A DNA stretch of 61,688 bases from Candidatus Yanofskybacteria bacterium (GTDB lineage: Bacteria > Patescibacteriota > Minisyncoccia > 2-02-FULL-40-12 > IGHO2-12-FULL-4). The position numbers and the translations under genes were made by a program. The notes below the pieces were generated by a model, which saw nothing but the letters and a program-made list of their open reading frames with translations, was not told the origin of the DNA and made no database searches. Shown piece by piece: positions 1-61,688 of this stretch (the first letter of the stretch is position 1; each line of letters starts with the position of its first letter). The stretch is taken from positions 1 through 61,688 of the forward strand of contig JACPNK010000003.1 of assembly GCA_016185525.1 (NCBI GenBank). Reading direction: 5' to 3'.

Positions 1-1
1 G

Positions 2-532
2 CCGCAGGAGTTTCCTATTTTTTCCGAAATCTTTTGTTTTTTTGAAAAACACGCCCGCGATATGCAAAACGGACTTCAAGAAGAAATGGCGCATTCGCCG
101 GAGTGGCTGGACATCTGGTGGTATCCGGATGAATATATTTTTATTAAGCTTTGCCGTGAAAATAAATTAGGCTTGTTTTACCAAGAAGCCGGAAAGCTTC
201 TGGCAAATTGCCTAGACCCGGCTCAAGATACCGATATTCTGTTTGAGTCAGCTAAACTAAACCAGTCTCTTATCAAATTGCCGTTCCAAACAAGTGATTT
301 GGAATTAACTATGTCTTACAACATATGGGAATTTTATAAGGCCGTCATGATGAGTAAAACCCTGCCGATTGTAGCCGGTAACTATAAATACGTCATTGAC
401 CGGACAAGCCCAACTGAACACTGGGACTCCTGGGAAGAGTGGTATCAGAAAATGGTTTGGTGGTGCAACCGCCGAGGCGCGTACCTTTACGGAAACAAAA
501 ACCCTCACCAAGAAATCGCCGGACATCATTAA
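2..532 (+). CDS. Hypothetical protein, C-terminal fragment (5' end lies left of the window)
   Basis: The frame of ORF 62..532 stays open back to nt 2, so the listed Met is probably internal. The C-terminus is Trp-rich (WWCNRRGAYLYG). A hairpin terminator follows. Family not recognised with confidence. Confidence 0.55.
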   Translation, partial: PQEFPIFSEIFCFFEKHARDMQNGLQEEMAHSPEWLDIWWYPDEYIFIKLCRENKLGLFYQEAGKLLANCLDPAQDTDILFESAKLNQSLIKLPFQTSDLELTMSYNIWEFYKAVMMSKTLPIVAGNYKYVIDRTSPTEHWDSWEEWYQKMVWWCNRRGAYLYGNKNPHQEIAGHH

Positions 533-539
533 TTATCAA

Positions 540-565
540 GCCCCGCAATAGAGGGGCTTTTTTTG
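540..565 (+). terminator. Rho-independent terminator
   Basis: GCCCC (540-544) pairs with GGGGC (553-557) across an 8-nt loop, followed by a T7 run, directly after the stop at 532. Confidence 0.7.
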
Positions 566-628
566 TTTTTGTTTGACTATATTTAAAAAAGTTGTATTAT
601 GCAGTCAATACATATCACGGGAGGAAAC

Positions 629-1603
629 ATGTTGTTTAAAAATAAAAACGTTTTAGTCGCCGGAGGAACAGGTCTCGTTGGCAGATTCCTGGTCAAATTA
701 CTTATTGAACAAGGCGCGAACGTCAGAATCGCATCAATGGACGACCCTTCGCGGGCTCATCCGCAGGCAGAGTTCAAAAAGACCGACTTGACCAATTATG
801 ATAATTGCTTAGCGGTCTGCAAAGATATGAATTATGTGTTTAACCTGCTCTGCGCCAAAGGGTCGCCGGACACGGTCAGAAAATATCCAGCCACGCTGAT
901 GCGGCCGATGATTCTGTTCAACACCCACCTGTTTGACGCCGCGTTACAGTCTAAAGTGGGTGGATTTTTGTACACCAGTTCTGTGGGGGTTTATTATCCC
1001 GCATCCGTTTATCATGAAAATGACACGGAACGTACTCCTCCGCCGCCGAATGATTTTGCCGGACGGGCAAAGCTTTTCGGCGAGTGGTACGCCACGGCTC
1101 TCCGCATAGAACATAATTGGGATGTGTCTATTGTAAGGCCGGCAAACGTTTACGGCCCGTATGACAACTTTGATTCTATAAACGCAATGGTGGTTCCGTC
1201 TTTAATTAAACGCGCCTTAACTGAAGACCCTATGACAGTCTGGGGCGATGGTTCGTCGGTCAGGGATTTCATCCATGCGGAAGATGTCGCCCGGGGCATG
1301 CTATGCGTATCCGAGAAAAAACCAAACCAGCCCGTCAACTTAGGCAGTGGCGTAGGGGTAAGTATACGAGAATTGGTGGAGACAATCGCATCTAATATCC
1401 AGCCGGCGCCCAAAGTAGTTTGGGATACATCCAAACCAAGCGGCGACGCTCAAAGGATTCTAAGCACATCAAGAGCCCAAGAACTCGGTTTCCGGCCTAC
1501 AATATCCTTAAAGCAAGGCATCGGAGAAACAATACGGTGGTATGAGGCCAACCGTAATGCCACAGACAACCGTTACGATATCTTCAAGCAAATCAAGCCG
1601 TAA
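629..1603 (+). CDS. NAD-dependent sugar epimerase/reductase (extended SDR, GDP-fucose-synthase-like)
   Basis: Rossmann motif VAGGTGLVG near the N-terminus, YxxxK-like site, RPANVYGPYDNFD segment typical of Fcl-like SDRs. The ORF opens at 599, but GGGAGG at 619-624 favours the ATG at 629. Confidence 0.8.
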   Translation: MLFKNKNVLVAGGTGLVGRFLVKLLIEQGANVRIASMDDPSRAHPQAEFKKTDLTNYDNCLAVCKDMNYVFNLLCAKGSPDTVRKYPATLMRPMILFNTHLFDAALQSKVGGFLYTSSVGVYYPASVYHENDTERTPPPPNDFAGRAKLFGEWYATALRIEHNWDVSIVRPANVYGPYDNFDSINAMVVPSLIKRALTEDPMTVWGDGSSVRDFIHAEDVARGMLCVSEKKPNQPVNLGSGVGVSIRELVETIASNIQPAPKVVWDTSKPSGDAQRILSTSRAQELGFRPTISLKQGIGETIRWYEANRNATDNRYDIFKQIKP

Positions 1604-1622
1604 ATTATTTACGGTTTTTTTT
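1598..1622 (+). terminator. Rho-independent terminator
   Basis: CCGTAAA (1598-1604) pairs with TTTACGG (1608-1614), followed by a T8 run. It overlaps the stop codon of the SDR gene. Confidence 0.6.
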
Positions 1623-1657
1623 ATTTAAAAAAACCGCGTTATACACGGTTTTTATAT

Positions 1658-2422
1658 TTAAGCTTCGGCCAAGAACTCCCTTATGGCCTTCTCTGAAGTT
1701 CCATTAAATACGGGCAACACCTGTGTGGCTTTCTGGTTGGCGATATTTCCCGTTTCATAATGGTGAGCGCCAAATACAACCTTTTTGCCTGTAATATCCG
1801 CGATATCAGCAAGACTGATGCTATCCGCCGAAGCCAGATTGAATATACCCGTTTCCTTGCGAGCTATCGCCAAGCTAATGAACTCTAGGACGTCAGAATA
1901 GCGGATGACATTGTATAGAGAGCTTGCGTCCAGAGATAGAACCGGATGTGGATCTTTAAATAATTTCAACAAATTATTTCTCCGCATATACGGTCCGATT
2001 AAGAAAGCAGGCCGTAAAATCAAATAATTTTTAGCTTTGTTTTGTACGACCGACTCTGAAATTAATTTCATAACGCTATATATGCTCCGGACAGAATCGG
2101 CTTGAACAATTTCATCCTCAAAATGAGGCTGACCGTCTCCCGGATATATATCCACCGTAGAAAAAAACACAAAATATCGGTGAGGTATTTGCAACATTTT
2201 TTCTGTCAGAATAACGTTATCGTAATAATATTGGCTCAAATTTTGGCTTGTAACAAGCCGGGTGGGCATGTAATTACAGGCGCAATGAATTATAATATCA
2301 AAAGACCGGCTTTTTAATTCATCAGGGTTTGATTGCCTGGTAAATCCTGTGCCGCCAAGATGTTCATGTATGTATTTACCGATACCGCCCCTGGTTCCTG
2401 TCACAAGGACATTGCTATTCAT
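1658..2422 (-). CDS. NAD(P)-dependent oxidoreductase (short SDR-like)
   Basis: N-terminal VLVTGTRGGIGKY Rossmann motif and YSVMK (YxxxK). 254-aa ORF with no competing frame. Confidence 0.7.
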   Translation of the reverse strand: MNSNVLVTGTRGGIGKYIHEHLGGTGFTRQSNPDELKSRSFDIIIHCACNYMPTRLVTSQNLSQYYYDNVILTEKMLQIPHRYFVFFSTVDIYPGDGQPHFEDEIVQADSVRSIYSVMKLISESVVQNKAKNYLILRPAFLIGPYMRRNNLLKLFKDPHPVLSLDASSLYNVIRYSDVLEFISLAIARKETGIFNLASADSISLADIADITGKKVVFGAHHYETGNIANQKATQVLPVFNGTSEKAIREFLAEA

Positions 2423-2482
2423 TCTGTTTTCCTTTTTAAAAAACTATGCCATAGTATACCGAATGTAAATGGCATTGGCAAG

Positions 2483-2509
2483 TTGACCCTTTTTGACACT
2501 TTTTGATAC
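2483..2509 (+). promoter_or_regulatory. Phased triple TTGAY motif, copy 1 (TTGACCCTTTTTGACACTTTTTGATAC)
   Basis: Hexamers at 2483, 2493 and 2503, exactly 10 bp apart. Located in the divergent intergenic region between 1658..2422(-) and 2544(+). TATAAT at 2530-2535 lies 8 nt before the ATG at 2544. Confidence 0.6.
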
Positions 2510-2543
2510 CTTAAATAAACTATTGCGTGTATAATTATTTATA

Positions 2544-3629
2544 ATGGATAACCTAAATAAAAATTTAAATGTAGCCATACTGATTTCAACAAAAGATCGG
2601 CCCGACTTTATGACCCGACAGCTTCTTTATTATTCAAAACTTAAATCACCTCATCCGGTTTATATCGCGGATTCAAGCAATGACAAAAATGCCGAAATCC
2701 TAAAAAATGCCGTCAACAAATTAAAAAATGAAATATCGATTAAATATACATGGTATCCGCCCGGACCCGATAATCATGGAAGCTTGTTGGAACAGGTAAA
2801 AGAAAAATATGCTTGTGTAATCAGTGATGACGATTATCAGATACCGGCCTCTCTGGTAAAATGCGCGGAATTTTTGGAAAATAATCCGGATTACGCCGCA
2901 GCGGGCGGACGCTCGGTAAGTTTCCGCCTAAAAGAAAGCGGGCCGTACGGAGAGTTACAAAGATTGGCCGACTATCCGAGATATTCGATTGAGGCGGAAA
3001 CGGCCCGTCAGAGATTGATTGATTTCATGAAAGTTATTTATTCCATATCATTCTTCGTAAATCGGGTAGATGGCATGAAAAAAGCTTGGAAAAGCAAGCT
3101 GTATATGGCCCAGACGATGAATGAACTCATTTCTTGGAATCACTTGATTATAGCCGGAAAATCAAAATTGATTGACTGTTTAAGTCTTGTCCGGCAAATT
3201 CATGCCCAACAATACTCAATGCCTAACATTTTTGATTGGGTAACCGGTAAAAACTTCTCTGATGATTATGAGTTCTTCAAGGATGATATCGCCAAAGCAG
3301 TAGCCGAAAAAGATAATATTGACGTCCAAGACGCCAAAGAAACCGCTAAAGAAATTTTTTGGCACTATGCGCAAAAAACACTGTCTTCGGATTATAAATA
3401 TTACATTGCCAAGCAATATCCTCCTAAAAAAATGTCGAACAAAAACCTAAGGGCTGAAATTGCGAAATCATTTCCGGTTCTTAAGAAAATATACAGGTCT
3501 TATGTAAGGCGGCTTCTGAGTAACGACCCGCAAATGCATTATGAAGTACTCCAGCCAAGTTCAAAATATTACAGAGACTTTAAGCCTGTTATGGATTCGT
3601 TCACCGGTTCTTCTCCAAAAAATCTTTAA
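2544..3629 (+). CDS. GT-A-like (GT2-like) putative glycosyltransferase, paralog 1 of 3
   Basis: N-terminus VAILISTKDRPDF...PVYIADSSND and an acidic DDD motif, as in GT-A folds. Clearly homologous to the two downstream minus-strand genes. Its 3' end overlaps the convergent paralog by 29 nt. Confidence 0.6.
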   Translation: MDNLNKNLNVAILISTKDRPDFMTRQLLYYSKLKSPHPVYIADSSNDKNAEILKNAVNKLKNEISIKYTWYPPGPDNHGSLLEQVKEKYACVISDDDYQIPASLVKCAEFLENNPDYAAAGGRSVSFRLKESGPYGELQRLADYPRYSIEAETARQRLIDFMKVIYSISFFVNRVDGMKKAWKSKLYMAQTMNELISWNHLIIAGKSKLIDCLSLVRQIHAQQYSMPNIFDWVTGKNFSDDYEFFKDDIAKAVAEKDNIDVQDAKETAKEIFWHYAQKTLSSDYKYYIAKQYPPKKMSNKNLRAEIAKSFPVLKKIYRSYVRRLLSNDPQMHYEVLQPSSKYYRDFKPVMDSFTGSSPKNL

Positions 3630-4656
3630 CAATTTTAAAATCATTAAAGTATTTTGATTCCGGCCGGTCAACGTAACTGGGAGGGTAAAATTTATAGTAG
3701 ATACTCTTTAAAAGCGGTTTGCTGGAAATAAAGTATCTTAGTTTTTTAAACAGATTCCGCCTGGCAGGCGCGGATTCTCCCTGGCCAACGGATAACCAGC
3801 CGGTTTCTAAAGTAAACTGGCGCGCAAGATAGAGAATAAATATCCATTTAACAATTTTTAAGCTTTCTTTTTCCGGCACGCCCTTTTCTTGTATAATTTC
3901 CGAGAATCCTTTTTCGCAAATGCTCCACTGTTCGCCAACGGATGGCGATAGCATAAAATCGACATAAAGAAAACTGGGATTGTGGTCAAGAGAGTATCTA
4001 AGGCCGCTTATTTGCATAACATACCCCAGCTTATCAAGCATCTTAGATTTTCCGGAAATTATAAGTATAGACGCCAATAAAAATTCCGTCATACGCCCGG
4101 CCAAAGAGAAATGCCTGGTAATATTGCGTATTGACCTTTCTGTCTCAACCCTTGTAACCGCAAAACTGATAAAAACCGGGTTGAACCAAAAACTTTTTAT
4201 TCGCGCAAGCATATCCTCATTTTCAATCGATCTGCTGGATGTGGATGTTTGCTGCTCAATTAAACCATAGGGCTTACTATAGTCTTCCTGCCGGAAACGG
4301 ATATTTACTTGCCTGCCGGCGCAAGTTCCGTAATCAGGATGTTCCTCCAAAAAGTCGGCGCATTCAGAGATTGTTTTTGGAATCATTATGTCGTCATCGC
4401 CCATTTGTATGCAGTATTTTTCTTTTACTAACGGCAATATCTGATACAGAGAATCTTTTCCCGGCGGAGCCCATTGGTAAGTAATTTCAAATTTTTTGAA
4501 CTTTTTAATTCCCTCTTTTAATTTTTCAGCGTTTTTTTCGTTACTGCTGTCTAATATGTATATCGGGTGTGGGCTGTTCATCAATTCATAAAACTCAAAT
4601 TGCCTTAAAAGAAAGTCAGGACGGTTCATTGTCGGAATTGTTATAGCAACCTTCAT
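3601..4656 (-). CDS. GT-A-like putative glycosyltransferase, paralog 2 of 3
   Basis: MKVAITIPTMNRPDF...IYILDSSNE and a GDDD motif. ATGA overlap with the upstream paralog at 4653-4656. GGAG lies 9 nt upstream of the ATG. Confidence 0.6.
   Translation of the reverse strand: MKVAITIPTMNRPDFLLRQFEFYELMNSPHPIYILDSSNEKNAEKLKEGIKKFKKFEITYQWAPPGKDSLYQILPLVKEKYCIQMGDDDIMIPKTISECADFLEEHPDYGTCAGRQVNIRFRQEDYSKPYGLIEQQTSTSSRSIENEDMLARIKSFWFNPVFISFAVTRVETERSIRNITRHFSLAGRMTEFLLASILIISGKSKMLDKLGYVMQISGLRYSLDHNPSFLYVDFMLSPSVGEQWSICEKGFSEIIQEKGVPEKESLKIVKWIFILYLARQFTLETGWLSVGQGESAPARRNLFKKLRYFISSKPLLKSIYYKFYPPSYVDRPESKYFNDFKIVKDFLEKNR
3613..3808. repeat. 196-nt near-identical segment shared by tandem paralogs (copy A)
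   Basis: Matches 4665..4860 with only 2 mismatches seen by eye. Covers the C-terminal ~60 codons of paralog 2. Confidence 0.85.
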
Positions 4657-5693
4657 AAGTAGGACTCCAAAAAATCTTTAACAATTTTAAAATCATTAAA
4701 GTATTTTGATTCCGGCCGGTCAACGTAACTGGGAGGGTAAAATTTATAGTAGATACTCTTTAAAAGCGGTTTGCTCGAAATAAAGTATCTTAGTTTTTTA
4801 AACAGATTCCGCCTGGCAGGCGCGGATTCTTCCTGGCCAACGGATAACCAGCCGGTTTCTGTAGAAAATCTATAAGGATAGACAAGATAAATAAGAAATA
4901 TCCATTTAATAATTTTTAAGCTTTCTTTTTCCGGCACACCCTTTTCCTGTATAATTTCCGAGAATCCTTTTTCGCAAATGCTCCATTTCTCGCTAATAAA
5001 ACTAAAATTAGCCGTAAGGCTGTGGTCAAAGGATCGAATGCCGCTTATTTGCATAACATACCCCAGTTTATCAAGCACCTTAGATTTTCCGGAAATTATC
5101 AATATGGACAATAGCAAAAATTCCAACATGTCCTCCAGAAGACCAAAATGTTTTGTAATGTTTCTTATTGTTTTTTCTGTTTCAGTCCTTCTGACTGCAA
5201 AGCAGATAAAAGTCGGGTCGGACCAGAAATTTTTTGCCCGCACAAGCATATTCCCATCTTCAACTGACCTGCCTAGCGGAAGCGTTTGCTGCTCAATCAA
5301 ACCGTAGGGTTTACTATAATCTTCCTGTCGGAAACGGATATCTACTTGTTTACCGGCGCAAGTTCCGTAATCAGGATGTTCTTCTAAAAAGTCGGCGCAT
5401 TCAGAGATTGTCTTTGGAATAACAATGTCATCGTCTCCTATCTGAACACAGTATTTTTCTTTTATTAAAGGCGTTAATTGATACAAACAATCTTTTCCCG
5501 GCGGAGCCCATTGATAAGTAGTCTCAAAGTTTTTGAACTTTTTAATTCCTTCTTTTAACTTTTCGGCGTTTTCTTCGTTACTGCTATCCAAGATATATAT
5601 GGAATGAGGACTACTCATAAACTCATAGAACTCAAACTGTCTCAATATAAAATCAGGGCGGTTCATTGTTGGAATTATTATAGCAACTTTCAT
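4653..5693 (-). CDS. GT-A-like putative glycosyltransferase, paralog 3 of 3
   Basis: MKVAIIIPTMNRPDF aligns with the paralog 2 N-terminus, so the ATG at 5693 is preferred. The ORF is open to 5777, but that extension would run into the regulatory motif at 5761-5787. Confidence 0.6.
   Translation of the reverse strand: MKVAIIIPTMNRPDFILRQFEFYEFMSSPHSIYILDSSNEENAEKLKEGIKKFKNFETTYQWAPPGKDCLYQLTPLIKEKYCVQIGDDDIVIPKTISECADFLEEHPDYGTCAGKQVDIRFRQEDYSKPYGLIEQQTLPLGRSVEDGNMLVRAKNFWSDPTFICFAVRRTETEKTIRNITKHFGLLEDMLEFLLLSILIISGKSKVLDKLGYVMQISGIRSFDHSLTANFSFISEKWSICEKGFSEIIQEKGVPEKESLKIIKWIFLIYLVYPYRFSTETGWLSVGQEESAPARRNLFKKLRYFISSKPLLKSIYYKFYPPSYVDRPESKYFNDFKIVKDFLESYL
4665..4860. repeat. 196-nt near-identical segment shared by tandem paralogs (copy B)
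   Basis: Counterpart of 3613..3808. The identity ends 5 codons before each stop codon. Confidence 0.85.
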
Positions 5694-5760
5694 ATAGGAT
5701 TCGTGGAAATTATTTGTTAAATAATATAATTTAGATGAAACAAAGTCCATAGCCGACTTA

Positions 5761-5787
5761 TTGACACCTTTTGACATCTTTTGATAC
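5761..5787 (+). promoter_or_regulatory. Phased triple TTGAY motif, copy 2 (TTGACACCTTTTGACATCTTTTGATAC)
   Basis: Hexamers at 5761, 5771 and 5781. Only 9 nt separate the motif from the GTG start at 5797. Located in a divergent intergenic region. Confidence 0.6.
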
Positions 5788-5796
5788 GCTTATCTT

Positions 5797-6930
5797 GTGA
5801 GCAAAACAAAGATAAAATTTATTCCTTATGGCCGGCAAGTAATTGACGAGAGCGACATCAAGGCCGTTGTAAAGGTTTTGCGCTCGGACTGGCTGACACA
5901 AGGCCCTGCTGTAAGGCAATTTGAAGAGTCTTTGGCTAAATACTGCAACGCAGAATACGCCGTGGCTGTTTCAAACGGCACAGCCGCTCTTCACTTGGCA
6001 TATTTAGCAGCCGGCTTAAAAGCCGGTGATGAAGTTATCACCACGCCCAATACATTTGCCGCAACAACCAATATGCTCTTGGCTATCGGGGCAAAACCTG
6101 TTTTTTGCGATATACGGCTGGACAACTACAACATTGATGAGTCAAAAATTGAAACGCTGATCACGCCAAAAACAAAAGCCATAGTCCCCGTCCACTTTGG
6201 CGGCCATCCATGCAATATGGACAAAATATTGAGTCTGGCCAAAAGACACAATCTGCTAGTAATTGAGGACGCCTGCCACGCCCTTGGCGCTTCTTATAAA
6301 AACAAAAAAATCGGCGGTATCGGCGACATGTCTGTTTTCAGCTTTCACCCGGTTAAATCCATAACCACCGGCGAAGGCGGAGCAATTCTGACGAACAGTC
6401 AAGATTTTTATAAAAAACTACTGCATCTGCGCACTCATGGCATAACCAAAGATGCCGATGGTTTTAATGTCATGACCGCGCTTGGTTACAACTACAGAAT
6501 TACCGATATTCAAACGGCTTTGGGAATAAGCCAGCTAAAAAAACTGGGCAAGTTTGTAAAAGCCAGACAGCAAGTTTTCAATTCTTATAAAACAGAACTC
6601 GCAAGCGTGAAAGAAATCTCTACACCGTCAATAAGTAAAAATACCGTTTCCGCAAATCATCTTTTTGTCATCAGGACAAAAGATCCGGTAAAAAGAAACC
6701 CCCTCGCCAATTTTCTCAAACAAAACGACATCGGCGTAAATTTTCACTATCCAATGGTCTATTCCCACCCATACTATCGGGAAAATGGGTACCAAAATGT
6801 TACCCTCAAGAATGCAGATCTATATCATAATTCTTGCATCACTCTTCCGCTTTATGCAACCTTAAAAATACCTGAAATTAAATACATTTGTAAAAAAATT
6901 AAAAAATTCTTTACGCAAAATAACCCGTGA
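5797..6930 (+). CDS. pseC: DegT/DnrJ/EryC1-family sugar aminotransferase, PseC-like
   Basis: N-terminus IPYGRQVIDESDI...SDWLTQGPAVRQFE and NGTAALHLA match my recollection of the PseC-type signature. A PLP-lysine region (SFHPVKSIT) is present. GTG start. Confidence 0.7.
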   Translation: MSKTKIKFIPYGRQVIDESDIKAVVKVLRSDWLTQGPAVRQFEESLAKYCNAEYAVAVSNGTAALHLAYLAAGLKAGDEVITTPNTFAATTNMLLAIGAKPVFCDIRLDNYNIDESKIETLITPKTKAIVPVHFGGHPCNMDKILSLAKRHNLLVIEDACHALGASYKNKKIGGIGDMSVFSFHPVKSITTGEGGAILTNSQDFYKKLLHLRTHGITKDADGFNVMTALGYNYRITDIQTALGISQLKKLGKFVKARQQVFNSYKTELASVKEISTPSISKNTVSANHLFVIRTKDPVKRNPLANFLKQNDIGVNFHYPMVYSHPYYRENGYQNVTLKNADLYHNSCITLPLYATLKIPEIKYICKKIKKFFTQNNP

Positions 6931-6952
6931 CAAACTCCCAAACTTCGAACTC

Positions 6953-6981
6953 TTGACATCCAATGGTTTTTAAAATATAAT
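6953..6981 (+). promoter_or_regulatory. Consensus sigma70-type promoter
   Basis: TTGACA (6953-6958), exactly 17 nt of spacer, then TATAAT (6976-6981). GAGGG at 7010-7014 lies 6 nt before the GTG at 7021. Confidence 0.75.
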
Positions 6982-7020
6982 ATTTTAGACTTTCGGGGTC
7001 TTTAAAAACGAGGGCGAAGA

Positions 7021-8019
7021 GTGACAAAGAAGAAAAAAGTATTCCTGGCAATAATGGTTGTCATTACATTAATGGTGATGTCAACTATTTTTTTATCAGG
7101 TTGGCAGCAAACTGTATTCTTGAGAGTGGCCTTAGCTAACGGGATAGCATCAATACTTATAAAAACCGTCGCCAGTTCTTTATCAAGAACAAAAAAGTTA
7201 AGCCTCCAGTTTTTCACCTGCTTTATTTTATCTCTTATTTTTGGAGCTATTTCAACCGATCTCGACTCTAGGCAATTTAACGGTTTTTTCTTGCTGGTAA
7301 TAGGTATGGGTCTGATAAATAGTGGTGCCAATTACTGCCAATGGCGGGCCATGGACATGAATGTGACTAAAACATCACTTTTCACCCAGGGTGATGATAT
7401 TCTATCGATGGTCTTGGCTTATTTCATCCTAAATGAGAGTCGGATCATAACATTATCGTGGAGTCTAGGCATTGTCCTGGTCTTGATTGCCGCGGTTCTG
7501 TTCGTTACTGCTCCCATCGCCATTCCCAAAGAAACAGACGACAAAAATAAAGCCTCTCTTCGAGAACAAGGCAGAAAAAACAATCAGGCAATTTGGAAAT
7601 GGGTCATGGGTTATAACCTGGGCTGGGGACTTACAAGTTTTATGTTCAGAGTTTTGAGCCTTAACGGTTTATCTATATTTTACTTCCTGCCAGCCTGGTA
7701 CGGGAGCAGTTTCATCGGTTCACTGTTCATTCTTTTTCTCGGCAACAAGGAAGAGGCTTCCGGTAAATTAACTTTGAAAAATACTTACCCCGTACTACTG
7801 CTCTCTCTGGTAGTATTTGTCAGTCTCGGTCTTTTTTATCAGGCTTTCGCCCTTGCTGAAGTGTTGAAGGTGCGACCGATATTCCAAATGGGCCAAGTCA
7901 TGATACCGCTTCTGGTCGGCCTATACGTATTCAATGAGTTCAAAGACTTCACCAAGCAGAGTAAATTGGCGATGATCATGGGTTTAATAGGAACGCTAGT
8001 CATATTTGCAAATATCTAA
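7021..8019 (+). CDS. Polytopic membrane protein, DMT/EamA-like 5+5 TM architecture
   Basis: About 10 hydrophobic helices are split by a charged central loop (PKETDDKNKASLREQGRKNNQ). Both halves end in G-rich helices as in EamA repeats. Family call is tentative. Confidence 0.55.
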   Translation: MTKKKKVFLAIMVVITLMVMSTIFLSGWQQTVFLRVALANGIASILIKTVASSLSRTKKLSLQFFTCFILSLIFGAISTDLDSRQFNGFFLLVIGMGLINSGANYCQWRAMDMNVTKTSLFTQGDDILSMVLAYFILNESRIITLSWSLGIVLVLIAAVLFVTAPIAIPKETDDKNKASLREQGRKNNQAIWKWVMGYNLGWGLTSFMFRVLSLNGLSIFYFLPAWYGSSFIGSLFILFLGNKEEASGKLTLKNTYPVLLLSLVVFVSLGLFYQAFALAEVLKVRPIFQMGQVMIPLLVGLYVFNEFKDFTKQSKLAMIMGLIGTLVIFANI

Positions 8020-8056
8020 AACGTTCTACAAGATCCGTTAAGGTAAATTTTTATCT

Positions 8057-8090
8057 CCGCACTTACGCACGAGTGCGGGGTTTTATTTTA
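8057..8090 (+). terminator. Rho-independent terminator
   Basis: CCGCACT (8057-8063) pairs with AGTGCGG (8072-8078), followed by GGTTTTATTTT. Confidence 0.7.
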
Positions 8091-8178
8091 AACAACACGC
8101 AAAGCTTTATATGTCAATATGGTATTAGTAGAAAGGCTGTTGTATAATCCATCCATATTAACCATTTAACATTCAACT

Positions 8179-9993
8179 ATGCAAACTTACTTACTCTTCG
8201 AAATAGCCAATTCCTGTGCCGGGTCGAGCAAATTAATTAAAAAATTAATAGATTCTCTGCCGGATACAAGCCTGCACCCGGCTTCGCCTCAACAAAAAAA
8301 TATTGGCGTTAAATTCCAAATTTATAAGTACAATGAAATTGCTTTGCCTGACTATGAATGGTATCCGGTTTATAAAGAGACTTTCGTAAATGCACAAAAC
8401 TGGAAAAAGATTTTTGTTCATACAAAGAGCAAAGGACTTGATGTTTGGATAGATGTTTTTGATCTTTACAGCGTTGAAGTGCTTAAAAATAATCTGCCCT
8501 TGGTAACCGGAATAAAACTGCAATCTTCGGTTTTAAATAATCTGAAAGTATTGACGGCTCTATCTGAAGCAATAAAAGATAGCAAGGTTAAAGTAATGTT
8601 AAATGTTGCGGGAAGAGATCTGCCAAATATCAAAGCCTTGCTCGCTGATATTAAGTCAAATTATTTCAATAATGAAATAACCCTTCAAGCCGGTTTTCAG
8701 GGCTATCCGACTGACAAAGAAGACTTGACCGTAAGCAAGGTCCGGATCTTAAAATCTGAATTTCCCGACACAATCGTATCTTATGCTGATCATGTTGACG
8801 GTTCTTCTCCTCTCGCTTTTGATATTCCGGTTTTCGCCGTGACGGCCGGAGCTGGACATATCGAAAAACATGTCTGCTTGGACAGGAAAAATACAAAATA
8901 CGACTTCCAGTCGGCAATTGAGCCTTACGAATGCGATTTACTAATCTATAAGATTAAAGATGCTGAAAAAATCTTGGGAACAAAATTTATACCCGACAAA
9001 GAAGCAAATTACCTAAAAACAACCATAGAAAAACCAATCGCCTCTGTTCCTCTGCGAGCTGGGGATATCATAAACTTCAAAAATTTTGATTTCAGAAGAA
9101 CTGGGCAGGACGGCCTGACTGTTGCCGAGATAAAAGATCTAATGAGTAAGAGGTATATACTTGCAAAAGACATAAAACCCGGAAAAACAATCACAAAAAC
9201 CGATCTTAAAAAAGCCCGGATAGGCGTAGTCATCGCCTGTCGAATGAAATCAACGCGCCTTAAGCACAAAGCCATACTACCCATTCAGGGCTTGGCATCA
9301 ATTGAAAGATGCATTCTGAACGCTAAAAAAATTAAATCAGCCGATGAAATAATCTTGGCCACATCAACCTTAGAGGAAGACCGGGTTCTGAAAAAATATG
9401 CCCTGAAACATAAGATTCATTTTTTTGCCGGAGATCCGGAAGATGTAATGCTCCGATACTTAGGCGTGGCCAAAAAATATAAACTTGACATCATCATCCG
9501 TGTTACCGGTGATTGTCCGATCGTGTCGTATGAAATGGCCGAATTTTTACTTGAAAAACACTTTGAACGCGGCAATGACTATACCGGCCCCAAAGATTAT
9601 TGCACCGGCCAAAACAGTGAAGTTTACAACGTAAACACTCTCAAAAGAGTCATGGAATACCTTGGCGACGCCAGACACTCCGAATATATGACCTGGTACA
9701 TGATAACCAACAAAGACATCTTTCAAGTTGATATGCATAACCTGCCCAAAGAATGGATTCGAACTTACCGGCTGACTTTGGATGTCCAAGAAGATTTGGA
9801 TATGTTCAACGCACTATTTGAAAAATTAGGCAAAAAAGAAGCCAGCATTAAAAATGTTTTTGCTGTTATTGATAAGGAGCCTTGGATCCACGAACTCAAC
9901 GACGCCATGGTCCTCAAATATAAATCGGACAAAAAGCTGATAGACATGTTAAACAAAGAAACACGGATAAATCCAAAAAGAATCACTAAATGA
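8179..9993 (+). CDS. Fusion protein: NeuB/SpsE-like TIM-barrel + SAF domain + SpsF-type cytidylyltransferase
   Basis: N-terminal LFEIANSCAGS and HIEKHVCLDR resemble NeuB motifs, with NH replaced by SC. A SAF-like segment (PLRAGDII...KPGKTITKTDL) follows. The C-terminal IACRMKSTRLKHKAILPI is the RMxSxRLxxK cytidylyltransferase motif. Confidence 0.7.
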   Translation: MQTYLLFEIANSCAGSSKLIKKLIDSLPDTSLHPASPQQKNIGVKFQIYKYNEIALPDYEWYPVYKETFVNAQNWKKIFVHTKSKGLDVWIDVFDLYSVEVLKNNLPLVTGIKLQSSVLNNLKVLTALSEAIKDSKVKVMLNVAGRDLPNIKALLADIKSNYFNNEITLQAGFQGYPTDKEDLTVSKVRILKSEFPDTIVSYADHVDGSSPLAFDIPVFAVTAGAGHIEKHVCLDRKNTKYDFQSAIEPYECDLLIYKIKDAEKILGTKFIPDKEANYLKTTIEKPIASVPLRAGDIINFKNFDFRRTGQDGLTVAEIKDLMSKRYILAKDIKPGKTITKTDLKKARIGVVIACRMKSTRLKHKAILPIQGLASIERCILNAKKIKSADEIILATSTLEEDRVLKKYALKHKIHFFAGDPEDVMLRYLGVAKKYKLDIIIRVTGDCPIVSYEMAEFLLEKHFERGNDYTGPKDYCTGQNSEVYNVNTLKRVMEYLGDARHSEYMTWYMITNKDIFQVDMHNLPKEWIRTYRLTLDVQEDLDMFNALFEKLGKKEASIKNVFAVIDKEPWIHELNDAMVLKYKSDKKLIDMLNKETRINPKRITK

Positions 9994-10559
9994 TAACTAT
10001 ATATATATTGGGCGGATTCTTAAAAAAAAATCGCGACGGAAGTTACAGCAGTGACGGGTTTAGCTACTTGAGAGTTTTGGCCGGATATTATCTTTACAAA
10101 AAATTATCCGAAAAGGACAAGGTTGAATTGATTGTTTCCGGGAGTAGGGGAATTTATAGAGGAATTCCTGACGTTCCTCGAGTAGCAACGGTAATGAAAC
10201 GGGAACTGATAAAATTGGGGCTAGACCCAAAAGAAATAAAAACAGACAAAACAGATTTTACTTACAAAGAGCTTGTCTGGCTGAAAAAATATATAGTTAA
10301 AAAAGCGGGCAAAGGATTCATTGTATCTAATGCCTATCACTTACCACGAATTAAAACTATGATTAGCCTTCTTCCAGAATTAAAAGAATTAAAAAATATA
10401 GTTAAATTAGTCCCCGCAGAAAAAATAGCAGTGAAACTTAATAAGAAATTAAAATCAAGAATTAAAAAAGATAATAAAAGTTTTGAAATGAAAAGAATTA
10501 TTGCTTCAGAGAAAAAAGGTATAAAAGCTCTAAAAGAAGGAAAGTATAAATTTACTTGA
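9990..10559 (+). CDS. DUF218/YdcF-like protein
   Basis: ILGGF...IVSGSRG and SNAYHLPRI match the DUF218 pattern (GG, SGG, HxxR). ATGA overlap with the upstream gene. Confidence 0.6.
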   Translation: MITIYILGGFLKKNRDGSYSSDGFSYLRVLAGYYLYKKLSEKDKVELIVSGSRGIYRGIPDVPRVATVMKRELIKLGLDPKEIKTDKTDFTYKELVWLKKYIVKKAGKGFIVSNAYHLPRIKTMISLLPELKELKNIVKLVPAEKIAVKLNKKLKSRIKKDNKSFEMKRIIASEKKGIKALKEGKYKFT

Positions 10560-10615
10560 CAAATTATCTGAAAAAATCTAAGATTCACCAGATTCTTTAA
10601 ATTTAAGGCTTAAAA

Positions 10616-11713
10616 ATGAACATAAAACCAATAAAGATTGATACGCCCAAAGGCACTCGTTTAATCGGCCCCGGCCAGCCGACTTTTATCGTTGCGGAAA
10701 TATCGTGCAACCATCAACAGAATTATGCCGAAGCAGTTAGGCTGGTAAAAGCCGCCGCTAAAGCCGGCGCTGATGCAGTCAAATTCCAAACCTACACCCC
10801 GGATACTATAACCTTAAATTGTGATAATCCCCTGTTTGTAATAGGCGGAAAAGATAACCCGGATTCGTGGCAAAAATTGACGTTCTATTCTATCTACCAA
10901 AAAGGTTACACGCCTTGGGAATGGCTGCCTAAACTTAAAAAACTGGCTAAATCTCTGGGCCTGGTCTTCTTCACTTCTGTCTTTGACGAAACGGCAGTTG
11001 ATTTTAACGAAAAAATGGGTGTTCCATTATATAAAGTCGCGGCTTACGAAGCAACCCACGTTCCTCTACTCAAAAAAATCGCTTCAACCGGCAAACCCGT
11101 TATAATTTCCATCGGATTCGCCTCTCAAAAAGAATCTCAAGAAGCGGTTGAAACACTTAGAAAAGCCGGGGCCAAAGAAATTGCAGTTCTGCACTGCTTG
11201 ACCTCATATGCGGCTACGCCTAACTCATCAACAACACATTTAGCAACAATCCGAGACATTGAGAACAGATTCAATGTTATCAGCGGGCTGTCTGATAATA
11301 ACGGGGGGATTGAACTGCCTGTTATGGCTGTTTTGTCCGGAGGGCATATAGTGGAAAAACATCTCAATATGCGCCACGGCAACAAAAGTTTTGATGACCG
11401 TTTTTCGATTGATCCCAAAGAACTGGCGATGATGGTAAAAAAGATTCGTGAAGCAGAAAAGTTTTTGGGCACAGTTCATTATGGACCAAACAACGACGCC
11501 GAAAAACACAACCGCAATTTTCGACGTTCAATTTTTGTTTCACAAGCCATTAAAAAGGGACAGAAATTTACAAGACAGAATATTAAAGTAGTCAGACCGG
11601 CATATGGTCTTCACACAAAATACTTTGATAAAGTTCTTGGCAAAGTTGCCTCGACAGACATTCAATTTGGCGATCCTTTAAAGTTCGCTCATGTTGTTGA
11701 CTTAAAGAAGTAA
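10616..11713 (+). CDS. pseI: Nonulosonic acid synthase, pseudaminic acid synthase (PseI)-like, with C-terminal SAF domain
   Basis: VAEISCNHQQ, KFQTYTPDTITL, YKVAAYE, GLSDN, VEKHL, and a C-terminal RRSIFV...KKGQKFTRQNIKVVRP...GLH SAF region. The pattern matches my recollection of PseI more closely than NeuB. Confidence 0.75.
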   Translation: MNIKPIKIDTPKGTRLIGPGQPTFIVAEISCNHQQNYAEAVRLVKAAAKAGADAVKFQTYTPDTITLNCDNPLFVIGGKDNPDSWQKLTFYSIYQKGYTPWEWLPKLKKLAKSLGLVFFTSVFDETAVDFNEKMGVPLYKVAAYEATHVPLLKKIASTGKPVIISIGFASQKESQEAVETLRKAGAKEIAVLHCLTSYAATPNSSTTHLATIRDIENRFNVISGLSDNNGGIELPVMAVLSGGHIVEKHLNMRHGNKSFDDRFSIDPKELAMMVKKIREAEKFLGTVHYGPNNDAEKHNRNFRRSIFVSQAIKKGQKFTRQNIKVVRPAYGLHTKYFDKVLGKVASTDIQFGDPLKFAHVVDLKK

Positions 11714-11747
11714 GACTGGTGAGATATAATCACACTGGTCTTTTTTT
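11714..11747 (+). terminator. Hairpin plus T7 run between pseI-like and hisH-like genes
   Basis: GACUGGUG (11714-11721) pairs with CACUGGUC (11733-11740), including two G-U pairs, followed by TTTTTTT (11741-11747). The loop contains TATAAT (11725-11730). The ATG at 11750 follows. Confidence 0.45.
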
Positions 11748-11749
11748 AT

Positions 11750-12358
11750 ATGATCGGAATTATAAATTATGGCGTCGGAAATTTAACATCCGTGAAAAAT
11801 TCACTGGACTTTTTAAATATTCCAAATGCCGTAACCGATAGGCCGGAGGAGATAAATAACTTTGATAAGATAATTCTGCCCGGAGTCGGCGCCTTCGGTG
11901 CCGCGATGGAAAAATTAAATAATTTCGGTTTTGCCGATAAAATTAAAAACTTTGCAAATGCCGGTAAGCCCGTTTTGGGAATTTGTTTGGGCATGCAGCT
12001 TCTTTTTGATGAGAGCCGAGAATACGGCCACCACAAAGGACTAGGCCTTATAAAAGGAAGGGTTCTGCCGTTCAGTGAAAAAGTCAAAAGTTTGCCTCTT
12101 CCTCAAATCGGATGGAATAACATAACCAAAGAAAATGCTTCGCCGCTTTTGGAAAACATTGAAGATAACTCAAGTTTTTATTTTGTCCATAGTTTTTACT
12201 GCAAACCCAAGAATCAAGATCTCGTAACGGCCAGCTCCGATTACGGGATAAAATTTGCAGCCGTTATCCACGAAAAGAACATCTTCGGCTGTCAATTTCA
12301 CCCAGAAAAAAGCCAGTCAGCCGGACTTCAGATTTTAAAAAACTTTAACGACTTATGA
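11750..12358 (+). CDS. hisH: Glutamine amidotransferase, HisH-like (WbuY-type in glycan loci)
   Basis: Class I GATase motifs: LPGVGAFG, GICLGMQLL (catalytic Cys), FHPEKS. No other his genes are in the window. Confidence 0.85.
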   Translation: MIGIINYGVGNLTSVKNSLDFLNIPNAVTDRPEEINNFDKIILPGVGAFGAAMEKLNNFGFADKIKNFANAGKPVLGICLGMQLLFDESREYGHHKGLGLIKGRVLPFSEKVKSLPLPQIGWNNITKENASPLLENIEDNSSFYFVHSFYCKPKNQDLVTASSDYGIKFAAVIHEKNIFGCQFHPEKSQSAGLQILKNFNDL

Positions 12359-13140
12359 TAAAAAGGAGATTAATTCCTGTGCTTTATATTAAGAATGGCT
12401 TTATTGTGAGAAGCGAAGGATTTTCGTACCATCATAATATAGGCAATGTGATAGCTGAAGCCGGACGATACAATGGTTGGGACGTTGACGAGTTGATCTA
12501 CATAGACATAAGCCGGGAAAAAAATTACGATCTTCGCCGCGACGACTATAACGTAAACTCCTATAACTCCATTGGCGCCATCATCAGCGAAATATCAAAG
12601 GTTTGTTTTATGCCCCTGACTTTCGGCGGAGGCATCCGAACCATTGATGATGTTAGTTTTAGAATACAAAACGGAGCTGACAAAGTAACTCTAAACACCG
12701 GAGCGTTTGAAAATCCAAAACTCATAACTCAAGTGGCTGAAAAATACGGCTCTCAAGCTATGGTAATTTCAGTAGACTATAAAATTATTGACGGCAAACC
12801 TGTTGTGTTTACCGACTTTGGCCAAAAAAATACCGGTAAACTTGTTTACGACTGGACGAAAGAATGCGAAAATTTAGGCGCCGGAGAAATATTTCTTAAT
12901 TCTGTTGATCGAGACGGGAAAGCCAACGGTTATGACACGGAAACCATCGGCAAAGTTGTCGCTTCCACCAAATTACCGGTAGTCGCCTGCGGCGGCGCCG
13001 GCAGTCCGGAGGATTTTGTAGATTTGGCAAAAAAAACGAATGTATCAGCGATAGCCGCCGGAAATATATTCCATTTCACCGAATTGAGTTACCCCAACGC
13101 AAAAATATTACTTAAAAAAGAAGGATTAAACTTTAGATGA
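12355..13140 (+). CDS. hisF: Imidazole-glycerol-phosphate-synthase cyclase subunit HisF-like (WbuZ-type)
   Basis: RLIPVLYIKNG...DELIYIDI...GGGIR...ACGGAG...AAGNIFHF is the HisF TIM-barrel pattern. ATGA overlap with the hisH-like gene. Confidence 0.85.
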   Translation: MIKRRLIPVLYIKNGFIVRSEGFSYHHNIGNVIAEAGRYNGWDVDELIYIDISREKNYDLRRDDYNVNSYNSIGAIISEISKVCFMPLTFGGGIRTIDDVSFRIQNGADKVTLNTGAFENPKLITQVAEKYGSQAMVISVDYKIIDGKPVVFTDFGQKNTGKLVYDWTKECENLGAGEIFLNSVDRDGKANGYDTETIGKVVASTKLPVVACGGAGSPEDFVDLAKKTNVSAIAAGNIFHFTELSYPNAKILLKKEGLNFR

Positions 13141-13143
13141 TAA

Positions 13144-14343
13144 ATGAATAAGGTCAAATATTGCACTAATTGCGTGTATCCGACAAGCTCGGCTGTTCCC
13201 CTTGCCTTTGATGACAAGGGGGTTTGTTCCGGTTGCCGAACCAGCCAAGAGAAAAAAAACATAAACTGGGACGAGCGCAAGAAAAAATTTGAGAAGCTTA
13301 TTGAAGAATACCGAAATAAAAACGGTACCGGTTACGATCTGATAATTCCTGTTTCCGGAGGCAAAGATAGTTATTTCCAAGTCCATCTGATGAAAAAGGT
13401 GTACGGACTAAATCCCCTGCTAGTTACATATAACGGCAACAACTATACTCCGACTGGCATGGAAAATTTGCTCAACATGCGAAATGTTTTCGGAGTAGAC
13501 CATGTATTTTTTACCGCCAATGTTAACGTGCTTAAAATTCTAAATCGTCTCGGCGTACAAATCTTAGGCGATATGCAATGGCATTACGCTTCCGGTATTT
13601 ATACTTATCCGATTAGAGTAGCCGTAGAAACCAAAACTCCTCTTATGCTCTGGGGAGAACACGGCCACATGGATTTGGGCGGAATGCATTCATACAATGA
13701 CTTTGTGGAATTTACATATCGCTATCGGCATGAGCATGTCATACGCGGATACGAGTGGACAGATTTTTTGAAACGCGCGCCGGAATTCGGCGAAAAACTC
13801 ACCAAGCAACAGCTAATCCCCTGGATGTATCCTTCGGACAAGGAGATAGCCGGTATCGGCGTCCGCGGCATTTACACCGCTAATTATTTTAAGTGGGACG
13901 CAAACATCCACGGACCGTTGATGATTAAAAAATATGGGTTTAAAGTGCCAAAAGAGCCATTTGAAAGAACATACAGAAAAATGTCCAACCTTGACGACAT
14001 GCACGAAAATGGCGTTCACGACTATTTGAAATTCATAAAATTCGGCTACGGCCGGGCAACCGACCATGCCTGCAAAGACATCCGCTCCGGGATTATGACC
14101 CGCGACCAAGCCATAAAAATCGTTAAAAAAATGGACTCCATAAAACCAAAGGACACTTACCGCTGGCTTAAATATGTCGGCTGGACAGAGAAAAAGTTTG
14201 ACCAAATCGCCGACACATTTCGCGACCCCAGAGTCTGGTGGATAAAAGACGGACAGTGGTGGAAAGATAACCTTTGGGGAAAACCATCATCTTATGGTAA
14301 AGTGCGCTTAGACCCTAAACAACAAAAAAAATATCAGGCTTAA
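13144..14343 (+). CDS. N-acetyl sugar amidotransferase (PP-loop ATPase, WbuX/PseA-like)
   Basis: N-terminal Cys cluster CTNCVYP...CSGC plus the PP-loop SGGKDS. Adjacency to the HisH/HisF homologs is the classic trio. Confidence 0.8.
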   Translation: MNKVKYCTNCVYPTSSAVPLAFDDKGVCSGCRTSQEKKNINWDERKKKFEKLIEEYRNKNGTGYDLIIPVSGGKDSYFQVHLMKKVYGLNPLLVTYNGNNYTPTGMENLLNMRNVFGVDHVFFTANVNVLKILNRLGVQILGDMQWHYASGIYTYPIRVAVETKTPLMLWGEHGHMDLGGMHSYNDFVEFTYRYRHEHVIRGYEWTDFLKRAPEFGEKLTKQQLIPWMYPSDKEIAGIGVRGIYTANYFKWDANIHGPLMIKKYGFKVPKEPFERTYRKMSNLDDMHENGVHDYLKFIKFGYGRATDHACKDIRSGIMTRDQAIKIVKKMDSIKPKDTYRWLKYVGWTEKKFDQIADTFRDPRVWWIKDGQWWKDNLWGKPSSYGKVRLDPKQQKKYQA

Positions 14344-14345
14344 CT

Positions 14346-14786
14346 ATGGAACTAACCGTCAGACCGGCACAACTTGGCGATGCGCAAAGAATTTGGGAAA
14401 TCAGAAACGAACCGGCATCTTTGGCAGTCGCGGCCAGCCAAGACATGATTCCTCTGGCTCAACATGTTGCTTGGTTCAATAATAAATACTTTGAGGACAA
14501 GGATAATGTTTGTTTTGTAGCTGAAGTTAATCAGAATGTCGTCGGATATTCCCGTTTTGATCTAAGCGGCGATCACTACCTAAACTCAATCGCCGTTTCA
14601 TCCTCAATGCATGGCAAAGGCATCGGCACTCTTCTGTTGGGTCAGTCCGTAGCACAGTTAAAAACAGACAAACCAATCCACGCCGAGGTGAGAAAATACA
14701 ATTTGGCATCCGTAAAAATATTTGAAAGGAACGGATTTCAAAAAATATCCGAAGACGACAAAAATATATATTACCAGTTAATATAA
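14346..14786 (+). CDS. GNAT-family N-acetyltransferase (possible PseH role)
   Basis: 146 aa. HGKGIGTLLL acetyl-CoA-binding motif (Q/RxxGxG/A-like). Located in the nonulosonate cluster. Confidence 0.7.
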   Translation: MELTVRPAQLGDAQRIWEIRNEPASLAVAASQDMIPLAQHVAWFNNKYFEDKDNVCFVAEVNQNVVGYSRFDLSGDHYLNSIAVSSSMHGKGIGTLLLGQSVAQLKTDKPIHAEVRKYNLASVKIFERNGFQKISEDDKNIYYQLI

Positions 14787-14812
14787 AAGACCCGAAAAGG
14801 TCTTTATCTTTT
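14787..14812. terminator. Hairpin terminator between convergent genes
   Basis: AGACC (14788-14792) pairs with GGTCT (14799-14803), flanked by an A-run upstream and T-rich sequence downstream. Confidence 0.55.
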
Positions 14813-14885
14813 GTTAGGATTCATGATAATTCAGAATAGCTTTCGCAACACGCTCGGTATAAATGACTATGGAAATGCCTTTGTG

Positions 14886-15344
14886 TTACCTTGCTTTTAC
14901 TGTCCAAACATCGCCCCACTTATACGGGTCAAAGCGTTTGTCATCTTTGAGAGATTCCTGCGTAGTGGCGCTTGAAGCGCAAACAAGAATAGTGTCGTCA
15001 GAAAGAGAAACCCAGCCGTTGGCATAAAAAGGCGGGATTATTATTAAATTATTTTTTCTTGCCGAGCTTACAAATTGAAACTTTTCGTCCGGTTTGTCGG
15101 GATTTAAAGCGACAAATTTTGCCGACCCGGACACGATAACAAAAAATTTCCATTCTTTTTTATGGTAGTGGAAACCCCGCACAATTCCTTTGCTATCATT
15201 ACAAACATAATACATTCTTTTAACCGCGACACTCTTGGGAGCAATTTCTTTTAAGCCGTTTATAAAAGGCGCAAAGATTCCTCTGTCATCGGCAAAAACA
15301 GGATATTCAACAGCTCTTGGCTTATTGTGGTTTATTTTTTCCAT
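14886..15344 (-). CDS. RmlC-like cupin sugar 3,5-epimerase/ketoisomerase
   Basis: DDRGIF...VRGFHYH...IIIPPFYANGW pattern of dTDP-4-dehydrorhamnose-epimerase-like cupins. Confidence 0.65.
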   Translation of the reverse strand: MEKINHNKPRAVEYPVFADDRGIFAPFINGLKEIAPKSVAVKRMYYVCNDSKGIVRGFHYHKKEWKFFVIVSGSAKFVALNPDKPDEKFQFVSSARKNNLIIIPPFYANGWVSLSDDTILVCASSATTQESLKDDKRFDPYKWGDVWTVKAR

Positions 15345-16309
15345 ATTTTTTTATTGTCCTTCATTAAACCCGCTAAATGTTTTTCATTAAAATGAACGGG
15401 TTCTTCCGAAGACGCTCTGTTAAGACTGGCGAGGGTCGCCATCTCTTTTATACCATGGCCTAAATTATATTTTAATCCCTTAAGCAGTCCCGCTTTTTTT
15501 GCCTTATCCGTGTCAACGTGATAATTGCGTTCATCTTGAAATGGCTGTTCGGTCGCTTCAACTTTGCAATTTGTCAATTTGCCGATTTTTTTGGCCAAGT
15601 CTTTTATTTGAGAATTTTCGGTAGTAAGATTGTAAATTCCTTTTGCGCTGCTACCGAGACCGTTAACAAAAGCTCTGGCAATATCTTTTACGTGGATAAA
15701 AGGCCTCCACTGGGTGCCGCCAAAATAAGTTAGCTTACCCTCATTAACAGCCTTAAAACTTAATAAGTTAACGGCTAGGTCTAGACGAATTCTAGAATGA
15801 TGGTCAGAAACGCCGTAAGCGGTGCCGACGCGATATATCAAAACATTCGGATGTTTGGCAAGGACTGACTCTACTTCCAGTTTGCTTTTGGCGTAAAGCG
15901 AGAGGGGTTGCGTCGGCGACAGTTCGTCAAGCATTGAAACGCTCTTGCCGTAAACCGAACAAGTTGAAGCAAAAAGTATCCGTCCCTTATAATTTTTGAC
16001 TAGCCACTTAACAGGTTCAACGTTAACCGCTCTGGTCATCCATTCGTCTATCTGACAGCCCGGGTCGCCGACAATCGCCGCCAGCCAAATAATATGAGTG
16101 TACTTGGGCAGTATGGATTTGAGTCTTTTATAATCCCGAATATCGCCATAAATAAAATCAACCGGTTTCATATATTGATGCTCGTAAACAAGCTTGTCGT
16201 AAACGCTGAATGAGATTTTTTTAGCAAGCAAAACATCAGTTATCGCCCCACCAATATAGCCGGCTCCGCCAACCACAAGAACGTTGATTTTTTGAGAATT
16301 TCTAATCAT
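15332..16309 (-). CDS. NAD-dependent sugar epimerase/dehydratase (extended SDR)
   Basis: VVGGAGYIGG Rossmann motif, STCSVYG, YAKSK catalytic YxxxK. Confidence 0.8.
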   Translation of the reverse strand: MIRNSQKINVLVVGGAGYIGGAITDVLLAKKISFSVYDKLVYEHQYMKPVDFIYGDIRDYKRLKSILPKYTHIIWLAAIVGDPGCQIDEWMTRAVNVEPVKWLVKNYKGRILFASTCSVYGKSVSMLDELSPTQPLSLYAKSKLEVESVLAKHPNVLIYRVGTAYGVSDHHSRIRLDLAVNLLSFKAVNEGKLTYFGGTQWRPFIHVKDIARAFVNGLGSSAKGIYNLTTENSQIKDLAKKIGKLTNCKVEATEQPFQDERNYHVDTDKAKKAGLLKGLKYNLGHGIKEMATLASLNRASSEEPVHFNEKHLAGLMKDNKKIWKK

Positions 16310-16355
16310 TTTGCTATAATAACAAAGATAAGTCGCAAAGCAAGATGTCTACCTG

Positions 16356-16382
16356 TTGACATCTTTTGACACCTTTTGATAC
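16356..16382 (+). promoter_or_regulatory. Phased triple TTGAY motif, copy 3 (TTGACATCTTTTGACACCTTTTGATAC)
   Basis: Hexamers at 16356, 16366 and 16376. The motif ends 15 nt before the ATG at 16398. Located in a divergent intergenic region. Confidence 0.6.
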
Positions 16383-16397
16383 TCTTAAGACGTCCTT

Positions 16398-17300
16398 ATG
16401 CTAGTAAGTATTGCGAACAAAATCAAAGTTATTCCAGGTTATCTATATAGGAACTATGTCGCTCCTAAAATTTATAGCATTCTAGACAGAAAGATTTTGT
16501 TAAAGAATTTGGAGCTTAAAAACAAATATGTCGGCCAGCGCTGTTTCATTATTGGCGCCGGACCCTCCATAGCCGACACCGACCTTTCGCGATTGAACCG
16601 AGAGTACACTTTCGTGGTTAATGAATTTGAGAAAAACAAACAGTATAATTCTTTAACACCCACATTCCACATCATATCAGAGTCAAACTATTTTACCGAA
16701 AGCGGACCGGAATATTGGCGTAATCGTTTTAAAGAAAAAAGTCGTGACGTGTCCGTAAGCACAACCATGATTTTTAACTTAGCGGCAATACCGTTCATTG
16801 AGAAACACAGCTTATTCAAACAGCATAAAATATATTATGCGGGCACACAAGGAATTTTCAGCGACAATCTGCCCTTCAATATAAACCTTGACCACTACGT
16901 TCCCAACCCAAAAAACTCAATTTTAATGTGCCTGATAGCCGCTGTCTGGATGGGCTTTAGTGAAATTTACCTTCTTGGATGCGAGCATAGTTTTCTGGCA
17001 CAACCGCTTGGTCCAAACAAGTCGTTATCGTTCGGCCACAGTTACGGTCACGAAATTTCCGAATCAGATAACGTTTCTATTGAAGTTTTAAAAAAATACA
17101 TTACACCCAGAGAGATGGGCTTTAACTATGAAATGAATATGGCCAGCGTGTTGCAGTTATTCAAAAACTATCGATTGTTTTACGCTAAAGCCCGTAAAGC
17201 CCACTCCGACCTACAAATATTCAATGCGACTCCCAATAGTTTTCTGGATATTTTCCCCATGATAAACTTTGAGGATATAAAACTAGCGACTAGTGGCTAG
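16398..17300 (+). CDS. Putative nonulosonate (sialyl-type) transferase, GT42/DUF115-like motifs
   Basis: CFIIGAGPSIADTDLSRL...FVVNEF resembles the Cst-II-type IIAGNGPSL...FRCNQF. SILMCLIAAVWMGFSEIYLLGCE resembles TSGVYMCAVAIALGYKEIYLSGID. A GHS motif lies downstream. The comparison is from memory. Confidence 0.45.
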   Translation: MLVSIANKIKVIPGYLYRNYVAPKIYSILDRKILLKNLELKNKYVGQRCFIIGAGPSIADTDLSRLNREYTFVVNEFEKNKQYNSLTPTFHIISESNYFTESGPEYWRNRFKEKSRDVSVSTTMIFNLAAIPFIEKHSLFKQHKIYYAGTQGIFSDNLPFNINLDHYVPNPKNSILMCLIAAVWMGFSEIYLLGCEHSFLAQPLGPNKSLSFGHSYGHEISESDNVSIEVLKKYITPREMGFNYEMNMASVLQLFKNYRLFYAKARKAHSDLQIFNATPNSFLDIFPMINFEDIKLATSG

Positions 17301-17310
17301 TGGCTAGGTA
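17283..17310. repeat. Heptanucleotide tandem tract CTAGCGA-CTAGTGG-CTAGTGG-CTAGGTA
   Basis: Four 7-nt units span the stop codon (17298-17300) of the transferase gene and end 6 nt before the TTG start at 17317. Confidence 0.8.
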
Positions 17311-17316
17311 AAAATT

Positions 17317-18045
17317 TTGAAAAAGTATATAAAATATAACAATATAGAGGTCGCATACAAAGACAACCTGCATGGTGGCGGAATAAGATTCGGACAACAG
17401 TTTATTCCAGTTGTAAAGGAAAGGTTCGGTCATATTGGCCACGTGTTTGAATTTTGCGCCGGACCAGGATTCATTGGATTTTCACTGCTCGCCAATAACC
17501 TTTGCGACAAACTGACCGTAGCCGATGTAAATCCGGAAGCCGTCAAAGTTTTAAATGAAACAATCAAAAGAAACGGTTTGGAATCAAAGGTTACCGTCTA
17601 TCTTTCCGACTGTTTGGACAACATACCCGAAACAGAAAAATGGGATCTGGTTGTTGGCAATCCGCCTCACGTTTTTTGTGCGACCAAAGATGAATACAAA
17701 AAAGACATAACTTTATTTGACCCGAATTTTAATATCCACAAAAAGTTTTATCGGGATATTCATAAATTTTTAAAACCGACCGGTTCAGTGCTTCTACAAG
17801 AACATGCCGAGTCAACAAGCATCGCTGATTTCAAAGAAATGATAGAAAAAAACGGCCTAAAAATCATAGACGTTTTTACTTGCATTCCGCCGCTTGCATC
17901 TGGCTCTAAAAAAAACAATATTGGTTTTAATCTGCCGACTTTTCGTAAAATAACTAATCCGTTTAAGGCCTACAGGGCAGTTAAAAGACGACTATGGCCG
18001 AATAAGCCTAGAAATTATTATTTTATCCACGCCAAAATTGTATGA
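17317..18045 (+). CDS. Class I SAM-dependent methyltransferase with NPPH (N-methyltransferase-type) motif
   Basis: Motif I VFEFCAGPGFIG and motif IV VVGNPPH, as in HemK/RsmC-type amino-group methyltransferases. TTG start. Confidence 0.7.
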   Translation: MKKYIKYNNIEVAYKDNLHGGGIRFGQQFIPVVKERFGHIGHVFEFCAGPGFIGFSLLANNLCDKLTVADVNPEAVKVLNETIKRNGLESKVTVYLSDCLDNIPETEKWDLVVGNPPHVFCATKDEYKKDITLFDPNFNIHKKFYRDIHKFLKPTGSVLLQEHAESTSIADFKEMIEKNGLKIIDVFTCIPPLASGSKKNNIGFNLPTFRKITNPFKAYRAVKRRLWPNKPRNYYFIHAKIV

Positions 18046-19805
18046 TGACTCTTGGATTAAAAATTATCGGTCACGATACCGGCGCCGCTCTTTTATCAGA
18101 TAACCAGACGGTGGCTATATCTCAAGAACGGCTGGACCGCAAAAAATACTCTAGAGCCTTTCCCAAAGAGTCGACTGATTATTGCCTGTCTGCGGCTGGT
18201 CTGAAAAACATTAACGACGTGGATTTAATTGCCGTTGAACAAATGGATACGACGCCTGCGCCTTTAATAGATTTGCTTAAACGTCACGGCTGGTGGTATA
18301 ACATCAGCCGTAAGACCATATTTGTTAATCATCACGACGCCCATGCGGCTAGCGCTTTTTTTTGTTCTCCTTTTAACGATGCCGCGGTTATGGTGGTTGA
18401 TAGCGCCGGCCAAAAGACCAAATTGGAAACAGGGCTAGTTGGAATGGAGACAGAGACGTTTTATCGGGGCGATGAGAACGGTCTGCATCAAATCACGCGT
18501 AACCATACTCCCGTTAATCAATTTACCGGATGGCTTTTAAATTTTTCCGGAGTTGGCAACTTCTATTCCCAAGTTACATATTTTCTTGGGTTCGGCAAAC
18601 ACGAGGAGGGGAAAACAATGGGTTTGGCGCCTTACGGCAAAGGAAGATTTGTTTTAGAAATTCCGGAAGAACAGTTCCTCAAGAAAATAAGCCCGTCTCG
18701 CCACATTTTTCCTTCTCGCCTGGAACCTCATCCCGATATGGGATTAAAATATCTTTTCAAAAAAACTTCTTATTCCCGCAAGAGCGCCATAGCCAGACAG
18801 CTAAAGCTACTAACGCATGCTTTTTCAAAAAAAGGTTTGGCTTATGAAAAGCCGGCTCATTTCCCCAAAACCCCCGAAGTTTTCTTTGAACACCCGCGCG
18901 CAAATAAAAAAATTAAGCTTCCCGACAATCTTTACACCGAGTTAGCTTACTGGGCTCAGTTTAATTTGGAAAAAGTGATGGTAAATTACGCGACACATCT
19001 GCACAACATTACCGGATCAAAAAATCTTTGTATCGCCGGCGGCGTCGGCCTGAATAGCGTGGCAAACAAAAAAATATTGGACCAAACTCCTTTTGAAAAT
19101 ATTTTCATCCAGCCGGCTTCCGGCGATTCCGGTCTGGCTCTCGGCGCGGCTTTGTGGGCCAGTCACCAGATAAAAAAAGAACCGGTCAAATGGAGAATGA
19201 GCAATGCGTATCTTGGCAAAAATTATGATGAAAAAGAAATTTCTGACGCCGTTTCAAGTTCAGGTTGTAAGTATCAAAAAATTGAAAATCCCGAAACAAC
19301 AGCCGCAAAATTACTGGCAGATGGAAAAATTATCGGCTGGTTTCAGGGAAAAAGCGAATACGGTCCCCGGGCTTTGGGCAGTAGAAGTATTTTGTGCTCC
19401 CCTATTCCTTCGGGAATGAAGGATAAGTTAAATATGCAGGTAAAACACCGCGAGTCGTTCCGCCCTTTCGCTCCGGCCTGCCTTCAGGAAGCCGCCGGTG
19501 AATATTTTGAACTTGATTGCCCCAGCCCGTTTATGCTTCTCATCGCTAAAGTAAAAAAGGATAATATTCCGGCCGTGACTCACATAGACGGCACCGCCCG
19601 TGTACAGACAGTCAGCGCAGAACAAAACCCCAGATTTTACTCGCTTATAAAAGAATTTCAAAAACTGACCGGTGTGCCGGTCGTACTGAATACGTCATTT
19701 AACGACTCCGGCGAACCCATCATTGAAACTCCAAAAGACGCGGTAAGAACTTTTAAAGCCACGAATCTTGACGCGCTTATTATTGGAAACTACCTAATTA
19801 GCTAA
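18042..19805 (+). CDS. NodU/CmcH-family carbamoyltransferase
   Basis: N-terminal LGLKIIGHDTGAALL...ISQERLDRKKYS, the HHDAHAASAF motif and a C-terminal TSFN segment are typical of carbamoyltransferases of about 590 aa. Confidence 0.85.
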   Translation: MMTLGLKIIGHDTGAALLSDNQTVAISQERLDRKKYSRAFPKESTDYCLSAAGLKNINDVDLIAVEQMDTTPAPLIDLLKRHGWWYNISRKTIFVNHHDAHAASAFFCSPFNDAAVMVVDSAGQKTKLETGLVGMETETFYRGDENGLHQITRNHTPVNQFTGWLLNFSGVGNFYSQVTYFLGFGKHEEGKTMGLAPYGKGRFVLEIPEEQFLKKISPSRHIFPSRLEPHPDMGLKYLFKKTSYSRKSAIARQLKLLTHAFSKKGLAYEKPAHFPKTPEVFFEHPRANKKIKLPDNLYTELAYWAQFNLEKVMVNYATHLHNITGSKNLCIAGGVGLNSVANKKILDQTPFENIFIQPASGDSGLALGAALWASHQIKKEPVKWRMSNAYLGKNYDEKEISDAVSSSGCKYQKIENPETTAAKLLADGKIIGWFQGKSEYGPRALGSRSILCSPIPSGMKDKLNMQVKHRESFRPFAPACLQEAAGEYFELDCPSPFMLLIAKVKKDNIPAVTHIDGTARVQTVSAEQNPRFYSLIKEFQKLTGVPVVLNTSFNDSGEPIIETPKDAVRTFKATNLDALIIGNYLIS

Positions 19806-19914
19806 AAGTCAATTTTTACTTTTTAATTTAAAATTTTTACTTAATTTGCAATAACTAATTTTAAAAAAATTAAAAATTCATTAAAAATTGAAAAGTGAAA
19901 ATTAAAAATTTTTT

Positions 19915-21120
19915 ATGCAAGTTCTTCAAATTAACACAACCGACACCCGTGGCGGGGCCGCCAAAGTCGCCTATCGCCTCAAACATGGGCTGATTGACCG
20001 TGGACATCAAGCAGATATGATTGTTGCCCGGAAGTACTCCCAGGACTCCGGTGTGCATCTACTGCGCCCTTACAGCCACCTGCGCGAACGTATTGTGCGA
20101 AAATTGACTTACTTATTGGCGGATGATCTGGATTTTTCTCCGGCAGGCCGCATTCGCGTCATGGCTTCTTACCGGCAAGCCGATATTGTTCATTTACACA
20201 ATATCCATTCAAACTACTTTAATCTGGGGACGCTTCCTTCCATTACCCGCGAAAAGCCCACCATCTGGACATTGCATGATATGTGGCCGCTGACGGCTCA
20301 CTGCGCTTATGCCATGGAGAGTTCCGTTTCTAATGGATTTTTTCAGTGCCAAGACCTCAACGCTTATCCTGCTATCGCATGGCACAATGAAAAATATCTG
20401 GAGTGGAGGAAACGCAGTGTATATTGCCGGTCTAACTTTCACATCGTAGTCCCCTCCCGATGGCTTTTAGAGAAAGTGAAGCAAACGGTTCTAAGCGCAA
20501 AACCGGCATCCGTTATTTACAACGGTATTGACACGGAAGTTTTCAGGCCCCAGTCACAAAAAAAAATGCGCCATGAGTTGAATCTGCCGGAAGACAAGTT
20601 CGTCATCCTGTTCGCATCAAAAGGAGGCCACGACCAAAAACGTAAAGGTTATGACTATGTCCAGTCGATTTCACGATTACTAGGAAACAATCCCAACGTT
20701 CTTCTCTTAATCGTAGGCGGAGACGAGACCGTCAATACTCCTAATCTTAAAAGAGTCTCCTATATCAGCGACGAAGCGCTTCTGGCTAAATATTTTGCCG
20801 CGGCAGATATTTTTCTGTTCCCTTCCACAGCCGATAACTGCCCGCTGGTAGTGCTTGAAGCAGAAGCATGCGGCTTGCCAGTAGTATCGTTTGCCACCGG
20901 CGGCATCCCTGAATTGGTTGACCATCAAAAAACGGGCTACATCGCCCGCTACAAAGATGTTGAAGATTTGATCGCCGGAGTCCGCTGGACACTTTCCCGT
21001 TCACCGGCTGAACGCGCCGCTATGCGTGAAGCGGCCATCGCCAAAATCCGTTCTAGTTTTACTTTGGAAAAAATGACAAATCAATATCTGGAACTTTATC
21101 ACAAGATAATAAATAAATAA
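19915..21120 (+). CDS. Glycosyltransferase family 4 (GT-B)
   Basis: N-terminal RGGAAKVA and the C-terminal EX7E region VLEAEACGLPVVSFATGGIPELV. Confidence 0.85.
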   Translation: MQVLQINTTDTRGGAAKVAYRLKHGLIDRGHQADMIVARKYSQDSGVHLLRPYSHLRERIVRKLTYLLADDLDFSPAGRIRVMASYRQADIVHLHNIHSNYFNLGTLPSITREKPTIWTLHDMWPLTAHCAYAMESSVSNGFFQCQDLNAYPAIAWHNEKYLEWRKRSVYCRSNFHIVVPSRWLLEKVKQTVLSAKPASVIYNGIDTEVFRPQSQKKMRHELNLPEDKFVILFASKGGHDQKRKGYDYVQSISRLLGNNPNVLLLIVGGDETVNTPNLKRVSYISDEALLAKYFAAADIFLFPSTADNCPLVVLEAEACGLPVVSFATGGIPELVDHQKTGYIARYKDVEDLIAGVRWTLSRSPAERAAMREAAIAKIRSSFTLEKMTNQYLELYHKIINK

Positions 21121-21137
21121 TTACCACCAAATTAAAA

Positions 21138-21180
21138 CCCGGCACTTTCTAAAAAGAAAGGAAAGTGCCGGGTGATTTTT
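21138..21180. terminator. Bidirectional rho-independent terminator
   Basis: An 11-bp stem, CCCGGCACTTT (21138-21148) with AAAGTGCCGGG (21162-21172). T-runs lie on both strands (TGATTTTT on plus, TTTTAATTT on minus). It sits between convergent genes. Confidence 0.8.
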
Positions 21181-22693
21181 ATTGCGTAGGCGCCATCGAG
21201 CGGACGATGCTGACTCTTTCCGGCTTGTTCAAAAATTCCCACGCTTTTCTTGAAACAAATTCAATATACTTTGGGTCCATCAATGTTTTCATTGAAGGCC
21301 ACAGCCAGTCAAGGTCTGCTATTTCAATTCCCGGCAAAAGCAAATCGTTCTGGATAACATAGTCGTAGAGAGCTGTGCCGGGAAAAGGAGTTACTATCGT
21401 AAAGTTTACATATTCAGAACCGGCATCCATGTGTTTTTTGGCAACCAGAATGGTGGTAAGCAGTTCTTCGTATGTCTCGTCGGGATAGCCGATAAGATAA
21501 CAACTTGAAACAGTAATGCCGAGCGCATTGGCTTTTCTTATCAAAGCCGATATGTCGTAAGTCTCATGGCTTATCTTGCCGGAAGCCCATTTGTCTATTA
21601 TTCTTTGGGAACCGGATTCAACGGGAAACGAGAGCCGTCTAAAACCGGCTTCGGCCATTGTTTCCAGCATTTCTTCGTCAATCACTATCCGGCCACTGCC
21701 GTCGTTTTTGTGCAAGTGAGAAAGGTTGACGCCGTTTACATCGCCAAGTTTAAAACCAAACTTAATCATCATTCTGAAAATATCCAAGGCTCTTTTCTTT
21801 TTTGCCAGCAAGGAGTCGTCCTCAATGTAAATATCTTGCGCTCCAAGCTCTTGAATGGAAACCAACTCTCTTTCTACGCGTTCCACGGACTGAAATCTGA
21901 ATTTGCCTATATAGCCGGTGTCCGCTCCTTTTTGTTCTCCGGAAATATGGCAAAAAGTGCAGATATACGGACAGCCCCTTGAAGTCACCGCCGACACATA
22001 TGGCAATGGCTTATCAAGCTGGCCGATGCTTATAACACCGCCGTGAGGCCGGGCAATCTTCCAAATACGGTCAAGCGGCAGAAGGTCTCTGGCCGGAATG
22101 GGCAACAAGTCCAGATTGTCTTCAATATGACCCATCGGGTTAATTTTTAACCGTCCGTCTTGCGTAAAAGCAACTCCGGAGATACCAGAAAAATCACGGC
22201 TTCCGTTACGAAGAATATTGCCGATTTCAACTATCGTTTTTTCTGCTTCTGAAATACAGATAAGATGAGCGCCGGCATCAAAAAATCTTTTCATCTGTGT
22301 CCGGGCATTGATGCCGCCCATGATAATCAGTTTGTCCGGAAAAGCACATGATATCAACTTGACCAACTCCTCAACCATATACGTCTGGGGGGTGAAGATG
22401 GAACTGACGCCGATGACATCATAGTCGGCAACTTCTTTGATAACGTTTTCCGGAGCCATGCCAATTCTTACCATGCCGTTTGGTAACGGCGTCTGCCGAT
22501 AGAAACTTTGCTCAAGAGAATATCTCTCGTTTCCCAAACAACAATCTAAAATATTGACATGGAAGCCGGCATCTCGCAAAGCCGCGGCCAAATACAAGTT
22601 GCCGAGAGATGCCTCGGGTTTAACCGCGCCAAAGCACAGGTTGAATCGTTGGGGCGCATACATTAACAAAAACCTCGGTTCCGCTTTTCCCAT
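21179..22693 (-). CDS. B12-binding-domain radical SAM enzyme (class B-like)
   Basis: CPYICTFC = CX3CX2C. The N-terminal domain resembles a cobalamin-binding Rossmann-like domain (LLMYAP...NLYLAAALRDAGFHV). Confidence 0.8.
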   Translation of the reverse strand: MGKAEPRFLLMYAPQRFNLCFGAVKPEASLGNLYLAAALRDAGFHVNILDCCLGNERYSLEQSFYRQTPLPNGMVRIGMAPENVIKEVADYDVIGVSSIFTPQTYMVEELVKLISCAFPDKLIIMGGINARTQMKRFFDAGAHLICISEAEKTIVEIGNILRNGSRDFSGISGVAFTQDGRLKINPMGHIEDNLDLLPIPARDLLPLDRIWKIARPHGGVISIGQLDKPLPYVSAVTSRGCPYICTFCHISGEQKGADTGYIGKFRFQSVERVERELVSIQELGAQDIYIEDDSLLAKKKRALDIFRMMIKFGFKLGDVNGVNLSHLHKNDGSGRIVIDEEMLETMAEAGFRRLSFPVESGSQRIIDKWASGKISHETYDISALIRKANALGITVSSCYLIGYPDETYEELLTTILVAKKHMDAGSEYVNFTIVTPFPGTALYDYVIQNDLLLPGIEIADLDWLWPSMKTLMDPKYIEFVSRKAWEFLNKPERVSIVRSMAPTQ

Positions 22694-22762
22694 TTTTAAG
22701 GTACCCTCAAGCTAAAATGGCATTTGAGTCAACGTAGCAAAAAAAATCAGCAAAAACAATAC

Positions 22763-23815
22763 TCAAACAGTTTCAATCTTGTCCAGTAAATTCTTGGCTA
22801 AAATAGCTGACTTTAGTTTTTTCTGATAGAGTTCGTAGCCATTTTCAGCTATTTTTTGGGCCACGAAATAATTGTTTCTAATCCACAATATCTTGTCGGC
22901 CAATGATTTTTCATCTGCGGGATTGCACAAAAGACACGTCTCGTCCGGTGTCAAAAGTTCTAACACGCCGGTATTGGCGGAAGTCAGATAAGGCAGTCTC
23001 ATGGAAAGGGTTTCGTAGACTTTGTGGGGCAGGGTCCTTTTCAGCCGCACGTGGTGCGACAGTTGGCCAAGAGAAATGTGGCATGATTGCATCATCGTTC
23101 TTAAAATATCATCGGGAACATAATCTGTGATATGCTTTAAGTTTTTTGGAGCTATGTCCTTGATAAGTTTTTTTGTTTTTTCCATAAGCAAGCCTCCGCC
23201 AATAAGAACAAAATTTATATTTTCACTCTCCAGAATTTTAGCCGCCTTGATTACATATTCCGCGCCCGCTTCGGGCATTAACGCGCCTCTGAACAAAACC
23301 GTAAAAATATTCTGTTTTGGCACGGCTGGATCATAATAAAATTTATCTTCATTAGAACCAATCCAACTGCGGCATAATTTTTTCTTGGAAACTTTGAATA
23401 ACTTATTAAAAAAGTTGGCCTGTTCATTGCTTTCAACAAGAATCAGGTCCGCGCTATGCACCGCCAAAAAATCCAAAAGCCAGTAATAGATTCCTTTGAG
23501 CGATATCTTTCTGGCTAACTGCCTAGAAATCACCATTCTTTCGTATTCCGAGAGAACGGCGTTGTAGACAATTTTTTTGCGGCAAAAAGGCTTCAGGAAA
23601 AAAGCTAAAGGCTGGCTGTTGTAGCCGATTATCACCAAATCGGCGTCTTTTGAATTGCGCCTATAAAAAGACAGGGCGTTAATAAAACCAAAAACACCTT
23701 TTTGAACATGGGCATCAGCAACTTGAACGCTGTTCTCGCGCAACCCTTTGATGAGGACGGCATTCAAAGAGTAATCCAGCCGGGTGTTGGATAAATAAAT
23801 TATTTTTTTTATCAT
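22763..23815 (-). CDS. GT-B glycosyltransferase (paralog of 34200..35243)
   Basis: N-terminus IIYLSNTRLDYSLNAVLIKGLRENSVQV parallels ILYFGSYDPNYTRNRVLIDGLRQNGVEV. The C-terminus has a KVYETLSMRLPYLTS acceptor/donor-loop region. Confidence 0.6.
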   Translation of the reverse strand: MIKKIIYLSNTRLDYSLNAVLIKGLRENSVQVADAHVQKGVFGFINALSFYRRNSKDADLVIIGYNSQPLAFFLKPFCRKKIVYNAVLSEYERMVISRQLARKISLKGIYYWLLDFLAVHSADLILVESNEQANFFNKLFKVSKKKLCRSWIGSNEDKFYYDPAVPKQNIFTVLFRGALMPEAGAEYVIKAAKILESENINFVLIGGGLLMEKTKKLIKDIAPKNLKHITDYVPDDILRTMMQSCHISLGQLSHHVRLKRTLPHKVYETLSMRLPYLTSANTGVLELLTPDETCLLCNPADEKSLADKILWIRNNYFVAQKIAENGYELYQKKLKSAILAKNLLDKIETV

Positions 23816-23828
23816 TAATTTTTAAATT

Positions 23829-24614
23829 TTAACTCTCTACTTTCAATTTACTTAAGGTTGTCAGTTCACCTTGCCAGTTATAGCCCACCCAGTGTTTAAA
23901 TTTAGTTTTGAGGTCCTCGTTTTCGTAGCCGGGATGACAGCCGAGTTCAACAATTTTATCCGGATATTTTTGAGCAAGGTCTTCGGCGTATTTTATATCG
24001 CTATCGCTCATATTTCCGGCACTGACAAAACCGACAAAAAAGTCATTGCATTGGAGACCGGCTTTGCGTATTTTTTTCTTTGCCGCCGCTGACAGAAAGT
24101 TTAAAAACAACAGCTGAAGTTTCCTGAAAAACTTGCCGCCGGAAAGATTAACCGGCTCATTAACAATTCTTATATACGGAATGCCGTATTCCCCGGCTAA
24201 TTTTATGCACATATCCATAATCCCCGGCAGTAAATGCAGGTGTTGATTGCCATTTATAAAAGACAGCTTTACGCCGGTCTGAATGATTTTTTTAACCTGC
24301 GCTTCCAACTCTTGCCAAATATAGTCTTGCTTGACCAGACCCAAGACATATTTCAAGAAAAAAATACGGTGATTTGCATGCATCAACTCCCCCGATACCA
24401 CCGACCTTTGTTCTACAAGATTCAAATGAGCTCCGATGCCGCCCAGTCCGGCATCGGAAATTTGTTTAGCGGCATCTTCAAACTCTTCTCCATTAGCCAT
24501 CAGTGAAGCTCCGTCTATCTTGCCTTCTTTTAATAAAAAAATGATTCCGTCGTTAACGGACTTGTGAAGACCCATGTCATCGGCAATGATTTTTAAATTA
24601 GAATTTCCGGTCAT
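23829..24614 (-). CDS. YdjC/ChbG/HpnK-family carbohydrate deacetylase
   Basis: IIADDMGLHKSVNDGI...GASLMANG and HLNL motifs of YdjC-like deacetylases. Confidence 0.7.
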   Translation of the reverse strand: MTGNSNLKIIADDMGLHKSVNDGIIFLLKEGKIDGASLMANGEEFEDAAKQISDAGLGGIGAHLNLVEQRSVVSGELMHANHRIFFLKYVLGLVKQDYIWQELEAQVKKIIQTGVKLSFINGNQHLHLLPGIMDMCIKLAGEYGIPYIRIVNEPVNLSGGKFFRKLQLLFLNFLSAAAKKKIRKAGLQCNDFFVGFVSAGNMSDSDIKYAEDLAQKYPDKIVELGCHPGYENEDLKTKFKHWVGYNWQGELTTLSKLKVES

Positions 24615-25557
24615 TTTCCAAATTCTTAGTTTCCGCGATAATATACACCGGCCGGCCTTTTATTTCGTTGAACATTTTATACAAATACTCGCCAATGATG
24701 CCTATGACCATCAACTGAACACTGCCCAGGATCAAAACAACAATAGTCAGCGAAGAGAGACCCTCAATAAGATTTTCCGGATACAAAAATTTCTCTATAA
24801 CAACGGAGACGCCATAACCGACGCTCCCCAGAAAAATCACCAAACCTATCCAAAAAGAGATCCGGAGAGGAAAGGCGGAAAACGAAGTAACCCCGTTTAA
24901 TATAAATTTGGCCAGTCCTCTGATGGAAGTGCCTCGGCCGAACTTTCTAAACCTTACGGCGTAAGGAACATATTTTTTCTTAAAACCGACCCACTGGGCC
25001 AACCCCCTGAAAAATTTCTCTCTTTCGGGTAATTTTTTGATTACATCAACAACTCGTCTTTTGTATAAAACAAAATCACCGGCATTTTTAAACTCAAGGC
25101 CAGTTGTAACGCTTAAAAATTTATAGATGGCTCTGCCGACCATTTCTCTCAAAAAAGAGTTTTGTTTATTAGCCATTCTTTCTCCAATGACAATGTCATG
25201 CCCCGCTTCAGCCTGCTTAACAAATTCTTTGATTAATTCCGGAGGATGTTGAAGATCGCTGTCCATCGTCACCACAAGCTCTCCGCTGGAAGCGTCTATG
25301 CCGGCGCTTAAAGCGGCTTGATGCCCGAAGTTTCTTGAAAAACGAATGACCTTAATTCTTCTGTCTTTTTCCGCATATTGGCGTAACATGTCATAGGTTT
25401 TATCGGTGGAACAATCATTAACAAAAATTATTTCATATTCTTTGTTCAAAGAATTGCAGACAGAATAAAGCTCCCTCATTAACTCCGGAAGGGACTTTTC
25501 TTCGTTATAAATAGGCAAAATTACCGAAAGATAGACTTCTTTTAATTGACCGTTCAT
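24598..25557 (-). CDS. GT2 polyprenyl-phosphate glycosyltransferase (ArnC/GtrB/DPM1-like)
   Basis: LSVILPIYNEE, FVNDCSTD, MDSDLQHPPE, plus two C-terminal TM helices. Confidence 0.85.
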   Translation of the reverse strand: MNGQLKEVYLSVILPIYNEEKSLPELMRELYSVCNSLNKEYEIIFVNDCSTDKTYDMLRQYAEKDRRIKVIRFSRNFGHQAALSAGIDASSGELVVTMDSDLQHPPELIKEFVKQAEAGHDIVIGERMANKQNSFLREMVGRAIYKFLSVTTGLEFKNAGDFVLYKRRVVDVIKKLPEREKFFRGLAQWVGFKKKYVPYAVRFRKFGRGTSIRGLAKFILNGVTSFSAFPLRISFWIGLVIFLGSVGYGVSVVIEKFLYPENLIEGLSSLTIVVLILGSVQLMVIGIIGEYLYKMFNEIKGRPVYIIAETKNLENDRKF

Positions 25558-25606
25558 TTTTTAATTATACATAACTCGGCCAGAGTTGTCTAGGTAGACG
25601 TAAAAA

Positions 25607-27331
25607 TTAGTTTGACGGTAAAGAACGGCAGTCAAAGATATAAGCACCCACATATTTGTCGGTAAACTTTTGAGCCAGTTCGCATCTGGATATCAGTTTC
25701 CAATACAAACTGTTTTTATCAATGGCGGGAAAATCAACTATCATATAATGCCCCCGATGGGAAGTGAGCCTAGAGCTGTAATCACGAGAAGGAGCCGTAT
25801 AAAACCTCCCCAGATATTTATCTGCTATCTTCAAATAATAAACACCCGCGTCATAATATGTAACAACACTGCTATTGCCAACTTCTTTGCTGTTAACCAC
25901 ATACTCAACGGATTTTTTCGTAATATCATTTACACTGCCATAGAAAGCGCCCGCCAGATTTTCGCTTGAAAGCAGAACATTATAACCGACCCCAAAAACA
26001 ATAAAAAAAGCAATCGCTATTTTTTTCTTATTGAACAATAGCCAAAAGAAGCCAGCAACCCAAACCCACAAAACAAACTGCGCCGAAACATAAAATCCTA
26101 TCGGTCCCGAACCCCCGGTCATTGGAATAAGAAAATTAAAATCCAGGTTTTTTACTTTTTGCACATAAGCCTCTTTGGGATTAAGCGGCACAACATCATA
26201 AGCAACTAAAAGCGTGAAGGCCAAAAGAACCACAAATCCCAATATGCTCAAGAAAAAGTGTTTCTTGCTAAATCCCGAAAACAGCGAATAGATAATATGG
26301 CCGCTTACAATAGCCGCCGGCGCTATTATAAACATAAAATATCTTTCAATCGGAAGCCGGGCAAAGTCAAAAATTACCAGATAAAAAAGAAAGTTAAATA
26401 AAGAGTAAACATACCAGAGACGGTATTTTGCGAAGTCCCGCACCAAACCCGCCATAGCGGGGTCTGGTGCGTGGGTGAAAAAATCTTTTCTGAACAAGCC
26501 GTAAACCATTGGCAAAAACAAGAGCGGAGATAGCCAGATAAAGAACTTGAACATGCGCAAAAACAGTTCAAAGTAAGCGCGGGAAGCAAAGTTAAAATAT
26601 TTGAAACCGGTAACATATTCCGCGAACCTCGGATCCGTTTTTCCATACAATACGTAAAAAACAACAACAAAAATACAGGACATGCCCAACAAAAAAACTA
26701 TTCTTTTTATCTTGTACTTCAGTTTGCCCTTATCATACAAAGCCCACAAGTACTCAACCGCCAATGCTCCGGCAAAAAGCGCGTAGCTTAGTTTTGTAAA
26801 AAATCCAACCATCATTACCAACACTAGAGGCAGAATAAATTTACTTTGGCCGTCCTTAAAAACTTTAAGGTAAAAATAATAAGCCAGTAGAACTAAAAAC
26901 GGCAAAACCGTTCCGTCAATATCTAACATCAGACTGGCAATCAGACTATATACGTTAATAATATAGAGACCTGACGCGATATAGGCAATTTTTTTGTTGC
27001 CGGCTTGCCATGAGCCATTCGAACTGGTGAGTTTTAAAGATACTATATAAATTAGAACGAGATTTAAAACGCCGAAGATAAAAGGCACAACACGCAAGTT
27101 GTTATATCCAACGAGTTTGCCGCCTAGCAACAAAAGGCTTTGCATTACCGGCGGATGAGGAGAATCTACTTCGCCGAATTCAGCTGTATATACTTGAGAG
27201 ACCCACCTGTACTCGTCCTGGTAATACAACTGGTCCAAGCCAAAAAATCTGGTGGCAATGAACAACAAAACCAACAGCCAAAGCCAATAATTATTTTTTA
27301 GCAATGACTTCAAGGATGAGCTCCAGTTCAT
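25607..27331 (-). CDS. GT-C fold membrane glycosyltransferase (ArnT/PMT-like, GT39/83-like)
   Basis: At least 12 predicted TM helices, an early YYQDEYRW acidic loop and a soluble C-terminal domain. Located in an operon with the GT2 and the deacetylase. Confidence 0.65.
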   Translation of the reverse strand: MNWSSSLKSLLKNNYWLWLLVLLFIATRFFGLDQLYYQDEYRWVSQVYTAEFGEVDSPHPPVMQSLLLLGGKLVGYNNLRVVPFIFGVLNLVLIYIVSLKLTSSNGSWQAGNKKIAYIASGLYIINVYSLIASLMLDIDGTVLPFLVLLAYYFYLKVFKDGQSKFILPLVLVMMVGFFTKLSYALFAGALAVEYLWALYDKGKLKYKIKRIVFLLGMSCIFVVVFYVLYGKTDPRFAEYVTGFKYFNFASRAYFELFLRMFKFFIWLSPLLFLPMVYGLFRKDFFTHAPDPAMAGLVRDFAKYRLWYVYSLFNFLFYLVIFDFARLPIERYFMFIIAPAAIVSGHIIYSLFSGFSKKHFFLSILGFVVLLAFTLLVAYDVVPLNPKEAYVQKVKNLDFNFLIPMTGGSGPIGFYVSAQFVLWVWVAGFFWLLFNKKKIAIAFFIVFGVGYNVLLSSENLAGAFYGSVNDITKKSVEYVVNSKEVGNSSVVTYYDAGVYYLKIADKYLGRFYTAPSRDYSSRLTSHRGHYMIVDFPAIDKNSLYWKLISRCELAQKFTDKYVGAYIFDCRSLPSN

Positions 27332-28205
27332 CTTTAAGTCCGGGCATTTTAAGGCCCAGTTTTACAGCTTTATTGGTATTCAACCACATCTCTTTTGGCC
27401 TAGCGGCAAAATTTCCGGGCATGCTCTCAACGGAAATCAGTTTGGCCTCACCGGAAAAGTTAGGAAATTTACTGATGACCGCCTGTCCTATTTCAGCCTT
27501 TGATAACCGGTCTCTGCTCCCGATGTGAAGAACTCCTTTTTTAAAAACTTTTGGAATTTTCAACAGTATGCCGGCAAATGTCTTAGCGCTTATCGCGTTA
27601 ATATAGACATCGTTAAAAAGATTGAATGACTTGTTTTTGTTGACCGAATCCACAAGCCATTCTATGAAGTTGGCTTGAGGCCGACCGATACTGTGAATAC
27701 CAATGGGCACGACCCTAATTACTATTCCTTTGTCATAAGCCAAAACTGCCTCTTCTCCCAAAAGTTTGGTCCACGAATAAAAATTTTTGGGGTCCGGTGT
27801 GTCGTTTTCCTTGTAATTGCCTTTTTCTCCGAAAAAAACGGAACCGGTTGATATATATATTAACTTTGCTCTATGCTTTTTTGCCAGTTCAACCATATTT
27901 CTCGTTCCCACAACATTAGCTTGCCAGCAGACTTCTCTGCTATTCTCACATTTGTCAATGCCTGTCATTGACGCGCAATGGAATATTGCATCAATTTTGC
28001 CGACCTTTTTATCTAAAAAATTAACCGACCCGATATCGCCAATGTCGCATTTTAAATTTCTGTAATTCTTATCGGTTAAATCCGGATTGGCGTTGTAAAC
28101 ACCGACAACATTGTAACCGTTTTTCACTGCGCAACGGACTAATTCCAAGCCCAAAAGCCCGCTTGCGCCGGTTATTAATGCTTTGTTTTTTGTTGACCTT
28201 TTCAT
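27291..28205 (-). CDS. RmlD-like NAD(P)-dependent sugar reductase/epimerase (paralog of 31060..31965)
   Basis: LITGASGLLG, YSWTKLLGE (YxxxK), about 300 aa. Confidence 0.7.
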   Translation of the reverse strand: MKRSTKNKALITGASGLLGLELVRCAVKNGYNVVGVYNANPDLTDKNYRNLKCDIGDIGSVNFLDKKVGKIDAIFHCASMTGIDKCENSREVCWQANVVGTRNMVELAKKHRAKLIYISTGSVFFGEKGNYKENDTPDPKNFYSWTKLLGEEAVLAYDKGIVIRVVPIGIHSIGRPQANFIEWLVDSVNKNKSFNLFNDVYINAISAKTFAGILLKIPKVFKKGVLHIGSRDRLSKAEIGQAVISKFPNFSGEAKLISVESMPGNFAARPKEMWLNTNKAVKLGLKMPGLKDELELILEVIAKK

Positions 28206-28247
28206 TGAAAAATTACTATTTAAAGATACTTTAAAAATCAGATTTCA

Positions 28248-29153
28248 TCAACATCGCACCTTATCTATTCCATAAGCAAACATTTCGTGCCTGCGCGGAC
28301 TGGTAAAATGTTTGGCAACAGTGTTTGAATCAGGTCTTCCTTTTATAATATATCGGTCTAAAGGTAAAAACTCGCAATTTGTTTGGCCAATGAGACAATT
28401 CCACCCCGTCATTTCAACAAAGTAATCGGACATGTCCAGTTCGCAGTTTTCAAGATACTCACTTAATTTACTTTCTGAAATAGAGAATTTCTTGTAAACT
28501 ATGATGCCGGAATTCATAAGTTCAATGTTTTTTTGGGTCAGGTTGTATTTATTTAAATAACTACTATTTACCCTGACGGCAAACCCACCGCCCGCTTGCG
28601 AAATTAAGGCATCTCGACCACAACTTCCTTTTACAAATCTGACTATTTCTTCGGGTTTTTTGAAAAACAAAACATCGCTGTCCAAAACCATTATCTTTTC
28701 AGACCGGCTTAATAAAAAAATGTCAACCAATTTTAAAATCAAAGGATACCCGTTTTTTCTATAATCTTTAACGATGGGATTGACATTCATTTTGTCTATC
28801 AGTTCGTCGGCATCTTTTTTCCAAACAATTTCCAAGTTATCAAATTTGCTTTTAAAGATAGCGGCTGATTCGCCGTCTAAAGATCCGTCATCGTGAATAA
28901 CTATTTTAGGACAAAGCTGTGAATTTTTTAAAAAAGACCAGAGAGACCATGTTGCCGTTACTACGTCGCTTTTTTGACAAAGCATGTGAACTTCAAAATC
29001 ATCCTGTTTTTCACATTTCCACTTTGGTATTTTTTTTCCGATTTGCCGGGCAAAAATCTTATTTTTTAAATAATTCAACAAGGAAGCCGGCCCGTAACCG
29101 TATCTGACCGTTTCTTTAATATAAAACAGTTCTTTTTTTAACTTTGAGAACAT
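28248..29153 (-). CDS. Hypothetical protein, possible GT-A/GT8-like nucleotide-sugar transferase
   Basis: VIHDDGS and a VLDSDVLFF (DxD-like) motif. No confident family match by eye. Confidence 0.4.
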   Translation of the reverse strand: MFSKLKKELFYIKETVRYGYGPASLLNYLKNKIFARQIGKKIPKWKCEKQDDFEVHMLCQKSDVVTATWSLWSFLKNSQLCPKIVIHDDGSLDGESAAIFKSKFDNLEIVWKKDADELIDKMNVNPIVKDYRKNGYPLILKLVDIFLLSRSEKIMVLDSDVLFFKKPEEIVRFVKGSCGRDALISQAGGGFAVRVNSSYLNKYNLTQKNIELMNSGIIVYKKFSISESKLSEYLENCELDMSDYFVEMTGWNCLIGQTNCEFLPLDRYIIKGRPDSNTVAKHFTSPRRHEMFAYGIDKVRC

Positions 29154-30403
29154 AAGAATTTTATTATAGTCTCAGCACGTTTTTGCCAAGTGTAATTTTT
29201 AACATCTTCTTTGGCTTGTTCGGCTATTTTTTCTACCAATTCCTTATTTTTATCATCAAAAACCCAAGCTATTTTGTTGGCCAAATCTTCAGCATCTCCC
29301 GCCTTAGCGAAAACTGAGTTGTTCCCATTTAAAACTTCTCTGAAAGAAGGCAAATCTTGAGCTACAATGGGACAACCGGAGGCCATGTATTCAAACATTT
29401 TAAGAGGCGAGGTATACTTTACCGAAATCGTTTCAGACTCATTTCCGGTTAATATTGCGCAGTCGGCTGTTTTTAATACAGCATCTATCTTTTTGTGAGA
29501 AAACATACCCTCCATAACAATAGAATAATCTTCATTTTTCGCATTTGTTTTTGTTCTAATCGCATAAACAATATTCGGATGAATTTTTAGTTTTTGTCCA
29601 AAATTATTAATATCAAACTCTGTACCGCCAATTATCCAGACGAGGTAATTGGGGTTAATATTTTTTAAATTCTCTGCCACATTAATCAAAATGTCTGCGC
29701 CTTTCCACGGATACAAATGACCTGTATAAACCGCGATTTTCTTTCGTCTATAACAATCGTAATGAAAATTAAAAAACTTTTCTCTAAGCTGAATTTTGTT
29801 TTCCTGACAATTAAACTCTCCCAAATCAACCCCGTCAGGCGCAACTAAGATCGGGCCTTTATAGTGTTTTTTAAAATCTTCTTTCAGTCCCTCAGATATA
29901 ACAATTAGGCCGTTTATTTTATTCAGTAGTTTTTTGTAAAACCTTGAATTAATTTTGTTAGGAAAGTTATGGACTTCCCAAAAAAGTTTAAACCTACTGG
30001 CATCAATCAAACTAAGGACAAATGGATCACGCGAATAAACTATTCCTTCTTTGTCAACTAAATATTTTTTGGATGACCGAGCAAAAATAAACTGCTGAAC
30101 CCAAAATAAAATTTTATTAAAAAAAGGACCAAGATTTATGTTAATGAGATCGGGAGATTTTAATTCTATAATTTTAAATGGCGTTTTTATGTTGTAGTAT
30201 TCTAATATACTTCCCTCTCCCGTATTCGGATATCTGTGCCGCCTTGGCACAATTAACTCTACAGCGATTTTATTTGCATTATTTGTATAATTATTTGTGT
30301 CATTCGGGTCGCTTTGCGCAAACGCTTCACACATTTTAATTGTCTGCAGGCCATATGCCTTGATAGTCGGTATTCGACTATTGGCTACACAATATATCTT
30401 CAT
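29138..30403 (-). CDS. Glycosyltransferase family 4
   Basis: C-terminal PLKMFEYMASGCPIVAQDLPSFREVL EX7E-type region. The N-terminal domain contains an Asn-rich insertion (DTNNYTNNANK). Confidence 0.8.
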   Translation of the reverse strand: MKIYCVANSRIPTIKAYGLQTIKMCEAFAQSDPNDTNNYTNNANKIAVELIVPRRHRYPNTGEGSILEYYNIKTPFKIIELKSPDLININLGPFFNKILFWVQQFIFARSSKKYLVDKEGIVYSRDPFVLSLIDASRFKLFWEVHNFPNKINSRFYKKLLNKINGLIVISEGLKEDFKKHYKGPILVAPDGVDLGEFNCQENKIQLREKFFNFHYDCYRRKKIAVYTGHLYPWKGADILINVAENLKNINPNYLVWIIGGTEFDINNFGQKLKIHPNIVYAIRTKTNAKNEDYSIVMEGMFSHKKIDAVLKTADCAILTGNESETISVKYTSPLKMFEYMASGCPIVAQDLPSFREVLNGNNSVFAKAGDAEDLANKIAWVFDDKNKELVEKIAEQAKEDVKNYTWQKRAETIIKFLCSQS

Positions 30404-30510
30404 TATGAGATGGATACTACCACATTTTAAATAATTTTAAAAAGCACGGTTTTTGTGTCTTAAATTGAATTTTTTTAATAATAAGTTTTAGTTTTGAACA
30501 ATTTTTTAAA

Positions 30511-30539
30511 TAAAAAAACGGGTAGAATTATCTACCCGT
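30511..30539 (-). terminator. Rho-independent terminator of the small gene
   Basis: On the minus strand, ACGGGTAG pairs with CTACCCGT, followed by a T-run (plus-strand A-run at 30512-30517). Confidence 0.7.
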
Positions 30540-30573
30540 TGTAATGAGCCTACAATACAATGTCAATCAGACA

Positions 30574-30882
30574 CTAGATTACTAAGTCTGGTCTTATACG
30601 CCTTAAACTTTCAAACAATTCAGGAGATGGCGGCAGCGTGTGGGCTGATGTAACGTTCCAGTCAATAACTGGAGAGATAAAACCGTCAAGCTGTATGAAT
30701 ATCTTCTTCTCTATTTCGTAAAAAACCTTAGTAGAGGAAAAAAGACCCATGCCATATTGAATGGGTATAAACCTACCTGTCTTACATCCAAGATGATATA
30801 ATTTTGGCCACATACGAAGTCGTTGACCAGGCGTTGCCCTGTTAAATCTTGCCACAACGTCACCAAATGTATCAAAGAACAT
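30574..30882 (-). CDS. Hypothetical small protein (102 aa), monocistronic
   Basis: AAGGAGG (30888-30894) lies 5 nt upstream of the ATG at 30882. The ORF-track start at 30930 is upstream of the predicted TSS. The gene has its own promoter and terminator. No recognisable domain. Confidence 0.6.
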   Translation of the reverse strand: MFFDTFGDVVARFNRATPGQRLRMWPKLYHLGCKTGRFIPIQYGMGLFSSTKVFYEIEKKIFIQLDGFISPVIDWNVTSAHTLPPSPELFESLRRIRPDLVI

Positions 30883-30920
30883 CAATACCTCCTTTTTTGT
30901 GGCCTTGGTGCCACTTTGTG

Positions 30921-30949
30921 ATATTAACACTGTATTAAATTTTTGTCAA
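30921..30949 (-). promoter_or_regulatory. Strong sigma70-type promoter with extended -10
   Basis: On the minus strand: TTGACA (30949-30944), 17-nt spacer, TGT-TAATAT (-10 at 30926-30921). Confidence 0.7.
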
Positions 30950-31059
30950 TTTTTTAACGTATTTAACGAATGGAGGCGTTGATCCGACTTAAAAAAGCGC
31001 GTGGGTACCGTAAGCCTTTTCGGTCGGCAATCTAAGATTAGATAAGTAAAGTAGTTTCT

Positions 31060-31965
31060 TCATTTTCTATTTAAGATTTCGTTCAAAACAATACGAACTT
31101 CTTCTTTCCAGCTTGGCAAAGAATAGCCCAAGCCTACCGCCTTATCCACGTTTAACCACATCTCATGCGGACGAGAGGCAGCTTTTCCATCCCGGGTTTT
31201 ATCAACGCTTAGTCTTGTTACTGTGCCTGAATAGTCAGGAAACAATTCCAAAACCTCTTCCCATATTTCCGCTTTATTGACTCTATCCCGACTTCCCAAA
31301 TGAAGAATCCCCGGTTTAAATTTATCAATAATTTTAGACAAAAAATCGGCTAAAGTGGCTGTACTGACCGGATTTATCACGACATCGGTAAACAGACTAA
31401 ACGATCGGTTGCTTGATGCCGTATCCATAAACCACTGCATAAAACTCGGATGGGCACCCAACGGTCTTTTGCCTATGGGATTTACCCTCACTACCAGTCC
31501 TTTTCCATACTTTAGAACTGCTTTCTCCGCTTGGCTTTTTGTTTTTCCGTAATAATTAAGCGGTCCGGTCTCGTCATTTTCCGAATAATTGCCTTTTCTG
31601 CCGGAGAATACCATCGGCGTGGAAATGTAAATAAATTGGGCATTCAACGATTTGGCGAGGTTGATTAAATTTTTTGTGCCAGCCACATTGACTTCTCTGC
31701 AAAAAGGTTTGTTCAACTCGCAAAAGTTTACATCCGTTATTGCGGCACAGTGAATTATTGTGTGAGTGTTTTTAAATCTATTGGGGTTTATTTCACCGGT
31801 TATGTCCAAATGTGTCTTTTTAACGTTCTTGCCGTCCGGCACAAACTTTTCATTGGAATCAAAAACGGCCAGAATTTGAAATCCCTTTTCGGCTAAAACT
31901 GACGACACTTTTGAACCGAGCATCCCACTTGCTCCGGTAATTAGTATTTCTTTGTCAGATGTCAT
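31060..31965 (-). CDS. RmlD-like NAD(P)-dependent sugar reductase/epimerase
   Basis: LITGASGMLG, YGKTKSQAE. Collinear similarity to 27291..28205 throughout. Confidence 0.7.
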   Translation of the reverse strand: MTSDKEILITGASGMLGSKVSSVLAEKGFQILAVFDSNEKFVPDGKNVKKTHLDITGEINPNRFKNTHTIIHCAAITDVNFCELNKPFCREVNVAGTKNLINLAKSLNAQFIYISTPMVFSGRKGNYSENDETGPLNYYGKTKSQAEKAVLKYGKGLVVRVNPIGKRPLGAHPSFMQWFMDTASSNRSFSLFTDVVINPVSTATLADFLSKIIDKFKPGILHLGSRDRVNKAEIWEEVLELFPDYSGTVTRLSVDKTRDGKAASRPHEMWLNVDKAVGLGYSLPSWKEEVRIVLNEILNRK

Positions 31966-33143
31966 AATGAGTTAAGAAATTTTTCCATTTTTTCAGCCGT
32001 AGAATGGTAGCTGAAGTGTCCGGTAATGTACTCTCTACCCGCCTTACCCATGGCATATCTTAGAGCGTCGTCAGAGAGAATCTTTTTCATGGCGCGATAA
32101 ATTGGCTCGGGGTCGCTTTGCTCAACTAAAATTCCGGTTTTTCCGTCAAGAACTGTTTCTTCCAGTGAACCGGTCTTGCTTGTAACAACCGGAGTACCGC
32201 AAGCCTGGGCCTGAAGCATTAACAACCCCCACTGCTCCTCCCAGCCGTCAAAGGGAACTGAAGGATGAACCATCACGTCCGACTGAGCATACATAGGAGC
32301 CAGCTCGTTTATCGGTTGCCAAGGAAGCAAAGTCACCGAATTTCTCATATCCGGATTGTCTATTATCCGCTTGACTTGTGATTCTAACTCTCCTGTACCC
32401 ACAATTACCAGATGGGCTTCCGGCATTTCTCTGTGAAGCATCTTAAAGGCTTCCAGGGTCTGCAGTGTTCCCTTCCGAGGCGTAAAAGTAGCTGAATATA
32501 TAACCACCTTCTTGTCCGTCAGGTTGTGCTTTTCACGAAAATCATTTTTTGCCTCCGGTTTAAAAACGTCCGTATCAACTCCGGCCTGATTGAATACTGC
32601 GGTCTTAAGAGCGGGATTATATTTCTCAAAATAATCTTTGTGGACTTCGTAAGCTTTTTGCATTCCGCATATTCCAGCTGTGCTCAACTCTATGTTCCTT
32701 TTCAGAAGCCACTCTGTGAGCTTCAGCTTTAAACCCGACATCCTCTCCCGATAAGGTACATTCTGCCAAGTAAAAAAAATGTGTTTTAATTTCAAGCTTT
32801 TAGCAATAAGACCGTAAATATATGTGACAAAAAGATTTGGTTCGTAGGCGCTAAAAAAAACATCGCCCGGTTTAGACTCCTTTTTTAATAAAAACCAAAG
32901 CATCGGCATCCAGCCTTTTAACTGCCCTCTTATAACCGGATATTTTGAATGATAAAAACAGGCCGGAGTTGAGACGACTTTCACGTTATTTATGCGAGGA
33001 GGGTAAACCGTTTTTTTATTTCCTTTAGTTGACCTCCATTTTTTCGGCACAACTAAAAAAAGATTGCTTTTATTTTTGAAGTAATCAAAGATGCGGTGAT
33101 TATGCTCATATATATAAGTATAAGAGGCGATAAAAATTCTCAT
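31962..33143 (-). CDS. Glycosyltransferase family 4
   Basis: LMLQAQACGTPVVTSKTGSLEETV EX7E region. The ATG at 33143 (MRIFIAS) is preferred. The ORF is open to 33194, but that start would overlap the upstream gene by 22 nt. Confidence 0.8.
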   Translation of the reverse strand: MRIFIASYTYIYEHNHRIFDYFKNKSNLFLVVPKKWRSTKGNKKTVYPPRINNVKVVSTPACFYHSKYPVIRGQLKGWMPMLWFLLKKESKPGDVFFSAYEPNLFVTYIYGLIAKSLKLKHIFFTWQNVPYRERMSGLKLKLTEWLLKRNIELSTAGICGMQKAYEVHKDYFEKYNPALKTAVFNQAGVDTDVFKPEAKNDFREKHNLTDKKVVIYSATFTPRKGTLQTLEAFKMLHREMPEAHLVIVGTGELESQVKRIIDNPDMRNSVTLLPWQPINELAPMYAQSDVMVHPSVPFDGWEEQWGLLMLQAQACGTPVVTSKTGSLEETVLDGKTGILVEQSDPEPIYRAMKKILSDDALRYAMGKAGREYITGHFSYHSTAEKMEKFLNSL

Positions 33144-33172
33144 TAAACATTTTTGAGACGGTAGGTTTAGAG

Positions 33173-34213
33173 TTATATCAATTTTGCCGTCCAAGTTTTG
33201 GGAGTCTTAGGGTGGTCAAGTTCTAAACTTGTTAAATATATAAACGGCTGTTTATCTATGGACTTTGCCCAATCAGTCATCTTGCTTACACCTTCCGACA
33301 ATTTAACTTTGGACCTAAAACCCAAAAGCTTCTCGGCCACCTTGTGCTCGCAATAAGCATATTTAACTTCCCGTGGCCGGTCAGGCACATGTTTGGGTAA
33401 GATTTTTTTAGGAACACCCGCACCACCGCCATAAAAAGTTTTTAATACGGTCTCGGCAAGATCGTTTAAAGTTACCGGCTCATCGGAACCGATGTTTATG
33501 ATCTTACCCTCGCATTCTTTTTTAAAACCGGCCTTGACCATTGCCGGCGCCACGTCGTCAATGTAAGAAAATGCCCGCTTTTGCATTCCGTCTCCGTAGA
33601 TATAAAAACTCTTGCCGTGGAGCAGGCTGTTTATAAAAATTCCGACAACGTTTCTGTAGGGGTCGGACAGATTCTGCCTTGGCCCATATACATTATGCGG
33701 CCTAATGACGACAAACTTAAAGTCATAGACATCAGCTAAGACACGAGTCGTCTGTTCCATAGACATCTTTGAAATACCATAAATATCTTCCGGTTGCGGC
33801 ATCATACTTTCTTTAAACGGGACCTGTTGCGCTCCGTAAACGCTCATTGAACTGGTCAATATCATTTTTTTCAAACCGCACTTGATAGCCGGAATTAAAA
33901 CATTTTTATAAGCAACGATATTTCTGTCCATCGCGCTGAACGGAGTAAACTGGCTTCTGCCTTCCGTCGCATCGGCGGCCAAGTGGAAAATAATATCCGG
34001 TTTTATTTTTTCAATATAAGTCGCCGTTTTGGTCCTGTCTCGCAGATCAAGCTTGGTAAAGAATTTTTTTTGAGAAACGTTTCTAATAAATCCCCCCGAC
34101 AAGTCATCCACCCCATAGACTTCATAACCCATACCAAAAAGCAGGTCATAAATGTGGCTTCCTATAAAACCAGCTGAACCGGTAACTAAAATTTTTGGCT
34201 TACTTGAATTCAT
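33173..34213 (-). CDS. NAD-dependent nucleotide-sugar dehydratase/epimerase (extended SDR)
   Basis: VTGSAGFIGSH, SSMSVYG, YGISK, RPHNVYGPRQ. Confidence 0.85.
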   Translation of the reverse strand: MNSSKPKILVTGSAGFIGSHIYDLLFGMGYEVYGVDDLSGGFIRNVSQKKFFTKLDLRDRTKTATYIEKIKPDIIFHLAADATEGRSQFTPFSAMDRNIVAYKNVLIPAIKCGLKKMILTSSMSVYGAQQVPFKESMMPQPEDIYGISKMSMEQTTRVLADVYDFKFVVIRPHNVYGPRQNLSDPYRNVVGIFINSLLHGKSFYIYGDGMQKRAFSYIDDVAPAMVKAGFKKECEGKIINIGSDEPVTLNDLAETVLKTFYGGGAGVPKKILPKHVPDRPREVKYAYCEHKVAEKLLGFRSKVKLSEGVSKMTDWAKSIDKQPFIYLTSLELDHPKTPKTWTAKLI

Positions 34214-35243
34214 TGATAATATTTTTTAACTTATTCCCCAAAACTCTCGGGGAAGCGTTGTTTTTAAATTTATTATAGCCCGCCGTGGCCAGTCTGTCTC
34301 TCAAATCAGGGTCATTTTTCAAACGCAATATCGCGTTGGCCAAAGATTCTGAATCGACAACCTTAACCAGCATCATATCTTCTTCGTTAAACAATTCCCG
34401 TGTCGCCGGCGTATCGGCGGTTATAACCGGTTTCTGCATGGCAAGACACTCGTAGACCTTGTTGGGAATAACCCTCAGCGTTTTTTGGGTGTCGCCGAAT
34501 ATGCCCAGACAAACATCAGCTCGGGCAATCTTTTCTCTTATCCACTCTTGGCTCATAAAACCCGCAAATTCAACGTTTTTTAAGCCAAGTTCATCGGACA
34601 ACCTTAGCATCTTTTTTTTCTCCTGTCCATCGCCGATGATGAGGAAGTTAACGCCGTCTTTTTCACAGATTTTGGCCGCTTTTAGAATATATTCAATTCC
34701 CTGCAAAGGGATGAACGACCCGTGAAAAACAACGAGAAATCGGCTTGAATTCGGTTTTGGCATAGGATAAAAAATATTGTCGCTGGCCCCTATCCATATT
34801 CTACGAAACTTGCTTTTTTTGACCCCAAATTCTTTTGACGCATATTTAATATGCTCATCAGTATCAAAAAGAACGACATCGGCCAAATGCATGGATAACC
34901 AATCCAAAATCCAATAATAAAAAGCTCTCATAGAACCCCGTTTTACCGTTTTGCGGTCAAAAACATTTGAGTCATAAAGCGACAAAAATGCGTCAAAAAT
35001 TATCGGTTTTCTGGAAATTATTTTTGCAAACGGCACTATCTGTTGCCCTAAAAAACCGACAACCATTATGTCATACGGGTCTTTTAACTGCCGATGCTTT
35101 TTAAAAAGATTTATAAATTTTCTTATTCCAGGCGAACTATCTCTGCACTCAATCACCTCAACGCCGTTTTGTCTCAAACCGTCAATTAAAACCCGATTTC
35201 TAGTATAATTGGGATCATAGGATCCAAAATATAAAATTCTCAT
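34200..35243 (-). CDS. GT-B glycosyltransferase (paralog of 22763..23815)
   Basis: MRILYFGSYDPNYTRNRVLIDGLRQNGVEV and KVYECLAMQKPVITAD. Confidence 0.65.
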   Translation of the reverse strand: MRILYFGSYDPNYTRNRVLIDGLRQNGVEVIECRDSSPGIRKFINLFKKHRQLKDPYDIMVVGFLGQQIVPFAKIISRKPIIFDAFLSLYDSNVFDRKTVKRGSMRAFYYWILDWLSMHLADVVLFDTDEHIKYASKEFGVKKSKFRRIWIGASDNIFYPMPKPNSSRFLVVFHGSFIPLQGIEYILKAAKICEKDGVNFLIIGDGQEKKKMLRLSDELGLKNVEFAGFMSQEWIREKIARADVCLGIFGDTQKTLRVIPNKVYECLAMQKPVITADTPATRELFNEEDMMLVKVVDSESLANAILRLKNDPDLRDRLATAGYNKFKNNASPRVLGNKLKNIINEFK

Positions 35244-35252
35244 AATACGTAG

Positions 35253-35281
35253 ATTATGGCAGTAAAAGTCTTAAAAATCAA
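35253..35281 (-). promoter_or_regulatory. Putative promoter giving a near-leaderless transcript
   Basis: On the minus strand: TTGATT (35281-35276), 17-nt spacer, CATAAT (35258-35253). Only 9 nt separate the -10 from the ATG at 35243. Confidence 0.45.
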
Positions 35282-35307
35282 AAAGCTAAGCATAACAGCT
35301 TAGCTTT
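35273..35307 (-). terminator. Rho-independent terminator after the NUDIX gene
   Basis: A 10-bp stem, AAAGCTAAGC with GCTTAGCTTT (35282-35291 / 35298-35307), followed on the minus strand by TTTTGATTTTT. Confidence 0.7.
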
Positions 35308-35315
35308 GTAAGGCT

Positions 35316-35927
35316 TCACAAAAAAGTTCTCAACATACTATTTTCCGCCAGTAATTTCAAGGTTCCCATTCCGGTAAAAGTGTCTGGAACCAGAGCCGCC
35401 AGCCTCCAATCTACAAACAAACACTTTCCGATTTTTTCCCCTATTTTGGTTGCGGGTCTGATTGAACCGTCGCGAAATTCAAAGCACAGAAATCTTGCTG
35501 TACCTCCACCAAACATGGGTATAATAAAACCGCCATCTTTCCGCACAAGTATGCCGGGCGGAATCTCTACACTGAAGAACTCTTCCTTCAGTTTTCTTTT
35601 TGCGCTCTCTAAATGCGTTTCCCCGGGATTGATAAAACCCCTGGGGATGTTCCAAGTAAAACGACCTGGAATAGTTGGCCTTTCTTCCTGTATCAACCCA
35701 ATATAAAGAAGATTGTTAATAACAGAAAAGGGAACAACCCCCTGGTCTCCGCCGGACGCTTCATGCCACATCCAGCCAACCGTGCCCTCGGGTCTTTGAC
35801 CAAATGAAAGTTTGCCGAATTTGGGGTTATCAAATACGACATGTTTCGCATCAACAGACTGGCCATCAACTTCAATCGTCCAGTCATGCTTAGTTTCTTT
35901 CGTAATAGGCTTTATTAGGTTTGACAA
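35316..35927 (-). CDS. NUDIX hydrolase (possible nucleotide-sugar pyrophosphatase)
   Basis: Nudix box GFINPGE-THLESAK-RKLKEEF (GX5EX7REUXEE-like). AGGAGGT (35934-35940) lies 6 nt upstream of a TTG start. Confidence 0.6.
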   Translation of the reverse strand: MSNLIKPITKETKHDWTIEVDGQSVDAKHVVFDNPKFGKLSFGQRPEGTVGWMWHEASGGDQGVVPFSVINNLLYIGLIQEERPTIPGRFTWNIPRGFINPGETHLESAKRKLKEEFFSVEIPPGILVRKDGGFIIPMFGGGTARFLCFEFRDGSIRPATKIGEKIGKCLFVDWRLAALVPDTFTGMGTLKLLAENSMLRTFL

Positions 35928-35970
35928 AGTGCTACCTCCTTTTTTTTAAAAATGGTCCTTTCTCTCCTCC

Positions 35971-36180
35971 CTACCTTTGAATTAGGGTTCGCGTTGTCCA
36001 GGCTTGTTTGGTTCTGCGGGCCGTCCTGAAATTGATGACAGCCAATCCCGCCCAGGCAAGAGCGATCGCTCCAAAGATTAGGGCGAAAATCGGCCTTCCA
36101 GACAAGTAAAGTCCGTAGGCCGCAACACCGATTATAGGCGAGGCTACAGCCTGAATGGTTCCAAACGTCTTTGCTTTCAC
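35971..36180 (-). CDS. Small membrane protein (2 TM, 69 aa)
   Basis: Two hydrophobic helices. GAGGAGA lies about 8 nt upstream of the GTG start. Sits just downstream of promoter 36248..36275. Confidence 0.5.
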   Translation of the reverse strand: MKAKTFGTIQAVASPIIGVAAYGLYLSGRPIFALIFGAIALAWAGLAVINFRTARRTKQAWTTRTLIQR

Positions 36181-36217
36181 GGTTTTTATCTCCTCTTTTT
36201 TCTCCTCAAGGTACTGT

Positions 36218-36243
36218 TCTCTACGGCACTATTACCGTAGAGA
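36218..36243 (-). other. 9-bp perfect hairpin in the predicted 5' leader
   Basis: TCTCTACGG (36218-36226) pairs with CCGTAGAGA (36235-36243). No U-tract on either strand. Begins right at the predicted TSS of promoter 36248..36275. Confidence 0.5.
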
Positions 36244-36247
36244 TTAA

Positions 36248-36275
36248 AGTATAACAGAAAGGTCTAGCTTGTCAA
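36248..36275 (-). promoter_or_regulatory. Sigma70-type promoter
   Basis: On the minus strand: TTGACA (36275-36270), 16-nt spacer, TATACT (36253-36248). Confidence 0.6.
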
Positions 36276-36310
36276 GGTTCACGTTTGTTGAAACTGCGAC
36301 TTTCAATATT

Positions 36311-37369
36311 TTACCGAGAGTCATTGATTGTTGCGTAAATTTTACTGATAAGTTTGTCTAAGTCGTGATTTTCTAAAACATAGTCTCTAAATTCTCTTCT
36401 ACAGCCCGCGCCGCACAAATTTTTTATCTTGCCAGCAAGTTCTTCAGGGTCGTCTTCTTTAAAAACTGATTCGTCTTTCAAAAACTTTCGGGAAGAATCA
36501 TTGGAACTCAATACATTGCACCCGCAGGCCATTGCTTCAAGAATGGTCTTGTCCAAGCTTCCCGTTTTGCTTAAGTGCACAAAAATATCGTGAGACTGAT
36601 AGTATTTTGGCAACTCTTTGTGATTTATTTTTCCAATAAAACTAAAATTTTCCTCCAACTTCAAACTTTTAATTCTAAACTTTAAACTTGCCAAATAGCG
36701 GACATCGCTATCCAGCGCTGTTTCTCCGACCATAGTTACGGAAAAATTTACCCCGCCGTCTTTCAATATTTTAGCCGCATTGATCAGCGTCTCGTAATTT
36801 TTAACCGGCGAAACCCTTCCCACGCTCAATATCTTAATTCCACCGAGGTCGAACCTCGGTGTCCTTCTATCGAGGTTCGACCTCGAAAAATCTGGCTTAA
36901 ATAATTCTGTATCAATTCCGTGCCCCGTAACTATCACCTTTTTTGACGGCAAGCGAAAACTTTCTTTTGAAGCGGTAAAAATAGTATCGGCAAATTTTTC
37001 AGCCAACTTTAACTTGGCTGTCACTCCGCCGCTGGTATACCAAAAAAATATCTTCTTGCCTGTTAAGCGCCACCACCAGCCGCCCAAAACAACCCATATC
37101 GGGTTCATGTGGACAAAAACGGCATCATAATTATTTCTCAAGTTGAAAATTGAAAATTGAAAATTTAAAAATTGCCTTAGTTTTCCGGCGCCCTTGTCTT
37201 TGCCCAAACTTATAGCCCTTACGTTATCGGGTAACGCAAGGGAGCCTTCTTCCAGACACAAGACCGTAACTTTTTCAAACTTCTTCGAAAACAATCTTAT
37301 CCATTCAATAAAAAACCCGAGCAACTGGTCGTTTTCGTCAACTTTTTGTGTAATAATTAATAATTTCAA
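36311..37369 (-). CDS. Glycosyltransferase family 4
   Basis: ILEAMACGCNVLSS EX7E region. N-terminus MKLLIITQKVDENDQLLGFF. TTG start. Carries two in-frame repeat insertions (36842..36886 and 37144..37164). Confidence 0.8.
   Translation of the reverse strand: MKLLIITQKVDENDQLLGFFIEWIRLFSKKFEKVTVLCLEEGSLALPDNVRAISLGKDKGAGKLRQFLNFQFSIFNLRNNYDAVFVHMNPIWVVLGGWWWRLTGKKIFFWYTSGGVTAKLKLAEKFADTIFTASKESFRLPSKKVIVTGHGIDTELFKPDFSRSNLDRRTPRFDLGGIKILSVGRVSPVKNYETLINAAKILKDGGVNFSVTMVGETALDSDVRYLASLKFRIKSLKLEENFSFIGKINHKELPKYYQSHDIFVHLSKTGSLDKTILEAMACGCNVLSSNDSSRKFLKDESVFKEDDPEELAGKIKNLCGAGCRREFRDYVLENHDLDKLISKIYATINDSR
36842..36886. repeat. Twin palindromic hairpins inside the GT4 CDS
   Basis: ACCGAGGT-CGA-ACCTCGGT (36842-36860) and TCGAGGT-TCG-ACCTCGA (36870-36886). 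They encode NLDRRTPRFDLGG in the interdomain linker. Confidence 0.85.
37144..37164. repeat. (TGAAAAT)x3 heptanucleotide tract inside the GT4 CDS
   Basis: Three perfect units plus a degenerate fourth. Encodes NFQFSIFN on the minus strand. Confidence 0.9.
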
Positions 37370-37377
37370 TAACTTGT

Positions 37378-37407
37378 CAGCTTATAAGCTTACTGGCTTA
37401 TAAGCTG
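37378..37407. repeat. Double palindrome / 12-bp hairpin at a gene junction
   Basis: CAGCTTATAAGC (37378-37389) pairs with GCTTATAAGCTG (37396-37407). Each arm is itself palindromic (GCTTATAAGC). The stop codon of 37390..38535 lies in the loop. Confidence 0.85.
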
Positions 37408-38535
37408 TTTTATTTTATCGGCATAGTTTCTAATCATTTTTTTTCTTTCAAACTGCCCGGCAATCGCCTGACCGGCTTGGCCAAATTTTTTCTGAAGTTC
37501 CGGTTGGCCAAACAGATAAGTAATTTTTTCGGCAATCGCTTTCGGTTCCCAGCCCGCAAATAACCCGTTTTCGCCGTCTTTGATCAAGTCATTCATAATT
37601 CCCACTCTTGTTGTAATAACAGGCAAACCGCAAGCCATAGCTTCCAGAGCCACCCTGGGACCGCCTTCGTTGAACGACGGGTTTACGAAGATTTTAGCGC
37701 TGTTGTAAGCTTTCGCAACATCGTAAGAAGTCTCCAGCCATCCGGAAAATTCTATATTGTTTTCCAACCCTTGATTTTTGATTCTTGATTTCAGATTCAT
37801 TTTCTCCGGACCGCTGCCGACAATTAAAAGTTTGATGTCCGGCATTTGTTTTCTGGCTATAAGAATCGCTGAAACCAAGTTAAAAATTCCCTTGTTTTTT
37901 TCCAAGCGGGAAGCAAAAACTAAATCGTATTTTTTCGCTACCTCCGGATAGGCCTTGAAAACGTCCAAATCTATGTACATTGAGGGGATGTATTTTATTT
38001 TTTCTCTGGCCACTCCGGCCTTAACTAAAAAAACAGGAGTCTCTTTCCGGTTTACAACTCTGACAGCAATCGCTTTTTTTGAGTCAAACTTAACAAAAAA
38101 CTTCGTCAGCCGGCAATAAACTTTTTCTTTCAAGTTAGCAGCTTTGGGATAGCCGGGAATATGGTGAATCTCAAGAACATAAGGAACTTTAATCATATTC
38201 CACAAAATTCTGGAGCCAATGCCGTTATAAAACGGCGGAAATTCGTGGACTGTCATCAGATTAAATTTCTGCTCCCGACAGACGTCTATAACTTTTTTCA
38301 AAAACCAAAACGGATAAAGAACCAGAGGCCAAGGCGAAATATGGATATAAACATTGCCGAATAGATTTGTTATAGGTTTTAGGTTATAAGTTTTAGGTTT
38401 AATAAAATTTAAAATTGACGGACATATTATGTCCACCCTGTCCCAGTAGCGGTGAAATTCTTCCAAAGTATTATAAAACGCTCCGCGTTTTCCCGCGGCT
38501 AAACTCCTATCCCCAGTTATCATAAGTAGATTCAT
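37390..38535 (-). CDS. Glycosyltransferase family 4
   Basis: ALEAMACGLPVITTRVGIMNDLIKDGENG EX7E region. Confidence 0.8.
   Translation of the reverse strand: MNLLMITGDRSLAAGKRGAFYNTLEEFHRYWDRVDIICPSILNFIKPKTYNLKPITNLFGNVYIHISPWPLVLYPFWFLKKVIDVCREQKFNLMTVHEFPPFYNGIGSRILWNMIKVPYVLEIHHIPGYPKAANLKEKVYCRLTKFFVKFDSKKAIAVRVVNRKETPVFLVKAGVAREKIKYIPSMYIDLDVFKAYPEVAKKYDLVFASRLEKNKGIFNLVSAILIARKQMPDIKLLIVGSGPEKMNLKSRIKNQGLENNIEFSGWLETSYDVAKAYNSAKIFVNPSFNEGGPRVALEAMACGLPVITTRVGIMNDLIKDGENGLFAGWEPKAIAEKITYLFGQPELQKKFGQAGQAIAGQFERKKMIRNYADKIKQLISQ
38373..38400. repeat. Imperfect heptanucleotide tract TAGGTTT-TAGGTTA-TAAGTTT-TAGGTTT in CDS
   Basis: Four 7-nt units encode KPKTYNLKP in the GT4 N-terminal domain. 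Confidence 0.8.
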
Positions 38536-38616
38536 AACCAGTTTTGGACAACTAGAGTTTCAAAAATTAAAAATATAACGCTCTTGTAGACGCTGTGAGC
38601 CTGCGGTTTGCTTGGT

Positions 38617-38703
38617 TGGCTGGAGTATAATTATTCTGTAACTCCAGCCAAAACCCAGGCGAACAGCGAGTGAGCTGTTTCGCTGGAAAACAGCGAACGT
38701 TCG
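38617..38703 (-). other. Structured intergenic element with mutually exclusive hairpins
   Basis: A 10-bp perfect stem (38617-38626 / 38641-38650). Then GCGAACAGC/GCTGTTTCGC (38659-38683) competes with TTCGCTG/CAGCGAA (38679-38697). Palindrome CGAACGTTCG at 38694-38703. Confidence 0.5.
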
Positions 38704-38720
38704 GAAAGAGTGGTATATTT

Positions 38721-39881
38721 TTAATTTGCCAAAACCCTGATAGTCTTATCCAGCATCTTTTCAACGCTAAAATACTTCGCCGTTTCTTTGCCATTTTCAA
38801 TAAATCTTTTTTGCAATTCCGGCGTCTGCCAAACAGTTTTAGTCGCCTCTATTAAATTAAACTCGTCATTATATTTTACCAGAAAGCCGTTTTCCCCCTG
38901 ATGAATTATTTCTTTGTTGCCCCCAACGCATGTCGTTACCACCGGCACGCCGGCAAGCATTGCTTCAAGAATTTCGTGGGAAAAACCTTCATAACCGGTA
39001 TTAAGAATAAAAATGTCAGACGCCGCCAGATAAACCGCCAGCTGTTCTTTACTCTGTTTGCCGATCAAATAAACCTTTTTTTCCAAACCCATGTTCTTTA
39101 CCATTCTTTGCAGAATTTTTGACTCCGGTCCTTCTCCGACAATAACCAGTCTGAAAAATTGGTTTATCTCCAAAAGCTTAGGCATTATTTTTATCAGCAT
39201 CCTGAAGCCCTTCCATGGCACCAACCGGCCATAAGAAAGAATGATGTTCCCGGCAATGCCAATTTTTTTTCTGGCTTCTTCCTTACTTAATTCCGACGGC
39301 TTGAAACTAGCTCCGTTATAAATAACTTGTATTTTTTCTTTAGGCACTCCCCAACCTTGCACCAATCTAGATATATACTCGGAAGGCACAATCACCATAT
39401 CGGCTTTTCTGCAGATTAACGATTGAAGCCAAAACAACATTTTGACCCGGCCATTTTTCTTGGAATTTTGAAAGTCATCTATCAGTAAATCGGTCCGCCC
39501 TTTCAAAACTGCCGTCTGCCAAGCGTAGTCACCAACGATTCTTATAAAAAACTTCTTTTTGAAAAATTTGGCCGCTATCAGGCCCGTGATTCCGCCGTTA
39601 ATAGTGCTTAAAGAAAAAACAACGTCATTCTTGCCCGCCAGCGACATCACCTTAAAAAAATAAGACAAGTGCCTAAAAAGCCAAAAATTTTTCCTCCAAA
39701 CACGAACAACTTTAAAATTTAAATTTTTATCTTCAACAGATTTTCTCACCGACGAATAAGTAATCACGGAAATTCTAAAATTTTCCGAGAGTTTTTGTCC
39801 GACGGTTTTGGCGTAAGAAGCCGGTCCGCCGATATCGGGAGGAAAAATACCCGTAACGATTAAAACGCGTTGCGTTTTCAT
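38721..39881 (-). CDS. Glycosyltransferase family 4
   Basis: ILEAMLAGVPVVTTCVGGNKEIIHQGENG. N-terminal GIFPPDIGGPASY. Confidence 0.8.
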   Translation of the reverse strand: MKTQRVLIVTGIFPPDIGGPASYAKTVGQKLSENFRISVITYSSVRKSVEDKNLNFKVVRVWRKNFWLFRHLSYFFKVMSLAGKNDVVFSLSTINGGITGLIAAKFFKKKFFIRIVGDYAWQTAVLKGRTDLLIDDFQNSKKNGRVKMLFWLQSLICRKADMVIVPSEYISRLVQGWGVPKEKIQVIYNGASFKPSELSKEEARKKIGIAGNIILSYGRLVPWKGFRMLIKIMPKLLEINQFFRLVIVGEGPESKILQRMVKNMGLEKKVYLIGKQSKEQLAVYLAASDIFILNTGYEGFSHEILEAMLAGVPVVTTCVGGNKEIIHQGENGFLVKYNDEFNLIEATKTVWQTPELQKRFIENGKETAKYFSVEKMLDKTIRVLAN

Positions 39882-39896
39882 AAATTTATAATTGCT

Positions 39897-40024
39897 CTAA
39901 TTGACCTAATTATTCTAATCAAATTCTAATTTCTAAATCCTAATATCTAAAAGTTTGCATTTTTAGACATTTGGCCATTGAGGTTTAGTCATTGGTTAGG
40001 TAAATTAGAAATTAGATTAATTAG
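39897..40024. repeat. AT-rich intergenic inverted arrays of the pentamer CTAAT/ATTAG around a central hairpin
   Basis: CTAAT at 39897, 39906, 39915, 39926 and 39940. ATTAG at 40004, 40011 and 40020. Central hairpin TCTAAAA/TTTTAGA (39946-39952 / 39961-39967). Confidence 0.75.
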
Positions 40025-40042
40025 GTTAATTTAAGATTTAAT

Positions 40043-40753
40043 TTATTTTCTTGAAAAAAAGTTAAATCTGACAATATGCCATATTGCCGCCAAACCGTCT
40101 TTCCAGTTTATTTTTTTACCTTCTGCATAAGTGCGCCCTTGATAAGAAATCGGCACCTCTGCAATTCTAAATTTATTTTTACCAATCCAAGCCGTAAGTT
40201 CCGGGTCAATGCCAAACCTTTTAGAAACAAGGCGAGGATGGATAGCCGTAATCGCTTTGCCTGAAAAAACTTTATAACATGTGTACATATCAGAAGTATG
40301 AACGCCGCTGAAAATACCGGATAGCCAGTTCAACATCTTGCTGAATAAAAGGCCGTGCCTGTAAACAACCTTGTTCTCCTTCGTTTTCTCCGATTTGAGA
40401 AATCTAGAACCATAGACGACATCCGCCGTCCCATTTAAAATTGGTTTTATTAAATCGGGATATTCTTGCGGGTTATATTCCAAATCTGCGTCCTGAATAA
40501 GAACAATGTCGCCAGTTGCTTCCTGAAAGCCTCTTTTTACGGCCGCTCCCTTGCCCTGGTTTTTCTCCAGAAATATAACCTTGTGCTTGTTTTTGTAGCT
40601 TGAAAGTATGTCTCTACTTTTGTCAAACGAAAAGTCATCAACAAAAATAAGCTCTTTCTCAAGAGGCAGTTCAACTTTTTCCACGGCGAAAACTAAAACA
40701 GGTAAAGTTTTCTCCTCATTGTAAACTGGAATAATTACAGATAACTTAGTCAT
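40043..40753 (-). CDS. GT2 glycosyltransferase (polyprenyl-phosphate sugar synthase-like, soluble type)
   Basis: LSVIIPVYNEE, FVDDFSFD, IQDADLEYNPQEY. Confidence 0.8.
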   Translation of the reverse strand: MTKLSVIIPVYNEEKTLPVLVFAVEKVELPLEKELIFVDDFSFDKSRDILSSYKNKHKVIFLEKNQGKGAAVKRGFQEATGDIVLIQDADLEYNPQEYPDLIKPILNGTADVVYGSRFLKSEKTKENKVVYRHGLLFSKMLNWLSGIFSGVHTSDMYTCYKVFSGKAITAIHPRLVSKRFGIDPELTAWIGKNKFRIAEVPISYQGRTYAEGKKINWKDGLAAIWHIVRFNFFSRK

Positions 40754-41925
40754 ATGTTATTATAAATTCTAGCATATTCTAAAGCAATTTTGTCCCAGTC
40801 ATATTTTTCTTTTACTAGTTCTTGGCCATTTTTAATAACTTTTCTTCTTAGGTTGTCGTCTTCCAAAAGTATCTCTATTTTTTCAGAAACATCTTCCGGT
40901 TTGAAAGCATTGCAAATCAAACCTGTTTGATTATGGAATAAAAAATCGGTAATACCGCCTACGGCTGTCCCCACTATCGGCAGTCCGGCTGCCATAGCTT
41001 CCAAAAAAGAGTTGCCCAAACCTTCGGACCGCGAAGGTCTGACAAATATGTGGGAAATTTTAAGATATTTTGTCAATTCGTCTTGGCTGACGGATTTAAC
41101 AAAAACAACCTTGTCGGCAATACCCAAAGCTTCGGCTAAGCTGACGAGTTCCCGCTCTTGGTTTCCCTCTCCCACAAGAATAAGTTTATACCGTTTTTCT
41201 TTATTTTTTGCAGCCAGAATTGCAAAAGCTTTAATTAAAACATCTAAACCGTTCTTGGGCACCAGACGACCGGTGCTGACAACGACTTTTTCATCTGGAA
41301 AAATACCGAGCTGGTCAGCCAATGTTGAAAGCTCGCCGTAGCTAAAATCCTTAGTGAATTTAGCCACATCCACCCCGTTTGGAATCACGGAAACGGAAAG
41401 GTTCTTCCTTAGCTCTAAAACATAATCTTTGAGATAAACACTGATTGCGGTAGCAAAGTTGATTTTACTGATAATCAGACGGCGAAAAAACTTTTTTAAA
41501 AACTTCTGCCGTTTCAAATCTTGCCCCTCTTGCAGTGTTAATAAAACAGGCAGTTTAGGATACCGCCATTTTAAAAGCCAGGCGGCGCCGGCGGCTTGAG
41601 AAGCCTGAAAAACATGAACGAGATCATACGGCCCATTTTTTTTAATAAGCTCTAACGCCTTCAAAAACATACTGACCGGTAAAAAATTTTTAGGCAACAA
41701 AAAGTCAAAAAGACTAAGGCTCCCGCCGACTCTGAAAATGCTTACATTGCCCTTCTTTTCTTCTCTGGGGACCAATCCAAGGGGACCCCTTGGATAACCG
41801 GTAATAAGACCAAAATTAACGTCAGGAAGTCTGTCGGTTATTTCTTTTACAGCAACTTCCGAACCGCCGACCATAGGCAGATAGGAGGTGCTAAGTATTA
41901 AAATTCGCTTTGATTTATTGTTCAT
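40750..41925 (-). CDS. Glycosyltransferase family 4
   Basis: FLEAMAAGLPIVGTAVGGITDF. ATGA overlap with the downstream GT2 gene. Confidence 0.85.
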   Translation of the reverse strand: MNNKSKRILILSTSYLPMVGGSEVAVKEITDRLPDVNFGLITGYPRGPLGLVPREEKKGNVSIFRVGGSLSLFDFLLPKNFLPVSMFLKALELIKKNGPYDLVHVFQASQAAGAAWLLKWRYPKLPVLLTLQEGQDLKRQKFLKKFFRRLIISKINFATAISVYLKDYVLELRKNLSVSVIPNGVDVAKFTKDFSYGELSTLADQLGIFPDEKVVVSTGRLVPKNGLDVLIKAFAILAAKNKEKRYKLILVGEGNQERELVSLAEALGIADKVVFVKSVSQDELTKYLKISHIFVRPSRSEGLGNSFLEAMAAGLPIVGTAVGGITDFLFHNQTGLICNAFKPEDVSEKIEILLEDDNLRRKVIKNGQELVKEKYDWDKIALEYARIYNNI

Positions 41926-41947
41926 TTATGTTATAATAATGCCACAA

Positions 41948-43114
41948 ATGGAAGACAAAATCAAACGGGTTTTATTTATAATTACTCAATCTGAAATGGG
42001 CGGCGCCCAAAGATTTTTACTTAACCTAACTTCCCAGCTCAATCAAGACAAATATGAGATCCTGATAGCCGTCGGCTCCGATGGCAACGGAGAATTCCTG
42101 AAATACTTGGACAGAGAGAAAATCAACCGTATCACCCTGCCTAATCTAAAGAGAAATATTTCGCCTTGGCATGACTTTAGGGCAACCCTTGAAATTAAAA
42201 AACTCATCAAAAAATTTCAGCCTGATACTTTATTCTTGAACAGCTCTAAAGCCGGCTTTCTCGGCTCTTTTGTTTCCCGATTCATGATTCACGGCTCAAG
42301 ACTCAAGGTTGTTTACCGTATTGGCGGCTGGAGTTTCAACGACCCATGGCCCAAATGGAAAAAAGTTTTGTGGGTTTTTTTAGAAAAATTGAGCGCCGGT
42401 TGGAAAGACTGCATTATACTAAACAACCGGCACGATTTTGACCAGGCAAAAAAACTGAAAATCAAACCCAGAAAATCTTTGGAACTGATTTATAACGGAA
42501 TTGATTTGAAAAAAATGGAATTCTTGGAGCCGGACAGAGCTAAGCTGGAAATATTTAAAAAAATTTCCGCCAGAGGAGGAAATGTTTTTCAGGCAGAATA
42601 CATAATCGGCTCTGTCGCCAACTTCTACAAGCCAAAAGGATTGGAATACCTGATTGAAGCAATCAAGTTTCTGCCCAAAGAAACATCCGCCATTCTGATA
42701 ATAGTCGGTGACGGAAGAGAGAGGAAATATCTTGAGAGTTTGATTGTAAAGAATAATCTGCGGTCAAAGATATTTATGATTGGCGCCTTAAATGACGCTT
42801 CCCAATATCTAAAAGCTTTTGATGTCTTTGTCTTGCCTTCGGTCAAAGAAGGATTCCCTTGGTCCCTGCTTGAAGCTATGGCCGCCAAACTTCCAATCGT
42901 TGCGACATCTGTGGGAGCAATCCCGGAAGTTATGGAATCCGGAAAAAACGGACTGCTGGTTGCTCCCAAAAATCCAAAAGCCATAGCTGATTCCATAACA
43001 ACAATTTTGTCCAACGATAAGCTCCGCCAAGAACTGGGCATCCAAGCCCATCAGACGGTTTTGTTCAAATTTTCTTTAGAGAAGATGGTGAGAGAAATTG
43101 AGGCTCTGCTGTAG
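41948..43114 (+). CDS. Glycosyltransferase family 4
   Basis: LLEAMAAKLPIVATSVGAIPEV and N-terminal ITQSEMGGAQRF. The start is taken at 41948 (41939 is also possible). The ORF-track start at 41888 would overlap the divergent gene. TATAAT at 41932-41937. Confidence 0.8.
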   Translation: MEDKIKRVLFIITQSEMGGAQRFLLNLTSQLNQDKYEILIAVGSDGNGEFLKYLDREKINRITLPNLKRNISPWHDFRATLEIKKLIKKFQPDTLFLNSSKAGFLGSFVSRFMIHGSRLKVVYRIGGWSFNDPWPKWKKVLWVFLEKLSAGWKDCIILNNRHDFDQAKKLKIKPRKSLELIYNGIDLKKMEFLEPDRAKLEIFKKISARGGNVFQAEYIIGSVANFYKPKGLEYLIEAIKFLPKETSAILIIVGDGRERKYLESLIVKNNLRSKIFMIGALNDASQYLKAFDVFVLPSVKEGFPWSLLEAMAAKLPIVATSVGAIPEVMESGKNGLLVAPKNPKAIADSITTILSNDKLRQELGIQAHQTVLFKFSLEKMVREIEALL

Positions 43115-43123
43115 TTGACCTCA

Positions 43124-45223
43124 CTATAAACTTTTGCCCAAGCTTTTCAAAAATATCCGCGCATCAGGCTCAAAAGACGGGTCAACTTCAACAGCTTTGC
43201 GGGCCATAATTACAGCTTCATCAATCCTGCCCAAATTAGCGTAAGCAGTTGCAAGTGAAGCGTAATTTTGAGGTTCTTTTGGATTTATTTTTATCATTTG
43301 CTCATATATCCAAGCAAGACGTTCGAAGTTGCTGGTCTTCAGATATGCGTTAATTAATCTCTGGAAATCAACTTCGCGCGGGGTGTAAAAATTTTTACTA
43401 TTTAAAGCTTTCTCCAAGTCCTCCGCTCCGCTCAAATCCCCGCTTTCAATTTTAGCCGCTCCAAGATAAGCGTGAGATACTCCAACATCGGGATTTAATT
43501 CAACCGCCCTTTGAAAATACTTAATAGCGTTAGGATAATCCTTTTTGTTGAGATATGCCTGGGCCAGTTCGTAGTATGTCCTGACAAAAGTCGGAGAAAG
43601 TTCAAGCGCTTTCATGGAGTACGCCAACGCTATATCATTGTATGACGACTTGGGATCGTCTTTGCCAAGCATTATATTCAACCGCGAACCGTAAAGATAA
43701 GGAAGATAGTCAATCTTATTTTCTGCAATATTTTTGTCAACTTCAGCTATAGTAAACTCATATGCTCTCCAGATATTTCCTTCTTTAACGCTGGGCCCCC
43801 CCGGTCCAACCAAATACTGGGCAAGCCTGTGCCGATATTCATACTTGCCCGGCACATCGTAAGTAAGGGCTTCTTTATATTTTTGAATGGAACCATTGAC
43901 ATCTCCCGCCCAACCTTTGACAATCGCTCTCGTGGTCGCATAGTTGGCTTTAGTCGGTAAAATATTCGTCTCATAGATCAGCCACGGAATAAATATAATC
44001 AAAAACGCCGCCAGTATATTGATAAACGCTTTGTTTTTAATAATAGCCCCTCCGGCTTTATTAGTATCGCCCGGTACAAGCCACGATATGAAACCCATGA
44101 TGGTAAAGAAAATAATAAAGTTAGCCGAAGTGTCAAAAATAAAAGAGTTATGAATTATATAAGCGATAACCAGCGGCATGAAACCAATTCCATAAATCGC
44201 AAGTTCAGAATTTTTTAACCATCTGCGCAGATAAGCAAATACCGCCGCAAAAATACCGAGATAAGACAATAAACCGACCAAACCCATAGTTGCAAGAATC
44301 TCAACAAACATGTTGTGCGCTCTGTCAAACAGCGTCTCTGACCCGGGACCGACAAAAAACTTTGGGTTGAAGTACTTTGAGAACGGAATATTAAAATTTT
44401 CCGGTCCCCATCCTAAAAATATTGTTTTGGGATTCTCAACCCAGCCCTTTAGTCCCGCTTCCCAAGCCCAAAAACGCGTCTCGGTTGTTTGTGATTTTAA
44501 GGAGAGGTCGGTTATTCTGCTCAAATACCTTGAATTTTCAATAAACTTAGCATTTCCAAAAAGAAGCGAGAAGACAATAAAAAGAACCGCCAACCCTACT
44601 AAGTAATTAAAGGCCAACCGTCCGAAACGGGATTTTTTATATCTGCCCCACAAAAACGCAAAAACCGTGATACCAACCGCATAAGCCAAGACAGACCCTC
44701 TGACCGCTGTCATTAAAGTGGCAACGGAAGTAATAGCAAAAGCAAACAAATAAAACAGCTTCTGATTTTTGGTATTTTGCGGCTGAAAAAATAATGTGAG
44801 AGATAAAAATACTGCAAGAAGCTGGGTGCCGGCAAATAAAGCCGCGTTACCGATGGTACCGAATATCCTTGCCCGCCCCCCGGAACCAAGAAAGAATTCA
44901 ATGTCCGTTTTTTGAAAAAAGCCATAAAACGCCGACAGTATCCCGGCAAAAATAGTCGTATTTAAAAGATTCCGCCAGTGTTCTTTTTTGGTTAATACGG
45001 AGGTTAGGATTATGTAAAACAAAAAATAGTGCCAGAAAGTCCAAAGACCGCCCATTCTTTCAAGCCCCAGAATTTCTACCAGAGACCTGAAAATGACGAC
45101 TTTCCCAAAATGAAAAGGGGAAATAAGATCCCTAAAAACAAGAAGGGGCACAAGCGCCGTAAGATATATCCCGAAACGAAGGAATTTTACCAAGTTGGAC
45201 TCTTTGTTAGCAAATTTTGACAT
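43124..45223 (-). CDS. O-antigen ligase/polymerase-family (Wzy_C-like) membrane protein fused to C-terminal TPR repeats
   Basis: Polytopic N-terminal half with RAHNMFVEILATMGLVGLL (the HN...E..G motif of WaaL/Wzy_C). The C-terminal ~250 aa contain TPR-like repeats (AQAYLNKKDYPNAIKYFQRAVELNP). Confidence 0.7.
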   Translation of the reverse strand: MSKFANKESNLVKFLRFGIYLTALVPLLVFRDLISPFHFGKVVIFRSLVEILGLERMGGLWTFWHYFLFYIILTSVLTKKEHWRNLLNTTIFAGILSAFYGFFQKTDIEFFLGSGGRARIFGTIGNAALFAGTQLLAVFLSLTLFFQPQNTKNQKLFYLFAFAITSVATLMTAVRGSVLAYAVGITVFAFLWGRYKKSRFGRLAFNYLVGLAVLFIVFSLLFGNAKFIENSRYLSRITDLSLKSQTTETRFWAWEAGLKGWVENPKTIFLGWGPENFNIPFSKYFNPKFFVGPGSETLFDRAHNMFVEILATMGLVGLLSYLGIFAAVFAYLRRWLKNSELAIYGIGFMPLVIAYIIHNSFIFDTSANFIIFFTIMGFISWLVPGDTNKAGGAIIKNKAFINILAAFLIIFIPWLIYETNILPTKANYATTRAIVKGWAGDVNGSIQKYKEALTYDVPGKYEYRHRLAQYLVGPGGPSVKEGNIWRAYEFTIAEVDKNIAENKIDYLPYLYGSRLNIMLGKDDPKSSYNDIALAYSMKALELSPTFVRTYYELAQAYLNKKDYPNAIKYFQRAVELNPDVGVSHAYLGAAKIESGDLSGAEDLEKALNSKNFYTPREVDFQRLINAYLKTSNFERLAWIYEQMIKINPKEPQNYASLATAYANLGRIDEAVIMARKAVEVDPSFEPDARIFLKSLGKSL

Positions 45224-45226
45224 TGG

Positions 45227-46660
45227 TTATATAGTACCAGAAAATGGAGAAACTTCCACTTTATAAATTAATCCGGCCGCATCGTCAGAGATGTAAAGAT
45301 TTCCGTCATTGTTAAACTTTAAGTCAACCGGCCGGCCATAAATTTGGTTACTGGTTACTGGTTGCTGGTTGCTGGTTGACAGCCATCCCGAAATAAAGTC
45401 AAACGGTTCTTGCGACAAAACTTTTCCGTTTTTGTCCAAATCGTACCTGACTACCTTGTAACCAGCCGGCTCGCTTCTATTCCATGAACCGTGGAGCGCC
45501 ACCAGCAAATCCCCTTCCCACTCTTTTGGCCAACTACGGCCAGGCGGAATAAAAGCAAGCCCAAGCGGCGCCGAATGAGCCGGAATTTCAATAACCGGCG
45601 GCTCTGTTTCCGCGCAATTTCGCGGAATGTCTATTCGCTCAAATTTGTCCGGGTTAAATTTTTTGTCCGTAACTTTGTCGCCGTAACAAAATGGCCAGCC
45701 ATACCGGCGAGCCCCAAATTTGTGTTCCGGACCGGCAACTTTGACAATGTTAATCTCGTCCGGCGGCAAATTATCCCCCAAATTATCTCTTCCCATTTCC
45801 GTTGCCCATATTTCTTTTGTGACCGGATGAAAAACAAAGAAAACAGAATTTCTTAAACCACCGGCAAATTCCGCCGTATAACTGCCCTCGGGGTCCGACT
45901 CCAGTATCGCCGCTCTTTTCCAGGTACTTTCTTCGCAAACATCGCAAGACGAACCGACACTGATATAAAGTTTGGTGTCAACTTGGGTATTGACAACTTT
46001 TAAACCCTTGATTATCTGGCTAGTGCGGAAGTTTGGTCCAAAGGCAATGGTTCGGGTAAAATGCCCGCCTGCCGGCGAGGCAGGCTGGCCTCCGTCTGGA
46101 AGTTTTGTAATTTGTTCGCCTGCAATGTCAACTAATTTTCCGGCATTAACATCATAGCGATAACGAACCACTTGCTGCGTTTCAGCAATGTATAAATAAA
46201 TAATTCCGGTTGAGGATACTTGTCCTGAGCCGTTCGGCACTGAGCTCACGGCCGAAGTGCTTGCCGAAGGATAAAAGTCTAGTCCGTGAGGCGACTTCAA
46301 ACCCTCAATCAAAACACGCTTGTTTTCAAAACCACCTCTTGCCCCGTGATCGCCTTGCGATTTTACGGGGTCTAAAATACTAACCTTACCTGCTTTTGTC
46401 TCGCTGACAAGCATCCTGCCTTTGGCGTCAAACAAAATAACTCGCGGATTGTCTAAGTCTTTAGCAACAACAGAAATTTCAAATCCCTCCGGGATATCTA
46501 AAAAAGACAACTCTCCGCCATTCTCCGAAACCGTCTTCGGCTCTTTAAGTTGCGGAATATTATAGCCAATTAGCTTTTTAACCAAACTAAAATCAGATAA
46601 AAACAGATAAACAACCGAGACGACTACAAACAAAACAACGCCAAAAATGGCTTTTTTCAT
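45227..46660 (-). CDS. Membrane-anchored PQQ-type glucose/sorbosone dehydrogenase-like beta-propeller
   Basis: N-terminal TM anchor. LKSPHGLDF, VGSSCDVCEE, MGRDNLGDNLPPDEIN and YGWPFCYG are typical of the soluble sugar dehydrogenase family. Confidence 0.65.
   Translation of the reverse strand: MKKAIFGVVLFVVVSVVYLFLSDFSLVKKLIGYNIPQLKEPKTVSENGGELSFLDIPEGFEISVVAKDLDNPRVILFDAKGRMLVSETKAGKVSILDPVKSQGDHGARGGFENKRVLIEGLKSPHGLDFYPSASTSAVSSVPNGSGQVSSTGIIYLYIAETQQVVRYRYDVNAGKLVDIAGEQITKLPDGGQPASPAGGHFTRTIAFGPNFRTSQIIKGLKVVNTQVDTKLYISVGSSCDVCEESTWKRAAILESDPEGSYTAEFAGGLRNSVFFVFHPVTKEIWATEMGRDNLGDNLPPDEINIVKVAGPEHKFGARRYGWPFCYGDKVTDKKFNPDKFERIDIPRNCAETEPPVIEIPAHSAPLGLAFIPPGRSWPKEWEGDLLVALHGSWNRSEPAGYKVVRYDLDKNGKVLSQEPFDFISGWLSTSNQQPVTSNQIYGRPVDLKFNNDGNLYISDDAAGLIYKVEVSPFSGTI
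45345..45379. repeat. Heptanucleotide tract (TGGTTAC)x2-(TGGTTGC)x2-TGGTTGA in CDS
   Basis: Five 7-nt units (35 nt) encode STSNQQPVTSNQ near the C-terminus of the dehydrogenase-like protein. Confidence 0.9.
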
Positions 46661-46690
46661 AAGTTTAATATAGCAAAAGTTTACTGAAAA

Positions 46691-48340
46691 TCAATTGGGA
46701 ATTAGCACCCTTAAGGCTTGGCGGGTTATCTCGCCGAAGAAACCGGAGGTTGGTTTAACTCCGTATTTTTCTTGAAGTCGTTTAACCGCATCACGAGTGA
46801 TATTGCCGAAATAGCCGGTCAGTAAATTGGCTGGATAACTAACTTGGTCCACCAGCAATGCTTGTAATCTTTTGACATCATCGCCTCTAAGACCAAGGTA
46901 TAGGTCTCTGGAAAAATCAAAACTAACAGGGGTAGAATTACAAATACCATTACCGCATCCAAAAGGACAAATATAAACACTTCGATATACTTTGCCGTCG
47001 TTGCCGCAATAGTACTCAAAAATGTAATCGGTCTGAGAACTATCAAGACAAGCATCATAATGAATAGAATTTGCTCCTAAACTAGGATCTGACCGATCAC
47101 TGGATATATTTGAGTTCTCTCCCACTATGATGCTTGGCGAACCATTAGCGGGCGGTCCCTTCGCGACCCCCCTTATAAAATAATCCAAACCCCCATCTGT
47201 ATCAGTGCAAGCTGATGCTGTTGGAGTTGGGATAGGAGTGGGAGTGGGTGTTGGAGTTGGAGTAGAACTAGAACTAATATAGGTTACAATATTAGATTCC
47301 GTTCCATTAGAATAAGAACATCCGTAAAAGTCAGCGTTACCACATCCATAAACTTTATAACGGTAAGTGAAGCCGGACTCGAGATTGAGTTTGTTGTCAT
47401 CATAACCAAAACCATCGACTTGGGACCAGATTTGATAGGCATTACCATTGACACTCCGATAAAGATGGTATTTTAGAGGGGTTCCTGACCAAGTAACCAT
47501 AATTTTATCAGCGACCAGAGAAGCAGTTACCGAGGTTGGCGGGAGTGGACTTGAAGTTGAAGTTGGTGTGGAAGAATATGTCGGTGTGGGGGCGGGTGTC
47601 GGTGTCGGTGTCGGTGTAGAACTTGCCGGTTGAATAGGAATTGCCGACACTGCCGGAATAGCCGGTTGAATAGAAGAAGTTGGTGTCGGAGTCGGAGAAA
47701 GCGATGTTGAAGCTGGACCGGGAGAAACAGTTGGAGAGACTAAGGGCAGAGAGTGTGAGGCTGGAACCGCCGGAATAGCGGGTATAGCCGGCATGACAGG
47801 AGTAGCCGGGGTAGCAGGAGTAATTGGCGCAACTCTATGGTATTGCGGCACTTCTTTGACCGACTTTAATTCTTGGCCTCTTTTGTACCACTTGAATTCC
47901 TTGTCGTTGATACAGAATACCTTTTTAAAGAAGCTGGGGTCGTCTTGGACAGCTTGGTCTCCGGAAGTGTTGACCCAGCGGAGTTCTCCGCTGTCTTCGT
48001 TGTCTGATTGAAAGCCGTAGACTTTAGGGTCGTTCTTTTCACAGTTGCGAAAGAGGCCGACGACAGGGAAGGCGTCTCGGACTTCGGGGGTTACTAATTT
48101 AATGTTGGCAAAACCTCCTAGGTGGGTGTAGAACTTAAATATTTCGGGATTTAAGAATAATCTCTTGTAGCCATGCTCGTTGATGATATAGACATCAGGG
48201 TCATCGGAGAAGATGGCGGAGATGAGGTCGCCTTCTTTAAGACCGTAGTCGGAGGGCTTGGAAGCGTAAGAGAACTTAGATAAACCCAAAATTAAAACTG
48301 CCAAAAATACAAAAATTAATAGTATAGAATATTTTTTCAC
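46691..48340 (-). CDS. Secreted wall-associated protein: conserved N-terminal domain, Pro/Thr linkers, C-terminal PG_binding_1 domain
   Basis: Signal anchor, the shared domain (DYGLKEGDLISAIFSDDPDVYIINEHGYKRLFLNPEIFKFY...), long PT/PA tracts and a C-terminal LRGDDVKRLQALL...YFGNITRDAVKRLQ peptidoglycan-binding motif. GTG start. Confidence 0.75.
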   Translation of the reverse strand: MKKYSILLIFVFLAVLILGLSKFSYASKPSDYGLKEGDLISAIFSDDPDVYIINEHGYKRLFLNPEIFKFYTHLGGFANIKLVTPEVRDAFPVVGLFRNCEKNDPKVYGFQSDNEDSGELRWVNTSGDQAVQDDPSFFKKVFCINDKEFKWYKRGQELKSVKEVPQYHRVAPITPATPATPVMPAIPAIPAVPASHSLPLVSPTVSPGPASTSLSPTPTPTSSIQPAIPAVSAIPIQPASSTPTPTPTPAPTPTYSSTPTSTSSPLPPTSVTASLVADKIMVTWSGTPLKYHLYRSVNGNAYQIWSQVDGFGYDDNKLNLESGFTYRYKVYGCGNADFYGCSYSNGTESNIVTYISSSSTPTPTPTPTPIPTPTASACTDTDGGLDYFIRGVAKGPPANGSPSIIVGENSNISSDRSDPSLGANSIHYDACLDSSQTDYIFEYYCGNDGKVYRSVYICPFGCGNGICNSTPVSFDFSRDLYLGLRGDDVKRLQALLVDQVSYPANLLTGYFGNITRDAVKRLQEKYGVKPTSGFFGEITRQALRVLIPN

Positions 48341-50254
48341 TAGTTGGAGATTAGCGCCCTTAACGCTCTGCGGGTTATCTCACCGAAGAAACCGGAAATT
48401 GGTTTAACTGCGTATTTCTCCTGGAGTTTTTTGACCGCTTCACGGGTGATATTGCCGAAATAGCCGGTAAGAAGATTGGCTGGATAACTGACTTCGTTTA
48501 CCAAGAGAGCTTGGAGACGGACGACGTCGTTACCCCGAGAACCGAGGTAAAGATCTCTGGAAAAGTTGTCAAAACTTACACTGGAAGTAGTGGGAGTGGG
48601 GGTTGGTGTTGGCTCAACAAGATAGAAAGTGTAATCACTTGAGTAAAACACTTCTCCGGATTGGGTTGTAGCCTTGGCCCTGACATGATAAGTGGTATTA
48701 AAATTTAAATACTGACCCAAATAAGTTTCACCAATATAATAACCGCCATCGGCTGGGTAATTCCCTTTTGCTGCTTCGGATGACCCCCAATTATTCCAAC
48801 CGGAGGTACCGCCATAACTCGTTGTAGTGCCGTACTCGTAAATCACTATTACCTGCTTATTTGAGTGATAGGCCACCCAAACTCGTTTTTGACTAGGCTG
48901 TAAGTCAATAGATAAGGTTATAGTTCCAACGACTGTCGGAGTTGGTGTCGGGGTCGGCGTTGGGGTGGGAGTAGCAGAACCCGCCGCAGTCACATTAAGA
49001 GAAAGCACAATGCTGTTGTAAGGCCATGAACCGCGCTCTTGCGCCCCGGTTGAAGTCACTCTGACAATCGTGTTGTTGTAAGTTTTAATTTGTTGTTGTA
49101 AGTTTTAATTTGACTGTTTGCTGTTGTTGGCGAACAGGTTACTGTAACTGTCTGGGGACTGGCTGGATTAATTAAAACTGAACTTGGCGAAACGGTGCAA
49201 AAAGAAAGAGGCGTGCTTATATCAAGCACTTCAACTTTAAGCAAATCATTGCCAGCCCAGTTGCCCGAAACAGCATTGCCATCATAAGTAGTGCTTATGC
49301 GCATGCTTGTTGAGGCATTGGAATTTTGAGGAATCGTCAAAGAAGAAGGCGTAACCGAGAGAAAATAACCGCCATAATATGCATATGTTGATGTTGATGT
49401 TGATGTGGGTGTCGGTGTTGGGGTCGGGTCGTCGGAGTGGGGGTCGGCGAAAAAGATAGAGATGAGGTTGGCGATGGTGTAACCGTAAATGACGGCGATG
49501 AAGTCGGTGACGGGGAAATAGTTACTAATGGAGTAGCGGTAGGAATCATCGGCGTCGGAGTCGGAGCAAAACATGACCCAACCGTATCTCCATGATCCAA
49601 ATGGGCTTTTAAGGCCGAGGCGTTGACACTGATAGTCTGAAACGCGCCAGCACTATTGGAAGGATGATGACAGATAACCGCTTGGCCGATATCTTTAAAC
49701 TCTGCTTTGGATTCCAGCTTTTTTTCAGTTGAAACTCTTTTCAGTTCTTTTATCCTTTCATATTTGGGTACTTCTTTGACGGTATTCAAGGCCGTTTGGC
49801 TTTTAGGATACCAGTTGAACTCTTTGCGGTTGATACAAAAAACTTTCTTGAAAAAATTGGGGTCGTCTTGGACAGCCTGGTCGCCTGAAGTATTGATCCA
49901 CTTCAGTTGGCCGGAATCTTCGCCTTCTACATCAACTCCGTATACTTTTTCGTCATTATCTTCGCAATTCCGGAAAAGACCCGAAGTGGGAAAGGAATCT
50001 ACCACTTCTTGAGTAACCAATTTAACACTGAAAAACCCTCCCAAATGAGTGTAGAACTTGAATATCTCAGGGTTGAGGAATAATCTCTTGTAGCCTTGTT
50101 CGTTGATGATATAGACATCGGGGTCATCGGAGAAGATGGCGGAGATGAGGTCGCCTTCTTTAAGACCATAGTCGGAGGGGGAGGTAGCTGAAACTGTGGA
50201 AAAATTAAAAAAGATTACCAAAAAAAGCCCAAGGAAAAACCAAGATTTATTCAT
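48340..50254 (-). pseudogene. Disrupted paralog of the wall-associated protein gene (three ORF fragments)
   Basis: ORFs 49337..50254, 49056..49574 and 48340..49059 form one gene. Deleting one copy of the 20-bp duplication (49071-49110) rejoins IKTYNN to TIVRVTSTGAQERGSW. A 1-nt shift near 49426-49428 rejoins the PT linker. Confidence 0.65.
49071..49110. repeat. Perfect 20-bp tandem duplication (TGTTGTTGTAAGTTTTAATT x2)
   Basis: 49071-49090 equals 49091-49110 exactly. The length is not a multiple of 3, so the duplication shifts the frame. Confidence 0.95.
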
Positions 50255-50320
50255 ATGCTTTTATTCTACTCTCTCTACAGACGAAAAAAAATGAGTTATC
50301 AACAAACAAGGTTAGGTTTT

Positions 50321-51919
50321 TTATTTGAAATCATACACAAAGAATGACTGCCCGATTTTGTCAACCGGCTCATACAACGCCAGCCAATTAAGGGCCGGGT
50401 CTTTTTTTTGCTCGCTCAATAACTGCATGCGAATCAGCAAAAAAGTGTTAACGGCAAACCGGCCTTTCGGTTCCCGCCACCAGCCGGATTCGTCGGCTTG
50501 CTTAAAGTTGCTCATACTCACCCGATAATATTCCGGACTTGAATGGCTCCATGAGTAAATAACTTTAGTTTCCGGGTTTTTTGCCTGATACTTGCCAAGC
50601 CGTTTTAAGTCCTGGCCCCATTCAATATTCGAGTCATCAAGATATTTGTAGCCGTTCTTGGAACCGCCGATAAATTCGTTGAAATAAGGCATGTAGTCGG
50701 GGTAGATGCTGAAAGCGGAATAAGCATACCAAACAGCCAAAACCAAAATTAAGATTGTTTTAAAATTAACAATTGAAAATTTATTGAAAATTGAAAATTG
50801 AAAATTGAAAATTTTTGATAAATAGCCGCCGGCGTAAAGAATTAAAAATGGAATTGCCGGAATAAGATATCTAATGCTTATATTTTGAGCCTTTGCGCTT
50901 GTCACAAAAGCGAAGAAAAGCATTGGTAAAAATACAAGCGCCTTGCTCCAACTGTCCATTTTTATTTTTTTGTAAAGTAAAATAGAAGCCGCAAACGCAA
51001 CTAATGCCGGAATAGGCGTTTTTATCAGAAACGCTTCCAAAAAGTAATACCACCAGCCGTCCGGCGAAAATTTGCCGTTCAAATAAAGATTAAAATCCGG
51101 CTTCCAGTTGGCGTAAACGCTTTTGAAACCTCTTAAATAAAACCCGGAGTCGGCCGGCATAAGATAGGAAAAATATATGACGGCAACAGCGGGAATAGCC
51201 ATGATCAGAGAAAGGTTTGCCAACCGGCGCATCTTCACATTAAGCTCACCGCCGCGTTGCCATGCATAAGTCAAAATAAATAAGGCAACCACGGGTAAAA
51301 AGATAGTGGCGGAGAATTTTGAACTTAAAGCCATGCCAAGAAACAATCCGGAGTAAGCCAAGTGTTTTTTTAGTCCGGCTGTAACAAACTTCCATAAATA
51401 ATAAAAAGTAATGAATGAAAAGGATGCCAGCGGAAGGTCCATCGTAACAAATTGAGCGTTGGTAATAATCACGGGCATAAATGCGTACAGGAACAGAGCC
51501 AAAAGGCCGGCTTTGCGGCTAAACATTTCTGACCCCCATTTGTAGATATAAAAACCAAGCAAAACCGACAAGAGCATCATCGGCAACCGTCCCCAAAGCA
51601 GTAACCGGTCGGCGTCGTTAGAAAATAAAAATTTACTCCCAAAGGTCCACTGTTTTTTAAAAGGACCGGCTAGGTTGACATCATCGGCGTCAAATTTCAA
51701 ATCCATGAAAAGCAGAGGAAACGAGGCCATTAATTTTACCAGCGGAGGATGTTCGGGATTCAATACTATCTCGCCTGTTTTCCAATAAGAATAACCGCCC
51801 GGCAAGTGAATTATTTCGTCGGTTGCCGGACTAAAATTTTGCGCGCTGAAAAACGGAATAAAAAACACTAACAACAACAGAACTGTGAGTATGCTTTTAT
51901 AATGCGAAACCGAAAACAT
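50321..51919 (-). CDS. GT39/PMT-like (ArnT-like) GT-C membrane glycosyltransferase
   Basis: First-loop TDEIIHLPGGYSY and NPEHPPLVKL motifs typical of PMT_2-type enzymes. About 12 TM helices. Carries the (TGAAAAT)n insertion. Confidence 0.75.
   Translation of the reverse strand: MFSVSHYKSILTVLLLLVFFIPFFSAQNFSPATDEIIHLPGGYSYWKTGEIVLNPEHPPLVKLMASFPLLFMDLKFDADDVNLAGPFKKQWTFGSKFLFSNDADRLLLWGRLPMMLLSVLLGFYIYKWGSEMFSRKAGLLALFLYAFMPVIITNAQFVTMDLPLASFSFITFYYLWKFVTAGLKKHLAYSGLFLGMALSSKFSATIFLPVVALFILTYAWQRGGELNVKMRRLANLSLIMAIPAVAVIYFSYLMPADSGFYLRGFKSVYANWKPDFNLYLNGKFSPDGWWYYFLEAFLIKTPIPALVAFAASILLYKKIKMDSWSKALVFLPMLFFAFVTSAKAQNISIRYLIPAIPFLILYAGGYLSKIFNFQFSIFNKFSIVNFKTILILVLAVWYAYSAFSIYPDYMPYFNEFIGGSKNGYKYLDDSNIEWGQDLKRLGKYQAKNPETKVIYSWSHSSPEYYRVSMSNFKQADESGWWREPKGRFAVNTFLLIRMQLLSEQKKDPALNWLALYEPVDKIGQSFFVYDFK
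50774..50812. repeat. (TGAAAAT) heptanucleotide tract, 1 + 4 copies, inside the GT39 CDS
   Basis: One unit at 50774-50780 and four perfect tandem units at 50785-50812. Encodes NFQFSIFNKFSIVNF. Confidence 0.9.
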
Positions 51920-51989
51920 GCTGATATCTTATATCAAACATAAAAGACCCGCAAATGGGTCTTTTGTGTTTGAATTTTTAAATTTTAAG

Positions 51990-53216
51990 TTATTTAACCA
52001 GCTGTAGATAATCACCATGCACCCAAGCATCTTTGCTCTGGTATTTAATCTTATGCCACAAACCTGACTGACTTAAACTTTCTATAATGCTCCCTGCCGG
52101 CAACTTGCCCAAAAGCGCGCTTGAAGTGGCGGCTAATGCCCTCACATTAAGCTGGTCTGTGTCAAAAACTTTATACTTCTTCAATGCGGAGACCGGAGCA
52201 GGAGTTGAAGATACGACATTTTTTCTTGAGTAATCCGGTATTTGATTTACGGAAGTGTAGTCAGAACCTTTCGGATACCAGTTAAATTCATTGGTGTTGA
52301 TACAGAAGACTTTTTTGAAGAAATTGGGATCGTCAGCAACAGCTTGCTCACCGGAGGTATTTACCCAGTGAAGTTTGCCGGTATCTTCGCCTGTCGTTTC
52401 CACGCCGTAGACTTTTTTGTCATTGGTCTCGCAGTTTCTGAAAAGACCGGAAGTTACAAAGACATCTCTGGTTACAGATGTGGTGCCCTTCACTTTAGAA
52501 AATCCTCCAAGATGACCGTAAAATCCGAATATGGCGGGGTTTAAAAATAATCTTTTATAACCGTGTGGATTAACTATGTAAACATCGGGGTCGCTTGAAC
52601 CGGCAGCACTAATAACGTCACCGTCTTTCAAACTTACATTGGCTAAGCTGACAAACCCTCGCGAGGCCGGTGTTGCTTGTCCCGAGCTTGTCGAGGGGGC
52701 CGGGGTTGGAGTTGCTTGCGGTGAGCTTGTCGAAACCGGTGTGGGAGTTGGTGTTTTCGCAGGCGTGGTTGTCCCACCGCCACCACTGCTAGGAGGACTA
52801 GTGGTGGTAGTGGTGGCAGAAGAACCAGCAATGGAACCGGTGCTTTCGCAAGAAGTTGACCTGGGAGTAACTATGATAGTTTTGGTAGCGTCAGCGTTAA
52901 TAGTAAGCCGTGACGCAGTAGCTCCACAAACAAAGCCGTAACCGCTGTCGTTGTCCAGATATAATTTACTTGCCGATGAAAGAACTATTTTTTGGCCGGA
53001 AATAACGCTTATAGTAATTGTGGTATTCGTAGTTGTTACCTCGTTTACTATGGAATTGGCTTCTATGGTAATATCACCGACACCCAAGTTTACAGTGGTG
53101 TCTTCAGAAAAAGTAACGGTTGTCGCTTTTGCTTCGTTGATTCCGACCAATAACAGTCCCGCCGCTAAAATGGTAACGAGTAAGGAGAGAAAGAAATTAG
53201 TCTTTAATAATTTCAT
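51990..53216 (-). CDS. Secreted protein: N-terminal beta-rich region, PT linker, shared surface domain, C-terminal SH3b domain
   Basis: Signal peptide, TPAKTPTPTPVSTSSPQATPTPAPS linker, the shared domain (DGDVISAAGSSDPDVYIVNPHGYKRLFLNPAIFGFY) and a C-terminal LNVRALAATSS...GLWHKIKY...AWVHGDYL SH3_3-like motif. Confidence 0.7.
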   Translation of the reverse strand: MKLLKTNFFLSLLVTILAAGLLLVGINEAKATTVTFSEDTTVNLGVGDITIEANSIVNEVTTTNTTITISVISGQKIVLSSASKLYLDNDSGYGFVCGATASRLTINADATKTIIVTPRSTSCESTGSIAGSSATTTTTSPPSSGGGGTTTPAKTPTPTPVSTSSPQATPTPAPSTSSGQATPASRGFVSLANVSLKDGDVISAAGSSDPDVYIVNPHGYKRLFLNPAIFGFYGHLGGFSKVKGTTSVTRDVFVTSGLFRNCETNDKKVYGVETTGEDTGKLHWVNTSGEQAVADDPNFFKKVFCINTNEFNWYPKGSDYTSVNQIPDYSRKNVVSSTPAPVSALKKYKVFDTDQLNVRALAATSSALLGKLPAGSIIESLSQSGLWHKIKYQSKDAWVHGDYLQLVK

Positions 53217-53245
53217 TATGAATAGGTAGTTAAAAATTTTTATTT

Positions 53246-53587
53246 TTATTGTATGCTCTGAATCGTTTTGACAACTTGGGAATCAGGTCTCATATTTTCC
53301 CAGAATAAGACTTGCTTTTTACTTATTGTCATCTGGTCTTTGGGTCCATGCGGCTCTATCGCCCCCAACTTAACTAGTTGGCCGGCGCCGTTGTCATCTA
53401 TCTTGACATAGTAAACATCAGATAAAATCAAGTAATCCTGATTGGCATTTTTTAAGCGTCCGAGTCGGTCAAAAGAGATGACCCAATAGCGCCGGCAAGA
53501 AATCCGATTATAACCAGACCAACTATAACAATAGGAAAGTTCTTGCTCCGAGTCATGGGCGTCATTCTCTAAATTAATTAATGGCAT
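53246..53587 (-). CDS. Hypothetical protein (113 aa)
   Basis: The ORF overlaps the upstream gene end by 10 nt (coupled arrangement). No recognisable motif. Confidence 0.45.
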   Translation of the reverse strand: MPLINLENDAHDSEQELSYCYSWSGYNRISCRRYWVISFDRLGRLKNANQDYLILSDVYYVKIDDNGAGQLVKLGAIEPHGPKDQMTISKKQVLFWENMRPDSQVVKTIQSIQ

Positions 53588-54534
53588 CGAACGGTGCTAA
53601 GAGTCGGTGTAGCGACACCCTGGTAAAAGCGCATATAAATCCATGCCCCTGTCGTAGATTTAAGTTGGAAACAAGTGCCCGTGGTCGCGGAATCATTGCC
53701 GCCGAAGTAAAAACTGGCTGTGCCCGTGCCGGGACCGACAAACCGCGCGGTATAACCTGCCCCGCCGGAAGCGGAAGCAGTAGTGGTGCCGACAGTTAGT
53801 TGGCTGGTTAATATCAAATCGCCGACAAACGAATGGGAAGCGGCCGTATCAAGTATAAATCTGCCCGATGCTTGAAGATTACCGGCAATAGAAGCCTTGC
53901 CGTCAACCTCTAAAGCCCCTGATATAAGAAGGTCGTTGGCAGAATCAAGTTCTCCGGTAGTACCAGTTGTATTGGTTCCAAATCTTGAATAAGCAACCGA
54001 GGCGCCGCCCGCAACTTGAATAGAATTCGAGGTCAGAAAGTAACCAGCAGAAGCCGTACTCCCAACCTCAAGACCTCTGTCAAATTGAGCCGAAGCATCA
54101 ACCTCCAGACGGCCTGTTATTAAGAGGTCGTTGGAGCTGCTTCTTAGAAAACTGTTGGAAGTAGTGTTGGTTCCAATCCTGTTATAGGCGGCAGAAGCCA
54201 CTCCACCGATTTGAATGGTATTTGCGGTCATTAAGTACGATGCCGAAGCGGTACCTTGAACCTCAAATACGGTAGACGGCGCGCCGCGAACACCTATTCT
54301 AGAGTTTGTGCTGTCGCCAAAAAAGTAGCTGGTGCCGGCGGCGTTTTGAAATTGGACGGATGTGGCAGAGTTAGAAGCGGGATTTACAAGAAAAGTGCCG
54401 GTTGTACTTAAATTAGTTCCGATCGTGCTGGCCGCATTTGCGGCGAGAGCAAAGACAAAAACAAAAGAAAAGACTACAAAAACTGTAGCCATTGTGTAGA
54501 CAATCGACCCCAAGAGACCTTTAGGTTTATTCAT
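53578..54534 (-). CDS. Secreted repeat protein (two ~65-aa internal repeats)
   Basis: N-terminal TM/signal. Tandem repeats VQGTASASYLMTANTIQIGGVASAAYNRIGTNTT...NDLLITGRLEVD and VGSTASAGYFLTSNSIQVAGGASVAYSRFGTNTT...NDLLISGALEVD. Confidence 0.6.
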   Translation of the reverse strand: MNKPKGLLGSIVYTMATVFVVFSFVFVFALAANAASTIGTNLSTTGTFLVNPASNSATSVQFQNAAGTSYFFGDSTNSRIGVRGAPSTVFEVQGTASASYLMTANTIQIGGVASAAYNRIGTNTTSNSFLRSSSNDLLITGRLEVDASAQFDRGLEVGSTASAGYFLTSNSIQVAGGASVAYSRFGTNTTGTTGELDSANDLLISGALEVDGKASIAGNLQASGRFILDTAASHSFVGDLILTSQLTVGTTTASASGGAGYTARFVGPGTGTASFYFGGNDSATTGTCFQLKSTTGAWIYMRFYQGVATPTLSTVRCH

Positions 54535-54610
54535 GTTACTTTTTATTTTTCCAACATTCCGGCCATTTTTTAGTAAGGACCGAAATCTTGAATATCAACA
54601 ATTAACTCTA

Positions 54611-54640
54611 ATTATAAAATAGCTTCTATGGGTAGCGCAA
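54611..54640 (-). promoter_or_regulatory. Putative promoter
   Basis: On the minus strand: TTGCGC (54640-54635), 18-nt spacer, TATAAT (54616-54611), upstream of the gene starting at 54534. Confidence 0.35.
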
Positions 54641-54660
54641 GAGCCAATTTGTGGATAACT

Positions 54661-54703
54661 TAAGTGTTTGTCCAAAAGTGTAACGATTGGTTACAAACAC
54701 TTA
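54661..54703 (-). other. 11-bp perfect hairpin immediately after a stop codon
   Basis: TAAGTGTTTGT (54661-54671) pairs with ACAAACACTTA (54693-54703) across a 21-nt loop. No U-tract, so either a non-canonical terminator or an mRNA-stability element. Confidence 0.5.
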
Positions 54704-56527
54704 CTACTTAGATAATGTTTGGACTTCAGAAATCTCTAACATTTTCTGAATCTCCGGCGCTGTGTTTCCCAGCTCCATCGCCCTTTTCAGATAAAACACG
54801 GCCGTTTTGTAGTCGCCTTTGATAAAATAAGCCGTGCCGGCCAAAGCGCTTATGTCGGGATTATTTAAATCGTCACCGAGATAATAAGCCACGGTATTGA
54901 TAGCTTCTTCCGGCTTATTAAGAGCTATCTGGGTATAGGCGTACCTGACCACATATTCGGTAACGGGGTAAAATTCTATTACTTTTTTAAACATAGCTCC
55001 CGCCTCTTCCAATCGGTTTTGTTTAGCGTAAAGTTCCGCTAAATTTATCTGCGCATTGACAGCATCGGGATTAAGCTCCAGCGACCTTAAATATTTTTCT
55101 TCGGCCAGCTTCTGATTGCCTTCATGGTCGGCAATTATGCCCCAGAGATTTTGAACACGAGAGTTGTCTTCATAAATACCCAGAGCAATGTTGAGCTGTT
55201 CTTTGGCTTCATCCCACTCATCATACTTTACATGCACCGCCGCCATAGCCATTCTGGCGATTAAACTGTTGGGCGCTTCTTTGAGCGTCGCCGTAAACAA
55301 AGTCCTTGCGTCGTACCAGTCCCTGTTGCGTATTACGGTTCTGGCGCTGAAAAATACTATTATCAAAGCCAAAAAAACATATACAACCTTTTTGCTGATT
55401 TTTTCAGATAACTTAAGCAACAGATAAGAAAAAAGGAGAAGAAAGCCAAAGGAAGGAAAATACATCAGACGCTCGCCCATTATCGTGCCGACCGGTTTAA
55501 TCAAGTTGGAAATTATCAAGTAAGGCGCCAAAAAGACAAGGGCCCCGAATGCGCCAAGCGGCTGGCGTATTCGTTTGGAAATCAAAAGCCACAACAAAAA
55601 GACAAAAAAACCGGCGCCAATCAGAAAAGTCGGGTCGGTAAAACTGCTGACCGGCGAGATGGCGCTGTATGAGTAATCCGCCGAAAGGCGGACCGGCCAG
55701 ACAAGCCGCTCAAGATACATATAAAGCACTTTGAAAGCCGTAAGAATTCTCTCTTTAAGCGGCAGAAATTTTAAATGGTTTCCGACAATAGTCGTGGAGA
55801 CATCGCCGAAAAAATAAGCGCCTAGGGCTTTATAACGCAATAAGGCATAAATAAAAATTGCCGGCGCAAAAACAAAAGTTCTTTTTATAGCCGGAAAAAA
55901 CCTGTTCCTTAACAACGCCCAGTCAATATAAAAAATAATCGGCAAAACCATCAAGGCAACCTCTTTGCTAAGCAAAGCAAAAAGAAAGGCGACAGAGCTT
56001 AGTAGTGAGTCTTTTTTAGTAAAGAAGTAAATAGCGGCTAGAGACCAGAAAAACGCCAGAAGCTCGGCCCGTCCGACAAGTGAAGTAACCGCTTCGGTAT
56101 GGATCGGATGAACCAAAAACAAAAGAAAGGTCGCATATGACAAAAACCTGTTTTTAAACAAGCGGTTAACCAGCCAAAAAAGAAGAAAAGAGTTAAAAGC
56201 ATGGATGATTATATTCACCACGCGAAAACCGGCCGCCTCCTGAAAACTCGTGGCGGAAACGGGAAGAATCGCGTCATTTATAAAATGATTAACGGCGTAA
56301 GAAGCCATTGTAAATGGCCGGAAGAGGCCTAGTTTTGCCAAAAGGTGGTAAGGAGAAACAAACAAATTAAAGAAGTTGGATGAATCTTTCAGGTCGCCCC
56401 TATTTTGAATAACCGCCACGTCATCAAAAGTGAAATCGTTAAAAATGCCGTTGCCGAAAACCAAGAAAGACAAAACAAGAGCGACCACAAACACAAAAAT
56501 CAGCTCGTTGTTTCTAACAAAATTCAT
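54704..56527 (-). CDS. TMTC-like GT-C membrane glycosyltransferase with C-terminal TPR repeats
   Basis: FTFDDVAVIQN, FRPFTMASYAVNHF, HAFNSFLLFWLV and HPIHTEAVTSLVGRAELLA, followed by a TPR block. The ATG at 56527 is preferred over the TTG at 56536. Confidence 0.7.
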   Translation of the reverse strand: MNFVRNNELIFVFVVALVLSFLVFGNGIFNDFTFDDVAVIQNRGDLKDSSNFFNLFVSPYHLLAKLGLFRPFTMASYAVNHFINDAILPVSATSFQEAAGFRVVNIIIHAFNSFLLFWLVNRLFKNRFLSYATFLLFLVHPIHTEAVTSLVGRAELLAFFWSLAAIYFFTKKDSLLSSVAFLFALLSKEVALMVLPIIFYIDWALLRNRFFPAIKRTFVFAPAIFIYALLRYKALGAYFFGDVSTTIVGNHLKFLPLKERILTAFKVLYMYLERLVWPVRLSADYSYSAISPVSSFTDPTFLIGAGFFVFLLWLLISKRIRQPLGAFGALVFLAPYLIISNLIKPVGTIMGERLMYFPSFGFLLLFSYLLLKLSEKISKKVVYVFLALIIVFFSARTVIRNRDWYDARTLFTATLKEAPNSLIARMAMAAVHVKYDEWDEAKEQLNIALGIYEDNSRVQNLWGIIADHEGNQKLAEEKYLRSLELNPDAVNAQINLAELYAKQNRLEEAGAMFKKVIEFYPVTEYVVRYAYTQIALNKPEEAINTVAYYLGDDLNNPDISALAGTAYFIKGDYKTAVFYLKRAMELGNTAPEIQKMLEISEVQTLSK

Positions 56528-56540
56528 AAAAAACAACTTG

Positions 56541-56563
56541 ATTAGGTTAATTAGTATAATTAG
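56541..56563. repeat. ATTAG pentamer x3 at 9-bp spacing in an intergenic region
   Basis: ATTAG at 56541, 56550 and 56559. The 12-mer ATTAGGTTAATT is identical to the one at 40020-40031. Confidence 0.75.
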
Positions 56564-56572
56564 AATAATTTT

Positions 56573-58405
56573 TTATTCGACGGTTAACTGTTGAATAAGC
56601 TGTTGTATCAACCTTCCTGTCTCAAGATCAACACTGGAATATTTCAACCCTTCTTTTAAATCGGCAATCGCTTTTTCTTTGTTATTTAAAGCGAGGTAAA
56701 CAAGCGCGGAGTTGTAATAGACACGAGGATTGCCAGGAAGAAGCATTTTTAATTTTTCCATATTCGCCGCCGCTTGAACTAAATCGCCCTGTTGGGCGTA
56801 GATAACCGCCAAATCTTGATATGGATAGAAAAAGCTAGGGTCAATTTCTATGGCCTTGTTAAACTCGGCAATCGCGCCCTTAATATCGCCTCGCGACCGT
56901 AGTATGCTTCCGATGTTAAAATGTGGCTGGGCAAAAATATCACCGGCTTCAACCGCTTTTCTGTAATAAACTTCGGCTTGTTCTTTATCGCCCTGGTTGA
57001 AATACTGATTGCCCAGATTGTTATTTATTCTGGCATTGTCCGGTTCATATTCTAAAATATTTTTGTAAAACTCAACCGGTTTGCCCCAAACAATATTGCG
57101 CTGAATGGATTGGTAGGCAAAAAAGGAGAAATAGGCAATGAGACCAATGACAAATGACAAATGACAAATGACAAATTTTTTACTTCTAAAATACTCAAAA
57201 AGTTTGACCAGATAGAAAGAAACTATCAGCCAGAAACCGACCATCGGCAGATAAAGCCAGTGTTCGTACATTAAAGCGTTAATCGGCGTAATTCCGGAGA
57301 CTGGAGCAAGGGCAACGAAGAACCAAAGCGCTCCCAAAAGCCAAATCCTGACATCGGATGCCGGAACGACATCCGATGTCCTTAAATTCTTATAAAACCT
57401 GTATGCCAAACGCCAAACGCCAAACGCCAACAACAATGCTATCAGCCACACCGGCCATTGAAATAACGAAGTGTATATCTTAACGCTTCGCTCCATGTGA
57501 AGCCCGACGGGAGCAACAAGGAGTTTTAAGTATTCCCAAAGTATCGGCAGAAAGGTAAAGATCCTAACATGCAAATTTTCAGAATAAACATTTTGCTGGG
57601 AATAAAAATTAAGCGTGTTCTGAAAATTTAAAACCGTGAGCCGTAAAATACCGTAAACGATAACCACCGCAAAATACGGCCATGTTTTTAAAAGTCCTTG
57701 TTTTAATGATTTTATTAAGGTCCGACCAACTGTTGGACGTTGAACGTCCCACAGTTGGATATAGAAAAAAACGAGAGCCAGAAATGGGAAAACTATAGCC
57801 GTTTCACGGCTTAAAAGGCTTAAAACCAAAGAGCCTATAATTAGTAGACGGTAACCAAAAGACGACGTTTTGACATCGGATGTCCGCTGGACATCCGATG
57901 TCGTTAATTCTGACTTGCAGAAAAACAATAAACCTAAGAGCATAAACATCGCCGCCAAAGCATCCCCCCTTCCGGAAATGTATGTTATCGCTTCGGTTTG
58001 CAGAGGGTGGATTAAGAAAAACAAAGCAGTCAAAAAAGCAAACGGGTCTTTTTTGAAAGCCCGCCTTATAAGCCAAAAAACGAGAACAGAGTTAAATATA
58101 TGTATCGCATTGCTGGTCAAGTGGTAAAGCAACGGTTTCACTCCGGATATAATATAGTTGAGAGTAAATGTAAAAAACAGGAACGGCCGGTAGTAGTTGC
58201 TCTTCAGCCCTATCCCCGCCAGAACGTCGTGAGTAAACCAAAATTTGACATTATCCCAGCTCACCGAATGAACAAAACTATTATTGATTATCCAGTCGTC
58301 GTCGTCCCAAAATAACCCGTTGTTTATGTTGAACGAGTACACAAAACCGCCGGCAATAATCAGAGCAATCACCGCAAGTCCTGTTTTATTTTTCAGTAAA
58401 TTCAT
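56573..58405 (-). CDS. TMTC-like GT-C membrane glycosyltransferase with C-terminal TPR repeats (paralog)
   Basis: LFWDDDDWIINN, YYRPFLFFTFTLNY, HIFNSVLVFWLI and HPLQTEAITYISGRGDALA, followed by a TPR block. Contains four in-frame repeat elements. Confidence 0.7.
   Translation of the reverse strand: MNLLKNKTGLAVIALIIAGGFVYSFNINNGLFWDDDDWIINNSFVHSVSWDNVKFWFTHDVLAGIGLKSNYYRPFLFFTFTLNYIISGVKPLLYHLTSNAIHIFNSVLVFWLIRRAFKKDPFAFLTALFFLIHPLQTEAITYISGRGDALAAMFMLLGLLFFCKSELTTSDVQRTSDVKTSSFGYRLLIIGSLVLSLLSRETAIVFPFLALVFFYIQLWDVQRPTVGRTLIKSLKQGLLKTWPYFAVVIVYGILRLTVLNFQNTLNFYSQQNVYSENLHVRIFTFLPILWEYLKLLVAPVGLHMERSVKIYTSLFQWPVWLIALLLAFGVWRLAYRFYKNLRTSDVVPASDVRIWLLGALWFFVALAPVSGITPINALMYEHWLYLPMVGFWLIVSFYLVKLFEYFRSKKFVICHLSFVIGLIAYFSFFAYQSIQRNIVWGKPVEFYKNILEYEPDNARINNNLGNQYFNQGDKEQAEVYYRKAVEAGDIFAQPHFNIGSILRSRGDIKGAIAEFNKAIEIDPSFFYPYQDLAVIYAQQGDLVQAAANMEKLKMLLPGNPRVYYNSALVYLALNNKEKAIADLKEGLKYSSVDLETGRLIQQLIQQLTVE
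57146..57176. repeat. (AATGACA)x4 heptanucleotide tract in CDS
   Basis: Four perfect units at 57146-57173 plus a partial unit. Encodes FVICHLSFVIG within a TM segment. Confidence 0.9.
57350..57380. repeat. GACATC-palindrome element, variant copy
   Basis: GACATCGGATG-CCGGAAC-GACATCCGATGTC. Encodes RTSDVVPASDV in frame. Confidence 0.85.
57405..57431. repeat. (GCCAAAC)x3 heptanucleotide tract in CDS
   Basis: Three perfect units at 57405-57425 plus GCCAAC. Encodes part of LLLAFGVWRLAY. Confidence 0.9.
57871..57909. repeat. GACATC-palindrome element, copy 1 (39-nt identity with copy 2)
   Basis: TGACATCGGATGTCC-GCT-GGACATCCGATGTCGTTAATT, a 14-bp stem with a 3-nt loop (57872-57902). Each arm is itself a GACATC-N-GATGTC palindrome. 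Encodes TTSDVQRTSDV. Confidence 0.9.
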
Positions 58406-60089
58406 ATTTGTATTTGGAAAAAATTGGTTTGTTTTTTGGAATATTTTTAACTAAAATAATAGCACTATTATTGATAAATACCACCTTCCAATCAGAATCC
58501 CGAACTATATTTTTTAAGAACGCCTGCCCCCACGGCGTAGCGTCGGTGTGTCCGAAAAAGACAAAGTTAATGCCGTATTTTTCTGAAAGCTCTTTCCATT
58601 TCTCTTTACTTTCCTGCATCGGTTTATAAATTTCGCTGAAAAACTTAACCGAGTAGGCTTCCGGTCTATTATCCACGAAAACCCTAAAGGGGTCAGGTAC
58701 CTTTTCGGCAGGGTACCTGACCCCTTCAATCTGCCATATCAAATAACCGCCGATGTCAAAATTATTGAACATCGGCCCCTCAATTTTATTTTCCTTAACA
58801 AAGTTAACGGCTTTTTCCAGTTCGCCGGGAACTGAAAAACCAAAAGCCTTGGCAGACCTTATCGCTTTGTAATACCCGCCGCCGGAAACCCAAAAAATCA
58901 TAAAAATGAGAAACCCGGCAACTGCTATCTTGAACACACCGCTTAAATATCTCCTGACATCGGATGTCCGCTGGACATCCGATGTCGTTAATTTAAAAAC
59001 ATCACCCAACAGCATCGTCAAGACCGGAAAAGAAACCAAAGCATATAGAGGCAGATTGCGAAGCATCTTAAAACCGGCATAAATTGAAAAGGCTAAAATT
59101 AAAATTTCAAAAATTCTTTGTCTCGTTTTTCTAAAAGTTGTGACCAGCAAAATTGCCGCCACTGCCACGGAAAGTTTGAAAACAAAAATTGTCAGTTTAA
59201 AGCCGAAGAAATTTGACAGAAAAGCGAGCGTCTGATTTTCAACAATGCTATAGCCGTACTCTTTTAAAATTGTAAAGGGAGCTAAAGCGCCTTGAAGACC
59301 GTTGGGGTTGGCTAGAGTAGCAACAAAAACTAGAGATAAGATAAGGACAACTTTTTTAAGCGATAAATCTACAAACGGGAGAATATGTCTCTTTCTTGCG
59401 CCGGACTCTTCGCCGTCGAACTGCGAAAGAGACATATTCTCCCGTTTGTTTTTACGATTTATCGCTTGATCAATTAAAAAACTCAACACCAAAAACGGTC
59501 CGATGAAAAAATAAATATGTAAATTTACCCAAAATAGCTCGGCTAAGGGCAAAAACCACAACAGATTTGAGGTTCGATCTCCGTATTTCTCATTCGAGGA
59601 GGTCCGACCTCCGTATTTCTCTCTGAACAAAACAAACAAAAAGAAAGCTAAAATGGCAAAACTGAAAATTTCGGGTCTGACTTCGGTGCGCTCAATAAAT
59701 ATAAAAATTGAAAGCAAAAAAGAAATTGCGATCGGCCAAAAGGTGGCATATTTTTTGACGGTAAAAAAAAGCAGTAAAAAAGCGGCCAAAACAAAAAAGA
59801 CTTTAAGCAAAATTAAGCCGGTAAAACCAAACCAGCCGTAAATTCCGTAAAATATGACCTCGCTTAACCAATGATGGTTTGCGAACGGAAAATCCGGTTC
59901 GGTAAAAGAAAAAAAATTTACCCTCGGCACTTCCTTTGTCTGCCAGATAACTTCCCCCAACTTTAAGTGCCGCCCGATGTCCTGCCCGATGGAGTCAAAG
60001 CTGTGAATCAGAAAAACAGCCAGAAGGCTAAATAATAATACAAAAACACAAAGCTCTAATTTATTCCTGTTTAGATTTGAGAAACCCAC
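58386..60089 (-). CDS. Polytopic membrane protein, unclassified (possible GT-C-like)
   Basis: At least 12 hydrophobic helices and a soluble C-terminal domain. GTG start. Overlaps the downstream paralog gene by 20 nt. Carries three in-frame repeat insertions. Confidence 0.6.
   Translation of the reverse strand: MGFSNLNRNKLELCVFVLLFSLLAVFLIHSFDSIGQDIGRHLKLGEVIWQTKEVPRVNFFSFTEPDFPFANHHWLSEVIFYGIYGWFGFTGLILLKVFFVLAAFLLLFFTVKKYATFWPIAISFLLSIFIFIERTEVRPEIFSFAILAFFLFVLFREKYGGRTSSNEKYGDRTSNLLWFLPLAELFWVNLHIYFFIGPFLVLSFLIDQAINRKNKRENMSLSQFDGEESGARKRHILPFVDLSLKKVVLILSLVFVATLANPNGLQGALAPFTILKEYGYSIVENQTLAFLSNFFGFKLTIFVFKLSVAVAAILLVTTFRKTRQRIFEILILAFSIYAGFKMLRNLPLYALVSFPVLTMLLGDVFKLTTSDVQRTSDVRRYLSGVFKIAVAGFLIFMIFWVSGGGYYKAIRSAKAFGFSVPGELEKAVNFVKENKIEGPMFNNFDIGGYLIWQIEGVRYPAEKVPDPFRVFVDNRPEAYSVKFFSEIYKPMQESKEKWKELSEKYGINFVFFGHTDATPWGQAFLKNIVRDSDWKVVFINNSAIILVKNIPKNKPIFSKYKYEFTEK
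58955..58993. repeat. GACATC-palindrome element, copy 2
   Basis: The 39-mer is identical to 57871-57909. It encodes KLTTSDVQRTSDVRR in a different protein. Confidence 0.9.
59358..59467. repeat. 110-bp imperfect inverted-repeat element inside a CDS (MITE/RPE-like)
   Basis: Perfect 23-bp arms at 59373-59395 / 59425-59447. Outer 12-bp arms AAGCGATAAATC (59358-59369) / GATTTATCGCTT (59456-59467). 29-nt loop. Read through in frame. Confidence 0.85.
59569..59628. repeat. 30-nt tandem direct repeat with GAGGTyCGAyCTC palindromic cores
   Basis: GAGGTTCGATCTCCGTATTTCTC (from 59569) and GAGGTCCGACCTCCGTATTTCTC (from 59599). Encodes EKYGGRTSSN / EKYGDRTSNL. Confidence 0.85.
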
Positions 60090-60106
60090 TCAGCAAGAAA
60101 TGGCTA

Positions 60107-60174
60107 CATTGTTATATTGTTACATTGTTAGCAATATAGTCATTCAACAGTGTAACAATTTAGCAATGTAACAA
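60107..60174. repeat. Intergenic octamer repeats (CATTGTTA-TATTGTTA-CATTGTTA) with downstream inverted copies
   Basis: Three 8-mers at 60107-60130. TTGTTACATTG (60117-60127) pairs with CAATGTAACAA (60164-60174). The nested ATTGTTA/TAACAAT pair gives alternative stems. Confidence 0.8.
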
Positions 60175-60179
60175 CTTAC

Positions 60180-60848
60180 CTACGGCAAGACTATTGTTGT
60201 TTTGCCTGAACATTGCTTTTCAAAAACTTTGACATCGCCCCCGACTGCCACAAAATTGCCTTTAGCATCCACCAATCGGCCGTATTGAATCTTCGCAGTC
60301 AGTTCATACTTCTTGTATTTTGGATTTTCCGGCAGGGCAATGCCCAGCAGACTTTCTCCGTTTGGCAGTTTCAATTTACTAAAAATATTCGGCCCGACTG
60401 ATATGTCGTCCTGGGAAGTTACGGTCCACGAAATATTCCTTGCCGGGTGGTCAACTCCGCTGTAAATTAATTTTGCATCTTGGTTATCATAAGTATTGCG
60501 GTTCAAAAATTTAATCTCGCCCTGCAGTTGGCACGATGCCTGGCCTAAAAGCAAGTTCCAAGGCACCGGTTCGTCAATGAAAGCAGTTTTACCGTCTCCG
60601 GTTGGAAGCGGCACTGCCCCGACACCGACATTGCTTGTCTGTTGAGGCGCGCGCGTTGAACTTGTCCCTGTCGGCTCCGGAGTCGGAGACAGGCTCACCG
60701 TTTCTTGCAGTGAGCCAGTCGAATCTGCTGACGGTTCCGGCGTATTTGTGCTTTCAACATCAGGTGGTTCCTGTTTACTCATTAACATAAGAGAAACCCC
60801 GGCAACTATGGCAGTGACTGACAATATATAGATTGTTTTATTTTTCAT
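60180..60848 (-). CDS. Secreted/anchored hypothetical protein with S/T/P-rich linker
   Basis: MKNKTIYILSVTAIVAGVSLMLM anchor, then PEPSADSTGS...SPTPEPTGTSS linker, then a globular C-terminal domain. The ATG at 60848 is preferred over the TTG at 60866. Confidence 0.6.
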   Translation of the reverse strand: MKNKTIYILSVTAIVAGVSLMLMSKQEPPDVESTNTPEPSADSTGSLQETVSLSPTPEPTGTSSTRAPQQTSNVGVGAVPLPTGDGKTAFIDEPVPWNLLLGQASCQLQGEIKFLNRNTYDNQDAKLIYSGVDHPARNISWTVTSQDDISVGPNIFSKLKLPNGESLLGIALPENPKYKKYELTAKIQYGRLVDAKGNFVAVGGDVKVFEKQCSGKTTIVLP

Positions 60849-60872
60849 AATGCTGAATAATATCAAAAATTA

Positions 60873-61688
60873 CTAAAAAGTAAATGGTCTAAAAATGTGG
60901 CCAAAAAGCGCCTTAATCAAAGAACTCCACCCCGGCTTTTTTATCCAAAATTCGGGGGTACTGAACGGAATTGATATATAGTCGGGTTCGTGTTCCGACT
61001 TACGATAATAGCCGTAAATATTAACTTTGTATTTGCTCTCGGGATTAAGCCCAAGACCGTCGTAAAGAAATTGTCTTTCTTTTTCCCCCGATGATACTTT
61101 CAACTGTTTGGTCCATACCGGATTTAAGGCGCTGTCACGGTCAGATATCATAATAAAATAATCCACGGTTGAATCCGCGGGCTTGCCCGTCATAGCTTCA
61201 GCGGAGGAGGGCCAATCATTTGCAATAGTCCACCTAAAATCAGGATAAACTCCGGTTATCGGCTGGCCGTTGACAGGACTTAGAATGCTGACAGGGTTTA
61301 AAAACACTATTTTTGCTTCCGGAGAAGCCGGGGTTTCATTTCCGTCTTTGTCCACTCCGGCAACATAGTAAGCATACTCGCCTACCGAATAGTCCGTTGA
61401 GGACAGATAGGCTGTTGTGCCACCGCGCTCGCCTTGCCCGTCCGAGAGGCGGGCGGGCGGCACTATTTTCCGGATTGTCCAATATCCGCACTGGCCGGCT
61501 TCAGTCATCATCCACTCTCCGTCAATGTCTATATCCTCACAGCCGATTGAAGACATTTCTTCAAAGGCGGCAATTTTATGAAAATACTTTTCTCCGGGTT
61601 TCTTTTCATATAATCTGAAATTTTCAATTTTGTCTTTTTCTTTGTCGGAATATTTGAAAGTGATTCTTCGGCCGATACGGCCGTAGTT
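60873..61688 (-). CDS. Hypothetical protein, partial (5' end lies right of the window)
   Basis: The frame of ORF 60873..61556 stays open through nt 61688 (44 further codons, no stop). Beta-rich sequence, possibly Ig/FN3-like. No confident family. Confidence 0.55.
   Translation of the reverse strand, partial: NYGRIGRRITFKYSDKEKDKIENFRLYEKKPGEKYFHKIAAFEEMSSIGCEDIDIDGEWMMTEAGQCGYWTIRKIVPPARLSDGQGERGGTTAYLSSTDYSVGEYAYYVAGVDKDGNETPASPEAKIVFLNPVSILSPVNGQPITGVYPDFRWTIANDWPSSAEAMTGKPADSTVDYFIMISDRDSALNPVWTKQLKVSSGEKERQFLYDGLGLNPESKYKVNIYGYYRKSEHEPDYISIPFSTPEFWIKKPGWSSLIKALFGHIFRPFTF

Follow-up and report, generated by a model that had tools for sequence, protein, structure and literature searches.

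The genes and the three motif copies

The window, one whole contig of 61,688 bp, holds three copies of a 27-nt motif, TTGACNNNTTTTGACANNTTTTGATAC, in which Tandem Repeats Finder calls a period of 10 bp at all three sites. A pattern search allowing up to three mismatches returned only 2483-2509, 5761-5787 and 16356-16382, each on the + strand and without a mismatch; 100 dinucleotide-preserving shuffles yielded no match at all (chance expectation 0), and looser three-unit and two-unit patterns found no further copies in the 61.7 kb. The original prediction of three copies in one orientation, with none elsewhere in the window, is borne out, and its distances from the end of the 27-mer to the + strand start codons are correct: 34 nt (ATG 2544), 9 nt (GTG 5797) and 15 nt (ATG 16398). 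Each copy had also been placed between divergent sugar-tailoring genes, which is so for copy 1 (1658-2422, - strand, and 2544-3629, + strand) and copy 3 (15332-16309, - strand, and 16398-17300, + strand). The ORF next to copy 2, as listed at 4653-5777 (- strand), would overlap the motif; its likely start is ATG 5693, and copy 2 is therefore intergenic too, between 4653-5693 (- strand) and 5797-6930 (+ strand).

2483-2512, + strand: motif copy 1, with TTGACC at 2483-2488 (-35-like), TTGACAC at 2493-2499 (middle unit) and TTGATAC at 2503-2509 (third unit)
2504-2505 and 2507-2512, + strand: extended -10 of copy 1, TG and the hexamer TACCTT, with the position-30 T
about 2519, + strand: predicted transcription start of copy 1, leader about 25 nt
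2544-3629, + strand: TIGR04440-type glycosyltransferase, driven by copy 1 (NCBIfam TIGR04440, 153 bits against a cut-off of 70)
5761-5790, + strand: motif copy 2, with TTGACA at 5761-5766 (-35), middle unit at 5771-5777 and third unit at 5781-5787
5782-5783 and 5785-5790, + strand: extended -10 of copy 2, TG and TACGCT
5797, + strand: predicted transcription start of copy 2, the G of the GTG start codon (leaderless)
5797-6930, + strand: PseC, aminotransferase of the pseudaminic acid pathway, driven by copy 2 (NCBIfam PseC, 450.7 bits against a cut-off of 423.5)
downstream of PseC, to 14786: NeuB-cytidylyltransferase fusion, PseI, a WbuX/Y/Z-like amidotransferase set and a GNAT
15332-16309, - strand: divergent epimerase gene; a generic leaderless promoter of its own, TTGCTT-16-TATTAT, stands 6 nt ahead of the ATG
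16356-16385, + strand: motif copy 3, with TTGACA at 16356-16361 (-35), middle unit at 16366-16372 and third unit at 16376-16382
16377-16378 and 16380-16385, + strand: extended -10 of copy 3, TG and TACTCT
about 16392, + strand: predicted transcription start of copy 3, leader 6 nt
16398-19805, + strand: unit driven by copy 3, encoding an MptE-like (DUF115/Maf-type) protein, a methyltransferase and a carbamoyltransferase

The genes from PseC down to 14786 may be co-transcribed from copy 2, although the stretch contains a separate, perfect consensus promoter (TTGACA-17-TATAAT, 6953-6981) and a terminator-like hairpin at 8055-8080. The copy 3 unit possibly extends to a GT4 gene at 19915-21120, and its gene order is the same in one locus from a relative (L196). 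The conservation expected at orthologous intergenic regions was found, with sites before orthologues of all three driven genes: copy 1 has counterparts before the same glycosyltransferase family (L120, L126, L168, L175), the TIGR04440 family being downstream of the motif in four other loci; copy 2 before PseC orthologues whose ATG lies 9-15 nt past the motif (L116, L167, L173, L176); and copy 3 at L113, L142, L144 and L172, MptE-like orthologues following the motif in four other loci.

A sigma-70-type core promoter

There is good support for reading the motif as a core promoter of the sigma-70 type, with an extended -10, and the overlap with the core promoter proposed from the start codon distances holds, as a -35, an 18-bp spacer and TGn-TAYnnT all lie within or at the motif. 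Unit 1 is the -35 (TTGACA in copies 2 and 3, TTGACC in copy 1) and unit 3, TTGATAC with the following nnT, is the extended -10 TGa-TAYnnT; T25, A26, T30 and the TG at 22-23 are all present. Among 102 non-redundant instances the -35 positions 1-6 are each conserved in 92-100%, though most instances were gathered with the motif as search pattern and invariance within the 27-mer is thus partly by construction. Position 30, outside the 27-mer and every search pattern, is T in 86% of these instances, and also in 8 of 8 copies from loci picked by protein rather than by motif; position 37, again in no search pattern, is A in 67%. The flanks, before position 1 and after position 38, are not conserved.

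The motif is always directed toward a nearby gene, also where it lies flipped beside the other gene of the orthologous divergent intergenic region (L075, L121, L122, L196). Its 27-mer most often ends 9 nt before the start codon (15 cases), with 9-12 nt in 30 of 81 instances and no more than 40 nt in 67 of them. With unit 3 as extended -10 and a spacer of 18 bp, transcription is predicted to start 10 nt past the 27-mer, so that the clustering of start codons 9-12 nt past it implies leaderless or short-leader mRNAs, agreeing with the earlier suggestion of a dedicated promoter giving very short leaders. Judged from the sequence, mRNAs that are leaderless or nearly so appear to be usual in the source genome: the window's generic promoters are built alike, with a TAnnnT that begins 12-13 nt ahead of the start codon for about 11 of 53 genes, and Shine-Dalgarno sequences stand at few window genes. 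A point against is that PseC, under copy 2, would be translated from a leaderless GTG, and such starts are inefficient in some bacteria.

In ending 6-7 nt before the start codon with TGn-TAnnnT and no Shine-Dalgarno sequence, the motif resembles the extended -10 leaderless promoters of Actinobacteria and Deinococcus. Those, however, are generic and have no conserved spacer, whereas here a specific version of 27-30 nt seems to mark one regulon. An RNA family or riboswitch was considered and set aside: Rfam gave 0 matches at the gathering score over the whole window, and the motif lies upstream of the predicted transcription start.

Distribution and a candidate regulator

The motif had been taken to be specific to this locus. 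It is instead conserved across Patescibacteria and confined neither to the locus nor to the genome. Bacteria of the candidate phyla radiation (CPR) are tiny and mostly uncultured. The tight form of the motif occurs in 67 metagenome loci, groundwater metagenomes being among the sources, and in genome bins of Saccharibacteria, Yanofsky-, Wolfe-, Buchanan- and Falkowbacteria and Paceibacterota, the same 27-mer carrying unrelated flanks across Patescibacteria/CPR. Downstream lie pseudaminic-acid, glycan-tailoring and sulfate-activation genes: PseC, a PseB-like dehydratase, HisF/WbuZ-like proteins, cytidylyltransferase, NeuC-like proteins, the TIGR04440 glycosyltransferase and MptE-like proteins, and further a carbamoyltransferase, a methyltransferase, a sulfotransferase and a PK-ATP-sulfurylase-APS-kinase fusion. 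The commonest downstream gene, in 31 of 78 instances, encodes an 81-aa HTH_17 protein.

When loci were picked by this protein alone, the motif was upstream in 5 of 5 distinct contexts (0-5 mismatches), with the ATG of the HTH_17 gene 9-12 nt past it. Contexts ascertained by protein, and so free of the bias of a motif search, are few: 5 for HTH and 4 for MptE. In two of the MptE set, L197 and L198, no motif occurs within 20 kb, although the start of the first operon lies outside the fetched DNA. The HTH_17 gene is the first of an ABC-exporter operon. It shares contigs with motif-bearing sugar genes in relatives: MGKI01000014.1 (L113 and L181), MGKQ01000001.1 (L033 and L048), C687J35174_10000276 (L128 and L165) and Ga0209210_1000142 (L184). 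In the closest relative found it is about 46 kb from the orthologous locus. No regulator had been seen in the window, and this stands, in that the scanned ORFs of at least 100 aa include no transcription factor domain and tblastn with the 81-aa protein found nothing on the contig. Gene tables spanning 12-20 kb at six HTH and four MptE loci contain neither an integrase nor a response regulator nor any further transcription factor in the surroundings of the HTH gene or motif. Of the two regulator types first suggested, winged-helix has a candidate in the 81-aa protein, and response regulator finds no gene near any copy.

The protein matches Pfam HTH_17 (43 bits against a cut-off of 27) and TIGR01764 (37 against 28.8), and its family comprises 875 clusters, the top 120 at least 70% identical. 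Its AlphaFold model (AF2, pLDDT 84.6) is a small stand-alone MerR-like winged-helix domain with a basic C-terminal helix and no effector domain. No PDB sequence match was found. The best Foldseek matches are structures of BldC bound to DNA, 6AMA and 6AMK (probability 1.0, target-normalised TM 0.72-0.79, rmsd 1.6-1.8 A; the E-values of 5e-3 are weak, as is to be expected of a domain of 50 residues), and NmlR, GlnR, RacA, RdfS and Pukovnik Xis also match in fold. A MerR-like dimer could form through the extra C-terminal helix, and palindromes would then be likelier targets than direct repeats.

How far does BldC carry over? The Streptomyces protein binds direct repeats of variable number on promoter DNA as cooperative head-to-tail multimers (PMC5859096). 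Like the 81-aa protein, it is a small single-domain MerR-like winged-helix protein, and its variable arrays recall the three, sometimes four, phased direct units here. However, sequence identity is about 24%, BldC has 68 residues and no basic C-terminal helix, its repeat is AATTnnnnC at about 9 bp as against TTGAYAC at 10 bp, its sites are not co-extensive with -35 and -10 elements, and it is an actinobacterial developmental regulator, whereas the CPR protein is a predicted regulator of glycan genes for which binding is inferred.

Phage lambda Xis sits on DNA as three head-to-tail protomers at steps of about 10 bp on one face. The excisionases have the same DNA-binding domain family (HTH_17, TIGR01764) as the 81-aa protein, two of whose fold matches, Pukovnik Xis and RdfS, they supply. 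Unlike them, it has no integrase and no att-like context, its presumed sites are chromosomal sugar-gene promoters, and its gene is a housekeeping-like single copy before an ABC exporter; an excisionase or directionality-factor system is disfavoured, the gene tables showing no recombinase domain. MerR operators are palindromes in 19-20 bp spacers bound by coiled-coil dimers (PMC5859096). Classical MerR promoters share with the motif the MerR-fold winged helix and the placing of the operator in a longer-than-optimal sigma-70 spacer, but direct repeats, a spacer of 18 bp and a protein of 81 aa without effector domain led to the rejection of this type. PhoB/OmpR boxes, which also have tandem direct repeats phased at about one helical turn over the -35 region, differ in that the array here spans -35 to -10 and its units equal the -35 hexamer rather than replace it. 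They are disfavoured, with no Response_reg or Trans_reg_C domain in the neighbourhood tables or window.

A proposed promoter-operator and its rivals

The reading that we prefer, at a probability of roughly 60%, is that the motif combines promoter and operator of a surface-glycan regulon that Patescibacteria have conserved, under the control of the BldC/Xis-like 81-aa protein, which would be encoded outside the window. Three TTGAYAC units at 10-bp steps, and occasionally a fourth, would present one DNA face, and the MerR-like winged-helix protein probably sits head-to-tail on them. Both this binding and its sign are predictions, the factor having been assigned by comparative genomics. As -35, spacer and -10 all lie under the array, the likeliest effect would be that RNA polymerase is occluded, in which case the protein would repress its own gene along with those for pseudaminic acid, glycan tailoring and export; alternatively the protein might activate in MerR/BldC style by distorting the DNA of the 18-bp spacer. 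In 6 of 83 instances, against about one expected on a rough estimate, a fourth unit precedes the -35 in phase, L032 being a locus with four units; neither such a unit nor the conserved spacer would be of use to a plain sigma-70 promoter. A bolder form of the proposal, to which we give somewhat less than even odds, is a pan-Patescibacteria master switch for surface glycans in which the BldC/Xis-like protein polymerises head-to-tail over the whole core promoter and the half-site is the -35 hexamer itself. If true, CPR would have its first defined transcriptional regulon, with the gene of the regulator itself, a glycan/lipid ABC exporter, pseudaminic-acid synthesis, sulfation and other tailoring under joint control, and the switch might bear on how episymbionts present themselves to host cells.

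It is possible, if unlikely, that there is no dedicated protein and that the motif is solely a strong constitutive promoter, near-consensus sigma-70 with extended -10, of highly expressed surface-glycan genes, the HTH gene being just another highly expressed member and the spacer being kept by RNA polymerase contacts or by curvature from two phased T4 tracts. RNA polymerase alone could explain the -35, the TG, the -10, the start codon distance and the directionality, and generic consensus promoters occur in the same window. Yet a near-identical 18-bp spacer across bacterial classes, with flanks that have drifted completely, is abnormal for sigma-70 promoters; the spacer holds a third exact, in-phase copy of the same heptamer, in-phase fourth units stand upstream of the -35, and a DNA-binding protein as the product of the commonest downstream gene is what one classically sees with an autoregulated factor. 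Less probable again is that the operator belongs to a different regulator, such as an OmpR/PhoB-type response regulator, with the HTH_17 protein an exporter partner or architectural protein. Direct repeats phased at 10-11 bp and overlapping the -35 typify PhoB/OmpR boxes (PMC5859096, discussion), and DNA binding by the HTH_17 protein is a prediction. Against this, HTH_17 is the one DNA-binding gene consistently linked to the motif, neither the gene tables nor the window offering a response-regulator or other transcription factor domain, and the array reaches over the -10 as pho boxes do not.

A recombination or inversion site seems most improbable of all. The HTH_17 protein would be an excisionase-like directionality factor, the repeats an architectural array like lambda X1-X1.5-X2, and flipping of a promoter cassette would cause phase variation of surface glycans. 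Apart from the excisionase affinity of HTH_17/TIGR01764 and the Xis and RdfS fold matches, what speaks for it is the orthologous epimerase/MptE-like intergenic region of relatives, where both orientations of the cassette occur: the motif is flipped in L075, L121, L122 and L196, and in some relatives it is the epimerase gene that receives it instead of the MptE-like gene. However, no integrase or invertase is near the HTH gene or the motifs (six HTH and four MptE loci), inspection of the sequence revealed no convincing inverted repeats flanking the motif, and viral and phage contigs lack the motif, save for an unrelated T-rich variant; and most copies keep a fixed, promoter-like position, 9-12 nt before the start codon.

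Motif copies and gene content of the window

Three exact copies of TTGACNNNTTTTGACANNTTTTGATAC, each on the + strand, are present in the window (2483-2509, 5761-5787 and 16356-16382), with no fourth at up to 3 mismatches and no extra copies when looser three-unit and two-unit patterns are run over its whole length. Since none of 100 shuffled sequences matched the motif pattern, its occurrence here is real and far beyond chance. All three copies occupy short intergenic regions with divergent sugar genes on either side, and end 34, 9 and 15 nt, respectively, before the + strand start codons of genes for a TIGR04440 glycosyltransferase, PseC and an MptE-like protein. The original prediction had the copies as unique and so placed; the 3-mismatch search upholds the former, inspection of each site the latter, and its interpretation overall is supported, and then sharpened, by what follows.

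The window is the entire contig, 61,688 bp at ~40% G+C, and nearly all of its genes are glycan-related, those of the left 21 kb being of pseudaminic-acid pathway type.

Glycan genes of the window
2544-3629, +, TIGR04440-type glycosyltransferase, one of three paralogues
3601-4656, -, second TIGR04440-type paralogue
4653-5693, -, third TIGR04440-type paralogue
5797-6930, +, PseC, above the NCBIfam cut-off
8179-9993, +, NeuB-cytidylyltransferase fusion (N-terminal NeuB-like, C-terminal CTP_transf_3), neighbouring PseI
10616-11713, PseI, described as bona fide and separate from the NeuB fusion
elsewhere in the left 21 kb, WbuX/HisH/HisF-like amidotransferase set, GNAT, MptE-like (DUF115), methyltransferase and carbamoyltransferase genes
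remainder of the window, numerous GT4/GT2 transferases, Wzy_C-TPR and PMT_2 proteins

No regulator gene is encoded in the window, domain annotation of ORFs of at least 100 aa and a search with the candidate regulator considered below both agreeing with the prediction on this. The locus is syntenic with contig MGKI01000014.1 of another Candidatus Yanofskybacteria bin (L113) at 76-81% nucleotide identity, which places the organism within the Patescibacteria/CPR (candidate phyla radiation). An exact-protein look-up with the PseC of the window gave no match, probably because its GTG start had been translated as V; that with the MptE-like protein matched two short contigs whose sequence is that of the window and which add no context. 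Among minor features, the tandem minus-strand TIGR04440 copies share an identical 23 nt (3748-3770 and 4800-4822) flagged by a terminator scan, a perfect 20-bp tandem duplication (49071-49112) lies upstream of the gene at 48340-49059, and the adjacent peptidoglycan-binding-domain genes (region 46691-49574) contain several short-period repeats.

Distribution among genomes and metagenomes

A scan of one genome per species with a deliberately loose pattern returned 113 loci, about three-quarters of which were discarded, being either (NNTTTTGACA)n microsatellites with a 10-mer unit, unrelated to the motif, or chance matches rich in T (Flavobacteria, Akkermansia, Sulfurovum, cyanobacteria and others). 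Among the loose-scan matches only the TTGACAYYTTTTGACAYYTTTTGATA class, whose distinct pattern is TTGACAC[CT]TTTTGACAC[CT]TTTTGATA[CT], is the same element as the motif of the window, and with few exceptions it is confined to bins of the candidate phyla radiation (CPR): Saccharibacteria, Yanofsky-, Wolfe-, Buchanan- and Falkowbacteria, Paceibacterota and Parcubacteria. A tight metagenome scan added 67 loci, chiefly from groundwater and sediment (Rifle and Hainich being among the groundwater sources of L114-L180), and the two scans combined amount to ~80 non-redundant instances. Flanks are unrelated between instances, and in the logo conservation is abrupt from position 1 and fades past position 30, which argues that the copies are kept by selection and do not reflect recent duplication or mobility. 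Most instances were found by motif search, and the invariance seen in three alignments of orthologous loci is to that extent partly circular. Loci chosen via the MptE-like protein carry the motif in two of four cases (L196, with 3 mismatches, and L199, with two copies); the other two, L197 and L198, have none in 20 kb, the first operon starts falling outside the DNA examined, and represent either true absence or an operon start beyond that DNA.

A phage origin was considered and rejected, viral contigs having yielded a single match, a T-rich look-alike on contig L114 (194 kb). This look-alike, TTGACATTTTTTGACATTTTTTGATAT, occurs in the large putative phage contigs L114, L200 and L201 (194 kb, 133 kb; also in the viral collection), is followed by no nearby regulon gene and is probably unrelated to the motif. 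The (NNTTTTGACA)n microsatellites of the loose scan (L006, L007, L008, L028, L042, L068, L084, L086 and others) are exemplified by a 10-mer array, GGTTTTGACA repeated 8 times, in an Akkermansia bin and several Flavobacteria, such arrays resembling microsatellites of a TTGACA-containing unit. Three bins labelled Gammaproteobacteria carry the CPR motif beside a CPR-type gene, which downstream of it in L029 and L112 is the HTH gene discussed below and in L110 a carbamoyltransferase. Locus L075 (CAYZNJ010000032.1, labelled Saccharibacteria) has 76-87% nucleotide identity to 14231-21873 of the window across several kb, which points either to lateral transfer of the glycan locus across CPR classes or to mis-binning of the contig.

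Promoter geometry

Among the positions absent from every search pattern, two carry information: T occupies position 30 in 86% of instances, and A occupies position 37 in 67%. With T25-A26-N-N-N-T30 taken as the -10, the TG at 22-23 falls in the extended -10 place, TTGACA (1-6) becomes a -35 located 18 bp upstream, and the start site is predicted at position 37. The first start codon lies most often 9 nt from the 27-mer (15 cases), the A of the ATG then being position 37 itself; the spacing is 9-12 nt in 30 of 81 instances and at most 40 nt in 67, and the motif is always oriented toward the adjacent gene. From this geometry the motif is very probably the core promoter of that gene, the predicted start site implying a leaderless or short-leader mRNA. 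A different register, with the middle unit as -35 and a -10 at 34-39, was proposed by a consensus scan for copy 1 (TTGACA-17-TAAACT) and rejected, as the logo has no TAnnnT there. An Rfam search gave no match.

In the orthologous epimerase/MptE-like intergenic region the motif is oriented as in the window in L113, L142, L144 and L172, and flipped, abutting the epimerase gene, in L075, L121, L122 and L196 (the cassettes compared being 16310-16397 of the window, L075:5357-5438, L121, L122 and L196:9916-10000). In evolution a bidirectional leaderless promoter cassette could have inverted, giving the two orientations; phase-variable inversion would also yield both and is less likely, inspection having shown no convincing inverted repeats around the motif.

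Elsewhere in the window ~11 of 53 genes have a TAnnnT beginning 12-13 nt before the start, for instance 15332-16309(-), 8179(+), 24598-25557(-), 40750-41925(-), 43124-45223(-) and 45227-46660(-), and Shine-Dalgarno sequences are rare, most genes being without one. An EamA-like transporter gene (7021-8019) is bracketed by a perfect TTGACA-17-TATAAT (6953-6981, +) and a strong terminator-like hairpin (8055-8080, +), and may be transcribed as a separate unit within the pse cluster. The shared -10-to-ATG geometry and paucity of Shine-Dalgarno sequences, together with that textbook promoter, suggest that mRNAs of this organism are as a rule leaderless, and E. coli-like sigma-70 specificity looks to be general in it.

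CPR bacteria, with their very small genomes, account for a large part of bacterial diversity. The literature searched contained no description of the motif, of CPR promoters or leaderless mRNAs, of CPR nonulosonic acids or of Saccharibacteria start sites, and as far as it shows CPR promoters and regulons are essentially undescribed. The present reading would give them a concrete promoter architecture of consensus -35, extended -10 and leaderless mRNA. The motif could show where coding sequences truly start, and where operons begin, in CPR metagenome bins, and could act as a native promoter in the emerging Saccharibacteria genetic systems.

Proposed operator units, candidate regulator and regulon

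The spacer of ordinary sigma-70 promoters is not normally conserved. That of the motif contains the heptamer for a third time and in phase, this middle unit being kept as TTGACAC, TTGACCC or TTGATAC also in copies found without motif search, and a fourth in-phase unit is present upstream of the -35 in 6 of 83 instances; L032 has four units. These features point to a role beyond that of a plain promoter.

Genes following the motif
81-aa HTH_17 protein, 31 of 78 instances
PseB-like dehydratase, 6
PseC, 5
HisF/WbuZ-like, 5
TIGR04440 glycosyltransferase, 5
MptE-like, 5
pyruvate-kinase-barrel/PUA/ATP-sulfurylase/APS-kinase fusion, 4
epimerase, 3
cytidylyltransferase, 2
sulfotransferase-like, 2
also NeuC-like, carbamoyltransferase and methyltransferase genes

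Together these genes make up a coherent putative regulon, and the most frequent of them supplies a named candidate regulator. The 81-aa protein has an HTH_17/excisionase-family DNA-binding domain, above Pfam and NCBIfam cut-offs, followed by a conserved and very basic C-terminal helix; its family comprises 875 clusters at 90% identity, and for the best 120 of these identity to the query is 70% or higher. When homologue loci were picked by exact protein sequence, the motif being unused, it was upstream of the HTH_17 gene in all five distinct contexts (0, 1, 1, 2 and 5 mismatches) with the ATG 9-12 nt past it. In each an ABC_membrane+ABC_tran exporter starts 0-8 nt after the HTH_17 gene, inside a glycan locus and with no recombinase near. 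In the Yanofskybacteria relative ~46 kb separate the gene from the orthologue of the copy 3 site, which explains its absence from the window.

A PDB sequence search with the protein and its profile gave no match, fold comparison alone being informative. Its AlphaFold model (pLDDT 84.6), which combines a winged helix with a long helix, is best matched in the PDB by BldC-DNA complexes and then by MerR-family NmlR, GlnR, RacA, RdfS and mycobacteriophage Xis. Three protomers of lambda Xis assemble head-to-tail into a filament with ~10-bp steps, to which the three in-phase units of the motif would correspond. BldC forms head-to-tail multimers on direct repeats in variable number (PMC5859096), compared with the three, sometimes four, TTGAYAC units here. 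The 81-aa protein would be pictured as binding these units head-to-tail on one DNA face. Such an array would span -35, spacer and -10, and since these promoter elements are near consensus, repression by occlusion would be the simplest outcome, with the HTH-exporter operon autoregulated. The alternative sign is activation by BldC/MerR-like distortion of the spacer, which at 18 bp is slightly long. We put at roughly 60% the probability of the complete promoter-operator model, in which the HTH_17 protein is the candidate regulator.

Promoter-operators governed by small winged-helix regulators are a known kind of element; what is notable here is the near base-for-base conservation across CPR lineages and a putative half-site that is the -35 hexamer. 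The motif may define the first recognisable regulon of CPR, a sharply delimited one for surface glycans (pseudaminic acid, amidino/carbamoyl/sulfate tailoring and export), which are plausible determinants of how CPR episymbionts attach to hosts and are recognised by phage or immune systems. The fusion genes under the motif (L118:3328-6060, L019:5158-7398, L123 and L145; ~750-910 aa) have pyruvate-kinase barrel, PUA_2 and ATP sulfurylase domains, with APS kinase only in the longer forms, and together with the sulfotransferase-like genes under it in L135 and L178 suggest sulfated glycans in CPR bacteria.

Follow-up and report, generated by a model that had tools for sequence, protein, structure and literature searches.

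Gene content of the locus

The window analysed here, the whole stretch of 61,688 nucleotides, comes from Candidatus Yanofskybacteria (Parcubacteria/CPR), an uncultured, ultra-small, groundwater-type bacterium. On the minus strand between positions 43124 and 60089, membrane transferases are interspersed with secreted wall proteins (Table 1). The genes of this cluster are co-directional with short intergenic gaps. All five membrane-protein ORFs in the interval are intact and full length, and their coordinates agree with the first-pass annotation, which had proposed them as transferase candidates. This proposal held, with four of them classed as GT-C_A-like and the Wzy_C protein as the GT-C_B kind (PMC10920833). 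The remaining window encodes nucleotide-sugar synthesis, including that of nonulosonic acids, and about 12 GT4 genes, content that matches the pattern of S-layer and general O-glycosylation loci. Neither a flippase nor an initiating phosphoglycosyltransferase was found within the window, and no Wzx/ABC exporter or LCP-type ligase was seen there.

Table 1. Features of the transferase cluster and associated genes in the window.
Position	Strand	Feature	Basis or remarks
24598-25557	-	ArnC/PgfS/GtrB-type GT2, two C-terminal TM helices	NCBIfam and TM prediction
25607-27331	-	GT39/PMT_2-like GT-C	'YYQDEYRW' after TM1; sixth transferase, missed by the first-pass annotation
40043-40753	-	Soluble DPM1/AglJ-like GT2	Glycos_transf_2 2.5e-33
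43124-45223	-	Wzy_C membrane domain (O-antigen-ligase/PglL-type) with C-terminal TPRs	Wzy_C 1.7e-17
45227-46660	-	Secreted beta-propeller-like protein (GSDH/TrAA12-like)	GSDH 1.1e-8; TrAA12 and DUF7133 weaker
46691-48340	-	Secreted linker protein	Signal anchor, DOM, long PT/PA tracts, middle domains, C-terminal PG_binding_1
48340-50254	-	Broken paralogue of 46691-48340 (DOM, PT tracts, PG_binding_1)	Three overlapping ORFs
49071-49110	.	Perfect 20-nt tandem duplication (repeat D11)	Source of second frameshift in 48340-50254
50321-51919	-	PMT/PMT_2-type GT-C_A glycosyltransferase, GT39/GT83-like	Pfam; 'TDEIIH' after TM1
51942-51965	-	Terminator-like hairpin and T-run	Between DOM/SH3 and PMT-like genes
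51990-53216	-	Secreted DOM/SH3 protein	Signal anchor, beta-rich N-domain, linker, DOM, SH3_3
53246-53700	-	Small conserved membrane-anchored protein	133-135 aa in relatives
53578-54534	-	p318, secreted Gly/Thr/Ala/Ser-rich repeat protein	Two C-terminal Cys
54704-56536	-	TMTC-like GT-C_A with C-terminal TPR, copy a	TMTC_DUF1736 and TPR families
56573-58405	-	TMTC-like GT-C_A with C-terminal TPR, copy b	Paralogue of copy a; TPR families
57349-57387, 57871-57909, 58955-58993	.	39-nt palindromic element, three copies	In frame within two GT-C genes
58386-60089	-	GTCx	About 11 TM helices and ~150-aa extracytoplasmic alpha/beta domain
60180-60866	-	p228	Membrane anchor, S/T/P-rich stalk, conserved ~140-aa C-terminal domain
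60873-61688	-	Secreted protein gene, 3' part only	Frame open to window end 61688

Transferases and donor synthases

The PMT-like enzyme exceeded the Pfam cut-offs for both PMT_2 (4e-13, 50.3 bits) and PMT (6.7e-10, 39.4 bits) and has syntenic orthologues in relatives. The sixth transferase forms a two-gene module (24598..27331, minus strand) with the adjoining GT2 gene; its homologues carry PF13231 and PF02366 and the NCBI name 'glycosyltransferase family 39 protein', by which we classify it as GT39-like. The GT2 of this module gave full-length NCBIfam matches to PgfS (4.4e-72) and ArnC (4.8e-55), both under the equivalog cut-offs. For the DPM1-like GT2, the best NCBIfam matches were AglJ (4.5e-28), Dol-P-hexose transferase, and PpgS, all under cut-offs, making it a candidate polyprenyl-phosphate monosaccharide synthase feeding the GT-C enzymes. 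Pfam and NCBIfam confirmed both GT2 synthase genes named in the first-pass annotation. A DPM1-like GT2 occurs near GTCx in 18 loci. The distance is about 0-3 kb in 17 of them, with L029 and L061 at no more than 50 nt, and 7.3 kb in L028.

The two TMTC-like proteins are full-length paralogues (27% identity, E 9e-37). Copy a reached 30.9 bits for TMTC_DUF1736 (cut-off 27); the Pfam matches of copy b were to TPR families only. Both contain the TMTC catalytic motifs (DD, YRP-like, HPxxTE, and K/R-E-T) listed in PMC7801869, which read FTFDDVAV, LFRPF, VHPIHTEAV, and SKEVA in the translation of copy a and FWDDDDW, NYYRPF, IHPLQTEAI, and SRETA in that of copy b. The known TMTC acceptors are cadherins, a class distinct from Ser/Thr/Pro linkers (PMC11292533). 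PMTs alone are documented on S/T-rich substrates (PMC7759382), so the suggestion that PMT and TMTC enzymes both modify such linkers stands for PMT and not for TMTC.

The C-terminus of the Wzy_C protein matched many TPR families in Pfam. Compared with a 748-aa orthologue from L004 (64% identical), the protein has an in-frame gap of 48 aa, or roughly two TM helices, close to its N-terminus. It is a candidate en-bloc oligosaccharide transferase within a class, Wzy_C, that covers ligases and polymerases besides O-OTases (PMC10920833; PMC3643930).

GTCx, previously listed as an unclassified polytopic protein, had no Pfam or NCBIfam match, even at E<=5. Its AlphaFold2 model (pLDDT 83, pTM 0.86) nevertheless has a GT-C fold, which bears out its designation as a transferase: all of the top 19 Foldseek matches in the PDB were GT-C enzymes. 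The best of these, DPY19 (E 1.9e-8) and STT3 (TM 0.58), are protein-modifying enzymes; AglB, AftA, AftB, ArnT, PglB, and ALG9 also matched. Conserved positions include D37, R134, R138-P-E140, N189/H191, FNNFDxG, and FxDxRPEAY, and many homologues add C-terminal TPRs. The family comprises 12,062 clusters at 50% identity (E<=1e-3) and spans at least 592 species. GTCx is the founding example of a very large, unannotated, and previously undescribed GT-C_A family.

Linker proteins and the DOM domain

Among the 55 ORFs of the window, S/T/P/A-rich tracts were confined to the PG_binding_1 linker protein, the fragments of its broken paralogue, and the DOM/SH3 protein, with a weaker tract in p228. The tracts reported in the first-pass annotation are therefore real, with two amendments: the p228 tract is weaker, and 48340-50254 is not a single ORF. 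Three-frame translation resolved the latter into three fragments separated by two frameshifts. The second is due to the 20-nt duplication, since the ORF becomes continuous once one copy is taken out; the breaks reflect either pseudogene formation or a fault in the assembly. DNA repeats D1, D4, and D5 connect it to its neighbour, 46691-48340, in which tracts occupy aa 201-277 and 352-382 and PG_binding_1 scored 3.7e-9.

The linker proteins share a domain of ~140 aa, here named DOM (aa ~27-170 in 46691-48340), which is CPR-specific, has no known fold, and is a previously undescribed protein domain. DOM went unseen in the first-pass annotation, as did its place in relatives at the head of an adjoining S-layer-like protein of ~1230 aa, encoded just upstream (L001 3802-7482, by composition and N-terminal DOM). 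Near GTCx, 26 of 34 DOM proteins (76%) contain an S/T/P tract, compared with 93 of all 1047 ORFs (9%), and the tract usually abuts DOM. The DOM/SH3 protein has a 64-aa S/T/P/G linker (aa 124-187) before DOM (aa ~190-335) and SH3_3 (1.9e-9). Its orthologues in L001, L002, L004, and L008-L043 have the same linker, and it is a conserved acceptor candidate.

The candidate acceptor proteins all carry signal anchors and S/T/P tracts. Another conserved member of the cluster, p318, had no Pfam match, has orthologues in relatives, and is a possible acceptor. The small membrane-anchored gene is accompanied by both p318 and the DOM/SH3 gene at 8 of 16 loci; in the window its TM anchor is encoded in a different frame from 53246-53587. 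The GSDH-like protein has an N-terminal hydrophobic segment. In L001, the partial gene at the window end has an orthologue of 412 aa that contains a PT linker; the next gene in relatives is the DOM-headed S-layer-like one.

Conservation of the neighbourhood

The gene set is kept, rearrangements notwithstanding, in Yanofskybacteria and allied Parcubacteria. Within the 10-kb flanks of GTCx at 16 close loci we found TMTC-like genes in 16, DOM in 13, p228 in 13, GSDH in 9, PMT in 7, and Wzy_C in 6, all lower bounds because only 10 kb of flank was fetched; the syntenic block ends with the Wzy_C orthologues. The S-layer-like DOM protein, p228, GTCx, TMTC-like, GSDH, and Wzy_C genes stay together despite inversions and reshuffling (L020-L030, L047-L057), and p228 is nearly always directly upstream of GTCx. 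Since the same gene set surrounds GTCx in other species, the clustering is not due to chance. Strong synteny is confined to one clade, and the neighbourhood is largely lost once GTCx identity falls below ~39%.

The co-localisation of enzymes and linker proteins holds across species for at least two linker-bearing secreted proteins, the DOM/SH3 protein and p228, but not for the two PG_binding_1 linker genes, a window-specific insertion that relatives lack at their syntenic loci (46691-48340 was absent between PMT and GSDH in L001-L003). Neither computational result that the first-pass annotation had said would overturn its proposal, membrane proteins other than GT-C or a lack of conserved enzyme-linker synteny, was obtained.

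Proposed function and alternative explanations

We give about an even chance to the reading that surface and S-layer proteins are O-glycosylated here in a lipid-phosphate-sugar-dependent manner, the region being the core of a locus for this glycosylation and for surface-layer biogenesis. By family membership, the two cytoplasmic GT2s would place single sugars on polyprenyl phosphate, and the lipid-linked sugars would presumably then be flipped across the membrane to its outer face. Four to five GT-C_A enzymes (the PMT-like enzyme, both TMTC-like copies, GTCx, and the GT39-like enzyme), assigned by fold or family, would move these sugars onto hydroxyls of secreted envelope proteins, with substrates perhaps chosen by their putatively extracytoplasmic TPR or alpha/beta domains. 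Disordered S/T/P linkers would most plausibly be modified by the PMT-like enzyme, and folded domains may instead be the targets of the TMTC-like copies and GTCx. The Wzy_C/TPR protein may transfer en bloc an oligosaccharide that the upstream part of the window, rich in GT4 genes and making nonulosonic acids, would assemble on polyprenyl diphosphate. By guilt by association, likely acceptors are the S/T/P-linker DOM proteins, p228, p318, and the S-layer-like protein of relatives.

Several observations count against protein glycosylation: the missing flippase and initiating enzyme, the dissolving neighbourhood, the frameshifts and deletion in the window copy, and the two most PT-rich genes being unconserved in synteny, one of them frameshifted. 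A further one is that PMT_2-clan and other GT-C enzymes also act on lipids and glycans (e.g., ArnT, Emb/Aft, and GT136; PMC11127046), and modification of a wall glycopolymer is a serious rival, though on balance unlikely. The GT-Cs would then work on the outer side of the membrane, using polyprenyl-phosphate sugars to decorate or elongate a secondary cell-wall polysaccharide or lipoglycan, the Wzy_C/TPR protein would polymerise or ligate it, DOM would bind it (cf. SLH and CWB2), and the PT tracts would be spacers. The tracts go with DOM wherever DOM occurs, so they may indeed be plain spacers, and the N-terminal position of DOM in the S-layer-like protein and its pairing with PG_binding_1 and SH3_3 fit an anchoring domain. 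Glycosylation of already polymerised glycans by a GT-C working with a lipid-P-sugar synthase is widespread (PMC11127046), ArnT, AftA, and AftB are among the GTCx matches, the breadth of Wzy_C accommodates a ligase or polymerase, and the locus lies inside a large polysaccharide-type gene island. However, the closest characterised relatives of three enzymes (PMT, TMTC, and DPY19/STT3-like) modify proteins, a bacterial GT-C-TPR fusion, TfpW, is documented with a protein acceptor, and the window showed neither exporter nor LCP-type ligase.

It is rather improbable that the cluster is an envelope gene island without enzyme-substrate pairing, in which the GT-Cs serve genome-wide glycosylation or lipid modification, the PT-linker proteins are no particular targets, and secreted proteins adjoin transferases only because envelope genes cluster in tiny genomes. 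The lineage-specific PG_binding_1 insertion, at least one internal terminator, and synteny strong in a single clade agree with it, and general O-glycosylation systems require no linkage to substrate genes (PMC3643930); the co-retention of six genes through reshuffling and the near-constant position of p228 argue otherwise. We consider it very improbable that the window copy is partly non-functional or mis-assembled, in which case our conclusions would be valid for the family and not for this genome. The two frameshifts in 48340-50254 (one from the duplication), the shifted anchor, the Wzy_C deletion, and the palindromic insertions raise this prospect. Against it, the five transferase ORFs are intact, the Wzy_C deletion is in frame, and the insertions, two of them in TMTC-like copy b, encode 'TSDVQRTSDV'-type loops of low model confidence that are also in frame in relatives.

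Comparison with known systems

The first-pass annotation considered this glycosylation machine possibly undescribed, but precedents of the same kind exist. In P. aeruginosa, the GT-C enzyme TfpW carries TPRs in the periplasm and attaches O-linked sugars to the pilin encoded next to it (bioRxiv 10.1101/2020.04.19.049825); our GT-C/TPR enzymes likewise lie beside candidate substrates. The glycan-modifying GT136 differs from this GT-C/TPR fusion in using a CBM (PMC11127046). Streptococcal GtrB/PgtC2 and Pgf target Ser/Thr-rich disordered regions (bioRxiv 10.1101/2024.05.05.592596), and the window similarly combines an ArnC/PgfS/GtrB-type GT2 with S/T/P-linker proteins. PglL genes, too, can adjoin their target genes (PMC3643930). 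The locus is best read as a variant of these known systems: actinobacterial PMT, TfpW, streptococcal Pgf/GtrB-PgtC2, and PglL/WsaB.

Membrane transferases of the cluster

The polytopic protein between the TMTC-like pair and p228, which we call GTCx, was matched by neither Pfam nor NCBIfam, even at E ≤ 5. Its AlphaFold2 model (pLDDT 83, pTM 0.86) has ~11 TM helices, and all of the top 19 PDB matches found with Foldseek were GT-C enzymes, among them DPY19 (E 1.9e-8), yeast and human STT3 (TM up to 0.58), AglB, AftA, ArnT, PglB, ALG9 and AftB. The C-terminal domain had a weak structural match to the globular domain of AglB. The candidates scored included 1796 GTCx homologues, many with C-terminal TPRs, and every homologue with a named source came from Parcubacteria/Yanofskybacteria or an unclassified 'bacterium' MAG. 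In an alignment of 38 sequences, D37 ('QDIGRH', just after TM1) is nearly invariant, and R134, R138-P-E140, N189/H191, FNNFDxG and FxDxRPEAY are invariant. The family falls into 12,062 clusters of 50% identity at E ≤ 1e-3 (803 at 1e-30), and at least 592 GTDB species representatives, essentially all CPR/Patescibacteria, carry a relative. Because the fold matches, the alignment and the cluster counts coincide with the lack of a profile, GTCx is, as judged from its predicted structure, a real, large and unannotated GT-C_A family, which would place it among the largest GT-C families still without a profile or function. The record titles of several MAGs with GTCx homologues (L036, L041, L042, L048, L056 and others) read 'uncultured Gammaproteobacteria', 'Pseudomonadales' or 'Candidatus Saccharibacteria'; they look taxonomically mislabelled, since the gene content is of the CPR type.

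Closer assignments of GTCx were rejected. Membership in GT66 (STT3/AglB/PglB) conflicts with the conserved FNNFDxGG in place of WWDYG, with the ~11 TM helices and with the lack of a PDB sequence match. Equating FNNFDxGG and DxRPE with the OST motifs WWDYG and DK found no sequence-level support, as a profile trimmed to the GTCx C-terminal domain (A5) matched nothing in the PDB. In the PDB search with the untrimmed GTCx profile (A1), the TPR tails of its homologues dominated the result, and whole-protein PDB sequence searches with the membrane proteins of the locus returned nothing or TPR matches alone. Kinship of GTCx with the TMTC-like, PMT-like and Wzy_C profiles was also dismissed (hhalign probabilities of 0.5%, 0.8% and 0.2%, respectively). 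The TMTC-like and PMT-like profiles matched each other with a probability of 64% (E 6e-5).

The two TMTC-like proteins are full-length paralogues (27% identity, E 9e-37). Only copy a has its own TMTC_DUF1736 match, and PF08409 is present in the orthologues of these genes at two related loci, L002 and L003. TMTC catalytic or ligand-binding sites comprise a DD after TM1, a YRP-type motif, HPxxTE and K/R-E-T (PMC7801869). Matching our translations to this list by eye, without alignment to TMTC sequences, we read FTFDDVAV, LFRPF, VHPIHTEAV and SKEVA in one copy and FWDDDDW, NYYRPF, IHPLQTEAI and SRETA in the other. Crude hydropathy counted 10 TM helices in one copy and 12 in the other, without a clear positive-inside signal, against the 11 expected of a TMTC (an odd number, with the TPRs non-cytoplasmic).

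The PMT-like protein passes two Pfam cut-offs and has an acidic pair after TM1 ('PATDEIIHL'). Neither MIR nor PMT_4TMC was found by Pfam at E ≤ 0.01, and for this reason we file it as a GT-C enzyme of the PMT_2 clan and not as a bona fide PMT. Another polytopic protein, encoded beside the ArnC-like GT2, carries 'YYQDEYRW' after TM1. It has no Pfam match of its own even at E ≤ 5 and no BLASTP match to the PMT-like gene, and takes its GT39-like class from its homologues alone (42-75% identity), which have PF13231 and PF02366 (PMT_2, PMT) and the NCBI name GT39.

The Wzy_C/TPR protein lacks 48 codons in frame (~two TM helices) relative to its 748-aa orthologue at locus L004. Wzy_C by itself does not distinguish ligase, polymerase and O-OTase, and in PglL-type O-OTases it is flanked by the motifs PglL_A and PglL_B (PMC3643930); a WaaL-like or Wzy-like role may thus also fit the sequence. 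The label 'GT-C-type' is defensible for this protein because O-antigen ligases, whose donors are lipid-PP-oligosaccharides, are now counted in the GT-C fold as subclass GT-C_B (PMC10920833).

The first-pass annotation had listed an O-antigen-ligase-like/TPR protein, a PMT/GT39-like enzyme, two TMTC-like GT-C/TPR proteins and an unclassified polytopic protein as membrane transferases. All of these hold up, the last through its structural model; the count fell short, since the GT39-like gene beside the ArnC-like GT2 had been overlooked.

Coordinates of features in the window and in related loci
Feature	Coordinates	Matches and remarks
Nonulosonic-acid-type pathway	5797-14786 and 16398-19805	DegT, NeuB+CTP_transf_3 fusion, second NeuB/SAF, HisH/HisF-like amidotransferase/cyclase, GNAT
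B12-binding radical-SAM enzyme	21179-22693	Beside GT4 gene, YdjC and ArnC-like GT2
ArnC-like GT2	24598-25557	NCBIfam: PgfS 4.4e-72 (model positions 3-305 of 308; 243 bits, equivalog cut-off 500), ArnC 4.8e-55; two C-terminal TM helices
GT39-like	25607-27331	Polytopic
DPM1/AglJ-like GT2	40043-40753	AglJ 4.5e-28, Dol-P-hexose transferase, PpgS; soluble, no TM helix
Wzy_C/TPR	43124-45223	Pfam: Wzy_C 1.7e-17, 64 bits (cut-off 31.7), then TPR repeats; in-frame loss within 44900-45223
GSDH-like propeller	45227-46660	
PG_binding_1 linker gene	46691-48340	S/T/P/A-rich tract
PG_binding_1 linker gene, DOM paralogue	48340-50254	S/T/P/A-rich tract in fragments; tandem duplication 49071-49110
PMT-like	50321-51919	Pfam: PMT_2 50.3 bits (cut-off 26.1), PMT 39.4 bits (cut-off 22.7)
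DOM/SH3_3 protein	51990-53216	S/T/P/A-rich tract
Small anchored protein	53246-53700	Anchor out of frame (53246-53587)
p318	53578-54534	
TMTC-like copy a	54704-56536	Pfam: TMTC_DUF1736 30.9 bits (gathering cut-off 27), TPRs
TMTC-like copy b	56573-58405	Pfam: TPRs alone
GTCx	58386-60089	
p228	60180-60866	
Gene running off window end	60873-61556	3' part
39-nt palindromic element	57349-57387, 57871-57909, 58955-58993	
Inverted repeat in GTCx	59371-59449	Perfect, 25 nt; 29-nt spacer
Direct repeat in GTCx	59569-59621	23 nt
~1225-1250-aa DOM-headed protein	L001 3802-7482; L002 5345-9031; L005 4475-8152; L006 6217-9900	
23S_rRNA_IVP-family gene	L001 9607-9960	117 aa

Donor synthases and the glycan island

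Two GT2 genes had been proposed as polyprenyl-P synthases, and both match characterised polyprenyl-phosphate sugar synthase models. The first has the C-terminal TM helices typical of GtrB/ArnC-type enzymes, and the second is DPM1-like. No score reaches its equivalog cut-off, and the sugar is therefore not assignable from the match.

A glycan island makes up the remainder of the window, with two NeuB-type synthases, a cytidylyltransferase, a DegT aminotransferase, RmlD-like reductases, epimerases, a carbamoyltransferase, a radical-SAM/B12 enzyme, YdjC, ~12 GT4 and several GT2. Its nonulosonic-acid-type pathway, together with a MptE/Maf-like protein, a methyltransferase and a carbamoyltransferase encoded alongside, suggests, from gene content, a modified pseudaminic- or legionaminic-like sugar at the cell surface. 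The MptE-like (Maf-type) protein could be a protein glycosyltransferase itself. The radical-SAM enzyme possibly modifies a sugar, by C-methylation or similar. The window ORFs of at least 120 aa that were scanned include no initiating phosphoglycosyltransferase or Wzx flippase, and tRNA and Rfam scans of the window were empty.

Secreted proteins and a shared domain

The genes from 43124 to 61688 form a co-directional minus-strand run with short gaps or overlaps. Among the 55 window ORFs, only the three linker genes marked in the table have S/T/P/A-rich tracts, and all tract-bearing proteins have N-terminal hydrophobic anchors. The first-pass annotation had described secreted proteins whose domains are joined by such linkers. 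The tracts are real in three of them and weaker in the fourth, p228, and the proteins are not unrelated: a common domain of ~140 aa, here called DOM, had gone unseen (...YGLKEGDxISA...DPDVYIxNxxGYKRLFLNPxIFxFYxHLGGF...FFKKVFCIN...). DOM has no Pfam model, and its 219 matches come only from CPR MAGs. The predicted fold (pLDDT 91) had no PDB match below E 0.001 in Foldseek; the best one, the EccB periplasmic repeat (E 0.085, TM 0.3), is too weak to count as a relative. We rejected an N-x-S/T sequon in DOM ('WVNTSG') as an N-glycosylation site after the wider alignment (A4) showed no conservation of it.

In relatives, a secreted protein of ~1225-1250 aa that begins with DOM is encoded upstream of the cluster; its window counterpart would sit just past 61688. 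In composition it resembles S-layer proteins (T 12%, A 11%, G 11%, S 9%, D 8%, Cys and His almost nil). We found no Pfam relative, and a PDB sequence search was empty. We regard it as a parcubacterial candidate for an S-layer or major surface protein.

Conservation of the neighbourhood

The best homologues are from Candidatus Yanofskybacteria (80-91% identity). At three loci of other Yanofskybacteria (L001-L003), the order p228, GTCx, TMTC-like, TMTC-like, p318, a 133-aa protein, DOM/SH3_3 protein, PMT, GSDH-like propeller and Wzy_C/TPR is kept, and both PG_binding_1 linker genes are missing. Three loci of more distant Parcubacteria (L004-L006, 42-45% identity) have the same gene set, rearranged. 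A 117-aa gene of the 23S_rRNA_IVP family lies between p228 and GTCx at L001 and is absent there in the window.

We took a census of 80 species-representative loci, of which 16 formed a close set (GTCx at ≥39% identity and ≥15 kb of context). TMTC-like genes were near GTCx in 16/16 of these, DOM proteins and p228 in 13/16 each, the GSDH-like gene in 9/16, p318 with p113 in 8/16, the PMT-like gene in 7/16 and Wzy_C in 6/16, all of which are lower bounds because flanks were limited to 10 kb. An S/T/P tract, mostly abutting DOM, occurs in 26 of the 34 DOM proteins near GTCx, versus 93 of all 1047 ORFs of at least 150 aa. Synteny between the enzymes and linker proteins, on which the first-pass proposal had depended, is upheld for the DOM/SH3_3 protein and p228 and fails for the two PG_binding_1 linker genes. 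In 17 loci GTCx has a DPM1-like GT2 no more than ~3 kb away (at most 50 nt in L029 and L061), and in one more locus the distance is 7.3 kb. In 32 more distant loci the neighbourhood has mostly dissolved, with TMTC-like genes in seven and DOM in seven.

Sequence damage and possibly mobile palindromes

The second PG_binding_1 linker gene has two frameshifts, one in its PT-coding repeat and the other from a perfect 20-nt tandem duplication; this DOM/PG_binding_1 paralogue is either inactivated or affected by an assembly error.

A 39-nt palindromic element (TGACATCGGATGTCCGCTGGACATCCGATGTCGTTAATT) occurs three times in the window, in frame in two GT-C genes, where it encodes loop peptides of the 'TSDVQRTSDV' type. 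It is also present in L001, L002, L007, L008, L010-L012 and L018, and the genes that carry its footprint vary among relatives (p228, GTCx, TMTC-like, a 1000-aa ORF); it thus behaves like a small mobile element tolerated in coding sequence, which we take to be reminiscent of the Rickettsia palindromic elements. In the model, the internal repeats of GTCx fall in loops of low confidence (aa ~160-175 and 215-240) and look like further in-frame insertions.

Proposed function and alternatives

The established enzyme folds and families, donor-synthase-type GT2 genes, secreted linker-bearing neighbours and a neighbourhood that withstands rearrangement are the basis for a model of surface-protein glycosylation, which as a whole we judge to have an even chance of being right. 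Polyprenyl-phosphate monosaccharides made by the GT2 enzymes would be flipped across the membrane and used by the GT-C_A enzymes to O-glycosylate surface proteins. The Wzy_C/TPR enzyme would add an oligosaccharide built by the GT4 island, and the TPR domains would select substrates. PMT and TMTC enzymes had both been expected to act on Ser/Thr/Pro linkers. This is sound for PMTs, whose substrates are S/T-rich secreted proteins (PMC7759382, PMC5673659); TMTCs modify cadherins, a distinct substrate class, rather than such linkers (PMC11292533). Given this difference, the TMTC-like and GTCx enzymes may, by analogy, target folded domains (for example, DOM or the beta-rich body of the S-layer-like protein) and not linkers. 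DPY19 and STT3, the enzymes nearest to GTCx in fold, modify proteins. A narrower proposal, that GTCx, its near-constant partner p228 and the DPM1-like GT2 carry out an undescribed glycosylation of the DOM-headed S-layer-like protein, specific for domains and not for linkers, seems to us unlikely. If it were true, DOM would be a recognition element or an envelope anchor of CPR surface layers.

The same genes could instead modify a wall glycopolymer, with DOM as a polymer-binding anchor. Three-component GT-C systems acting on glycans offer a good precedent (PMC11127046), and the N-terminal position of DOM in the S-layer-like protein also fits this reading, which we consider doubtful but worth keeping in mind. 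That the locus is a generic envelope island, with no specific pairing of enzymes and substrates, appears to us improbable. Least probable by our estimate is that the window holds a partly decayed or mis-assembled copy, in which case the function of the family would be unaffected.

The locus bears on a poorly charted envelope. CPR/Patescibacteria account for much of bacterial diversity and spend their lives attached to other cells, which makes the surface central to their biology, and their envelope construction has been described as unclear (PMC5220378). What the locus offers is a concrete and conserved set of parts that can be tested: a putative major surface protein, a new shared domain, four to five lipid-linked-sugar transferases, the Wzy_C/TPR enzyme and donor synthases. 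The substrates of bacterial TMTC-like enzymes could also inform on eukaryotic domain-specific O-glycosylation of the TMTC/TMEM260 type.

Comparison with known systems

The cluster had been put forward as a possibly undescribed machine. This does not stand for the kind of system, which has precedents in actinobacterial PMT, TfpW, streptococcal GtrB/PgtC2 and Pgf, and PglL/WsaB-type O-OTases. New are the presence of four to five GT-C families and a Wzy_C/TPR enzyme in one conserved CPR locus, a very large and unannotated GT-C family, TMTC-like enzymes from bacteria with a defined context, and a CPR-specific domain common to a putative S-layer protein and linker proteins.

The PMT-like protein resembles actinobacterial and eukaryotic PMTs (GT39) in its PMT and PMT_2 profile matches and in the acidic 'DE' after TM1. 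At 532 aa it is nearer to the broad PMT_2/ArnT-like clan, and its family membership therefore does not tell the acceptor. The TMTC-like pair shares with eukaryotic TMTC1-4 (CAZy GT105) the DUF1736 loop, the DD, YRP, HPxHTE and KET-type motifs and the C-terminal TPRs; unlike those enzymes the pair is bacterial, and its second copy falls below the Pfam threshold. For GTCx, the best structural matches are DPY19 and STT3/AglB/PglB (E 1.9e-8 to 1e-6, TM up to 0.58), from which it differs in the absence of sequence similarity, in having ~11 rather than 13 TM helices and in lacking WWDYG. That a DPM1-like GT2 recurs beside GTCx suggests a lipid-P-monosaccharide as its donor and not a lipid-PP-oligosaccharide.

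In the streptococcal GtrB/PgtC2 and PgfS/PgfM1/PgfE/PgfM2 systems, a polyprenyl-P-sugar synthase of the GT2 family works with GT-C enzymes in the O-glycosylation of envelope proteins, at disordered, Ser/Thr-rich regions that are extracytoplasmic (bioRxiv 10.1101/2024.05.05.592596; PMC5856776). The ArnC-like GT2 aligns full-length to the PgfS model and has a GT-C gene adjacent to it, whereas the GT-C partners in the window are of other families and TPR fusions are absent from the streptococcal enzymes. In PglL/PilO/WsaB and in slg or general O-glycosylation loci (e.g., Tannerella), a Wzy_C enzyme is encoded beside candidate glycoprotein genes (PMC3643930, PMC6120980, PMC5420450), and PglL/WsaB-type O-OTase genes beside their targets are a precedent (PMC3643930). 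The window likewise makes nucleotide sugars, including nonulosonic acids, and has many GTs, but PglL/PilO/WsaB lack the TPR fusion of the Wzy_C protein described here.

TfpW of P. aeruginosa is a GT-C enzyme of ~11 TM helices whose first outer loop carries a DDx motif and whose C-terminus is a periplasmic TPR domain. It is a pilin O-arabinofuranosyltransferase that uses a polyprenyl-phosphate sugar donor, and its gene adjoins that of its substrate, pilA (bioRxiv 10.1101/2020.04.19.049825). A comparable architecture is encoded by both TMTC-like genes and by many of the GTCx homologues. TfpW pairs one enzyme with one pilin in a proteobacterium, whereas the window brings four to five GT-C families together with non-pilin wall proteins.

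What the first reader, a model, noticed from the sequence alone, without database searches (positions are those of the whole stretch)
57350..58993. Short nested-palindrome element (GACATC-N-GATGTC x2) inserted in frame in two adjacent membrane-protein genes, encoding TSDV repeats
The 39-mer TGACATCGGATGTCCGCTGGACATCCGATGTCGTTAATT is identical at 57871-57909 (in 56573..58405) and 58955-58993 (in 58386..60089). A variant, GACATCGGATG-CCGGAAC-GACATCCGATGTC, is at 57350-57380. Each element is a 14-bp-stem hairpin whose arms are themselves palindromes, so it reads almost the same on both strands. All copies are translated in frame as (T)TSDVQRTSDV or TSDVVPASDV in predicted loops between TM helices. 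Two different proteins share the identical 39 nt, which implies recent spread of a DNA element rather than protein homology. This is analogous to Rickettsia palindromic elements or REP-like sequences that insert into ORFs, but much smaller. Alternatively the hairpins may act at the RNA level, or the TSDV peptides may be modification sites.
Basis: seen in the sequence. Interest (0 to 1): 0.7.

Follow-up and report, generated by a model that had tools for sequence, protein, structure and literature searches.

The report
Tiny hairpin repeat translated inside genes
Three copies of a roughly 37-base hairpin-forming repeat sit in frame inside two neighbouring membrane-enzyme genes of a Candidatus Yanofskybacteria (CPR) genome; they belong to a dispersed, REP/RPE-like family that also occurs between genes and inside other genes, so this is a small new variant of a known kind of selfish DNA.

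Summary
An identical 39-mer lies at 57871-57909 and 58955-58993, with a variant at 57349-57387. Each folds into a 14-bp stem with a 3-nt loop and is read in frame as TSDV..TSDV in loops of two GT-C-type membrane proteins.

It is one member of a dispersed family. In 816 kb of related Yanofskybacteria DNA I found 47 distinct copies at 15 or more sites, in several genes and in intergenic DNA. The element is polar: a conserved ATTAAC tag precedes the 31-nt hairpin on one side only. An orthologue lacking the insert shows a clean 33-nt in-frame insertion.

Stem pairing is kept by compensatory changes (13 of 14 pairs) while the peptide changes (TSDV, TLNV/TFNV, TPGV, TSQV). The constraint is therefore on the nucleic acid, not the peptide. 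Both window sites are old, because they are occupied in orthologues at 60-67% identity. The 39-nt identity thus reflects within-genome homogenisation, not a fresh insertion.

Four other hairpin families colonise the same loops. The same hairpin core sits in frame in LeuRS, LigA and Ddl of other phyla.

The closest known kinds are intragenic REPs and Rickettsia RPEs. It lacks their GTAG/CGTC tag, and no RAYT was found. How it is mobilised remains unresolved.

The parts
57871..57909 (-). Element copy 1. The tag ATTAAC (minus strand; 57903-57908 reads GTTAAT on +) is followed by the 31-nt hairpin core at 57872-57902. It is translated as LTTSDVQRTSDVK, residues about 167-179 of the 610-aa protein.
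   Evidence: Exact 39-mer. Folds at -25.5 kcal/mol, z -6.4. Clean 33-nt insert relative to orthologue P0032. The orthologous site is occupied in P0005/7/8/10/11.
58955..58993 (-). Element copy 2, identical in its 39 nt to copy 1. It is translated as LTTSDVQRTSDVR, residues about 367-379 of the 567-aa protein.
   Evidence: The orthologue alignment shows the loop is short in many relatives and carries TSDV, TSNV or TLNV variants in others.
57349..57387 (-). Element copy 3, a variant: tag TTTAAG, core GACATCGGATGTCGTTCCGGCATCCGATGTC in the sense strand. It is translated as LRTSDVVPASDVR, residues about 341-353 of the 610-aa protein.
   Evidence: 82% identical to the 39-mer. 14-bp stem including one G.U pair in the sense RNA. 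This loop is hypervariable among 120 orthologues.
56573..58405 (-). Host gene 1: a 610-aa membrane protein with C-terminal TPR repeats (TMTC/PMT-like, GT-C type). It carries copies 1 and 3 and a further hairpin at 57726-57758.
   Evidence: ORF; Pfam TPR families; relatives carry PMT/PMT_2 hits; hydropathy.
58386..60089 (-). Host gene 2: a 567-aa membrane protein with no Pfam match and a GT-C fold. It carries copy 2 and three other hairpin inserts.
   Evidence: ORF; no Pfam match; AlphaFold pTM 0.83; Foldseek matches to DPY19, STT3/AglB/PglB and AftA.
58687..58726 (-). Another in-frame hairpin element (family D): AAGGGGTCAGGTACC-N10-GGTACCTGACCCCTT, translated as EGVRYPAEKVPDPFR.
   Evidence: 15-bp perfect stem; -31.9 kcal/mol. 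It is a 10-aa insert absent from the closest relatives P0122-P0126 but present in relatives at 63-64% identity. pLDDT is below 50.
59371..59449 (-). Another in-frame hairpin element, with a 25-bp perfect stem and a 29-nt loop, translated as NKRENMSLSQFDGEESGARKRHILPF.
   Evidence: -48.6 kcal/mol, z -10.2. It is an insert relative to orthologues whose loop region is about 20 aa in the alignment. pLDDT is below 50 at residues 232-240.
59569..59621 (-). Remnant related to family B: a 30-nt direct repeat containing GGAGGTCGGACCTCC and GGAGATCGAACCTC, translated as EKYGGRTSSNEKYGDRTSN.
   Evidence: (D17). It is an insert relative to orthologues whose aligned loop stretch is 25 aa. Other lineages carry family B or TSDV-type elements at this same loop.
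57726..57758 (-). Imperfect in-frame hairpin, CCAACTGTTGGACGTT / AACGTCCCACAGTTGG, translated as LWDVQRPTVGRT.
   Evidence: I20; -21.7 kcal/mol, z -4.5. This loop is variable among orthologues.
36844..36885 (-). Family B nested-palindrome element, CGAGGTCGAACCTCG-N12-CGAGGTTCGACCTCG, in frame in a GT1-like gene (36311..37369), translated as SRSNLDRRTPRFDLG.
   Evidence: Related loci hold 39 distinct family B copies.

Best explanation
The three TSDV-coding sequences are copies of a very small, polar, REP-like hairpin repeat. The unit is a 6-nt tag, ATTAAC, followed by a 31-nt perfect hairpin (14-bp stem, 3-nt loop) and usually an A.

The family is dispersed through Candidatus Yanofskybacteria genomes, in intergenic DNA and in frame inside genes. 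Intragenic copies persist where a short hydrophilic insertion is harmless, such as loops between transmembrane helices and surface loops of enzymes.

The sequence suits life inside genes. The core has no stop codon in any frame. Because each arm is itself a palindrome, it encodes the same TSDV peptide in either orientation. With the consensus flanks, TSDV is the only frame open in both orientations.

The hairpin is the feature under constraint. It stays paired through compensatory changes while the peptide drifts.

The two identical copies in the window occupy two old insertion sites. They have been kept or made identical within this genome, by gene conversion or re-copying.

Shown: dispersal, polarity, in-frame insertion against an empty orthologous site, covariation of the stem, and within-genome similarity.

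Inferred: the copying mechanism. I consider hairpin-dependent copying of single-stranded DNA most likely. This could be a trans-acting transposase of the REP/RAYT or IS200/IS605 type (about 0.4). It could instead be transposase-free template switching or gene conversion at the replication fork, guided by microhomology to the A/T-rich tag (about 0.3). Intrastrand template switching, that is quasi-palindrome correction, would keep the stems perfect.
For: - Dispersal: 47 distinct copies were collected without any pairing criterion in 816 kb of related DNA. They lie at 3 sites in the 567-aa family and 4 in the 610-aa family. They also lie in a 218-aa ORF family in the opposite orientation, in PMT-like and GSDH-like genes, and at 8 intergenic places.
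- Polarity: the ATTAAC tag is conserved at 36-44 of 47 copies per position, on one side only, including intergenic copies.
- Insertion: the empty site in P0032 against the filled window site gives a 33-nt in-frame insertion with no evident target duplication.
- Stem covariation: 92.9% of cells are paired and 13 of 14 pairs show double-sided changes. There are 49 compensated cells against 7.1 in shuffles, with 0 of 500 shuffles reaching the observed value.
- Peptide drift: variants TLNV/TFNV, TPGV and TSQV keep 14 of 14 pairs.
- Within-genome similarity: loops are shared within contigs at p about 0.0004.
- Reading frames.
- Template-switch signatures: the closest relative, L123, has a different perfect 19-bp hairpin at the same site. 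It is 13/21 identical in the arm, and its palindrome extends into the flank. L123 also has a single-arm copy at the other site.
- Ongoing turnover: there is a 39-nt hairpin indel between CPR contigs about 90% identical.
- Generality: four further hairpin families occupy the same loops. The window holds 19 perfect hairpins with stems of 10 bp or more, against 2.5 in shuffles.
- Location: inserts fall in low-confidence loops of the model.
Against: - No mobilising enzyme was identified. No Y1/RAYT-like ORF was found in the window or in the 816 kb of CPR DNA. The single RAYT found, in the Bacteroidota MAG, is flanked by unrelated GTAG REPs.
- The canonical GTAG/CGTC tag is absent.
- Copy density is low: 3 copies in 61.7 kb.
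- Only one clean empty/filled pair exists for this family, and its boundaries are ambiguous by 1 nt.
- Conservation of perfect stems at orthologous sites across 35-40% protein divergence could also mean the host selects for the structure.
- The covariation statistics are inflated to an unknown degree by relatedness among the copies.
Confidence: 0.75

Rival explanations
1. The hairpin is a host-selected structured element. As mRNA it would pause ribosomes after a transmembrane helix or protect the transcript. As DNA it would be a protein-binding site. On this view it is kept because it helps express these membrane proteins.
For: Strong stem covariation with freely varying loops. Perfect stems persist at orthologous sites in proteins only 60-67% identical. 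Copies sit just after or between hydrophobic helices. The window variant keeps 14 pairs through a G.U pair in the sense strand.
Against: The same tagged unit occurs in intergenic DNA and in the opposite orientation to the gene. Many orthologues lack it, and presence is patchy. Copies in the 218-aa ORF family are decaying, with 8-13 pairs. Among imperfect pairs in the sense strand, A.C is at least as common as G.U. No Rfam family matches. The same core lies in cytoplasmic enzymes such as LeuRS, LigA and Ddl.
Confidence: 0.12
2. The element arose locally, and only locally, by duplication, slippage or fold-back (template-switch) synthesis in unconstrained loops. It then moved only between the paralogous neighbouring genes by gene conversion. 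On this view there is no genuinely mobile element.
For: The arms are also 18-nt-period direct repeats. Single-arm forms exist (L123, P0094). Partial tag duplications are seen in L126 and L142. The palindrome extends into the flank in L123. Family D arms resemble the native YPD(H/P) codons of empty orthologues. The 39-nt indel is built partly from flank.
Against: The same 37-nt unit, including the asymmetric tag, is found at 15 or more non-homologous sites, among them unrelated genes and intergenic DNA. The central bases of the two arms are complementary rather than identical in 132 of 140 hits, which points to an inverted rather than a direct repeat.
Confidence: 0.08
3. The TSDV..TSDV peptide is the functional unit, for example a phosphorylation or glycosylation site or a binding motif, and the palindromic DNA is incidental.
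For: The motif is Ser/Thr-rich and lies in loops of glycosyltransferase-like proteins. The TSDV frame predominates in long ORFs.
Against: The peptide changes (TSNV/TFDV, TLNV/TFNV, TPGV, TSQV, TSDG) while pairing is kept. Other frames are used elsewhere: HRMS in LigA, DIGC in other ORFs. Intergenic copies exist. The predominance of the TSDV frame is explained by stop codons in the tag and flank in the other frames.
Confidence: 0.03

Closest known systems
Intragenic REP elements (GTAG- and CGTC-tagged palindromic repeats; Di Nocera et al. 2013, PMC3733652) and REP/REPIN-RAYT systems
   Same: Both are 20-40-nt stem-loop repeats, polar, with a short conserved tag at one end. They are dispersed, and some copies lie entirely inside ORFs and are translated. 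The paper lists intragenic REPs in tRNA synthetase, DNA ligase and repair genes, the same host-gene classes seen here for the GACATC hairpin.
   Different: The tag here is ATTAAC, not GTAG or CGTC. The stems are perfect, without bulges. In the Yanofskybacteria sample most copies are intragenic. Copy density is low. No cognate RAYT was found in the DNA sampled. The arms are themselves palindromes.
Rickettsia palindromic elements (RPE; Ogata et al. 2000, as summarised in PMC3733652)
   Same: Both are selfish palindromic repeats inserted in frame into genes that remain functional, in a reduced genome of a host-dependent bacterium.
   Different: RPE-1 elements are roughly 100-150 bp (my recollection), carry a CGTC tag and are specific to Rickettsia. 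The present unit is 37-39 nt, and its core recurs in several phyla.
Quasi-palindrome template-switch mutagenesis (Ripley; Lovett laboratory work in E. coli; from my own knowledge)
   Same: It would explain stems that stay perfect through paired changes, extension of the palindrome into the flank in L123, and hairpin indels built from flanking sequence.
   Different: It is a mutational mechanism, not an element family. On its own it does not explain dispersal of one tagged unit to many sites.
[quoted passage not shown] 2010, PMC2996958)
   Same: Both are coding repeats whose DNA has dyad symmetry. Both are associated with membrane proteins and have a punctate cross-phylum distribution.
   Different: PARCELs are 25-residue tandem protein-domain repeats in dedicated ORFs. 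They are not single 11-13-residue inserts in housekeeping and glycosyltransferase genes.
Cyanobacterial small dispersed repeats (Elhai et al. 2008) and mitochondrial GC-cluster / double-hairpin elements (from my own knowledge, not checked here)
   Same: Both are very small (about 20-50 nt) palindromic mobile repeats that nest within one another, sometimes land in coding sequence, and have no identified transposase.
   Different: They occur in different lineages and have different sequences. No relationship was tested.

Membership tests
REP / REPIN (RAYT-mobilised) | Short (20-40 nt) repeat that folds into a stable stem-loop | tested here: met
   31-nt core with a 14-bp stem and 3-nt loop, -25.5 kcal/mol, z about -6 to -7.
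REP / REPIN (RAYT-mobilised) | Conserved GTAG (or CGTC) tetranucleotide at one end | tested here: not met
   The conserved flank is ATTAAC. In other phyla, GTAG- or TTAG-like flanks occur at about the chance rate: 4/15 Chloroflexota, 7/33 CPR, 14/51 in MS-B_bin-24.
REP / REPIN (RAYT-mobilised) | Cognate Y1 (RAYT) transposase gene flanked by the repeats | tested here: inconclusive
Only about 2% of each genome was sampled. The RAYT in the Bacteroidota MAG is flanked by GTAG REPs, not by this hairpin.
REP / REPIN (RAYT-mobilised) | Many dispersed copies per genome, mostly extragenic | tested here: inconclusive
   There are 3 copies in 61.7 kb, all intragenic. Among the 47 related copies, 8 are intergenic. 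In the Bacteroidota MAG MS-B_bin-24, 51 copies were seen and most lie only in short ORFs, that is, appear intergenic. No whole genome was available.
Rickettsia palindromic elements (RPE) | In-frame insertion into ORFs that remain open | tested here: met
Rickettsia palindromic elements (RPE) | About 100-150-bp unit, CGTC-tagged, Rickettsia lineage | tested here: not met
   The unit is 37-39 nt with an ATTAAC tag, and the organism is Candidatus Yanofskybacteria.
MITE | Terminal inverted repeats flanked by a target-site duplication; 50-800 bp | tested here: not met
   The 33-nt insert shows no duplication at the one clean empty/filled pair. The flanks are asymmetric. The unit is shorter than the prokaryotic MITE range of 50-800 bp given in PMC11602168.
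Intrinsic terminator | GC-rich hairpin followed by a T-run, at gene ends | tested here: not met
   The copies lie inside ORFs, and in the sense strand the hairpin is followed by AAAAC or AGGAG.
Functional peptide repeat (protein-level motif) | Peptide conserved irrespective of DNA symmetry | tested here: not met
   The peptide varies while pairing is kept. Other reading frames and intergenic copies exist.
CRISPR / TIGR-type arrays | Regularly spaced repeats with unique spacers in non-coding arrays | tested here: not met
   There are three copies, 522 and 1084 nt apart, inside ORFs.

The most novel reading that the evidence does not exclude
CPR bacteria, and some Chloroflexota and Bacteroidota, may host a class of transposase-free, self-perfecting hairpin elements. 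These would copy themselves by template switching at the replication fork. They would be built to be translated harmlessly in either orientation. They would continually remodel protein loops, including loops of essential enzymes such as LeuRS, LigA and Ddl. The same GACATCSGATGTC hairpin core would be shared across phyla by horizontal spread.
Probability: 0.2. Interest if true: 0.75.

Novelty: new variant of a known kind. Interest (0 to 1): 0.55.

Why it matters
It extends the phenomenon of selfish palindromic DNA inside genes, known from Rickettsia RPEs and intragenic REPs, to the Candidate Phyla Radiation. The unit is only about 37 nt and appears designed to be translated in either orientation.

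Many variable loops in CPR membrane glycosyltransferases turn out to be hairpin inserts rather than ordinary protein divergence. This matters for annotation, alignment and structure prediction of CPR proteins.

The clear stem covariation inside coding sequence gives a clean system for asking what keeps REP-like hairpins intact: mobility, repair bias or host function.

The same hairpin core also occurs in cultured Neolewinella and Lewinella strains, including one in-frame copy in an acyl-CoA oxidase-like gene. That makes experiments possible.

Tried and rejected
- A full-text literature search for the arm sequence (DNA and RNA spellings) found nothing. Keyword searches found only general REP, RPE, MITE and PARCEL papers. 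The Minerva preprint and the conserved-MITE paper contain nothing on this.
- Rfam: no family at gathering score in the window, and only sub-threshold microRNA-like chance hits on other hairpins.
- tRNA/tmRNA: none in the window.
- Viral contigs: only 1 hit, so there is no sign of a phage vector.
- A transposon whose ends are the hairpins: in the copy-rich Bacteroidota MAG, the genes between hairpin copies are ordinary.
- GTAG tag: it looked promising in a few Chloroflexota and Saccharibacteria copies, but it is at about chance frequency overall.
- RAYT or IS200-type transposase near the copies: none in the CPR DNA.
- RNA-level selection, tested through G.U against A.C asymmetry: no G.U excess.
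- Conservation of the nested (intra-arm) palindrome: only weak covariation, at 6 of 12 pairs, with 72 of 500 shuffles reaching that number. The long hairpin, not the nesting, is therefore the constrained feature.
- Cross-phylum homology: the Kribbella and Streptomyces hits are operator-like palindromes in intergenic DNA, in Streptomyces just upstream of what reads as a GntR-type regulator gene. They are unrelated to the CPR element.
- Recent insertion polymorphism of the TSDV family between near-identical contigs: none found. Only a different hairpin family showed a 39-nt indel.

Full report
**Observation**

The sequence is as described. The 39-mer TGACATCGGATGTCCGCTGGACATCCGATGTCGTTAATT occurs exactly at 57871-57909 and 58955-58993, with none expected in shuffles. 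The 13-mer GACATCSGATGTC, allowing one mismatch, occurs six times, all within the three elements, against 0.02 expected. The third copy, at 57349-57387, is 82% identical.

All three copies lie in two overlapping minus-strand ORFs, 56573..58405 (610 aa) and 58386..60089 (567 aa). They are read as LTTSDVQRTSDV(K/R) and LRTSDVVPASDVR. Each folds into a 14-bp stem with a 3-nt loop, at about -25 kcal/mol and z -5.9 to -7.1.

**Organism and host genes**

The best homologues are from Candidatus Yanofskybacteria (Patescibacteria/CPR), and the closest is 79-80% identical.
- The 610-aa protein is a TMTC/PMT-like membrane protein with TPR repeats.
- The 567-aa protein has no Pfam hit. Its AlphaFold model (pTM 0.83) matches GT-C glycosyltransferases such as DPY19, STT3/AglB/PglB and AftA.
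- Hydropathy puts the TSDV peptides in short K/R-rich loops between hydrophobic segments.

**The copies are insertions**

In an alignment of 120 orthologues of the 610-aa protein, both TSDV positions are hypervariable loops.
- At the first site, P0032 reads GAA TTA AAA ATA.
- The window reads GAA TTA [ACG ACA TCG GAT GTC CAG CGG ACA TCC GAT GTC] AAA ACG.
- This is a clean 33-nt in-frame insert, boundary ambiguous by 1 nt, with no evident target duplication.

In the 567-aa family, all four hairpin regions of the window protein are insertions relative to orthologues with short loops. These regions are the TSDV element, 58687-58726, 59371-59449 and 59569-59621. Three of them coincide with stretches of pLDDT below 50 in the model. 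The TSDV stretch sits at a helix-helix turn.

**A dispersed, polar element**

I fetched 80 metagenome loci encoding orthologues; together with three earlier loci and the window they total 816 kb. I collected every 31-mer within 8 of 28 mismatches of the consensus, using no pairing criterion. This gave 47 distinct copies.

They occupy:
- about 3 sites in the 567-aa family and 4 in the 610-aa family and its paralogues;
- one site in a roughly 218-aa ORF family, where the element lies in the opposite orientation and reads WxTSDVxxPSDVVN;
- sites in PMT-like and GSDH-like genes;
- 8 intergenic places.

A 6-nt flank, ATTAAC, is conserved on one side only, at 36-44 of 47 copies per position, and this includes the intergenic copies. 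The unit is therefore ATTAAC plus the 31-nt hairpin, usually followed by A. That is the identical 39-mer of the window.

Empty orthologous sites already contain AATTA or AAATT. So either the target is A/T-rich and resembles the tag, or microhomology to the tag guides the insertion.

**What is constrained**

On alignment A2 the 14-pair hairpin is 92.9% paired. Thirteen of the 14 pairs show changes on both sides. There are 49 compensated cells against 7.1 in shuffles, with 0 of 500 shuffles reaching the observed value, and slid controls collapse.

Variants such as the following keep 14 of 14 pairs while the peptide becomes TLNV/TFNV, TPGV or TSQV:
- GACATTGAATGTCC/GGACATTCAATGTC
- GACACCCGGTGTCC/GGACACCGGGTGTC
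- GACTTCGCAAGTCC/GGACTTGCGAAGTC
- GACATCAGATGTCC/GGACATCTGATGTC

The intra-arm (nested) palindrome covaries only weakly. Imperfect pairs show no G.U excess over A.C in the sense strand. The constraint therefore acts on the long hairpin as nucleic acid. It is not on the peptide and not clearly on the mRNA.

Relatedness among copies inflates these statistics to an unknown degree.

**Why TSDV**

The core has no stop codon in any of its six frames. With the tag and the consensus 3' A, TSDV is the only frame open in both orientations. TAA in the tag and TGA at the other end block the remaining frames. Because the arms are palindromes, both orientations give TSDV..TSDV.

**Age and identity of the window copies**

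Both window sites are occupied in orthologues that are only 60-67% identical, so the insertions are old.

Loops differ between genomes but are shared within them. The window has AGC twice, and L127 has GCG in five of seven copies. Within contigs, 12 of 52 pairs share a loop, against 3.5 expected (p about 0.0004). The 39-nt identity is therefore best read as within-genome homogenisation or re-copying.

The closest relative, L123, is instructive.
- At the first site it has a different but perfect 19-bp hairpin, CTTACGTTACCCGATGACG-tta-CGTCATCGGGTAACGTAAG. Its arm is 13/21 identical to the window's, and its palindrome now includes the tag region.
- At the other site it has a single arm next to a family B element.

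These features are what intrastrand template switching (quasi-palindrome correction) would produce. So are the partial tag duplications in L126 and L142, and so is a 39-nt hairpin indel between contigs about 90% identical. The mechanism itself is known to me from the literature and was not tested here.

**A general habit of these genomes**

The window has 19 perfect hairpins with stems of 10 bp or more, against 2.5 in shuffles. In the related loci, 126 of 195 perfect hairpins lie in ORFs of 150 aa or more.

Besides the TSDV family there are four further families:
- B: AAGGTTCGACCTT-N10/11-AAGGTCGAACCTT, with 39 distinct copies, both loop orientations and several frames.
- C: contains two inverted DnaA-box 9-mers.
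- D: GGGGTCAGGTACC..GGTACCTGACCCC.
- E: GAGGTTTAACCTC..GAGGTTAAACCTC.

**Beyond the lineage**

- Of 140 matches, 91 are 31 nt long, 80 of those are perfect 14-bp stems, and 132 have complementary centre bases.
- The matches include many CPR lineages, Chloroflexota and Bacteroidota. One MAG, MS-B_bin-24, has at least 51 copies, most outside long ORFs.
- In-frame copies lie in LeuRS (Anaerolineae, another Chloroflexota MAG, and Saccharibacteria, at the same loop) and in LigA. Others lie in Ddl, a class Ib aminoacyl-tRNA synthetase, a Mur ligase, RecG, and an acyl-CoA oxidase-like gene of the cultured Neolewinella marina.
- The Kribbella and Streptomyces hits are operator-like intergenic palindromes (in Streptomyces upstream of what reads as a regulator gene) and are unrelated.

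I cannot tell whether the cross-phylum similarity reflects horizontal spread or convergence. The ATTAAC tag is specific to the Yanofskybacteria lineage.

**Mechanism of spread**

This is unresolved.
- No Y1/RAYT-like gene occurs in the sampled CPR DNA.
- The only RAYT found, in the Bacteroidota MAG, is flanked by classical GTAG REPs and itself carries in-frame REPs.
- GTAG-like tags next to the hairpin are at chance frequency.
- Viral contigs hold a single copy.

**Comparison with known kinds**

Intragenic REPs and RPEs are established (PMC3733652), and they occur in the same host-gene classes, tRNA synthetases and DNA ligase. This element works like them. It fails the defining GTAG/CGTC tag, has no RAYT shown, is smaller, has perfect stems and nested arms, and in this lineage is mostly intragenic. 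I therefore file it as a new variant of a known kind.

Noticed in passing
window 2488-2509, 5756-5787, 16351-16382: Direct 10-nt-period repeats, ACCTTTTGACATCTTTTGATAC and variants, sit in three divergent intergenic regions. They may be a shared operator or promoter motif (family D11).
   Followed up: no
window 19881-19911, 37143-37173, 50759-50814, 59084-59114: A/T-rich TTGAAAATTGAAAATTGAAAAT-type repeats, mostly in intergenic DNA (the copy at 59084-59114 lies inside ORF 58386..60089) (family D9).
   Followed up: no
window 3587-5583: Two tandem paralogous genes (3601..4656 and 4653..5777) share blocks of 85-93% nucleotide identity (families D2, D4, D8, D10).
   Followed up: no
window 46695-52800: Repeated gene modules and low-complexity GTNGG-type (Gly/Val- or Pro/Thr-coding) repeats in a run of minus-strand ORFs (families D1, D3, D5-D7).
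   Followed up: no
window 60098-60177: A 32-nt imperfect inverted repeat rich in TTGTTACATTGTT lies in the 90-nt gap just upstream of ORF 58386..60089 (I2).
   Followed up: no
L127 10098-10136, L131 8305-8351 and 10074-10112, L177 8296-8336 and others: A hairpin family, CCTGTGGATAATCGACTT-gcg-AAGTCGATTATCCACAGG, carries two inverted perfect DnaA-box 9-mers (TTATCCACA). It is inserted in frame (LWIIDLRSRLSTG) at 11 or more places in related Yanofskybacteria genes. None is in the window.
   Followed up: partly
L021 3897-4637 (-) and flanks 4653-4680, 4853-4880: A RAYT-like Y1 transposase in the Bacteroidota MAG MS-B_bin-24 is flanked by GTAG REPs (GTAGGGGCGAC..GTCGCCCCTAC). Its own ORF carries in-frame REP copies.
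   Followed up: partly
L180 about 434-472 versus L170 / L171: A 39-nt in-frame hairpin insertion (containing CCTTAGCCAAGC-taa-GCTTGGCTAAGG) is present in one CPR contig and absent from two contigs about 90% identical. This is a recent hairpin gain or loss of another family.
   Followed up: partly
L078 195-250; Kribbella loci L027, L028, L046, L047, L086, L091, L108: Tandem or paired ACATCSGATGT palindromes lie in intergenic DNA. In Streptomyces they are upstream of what reads as a GntR-type regulator gene. In Kribbella they are conserved at one orthologous position. They look like operators.
   Followed up: partly
L043 5525-5555, L102 7075-7105, L110 2215-2245: The hairpin sits at the same loop of leucyl-tRNA synthetase, just before the TTRPDT motif at the entry to the editing domain, in two Chloroflexota and one Saccharibacteria genome. 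The Anaerolineae (L043) and Saccharibacteria (L110) enzymes are only 42-55% identical.
   Followed up: partly
L064, L067, L089, L093 (assembly DYHP01): A MAG labelled Candidatus Methylomirabilis sp. DR5_44_9 carries five copies on four contigs, most of them in frame in long ORFs (Peptidase_S11, PyrK-like, Ddl). The '44' in the isolate name, if it is the GC percentage, would be unusually low for that genus (my recollection). The bin may be mislabelled.
   Followed up: no
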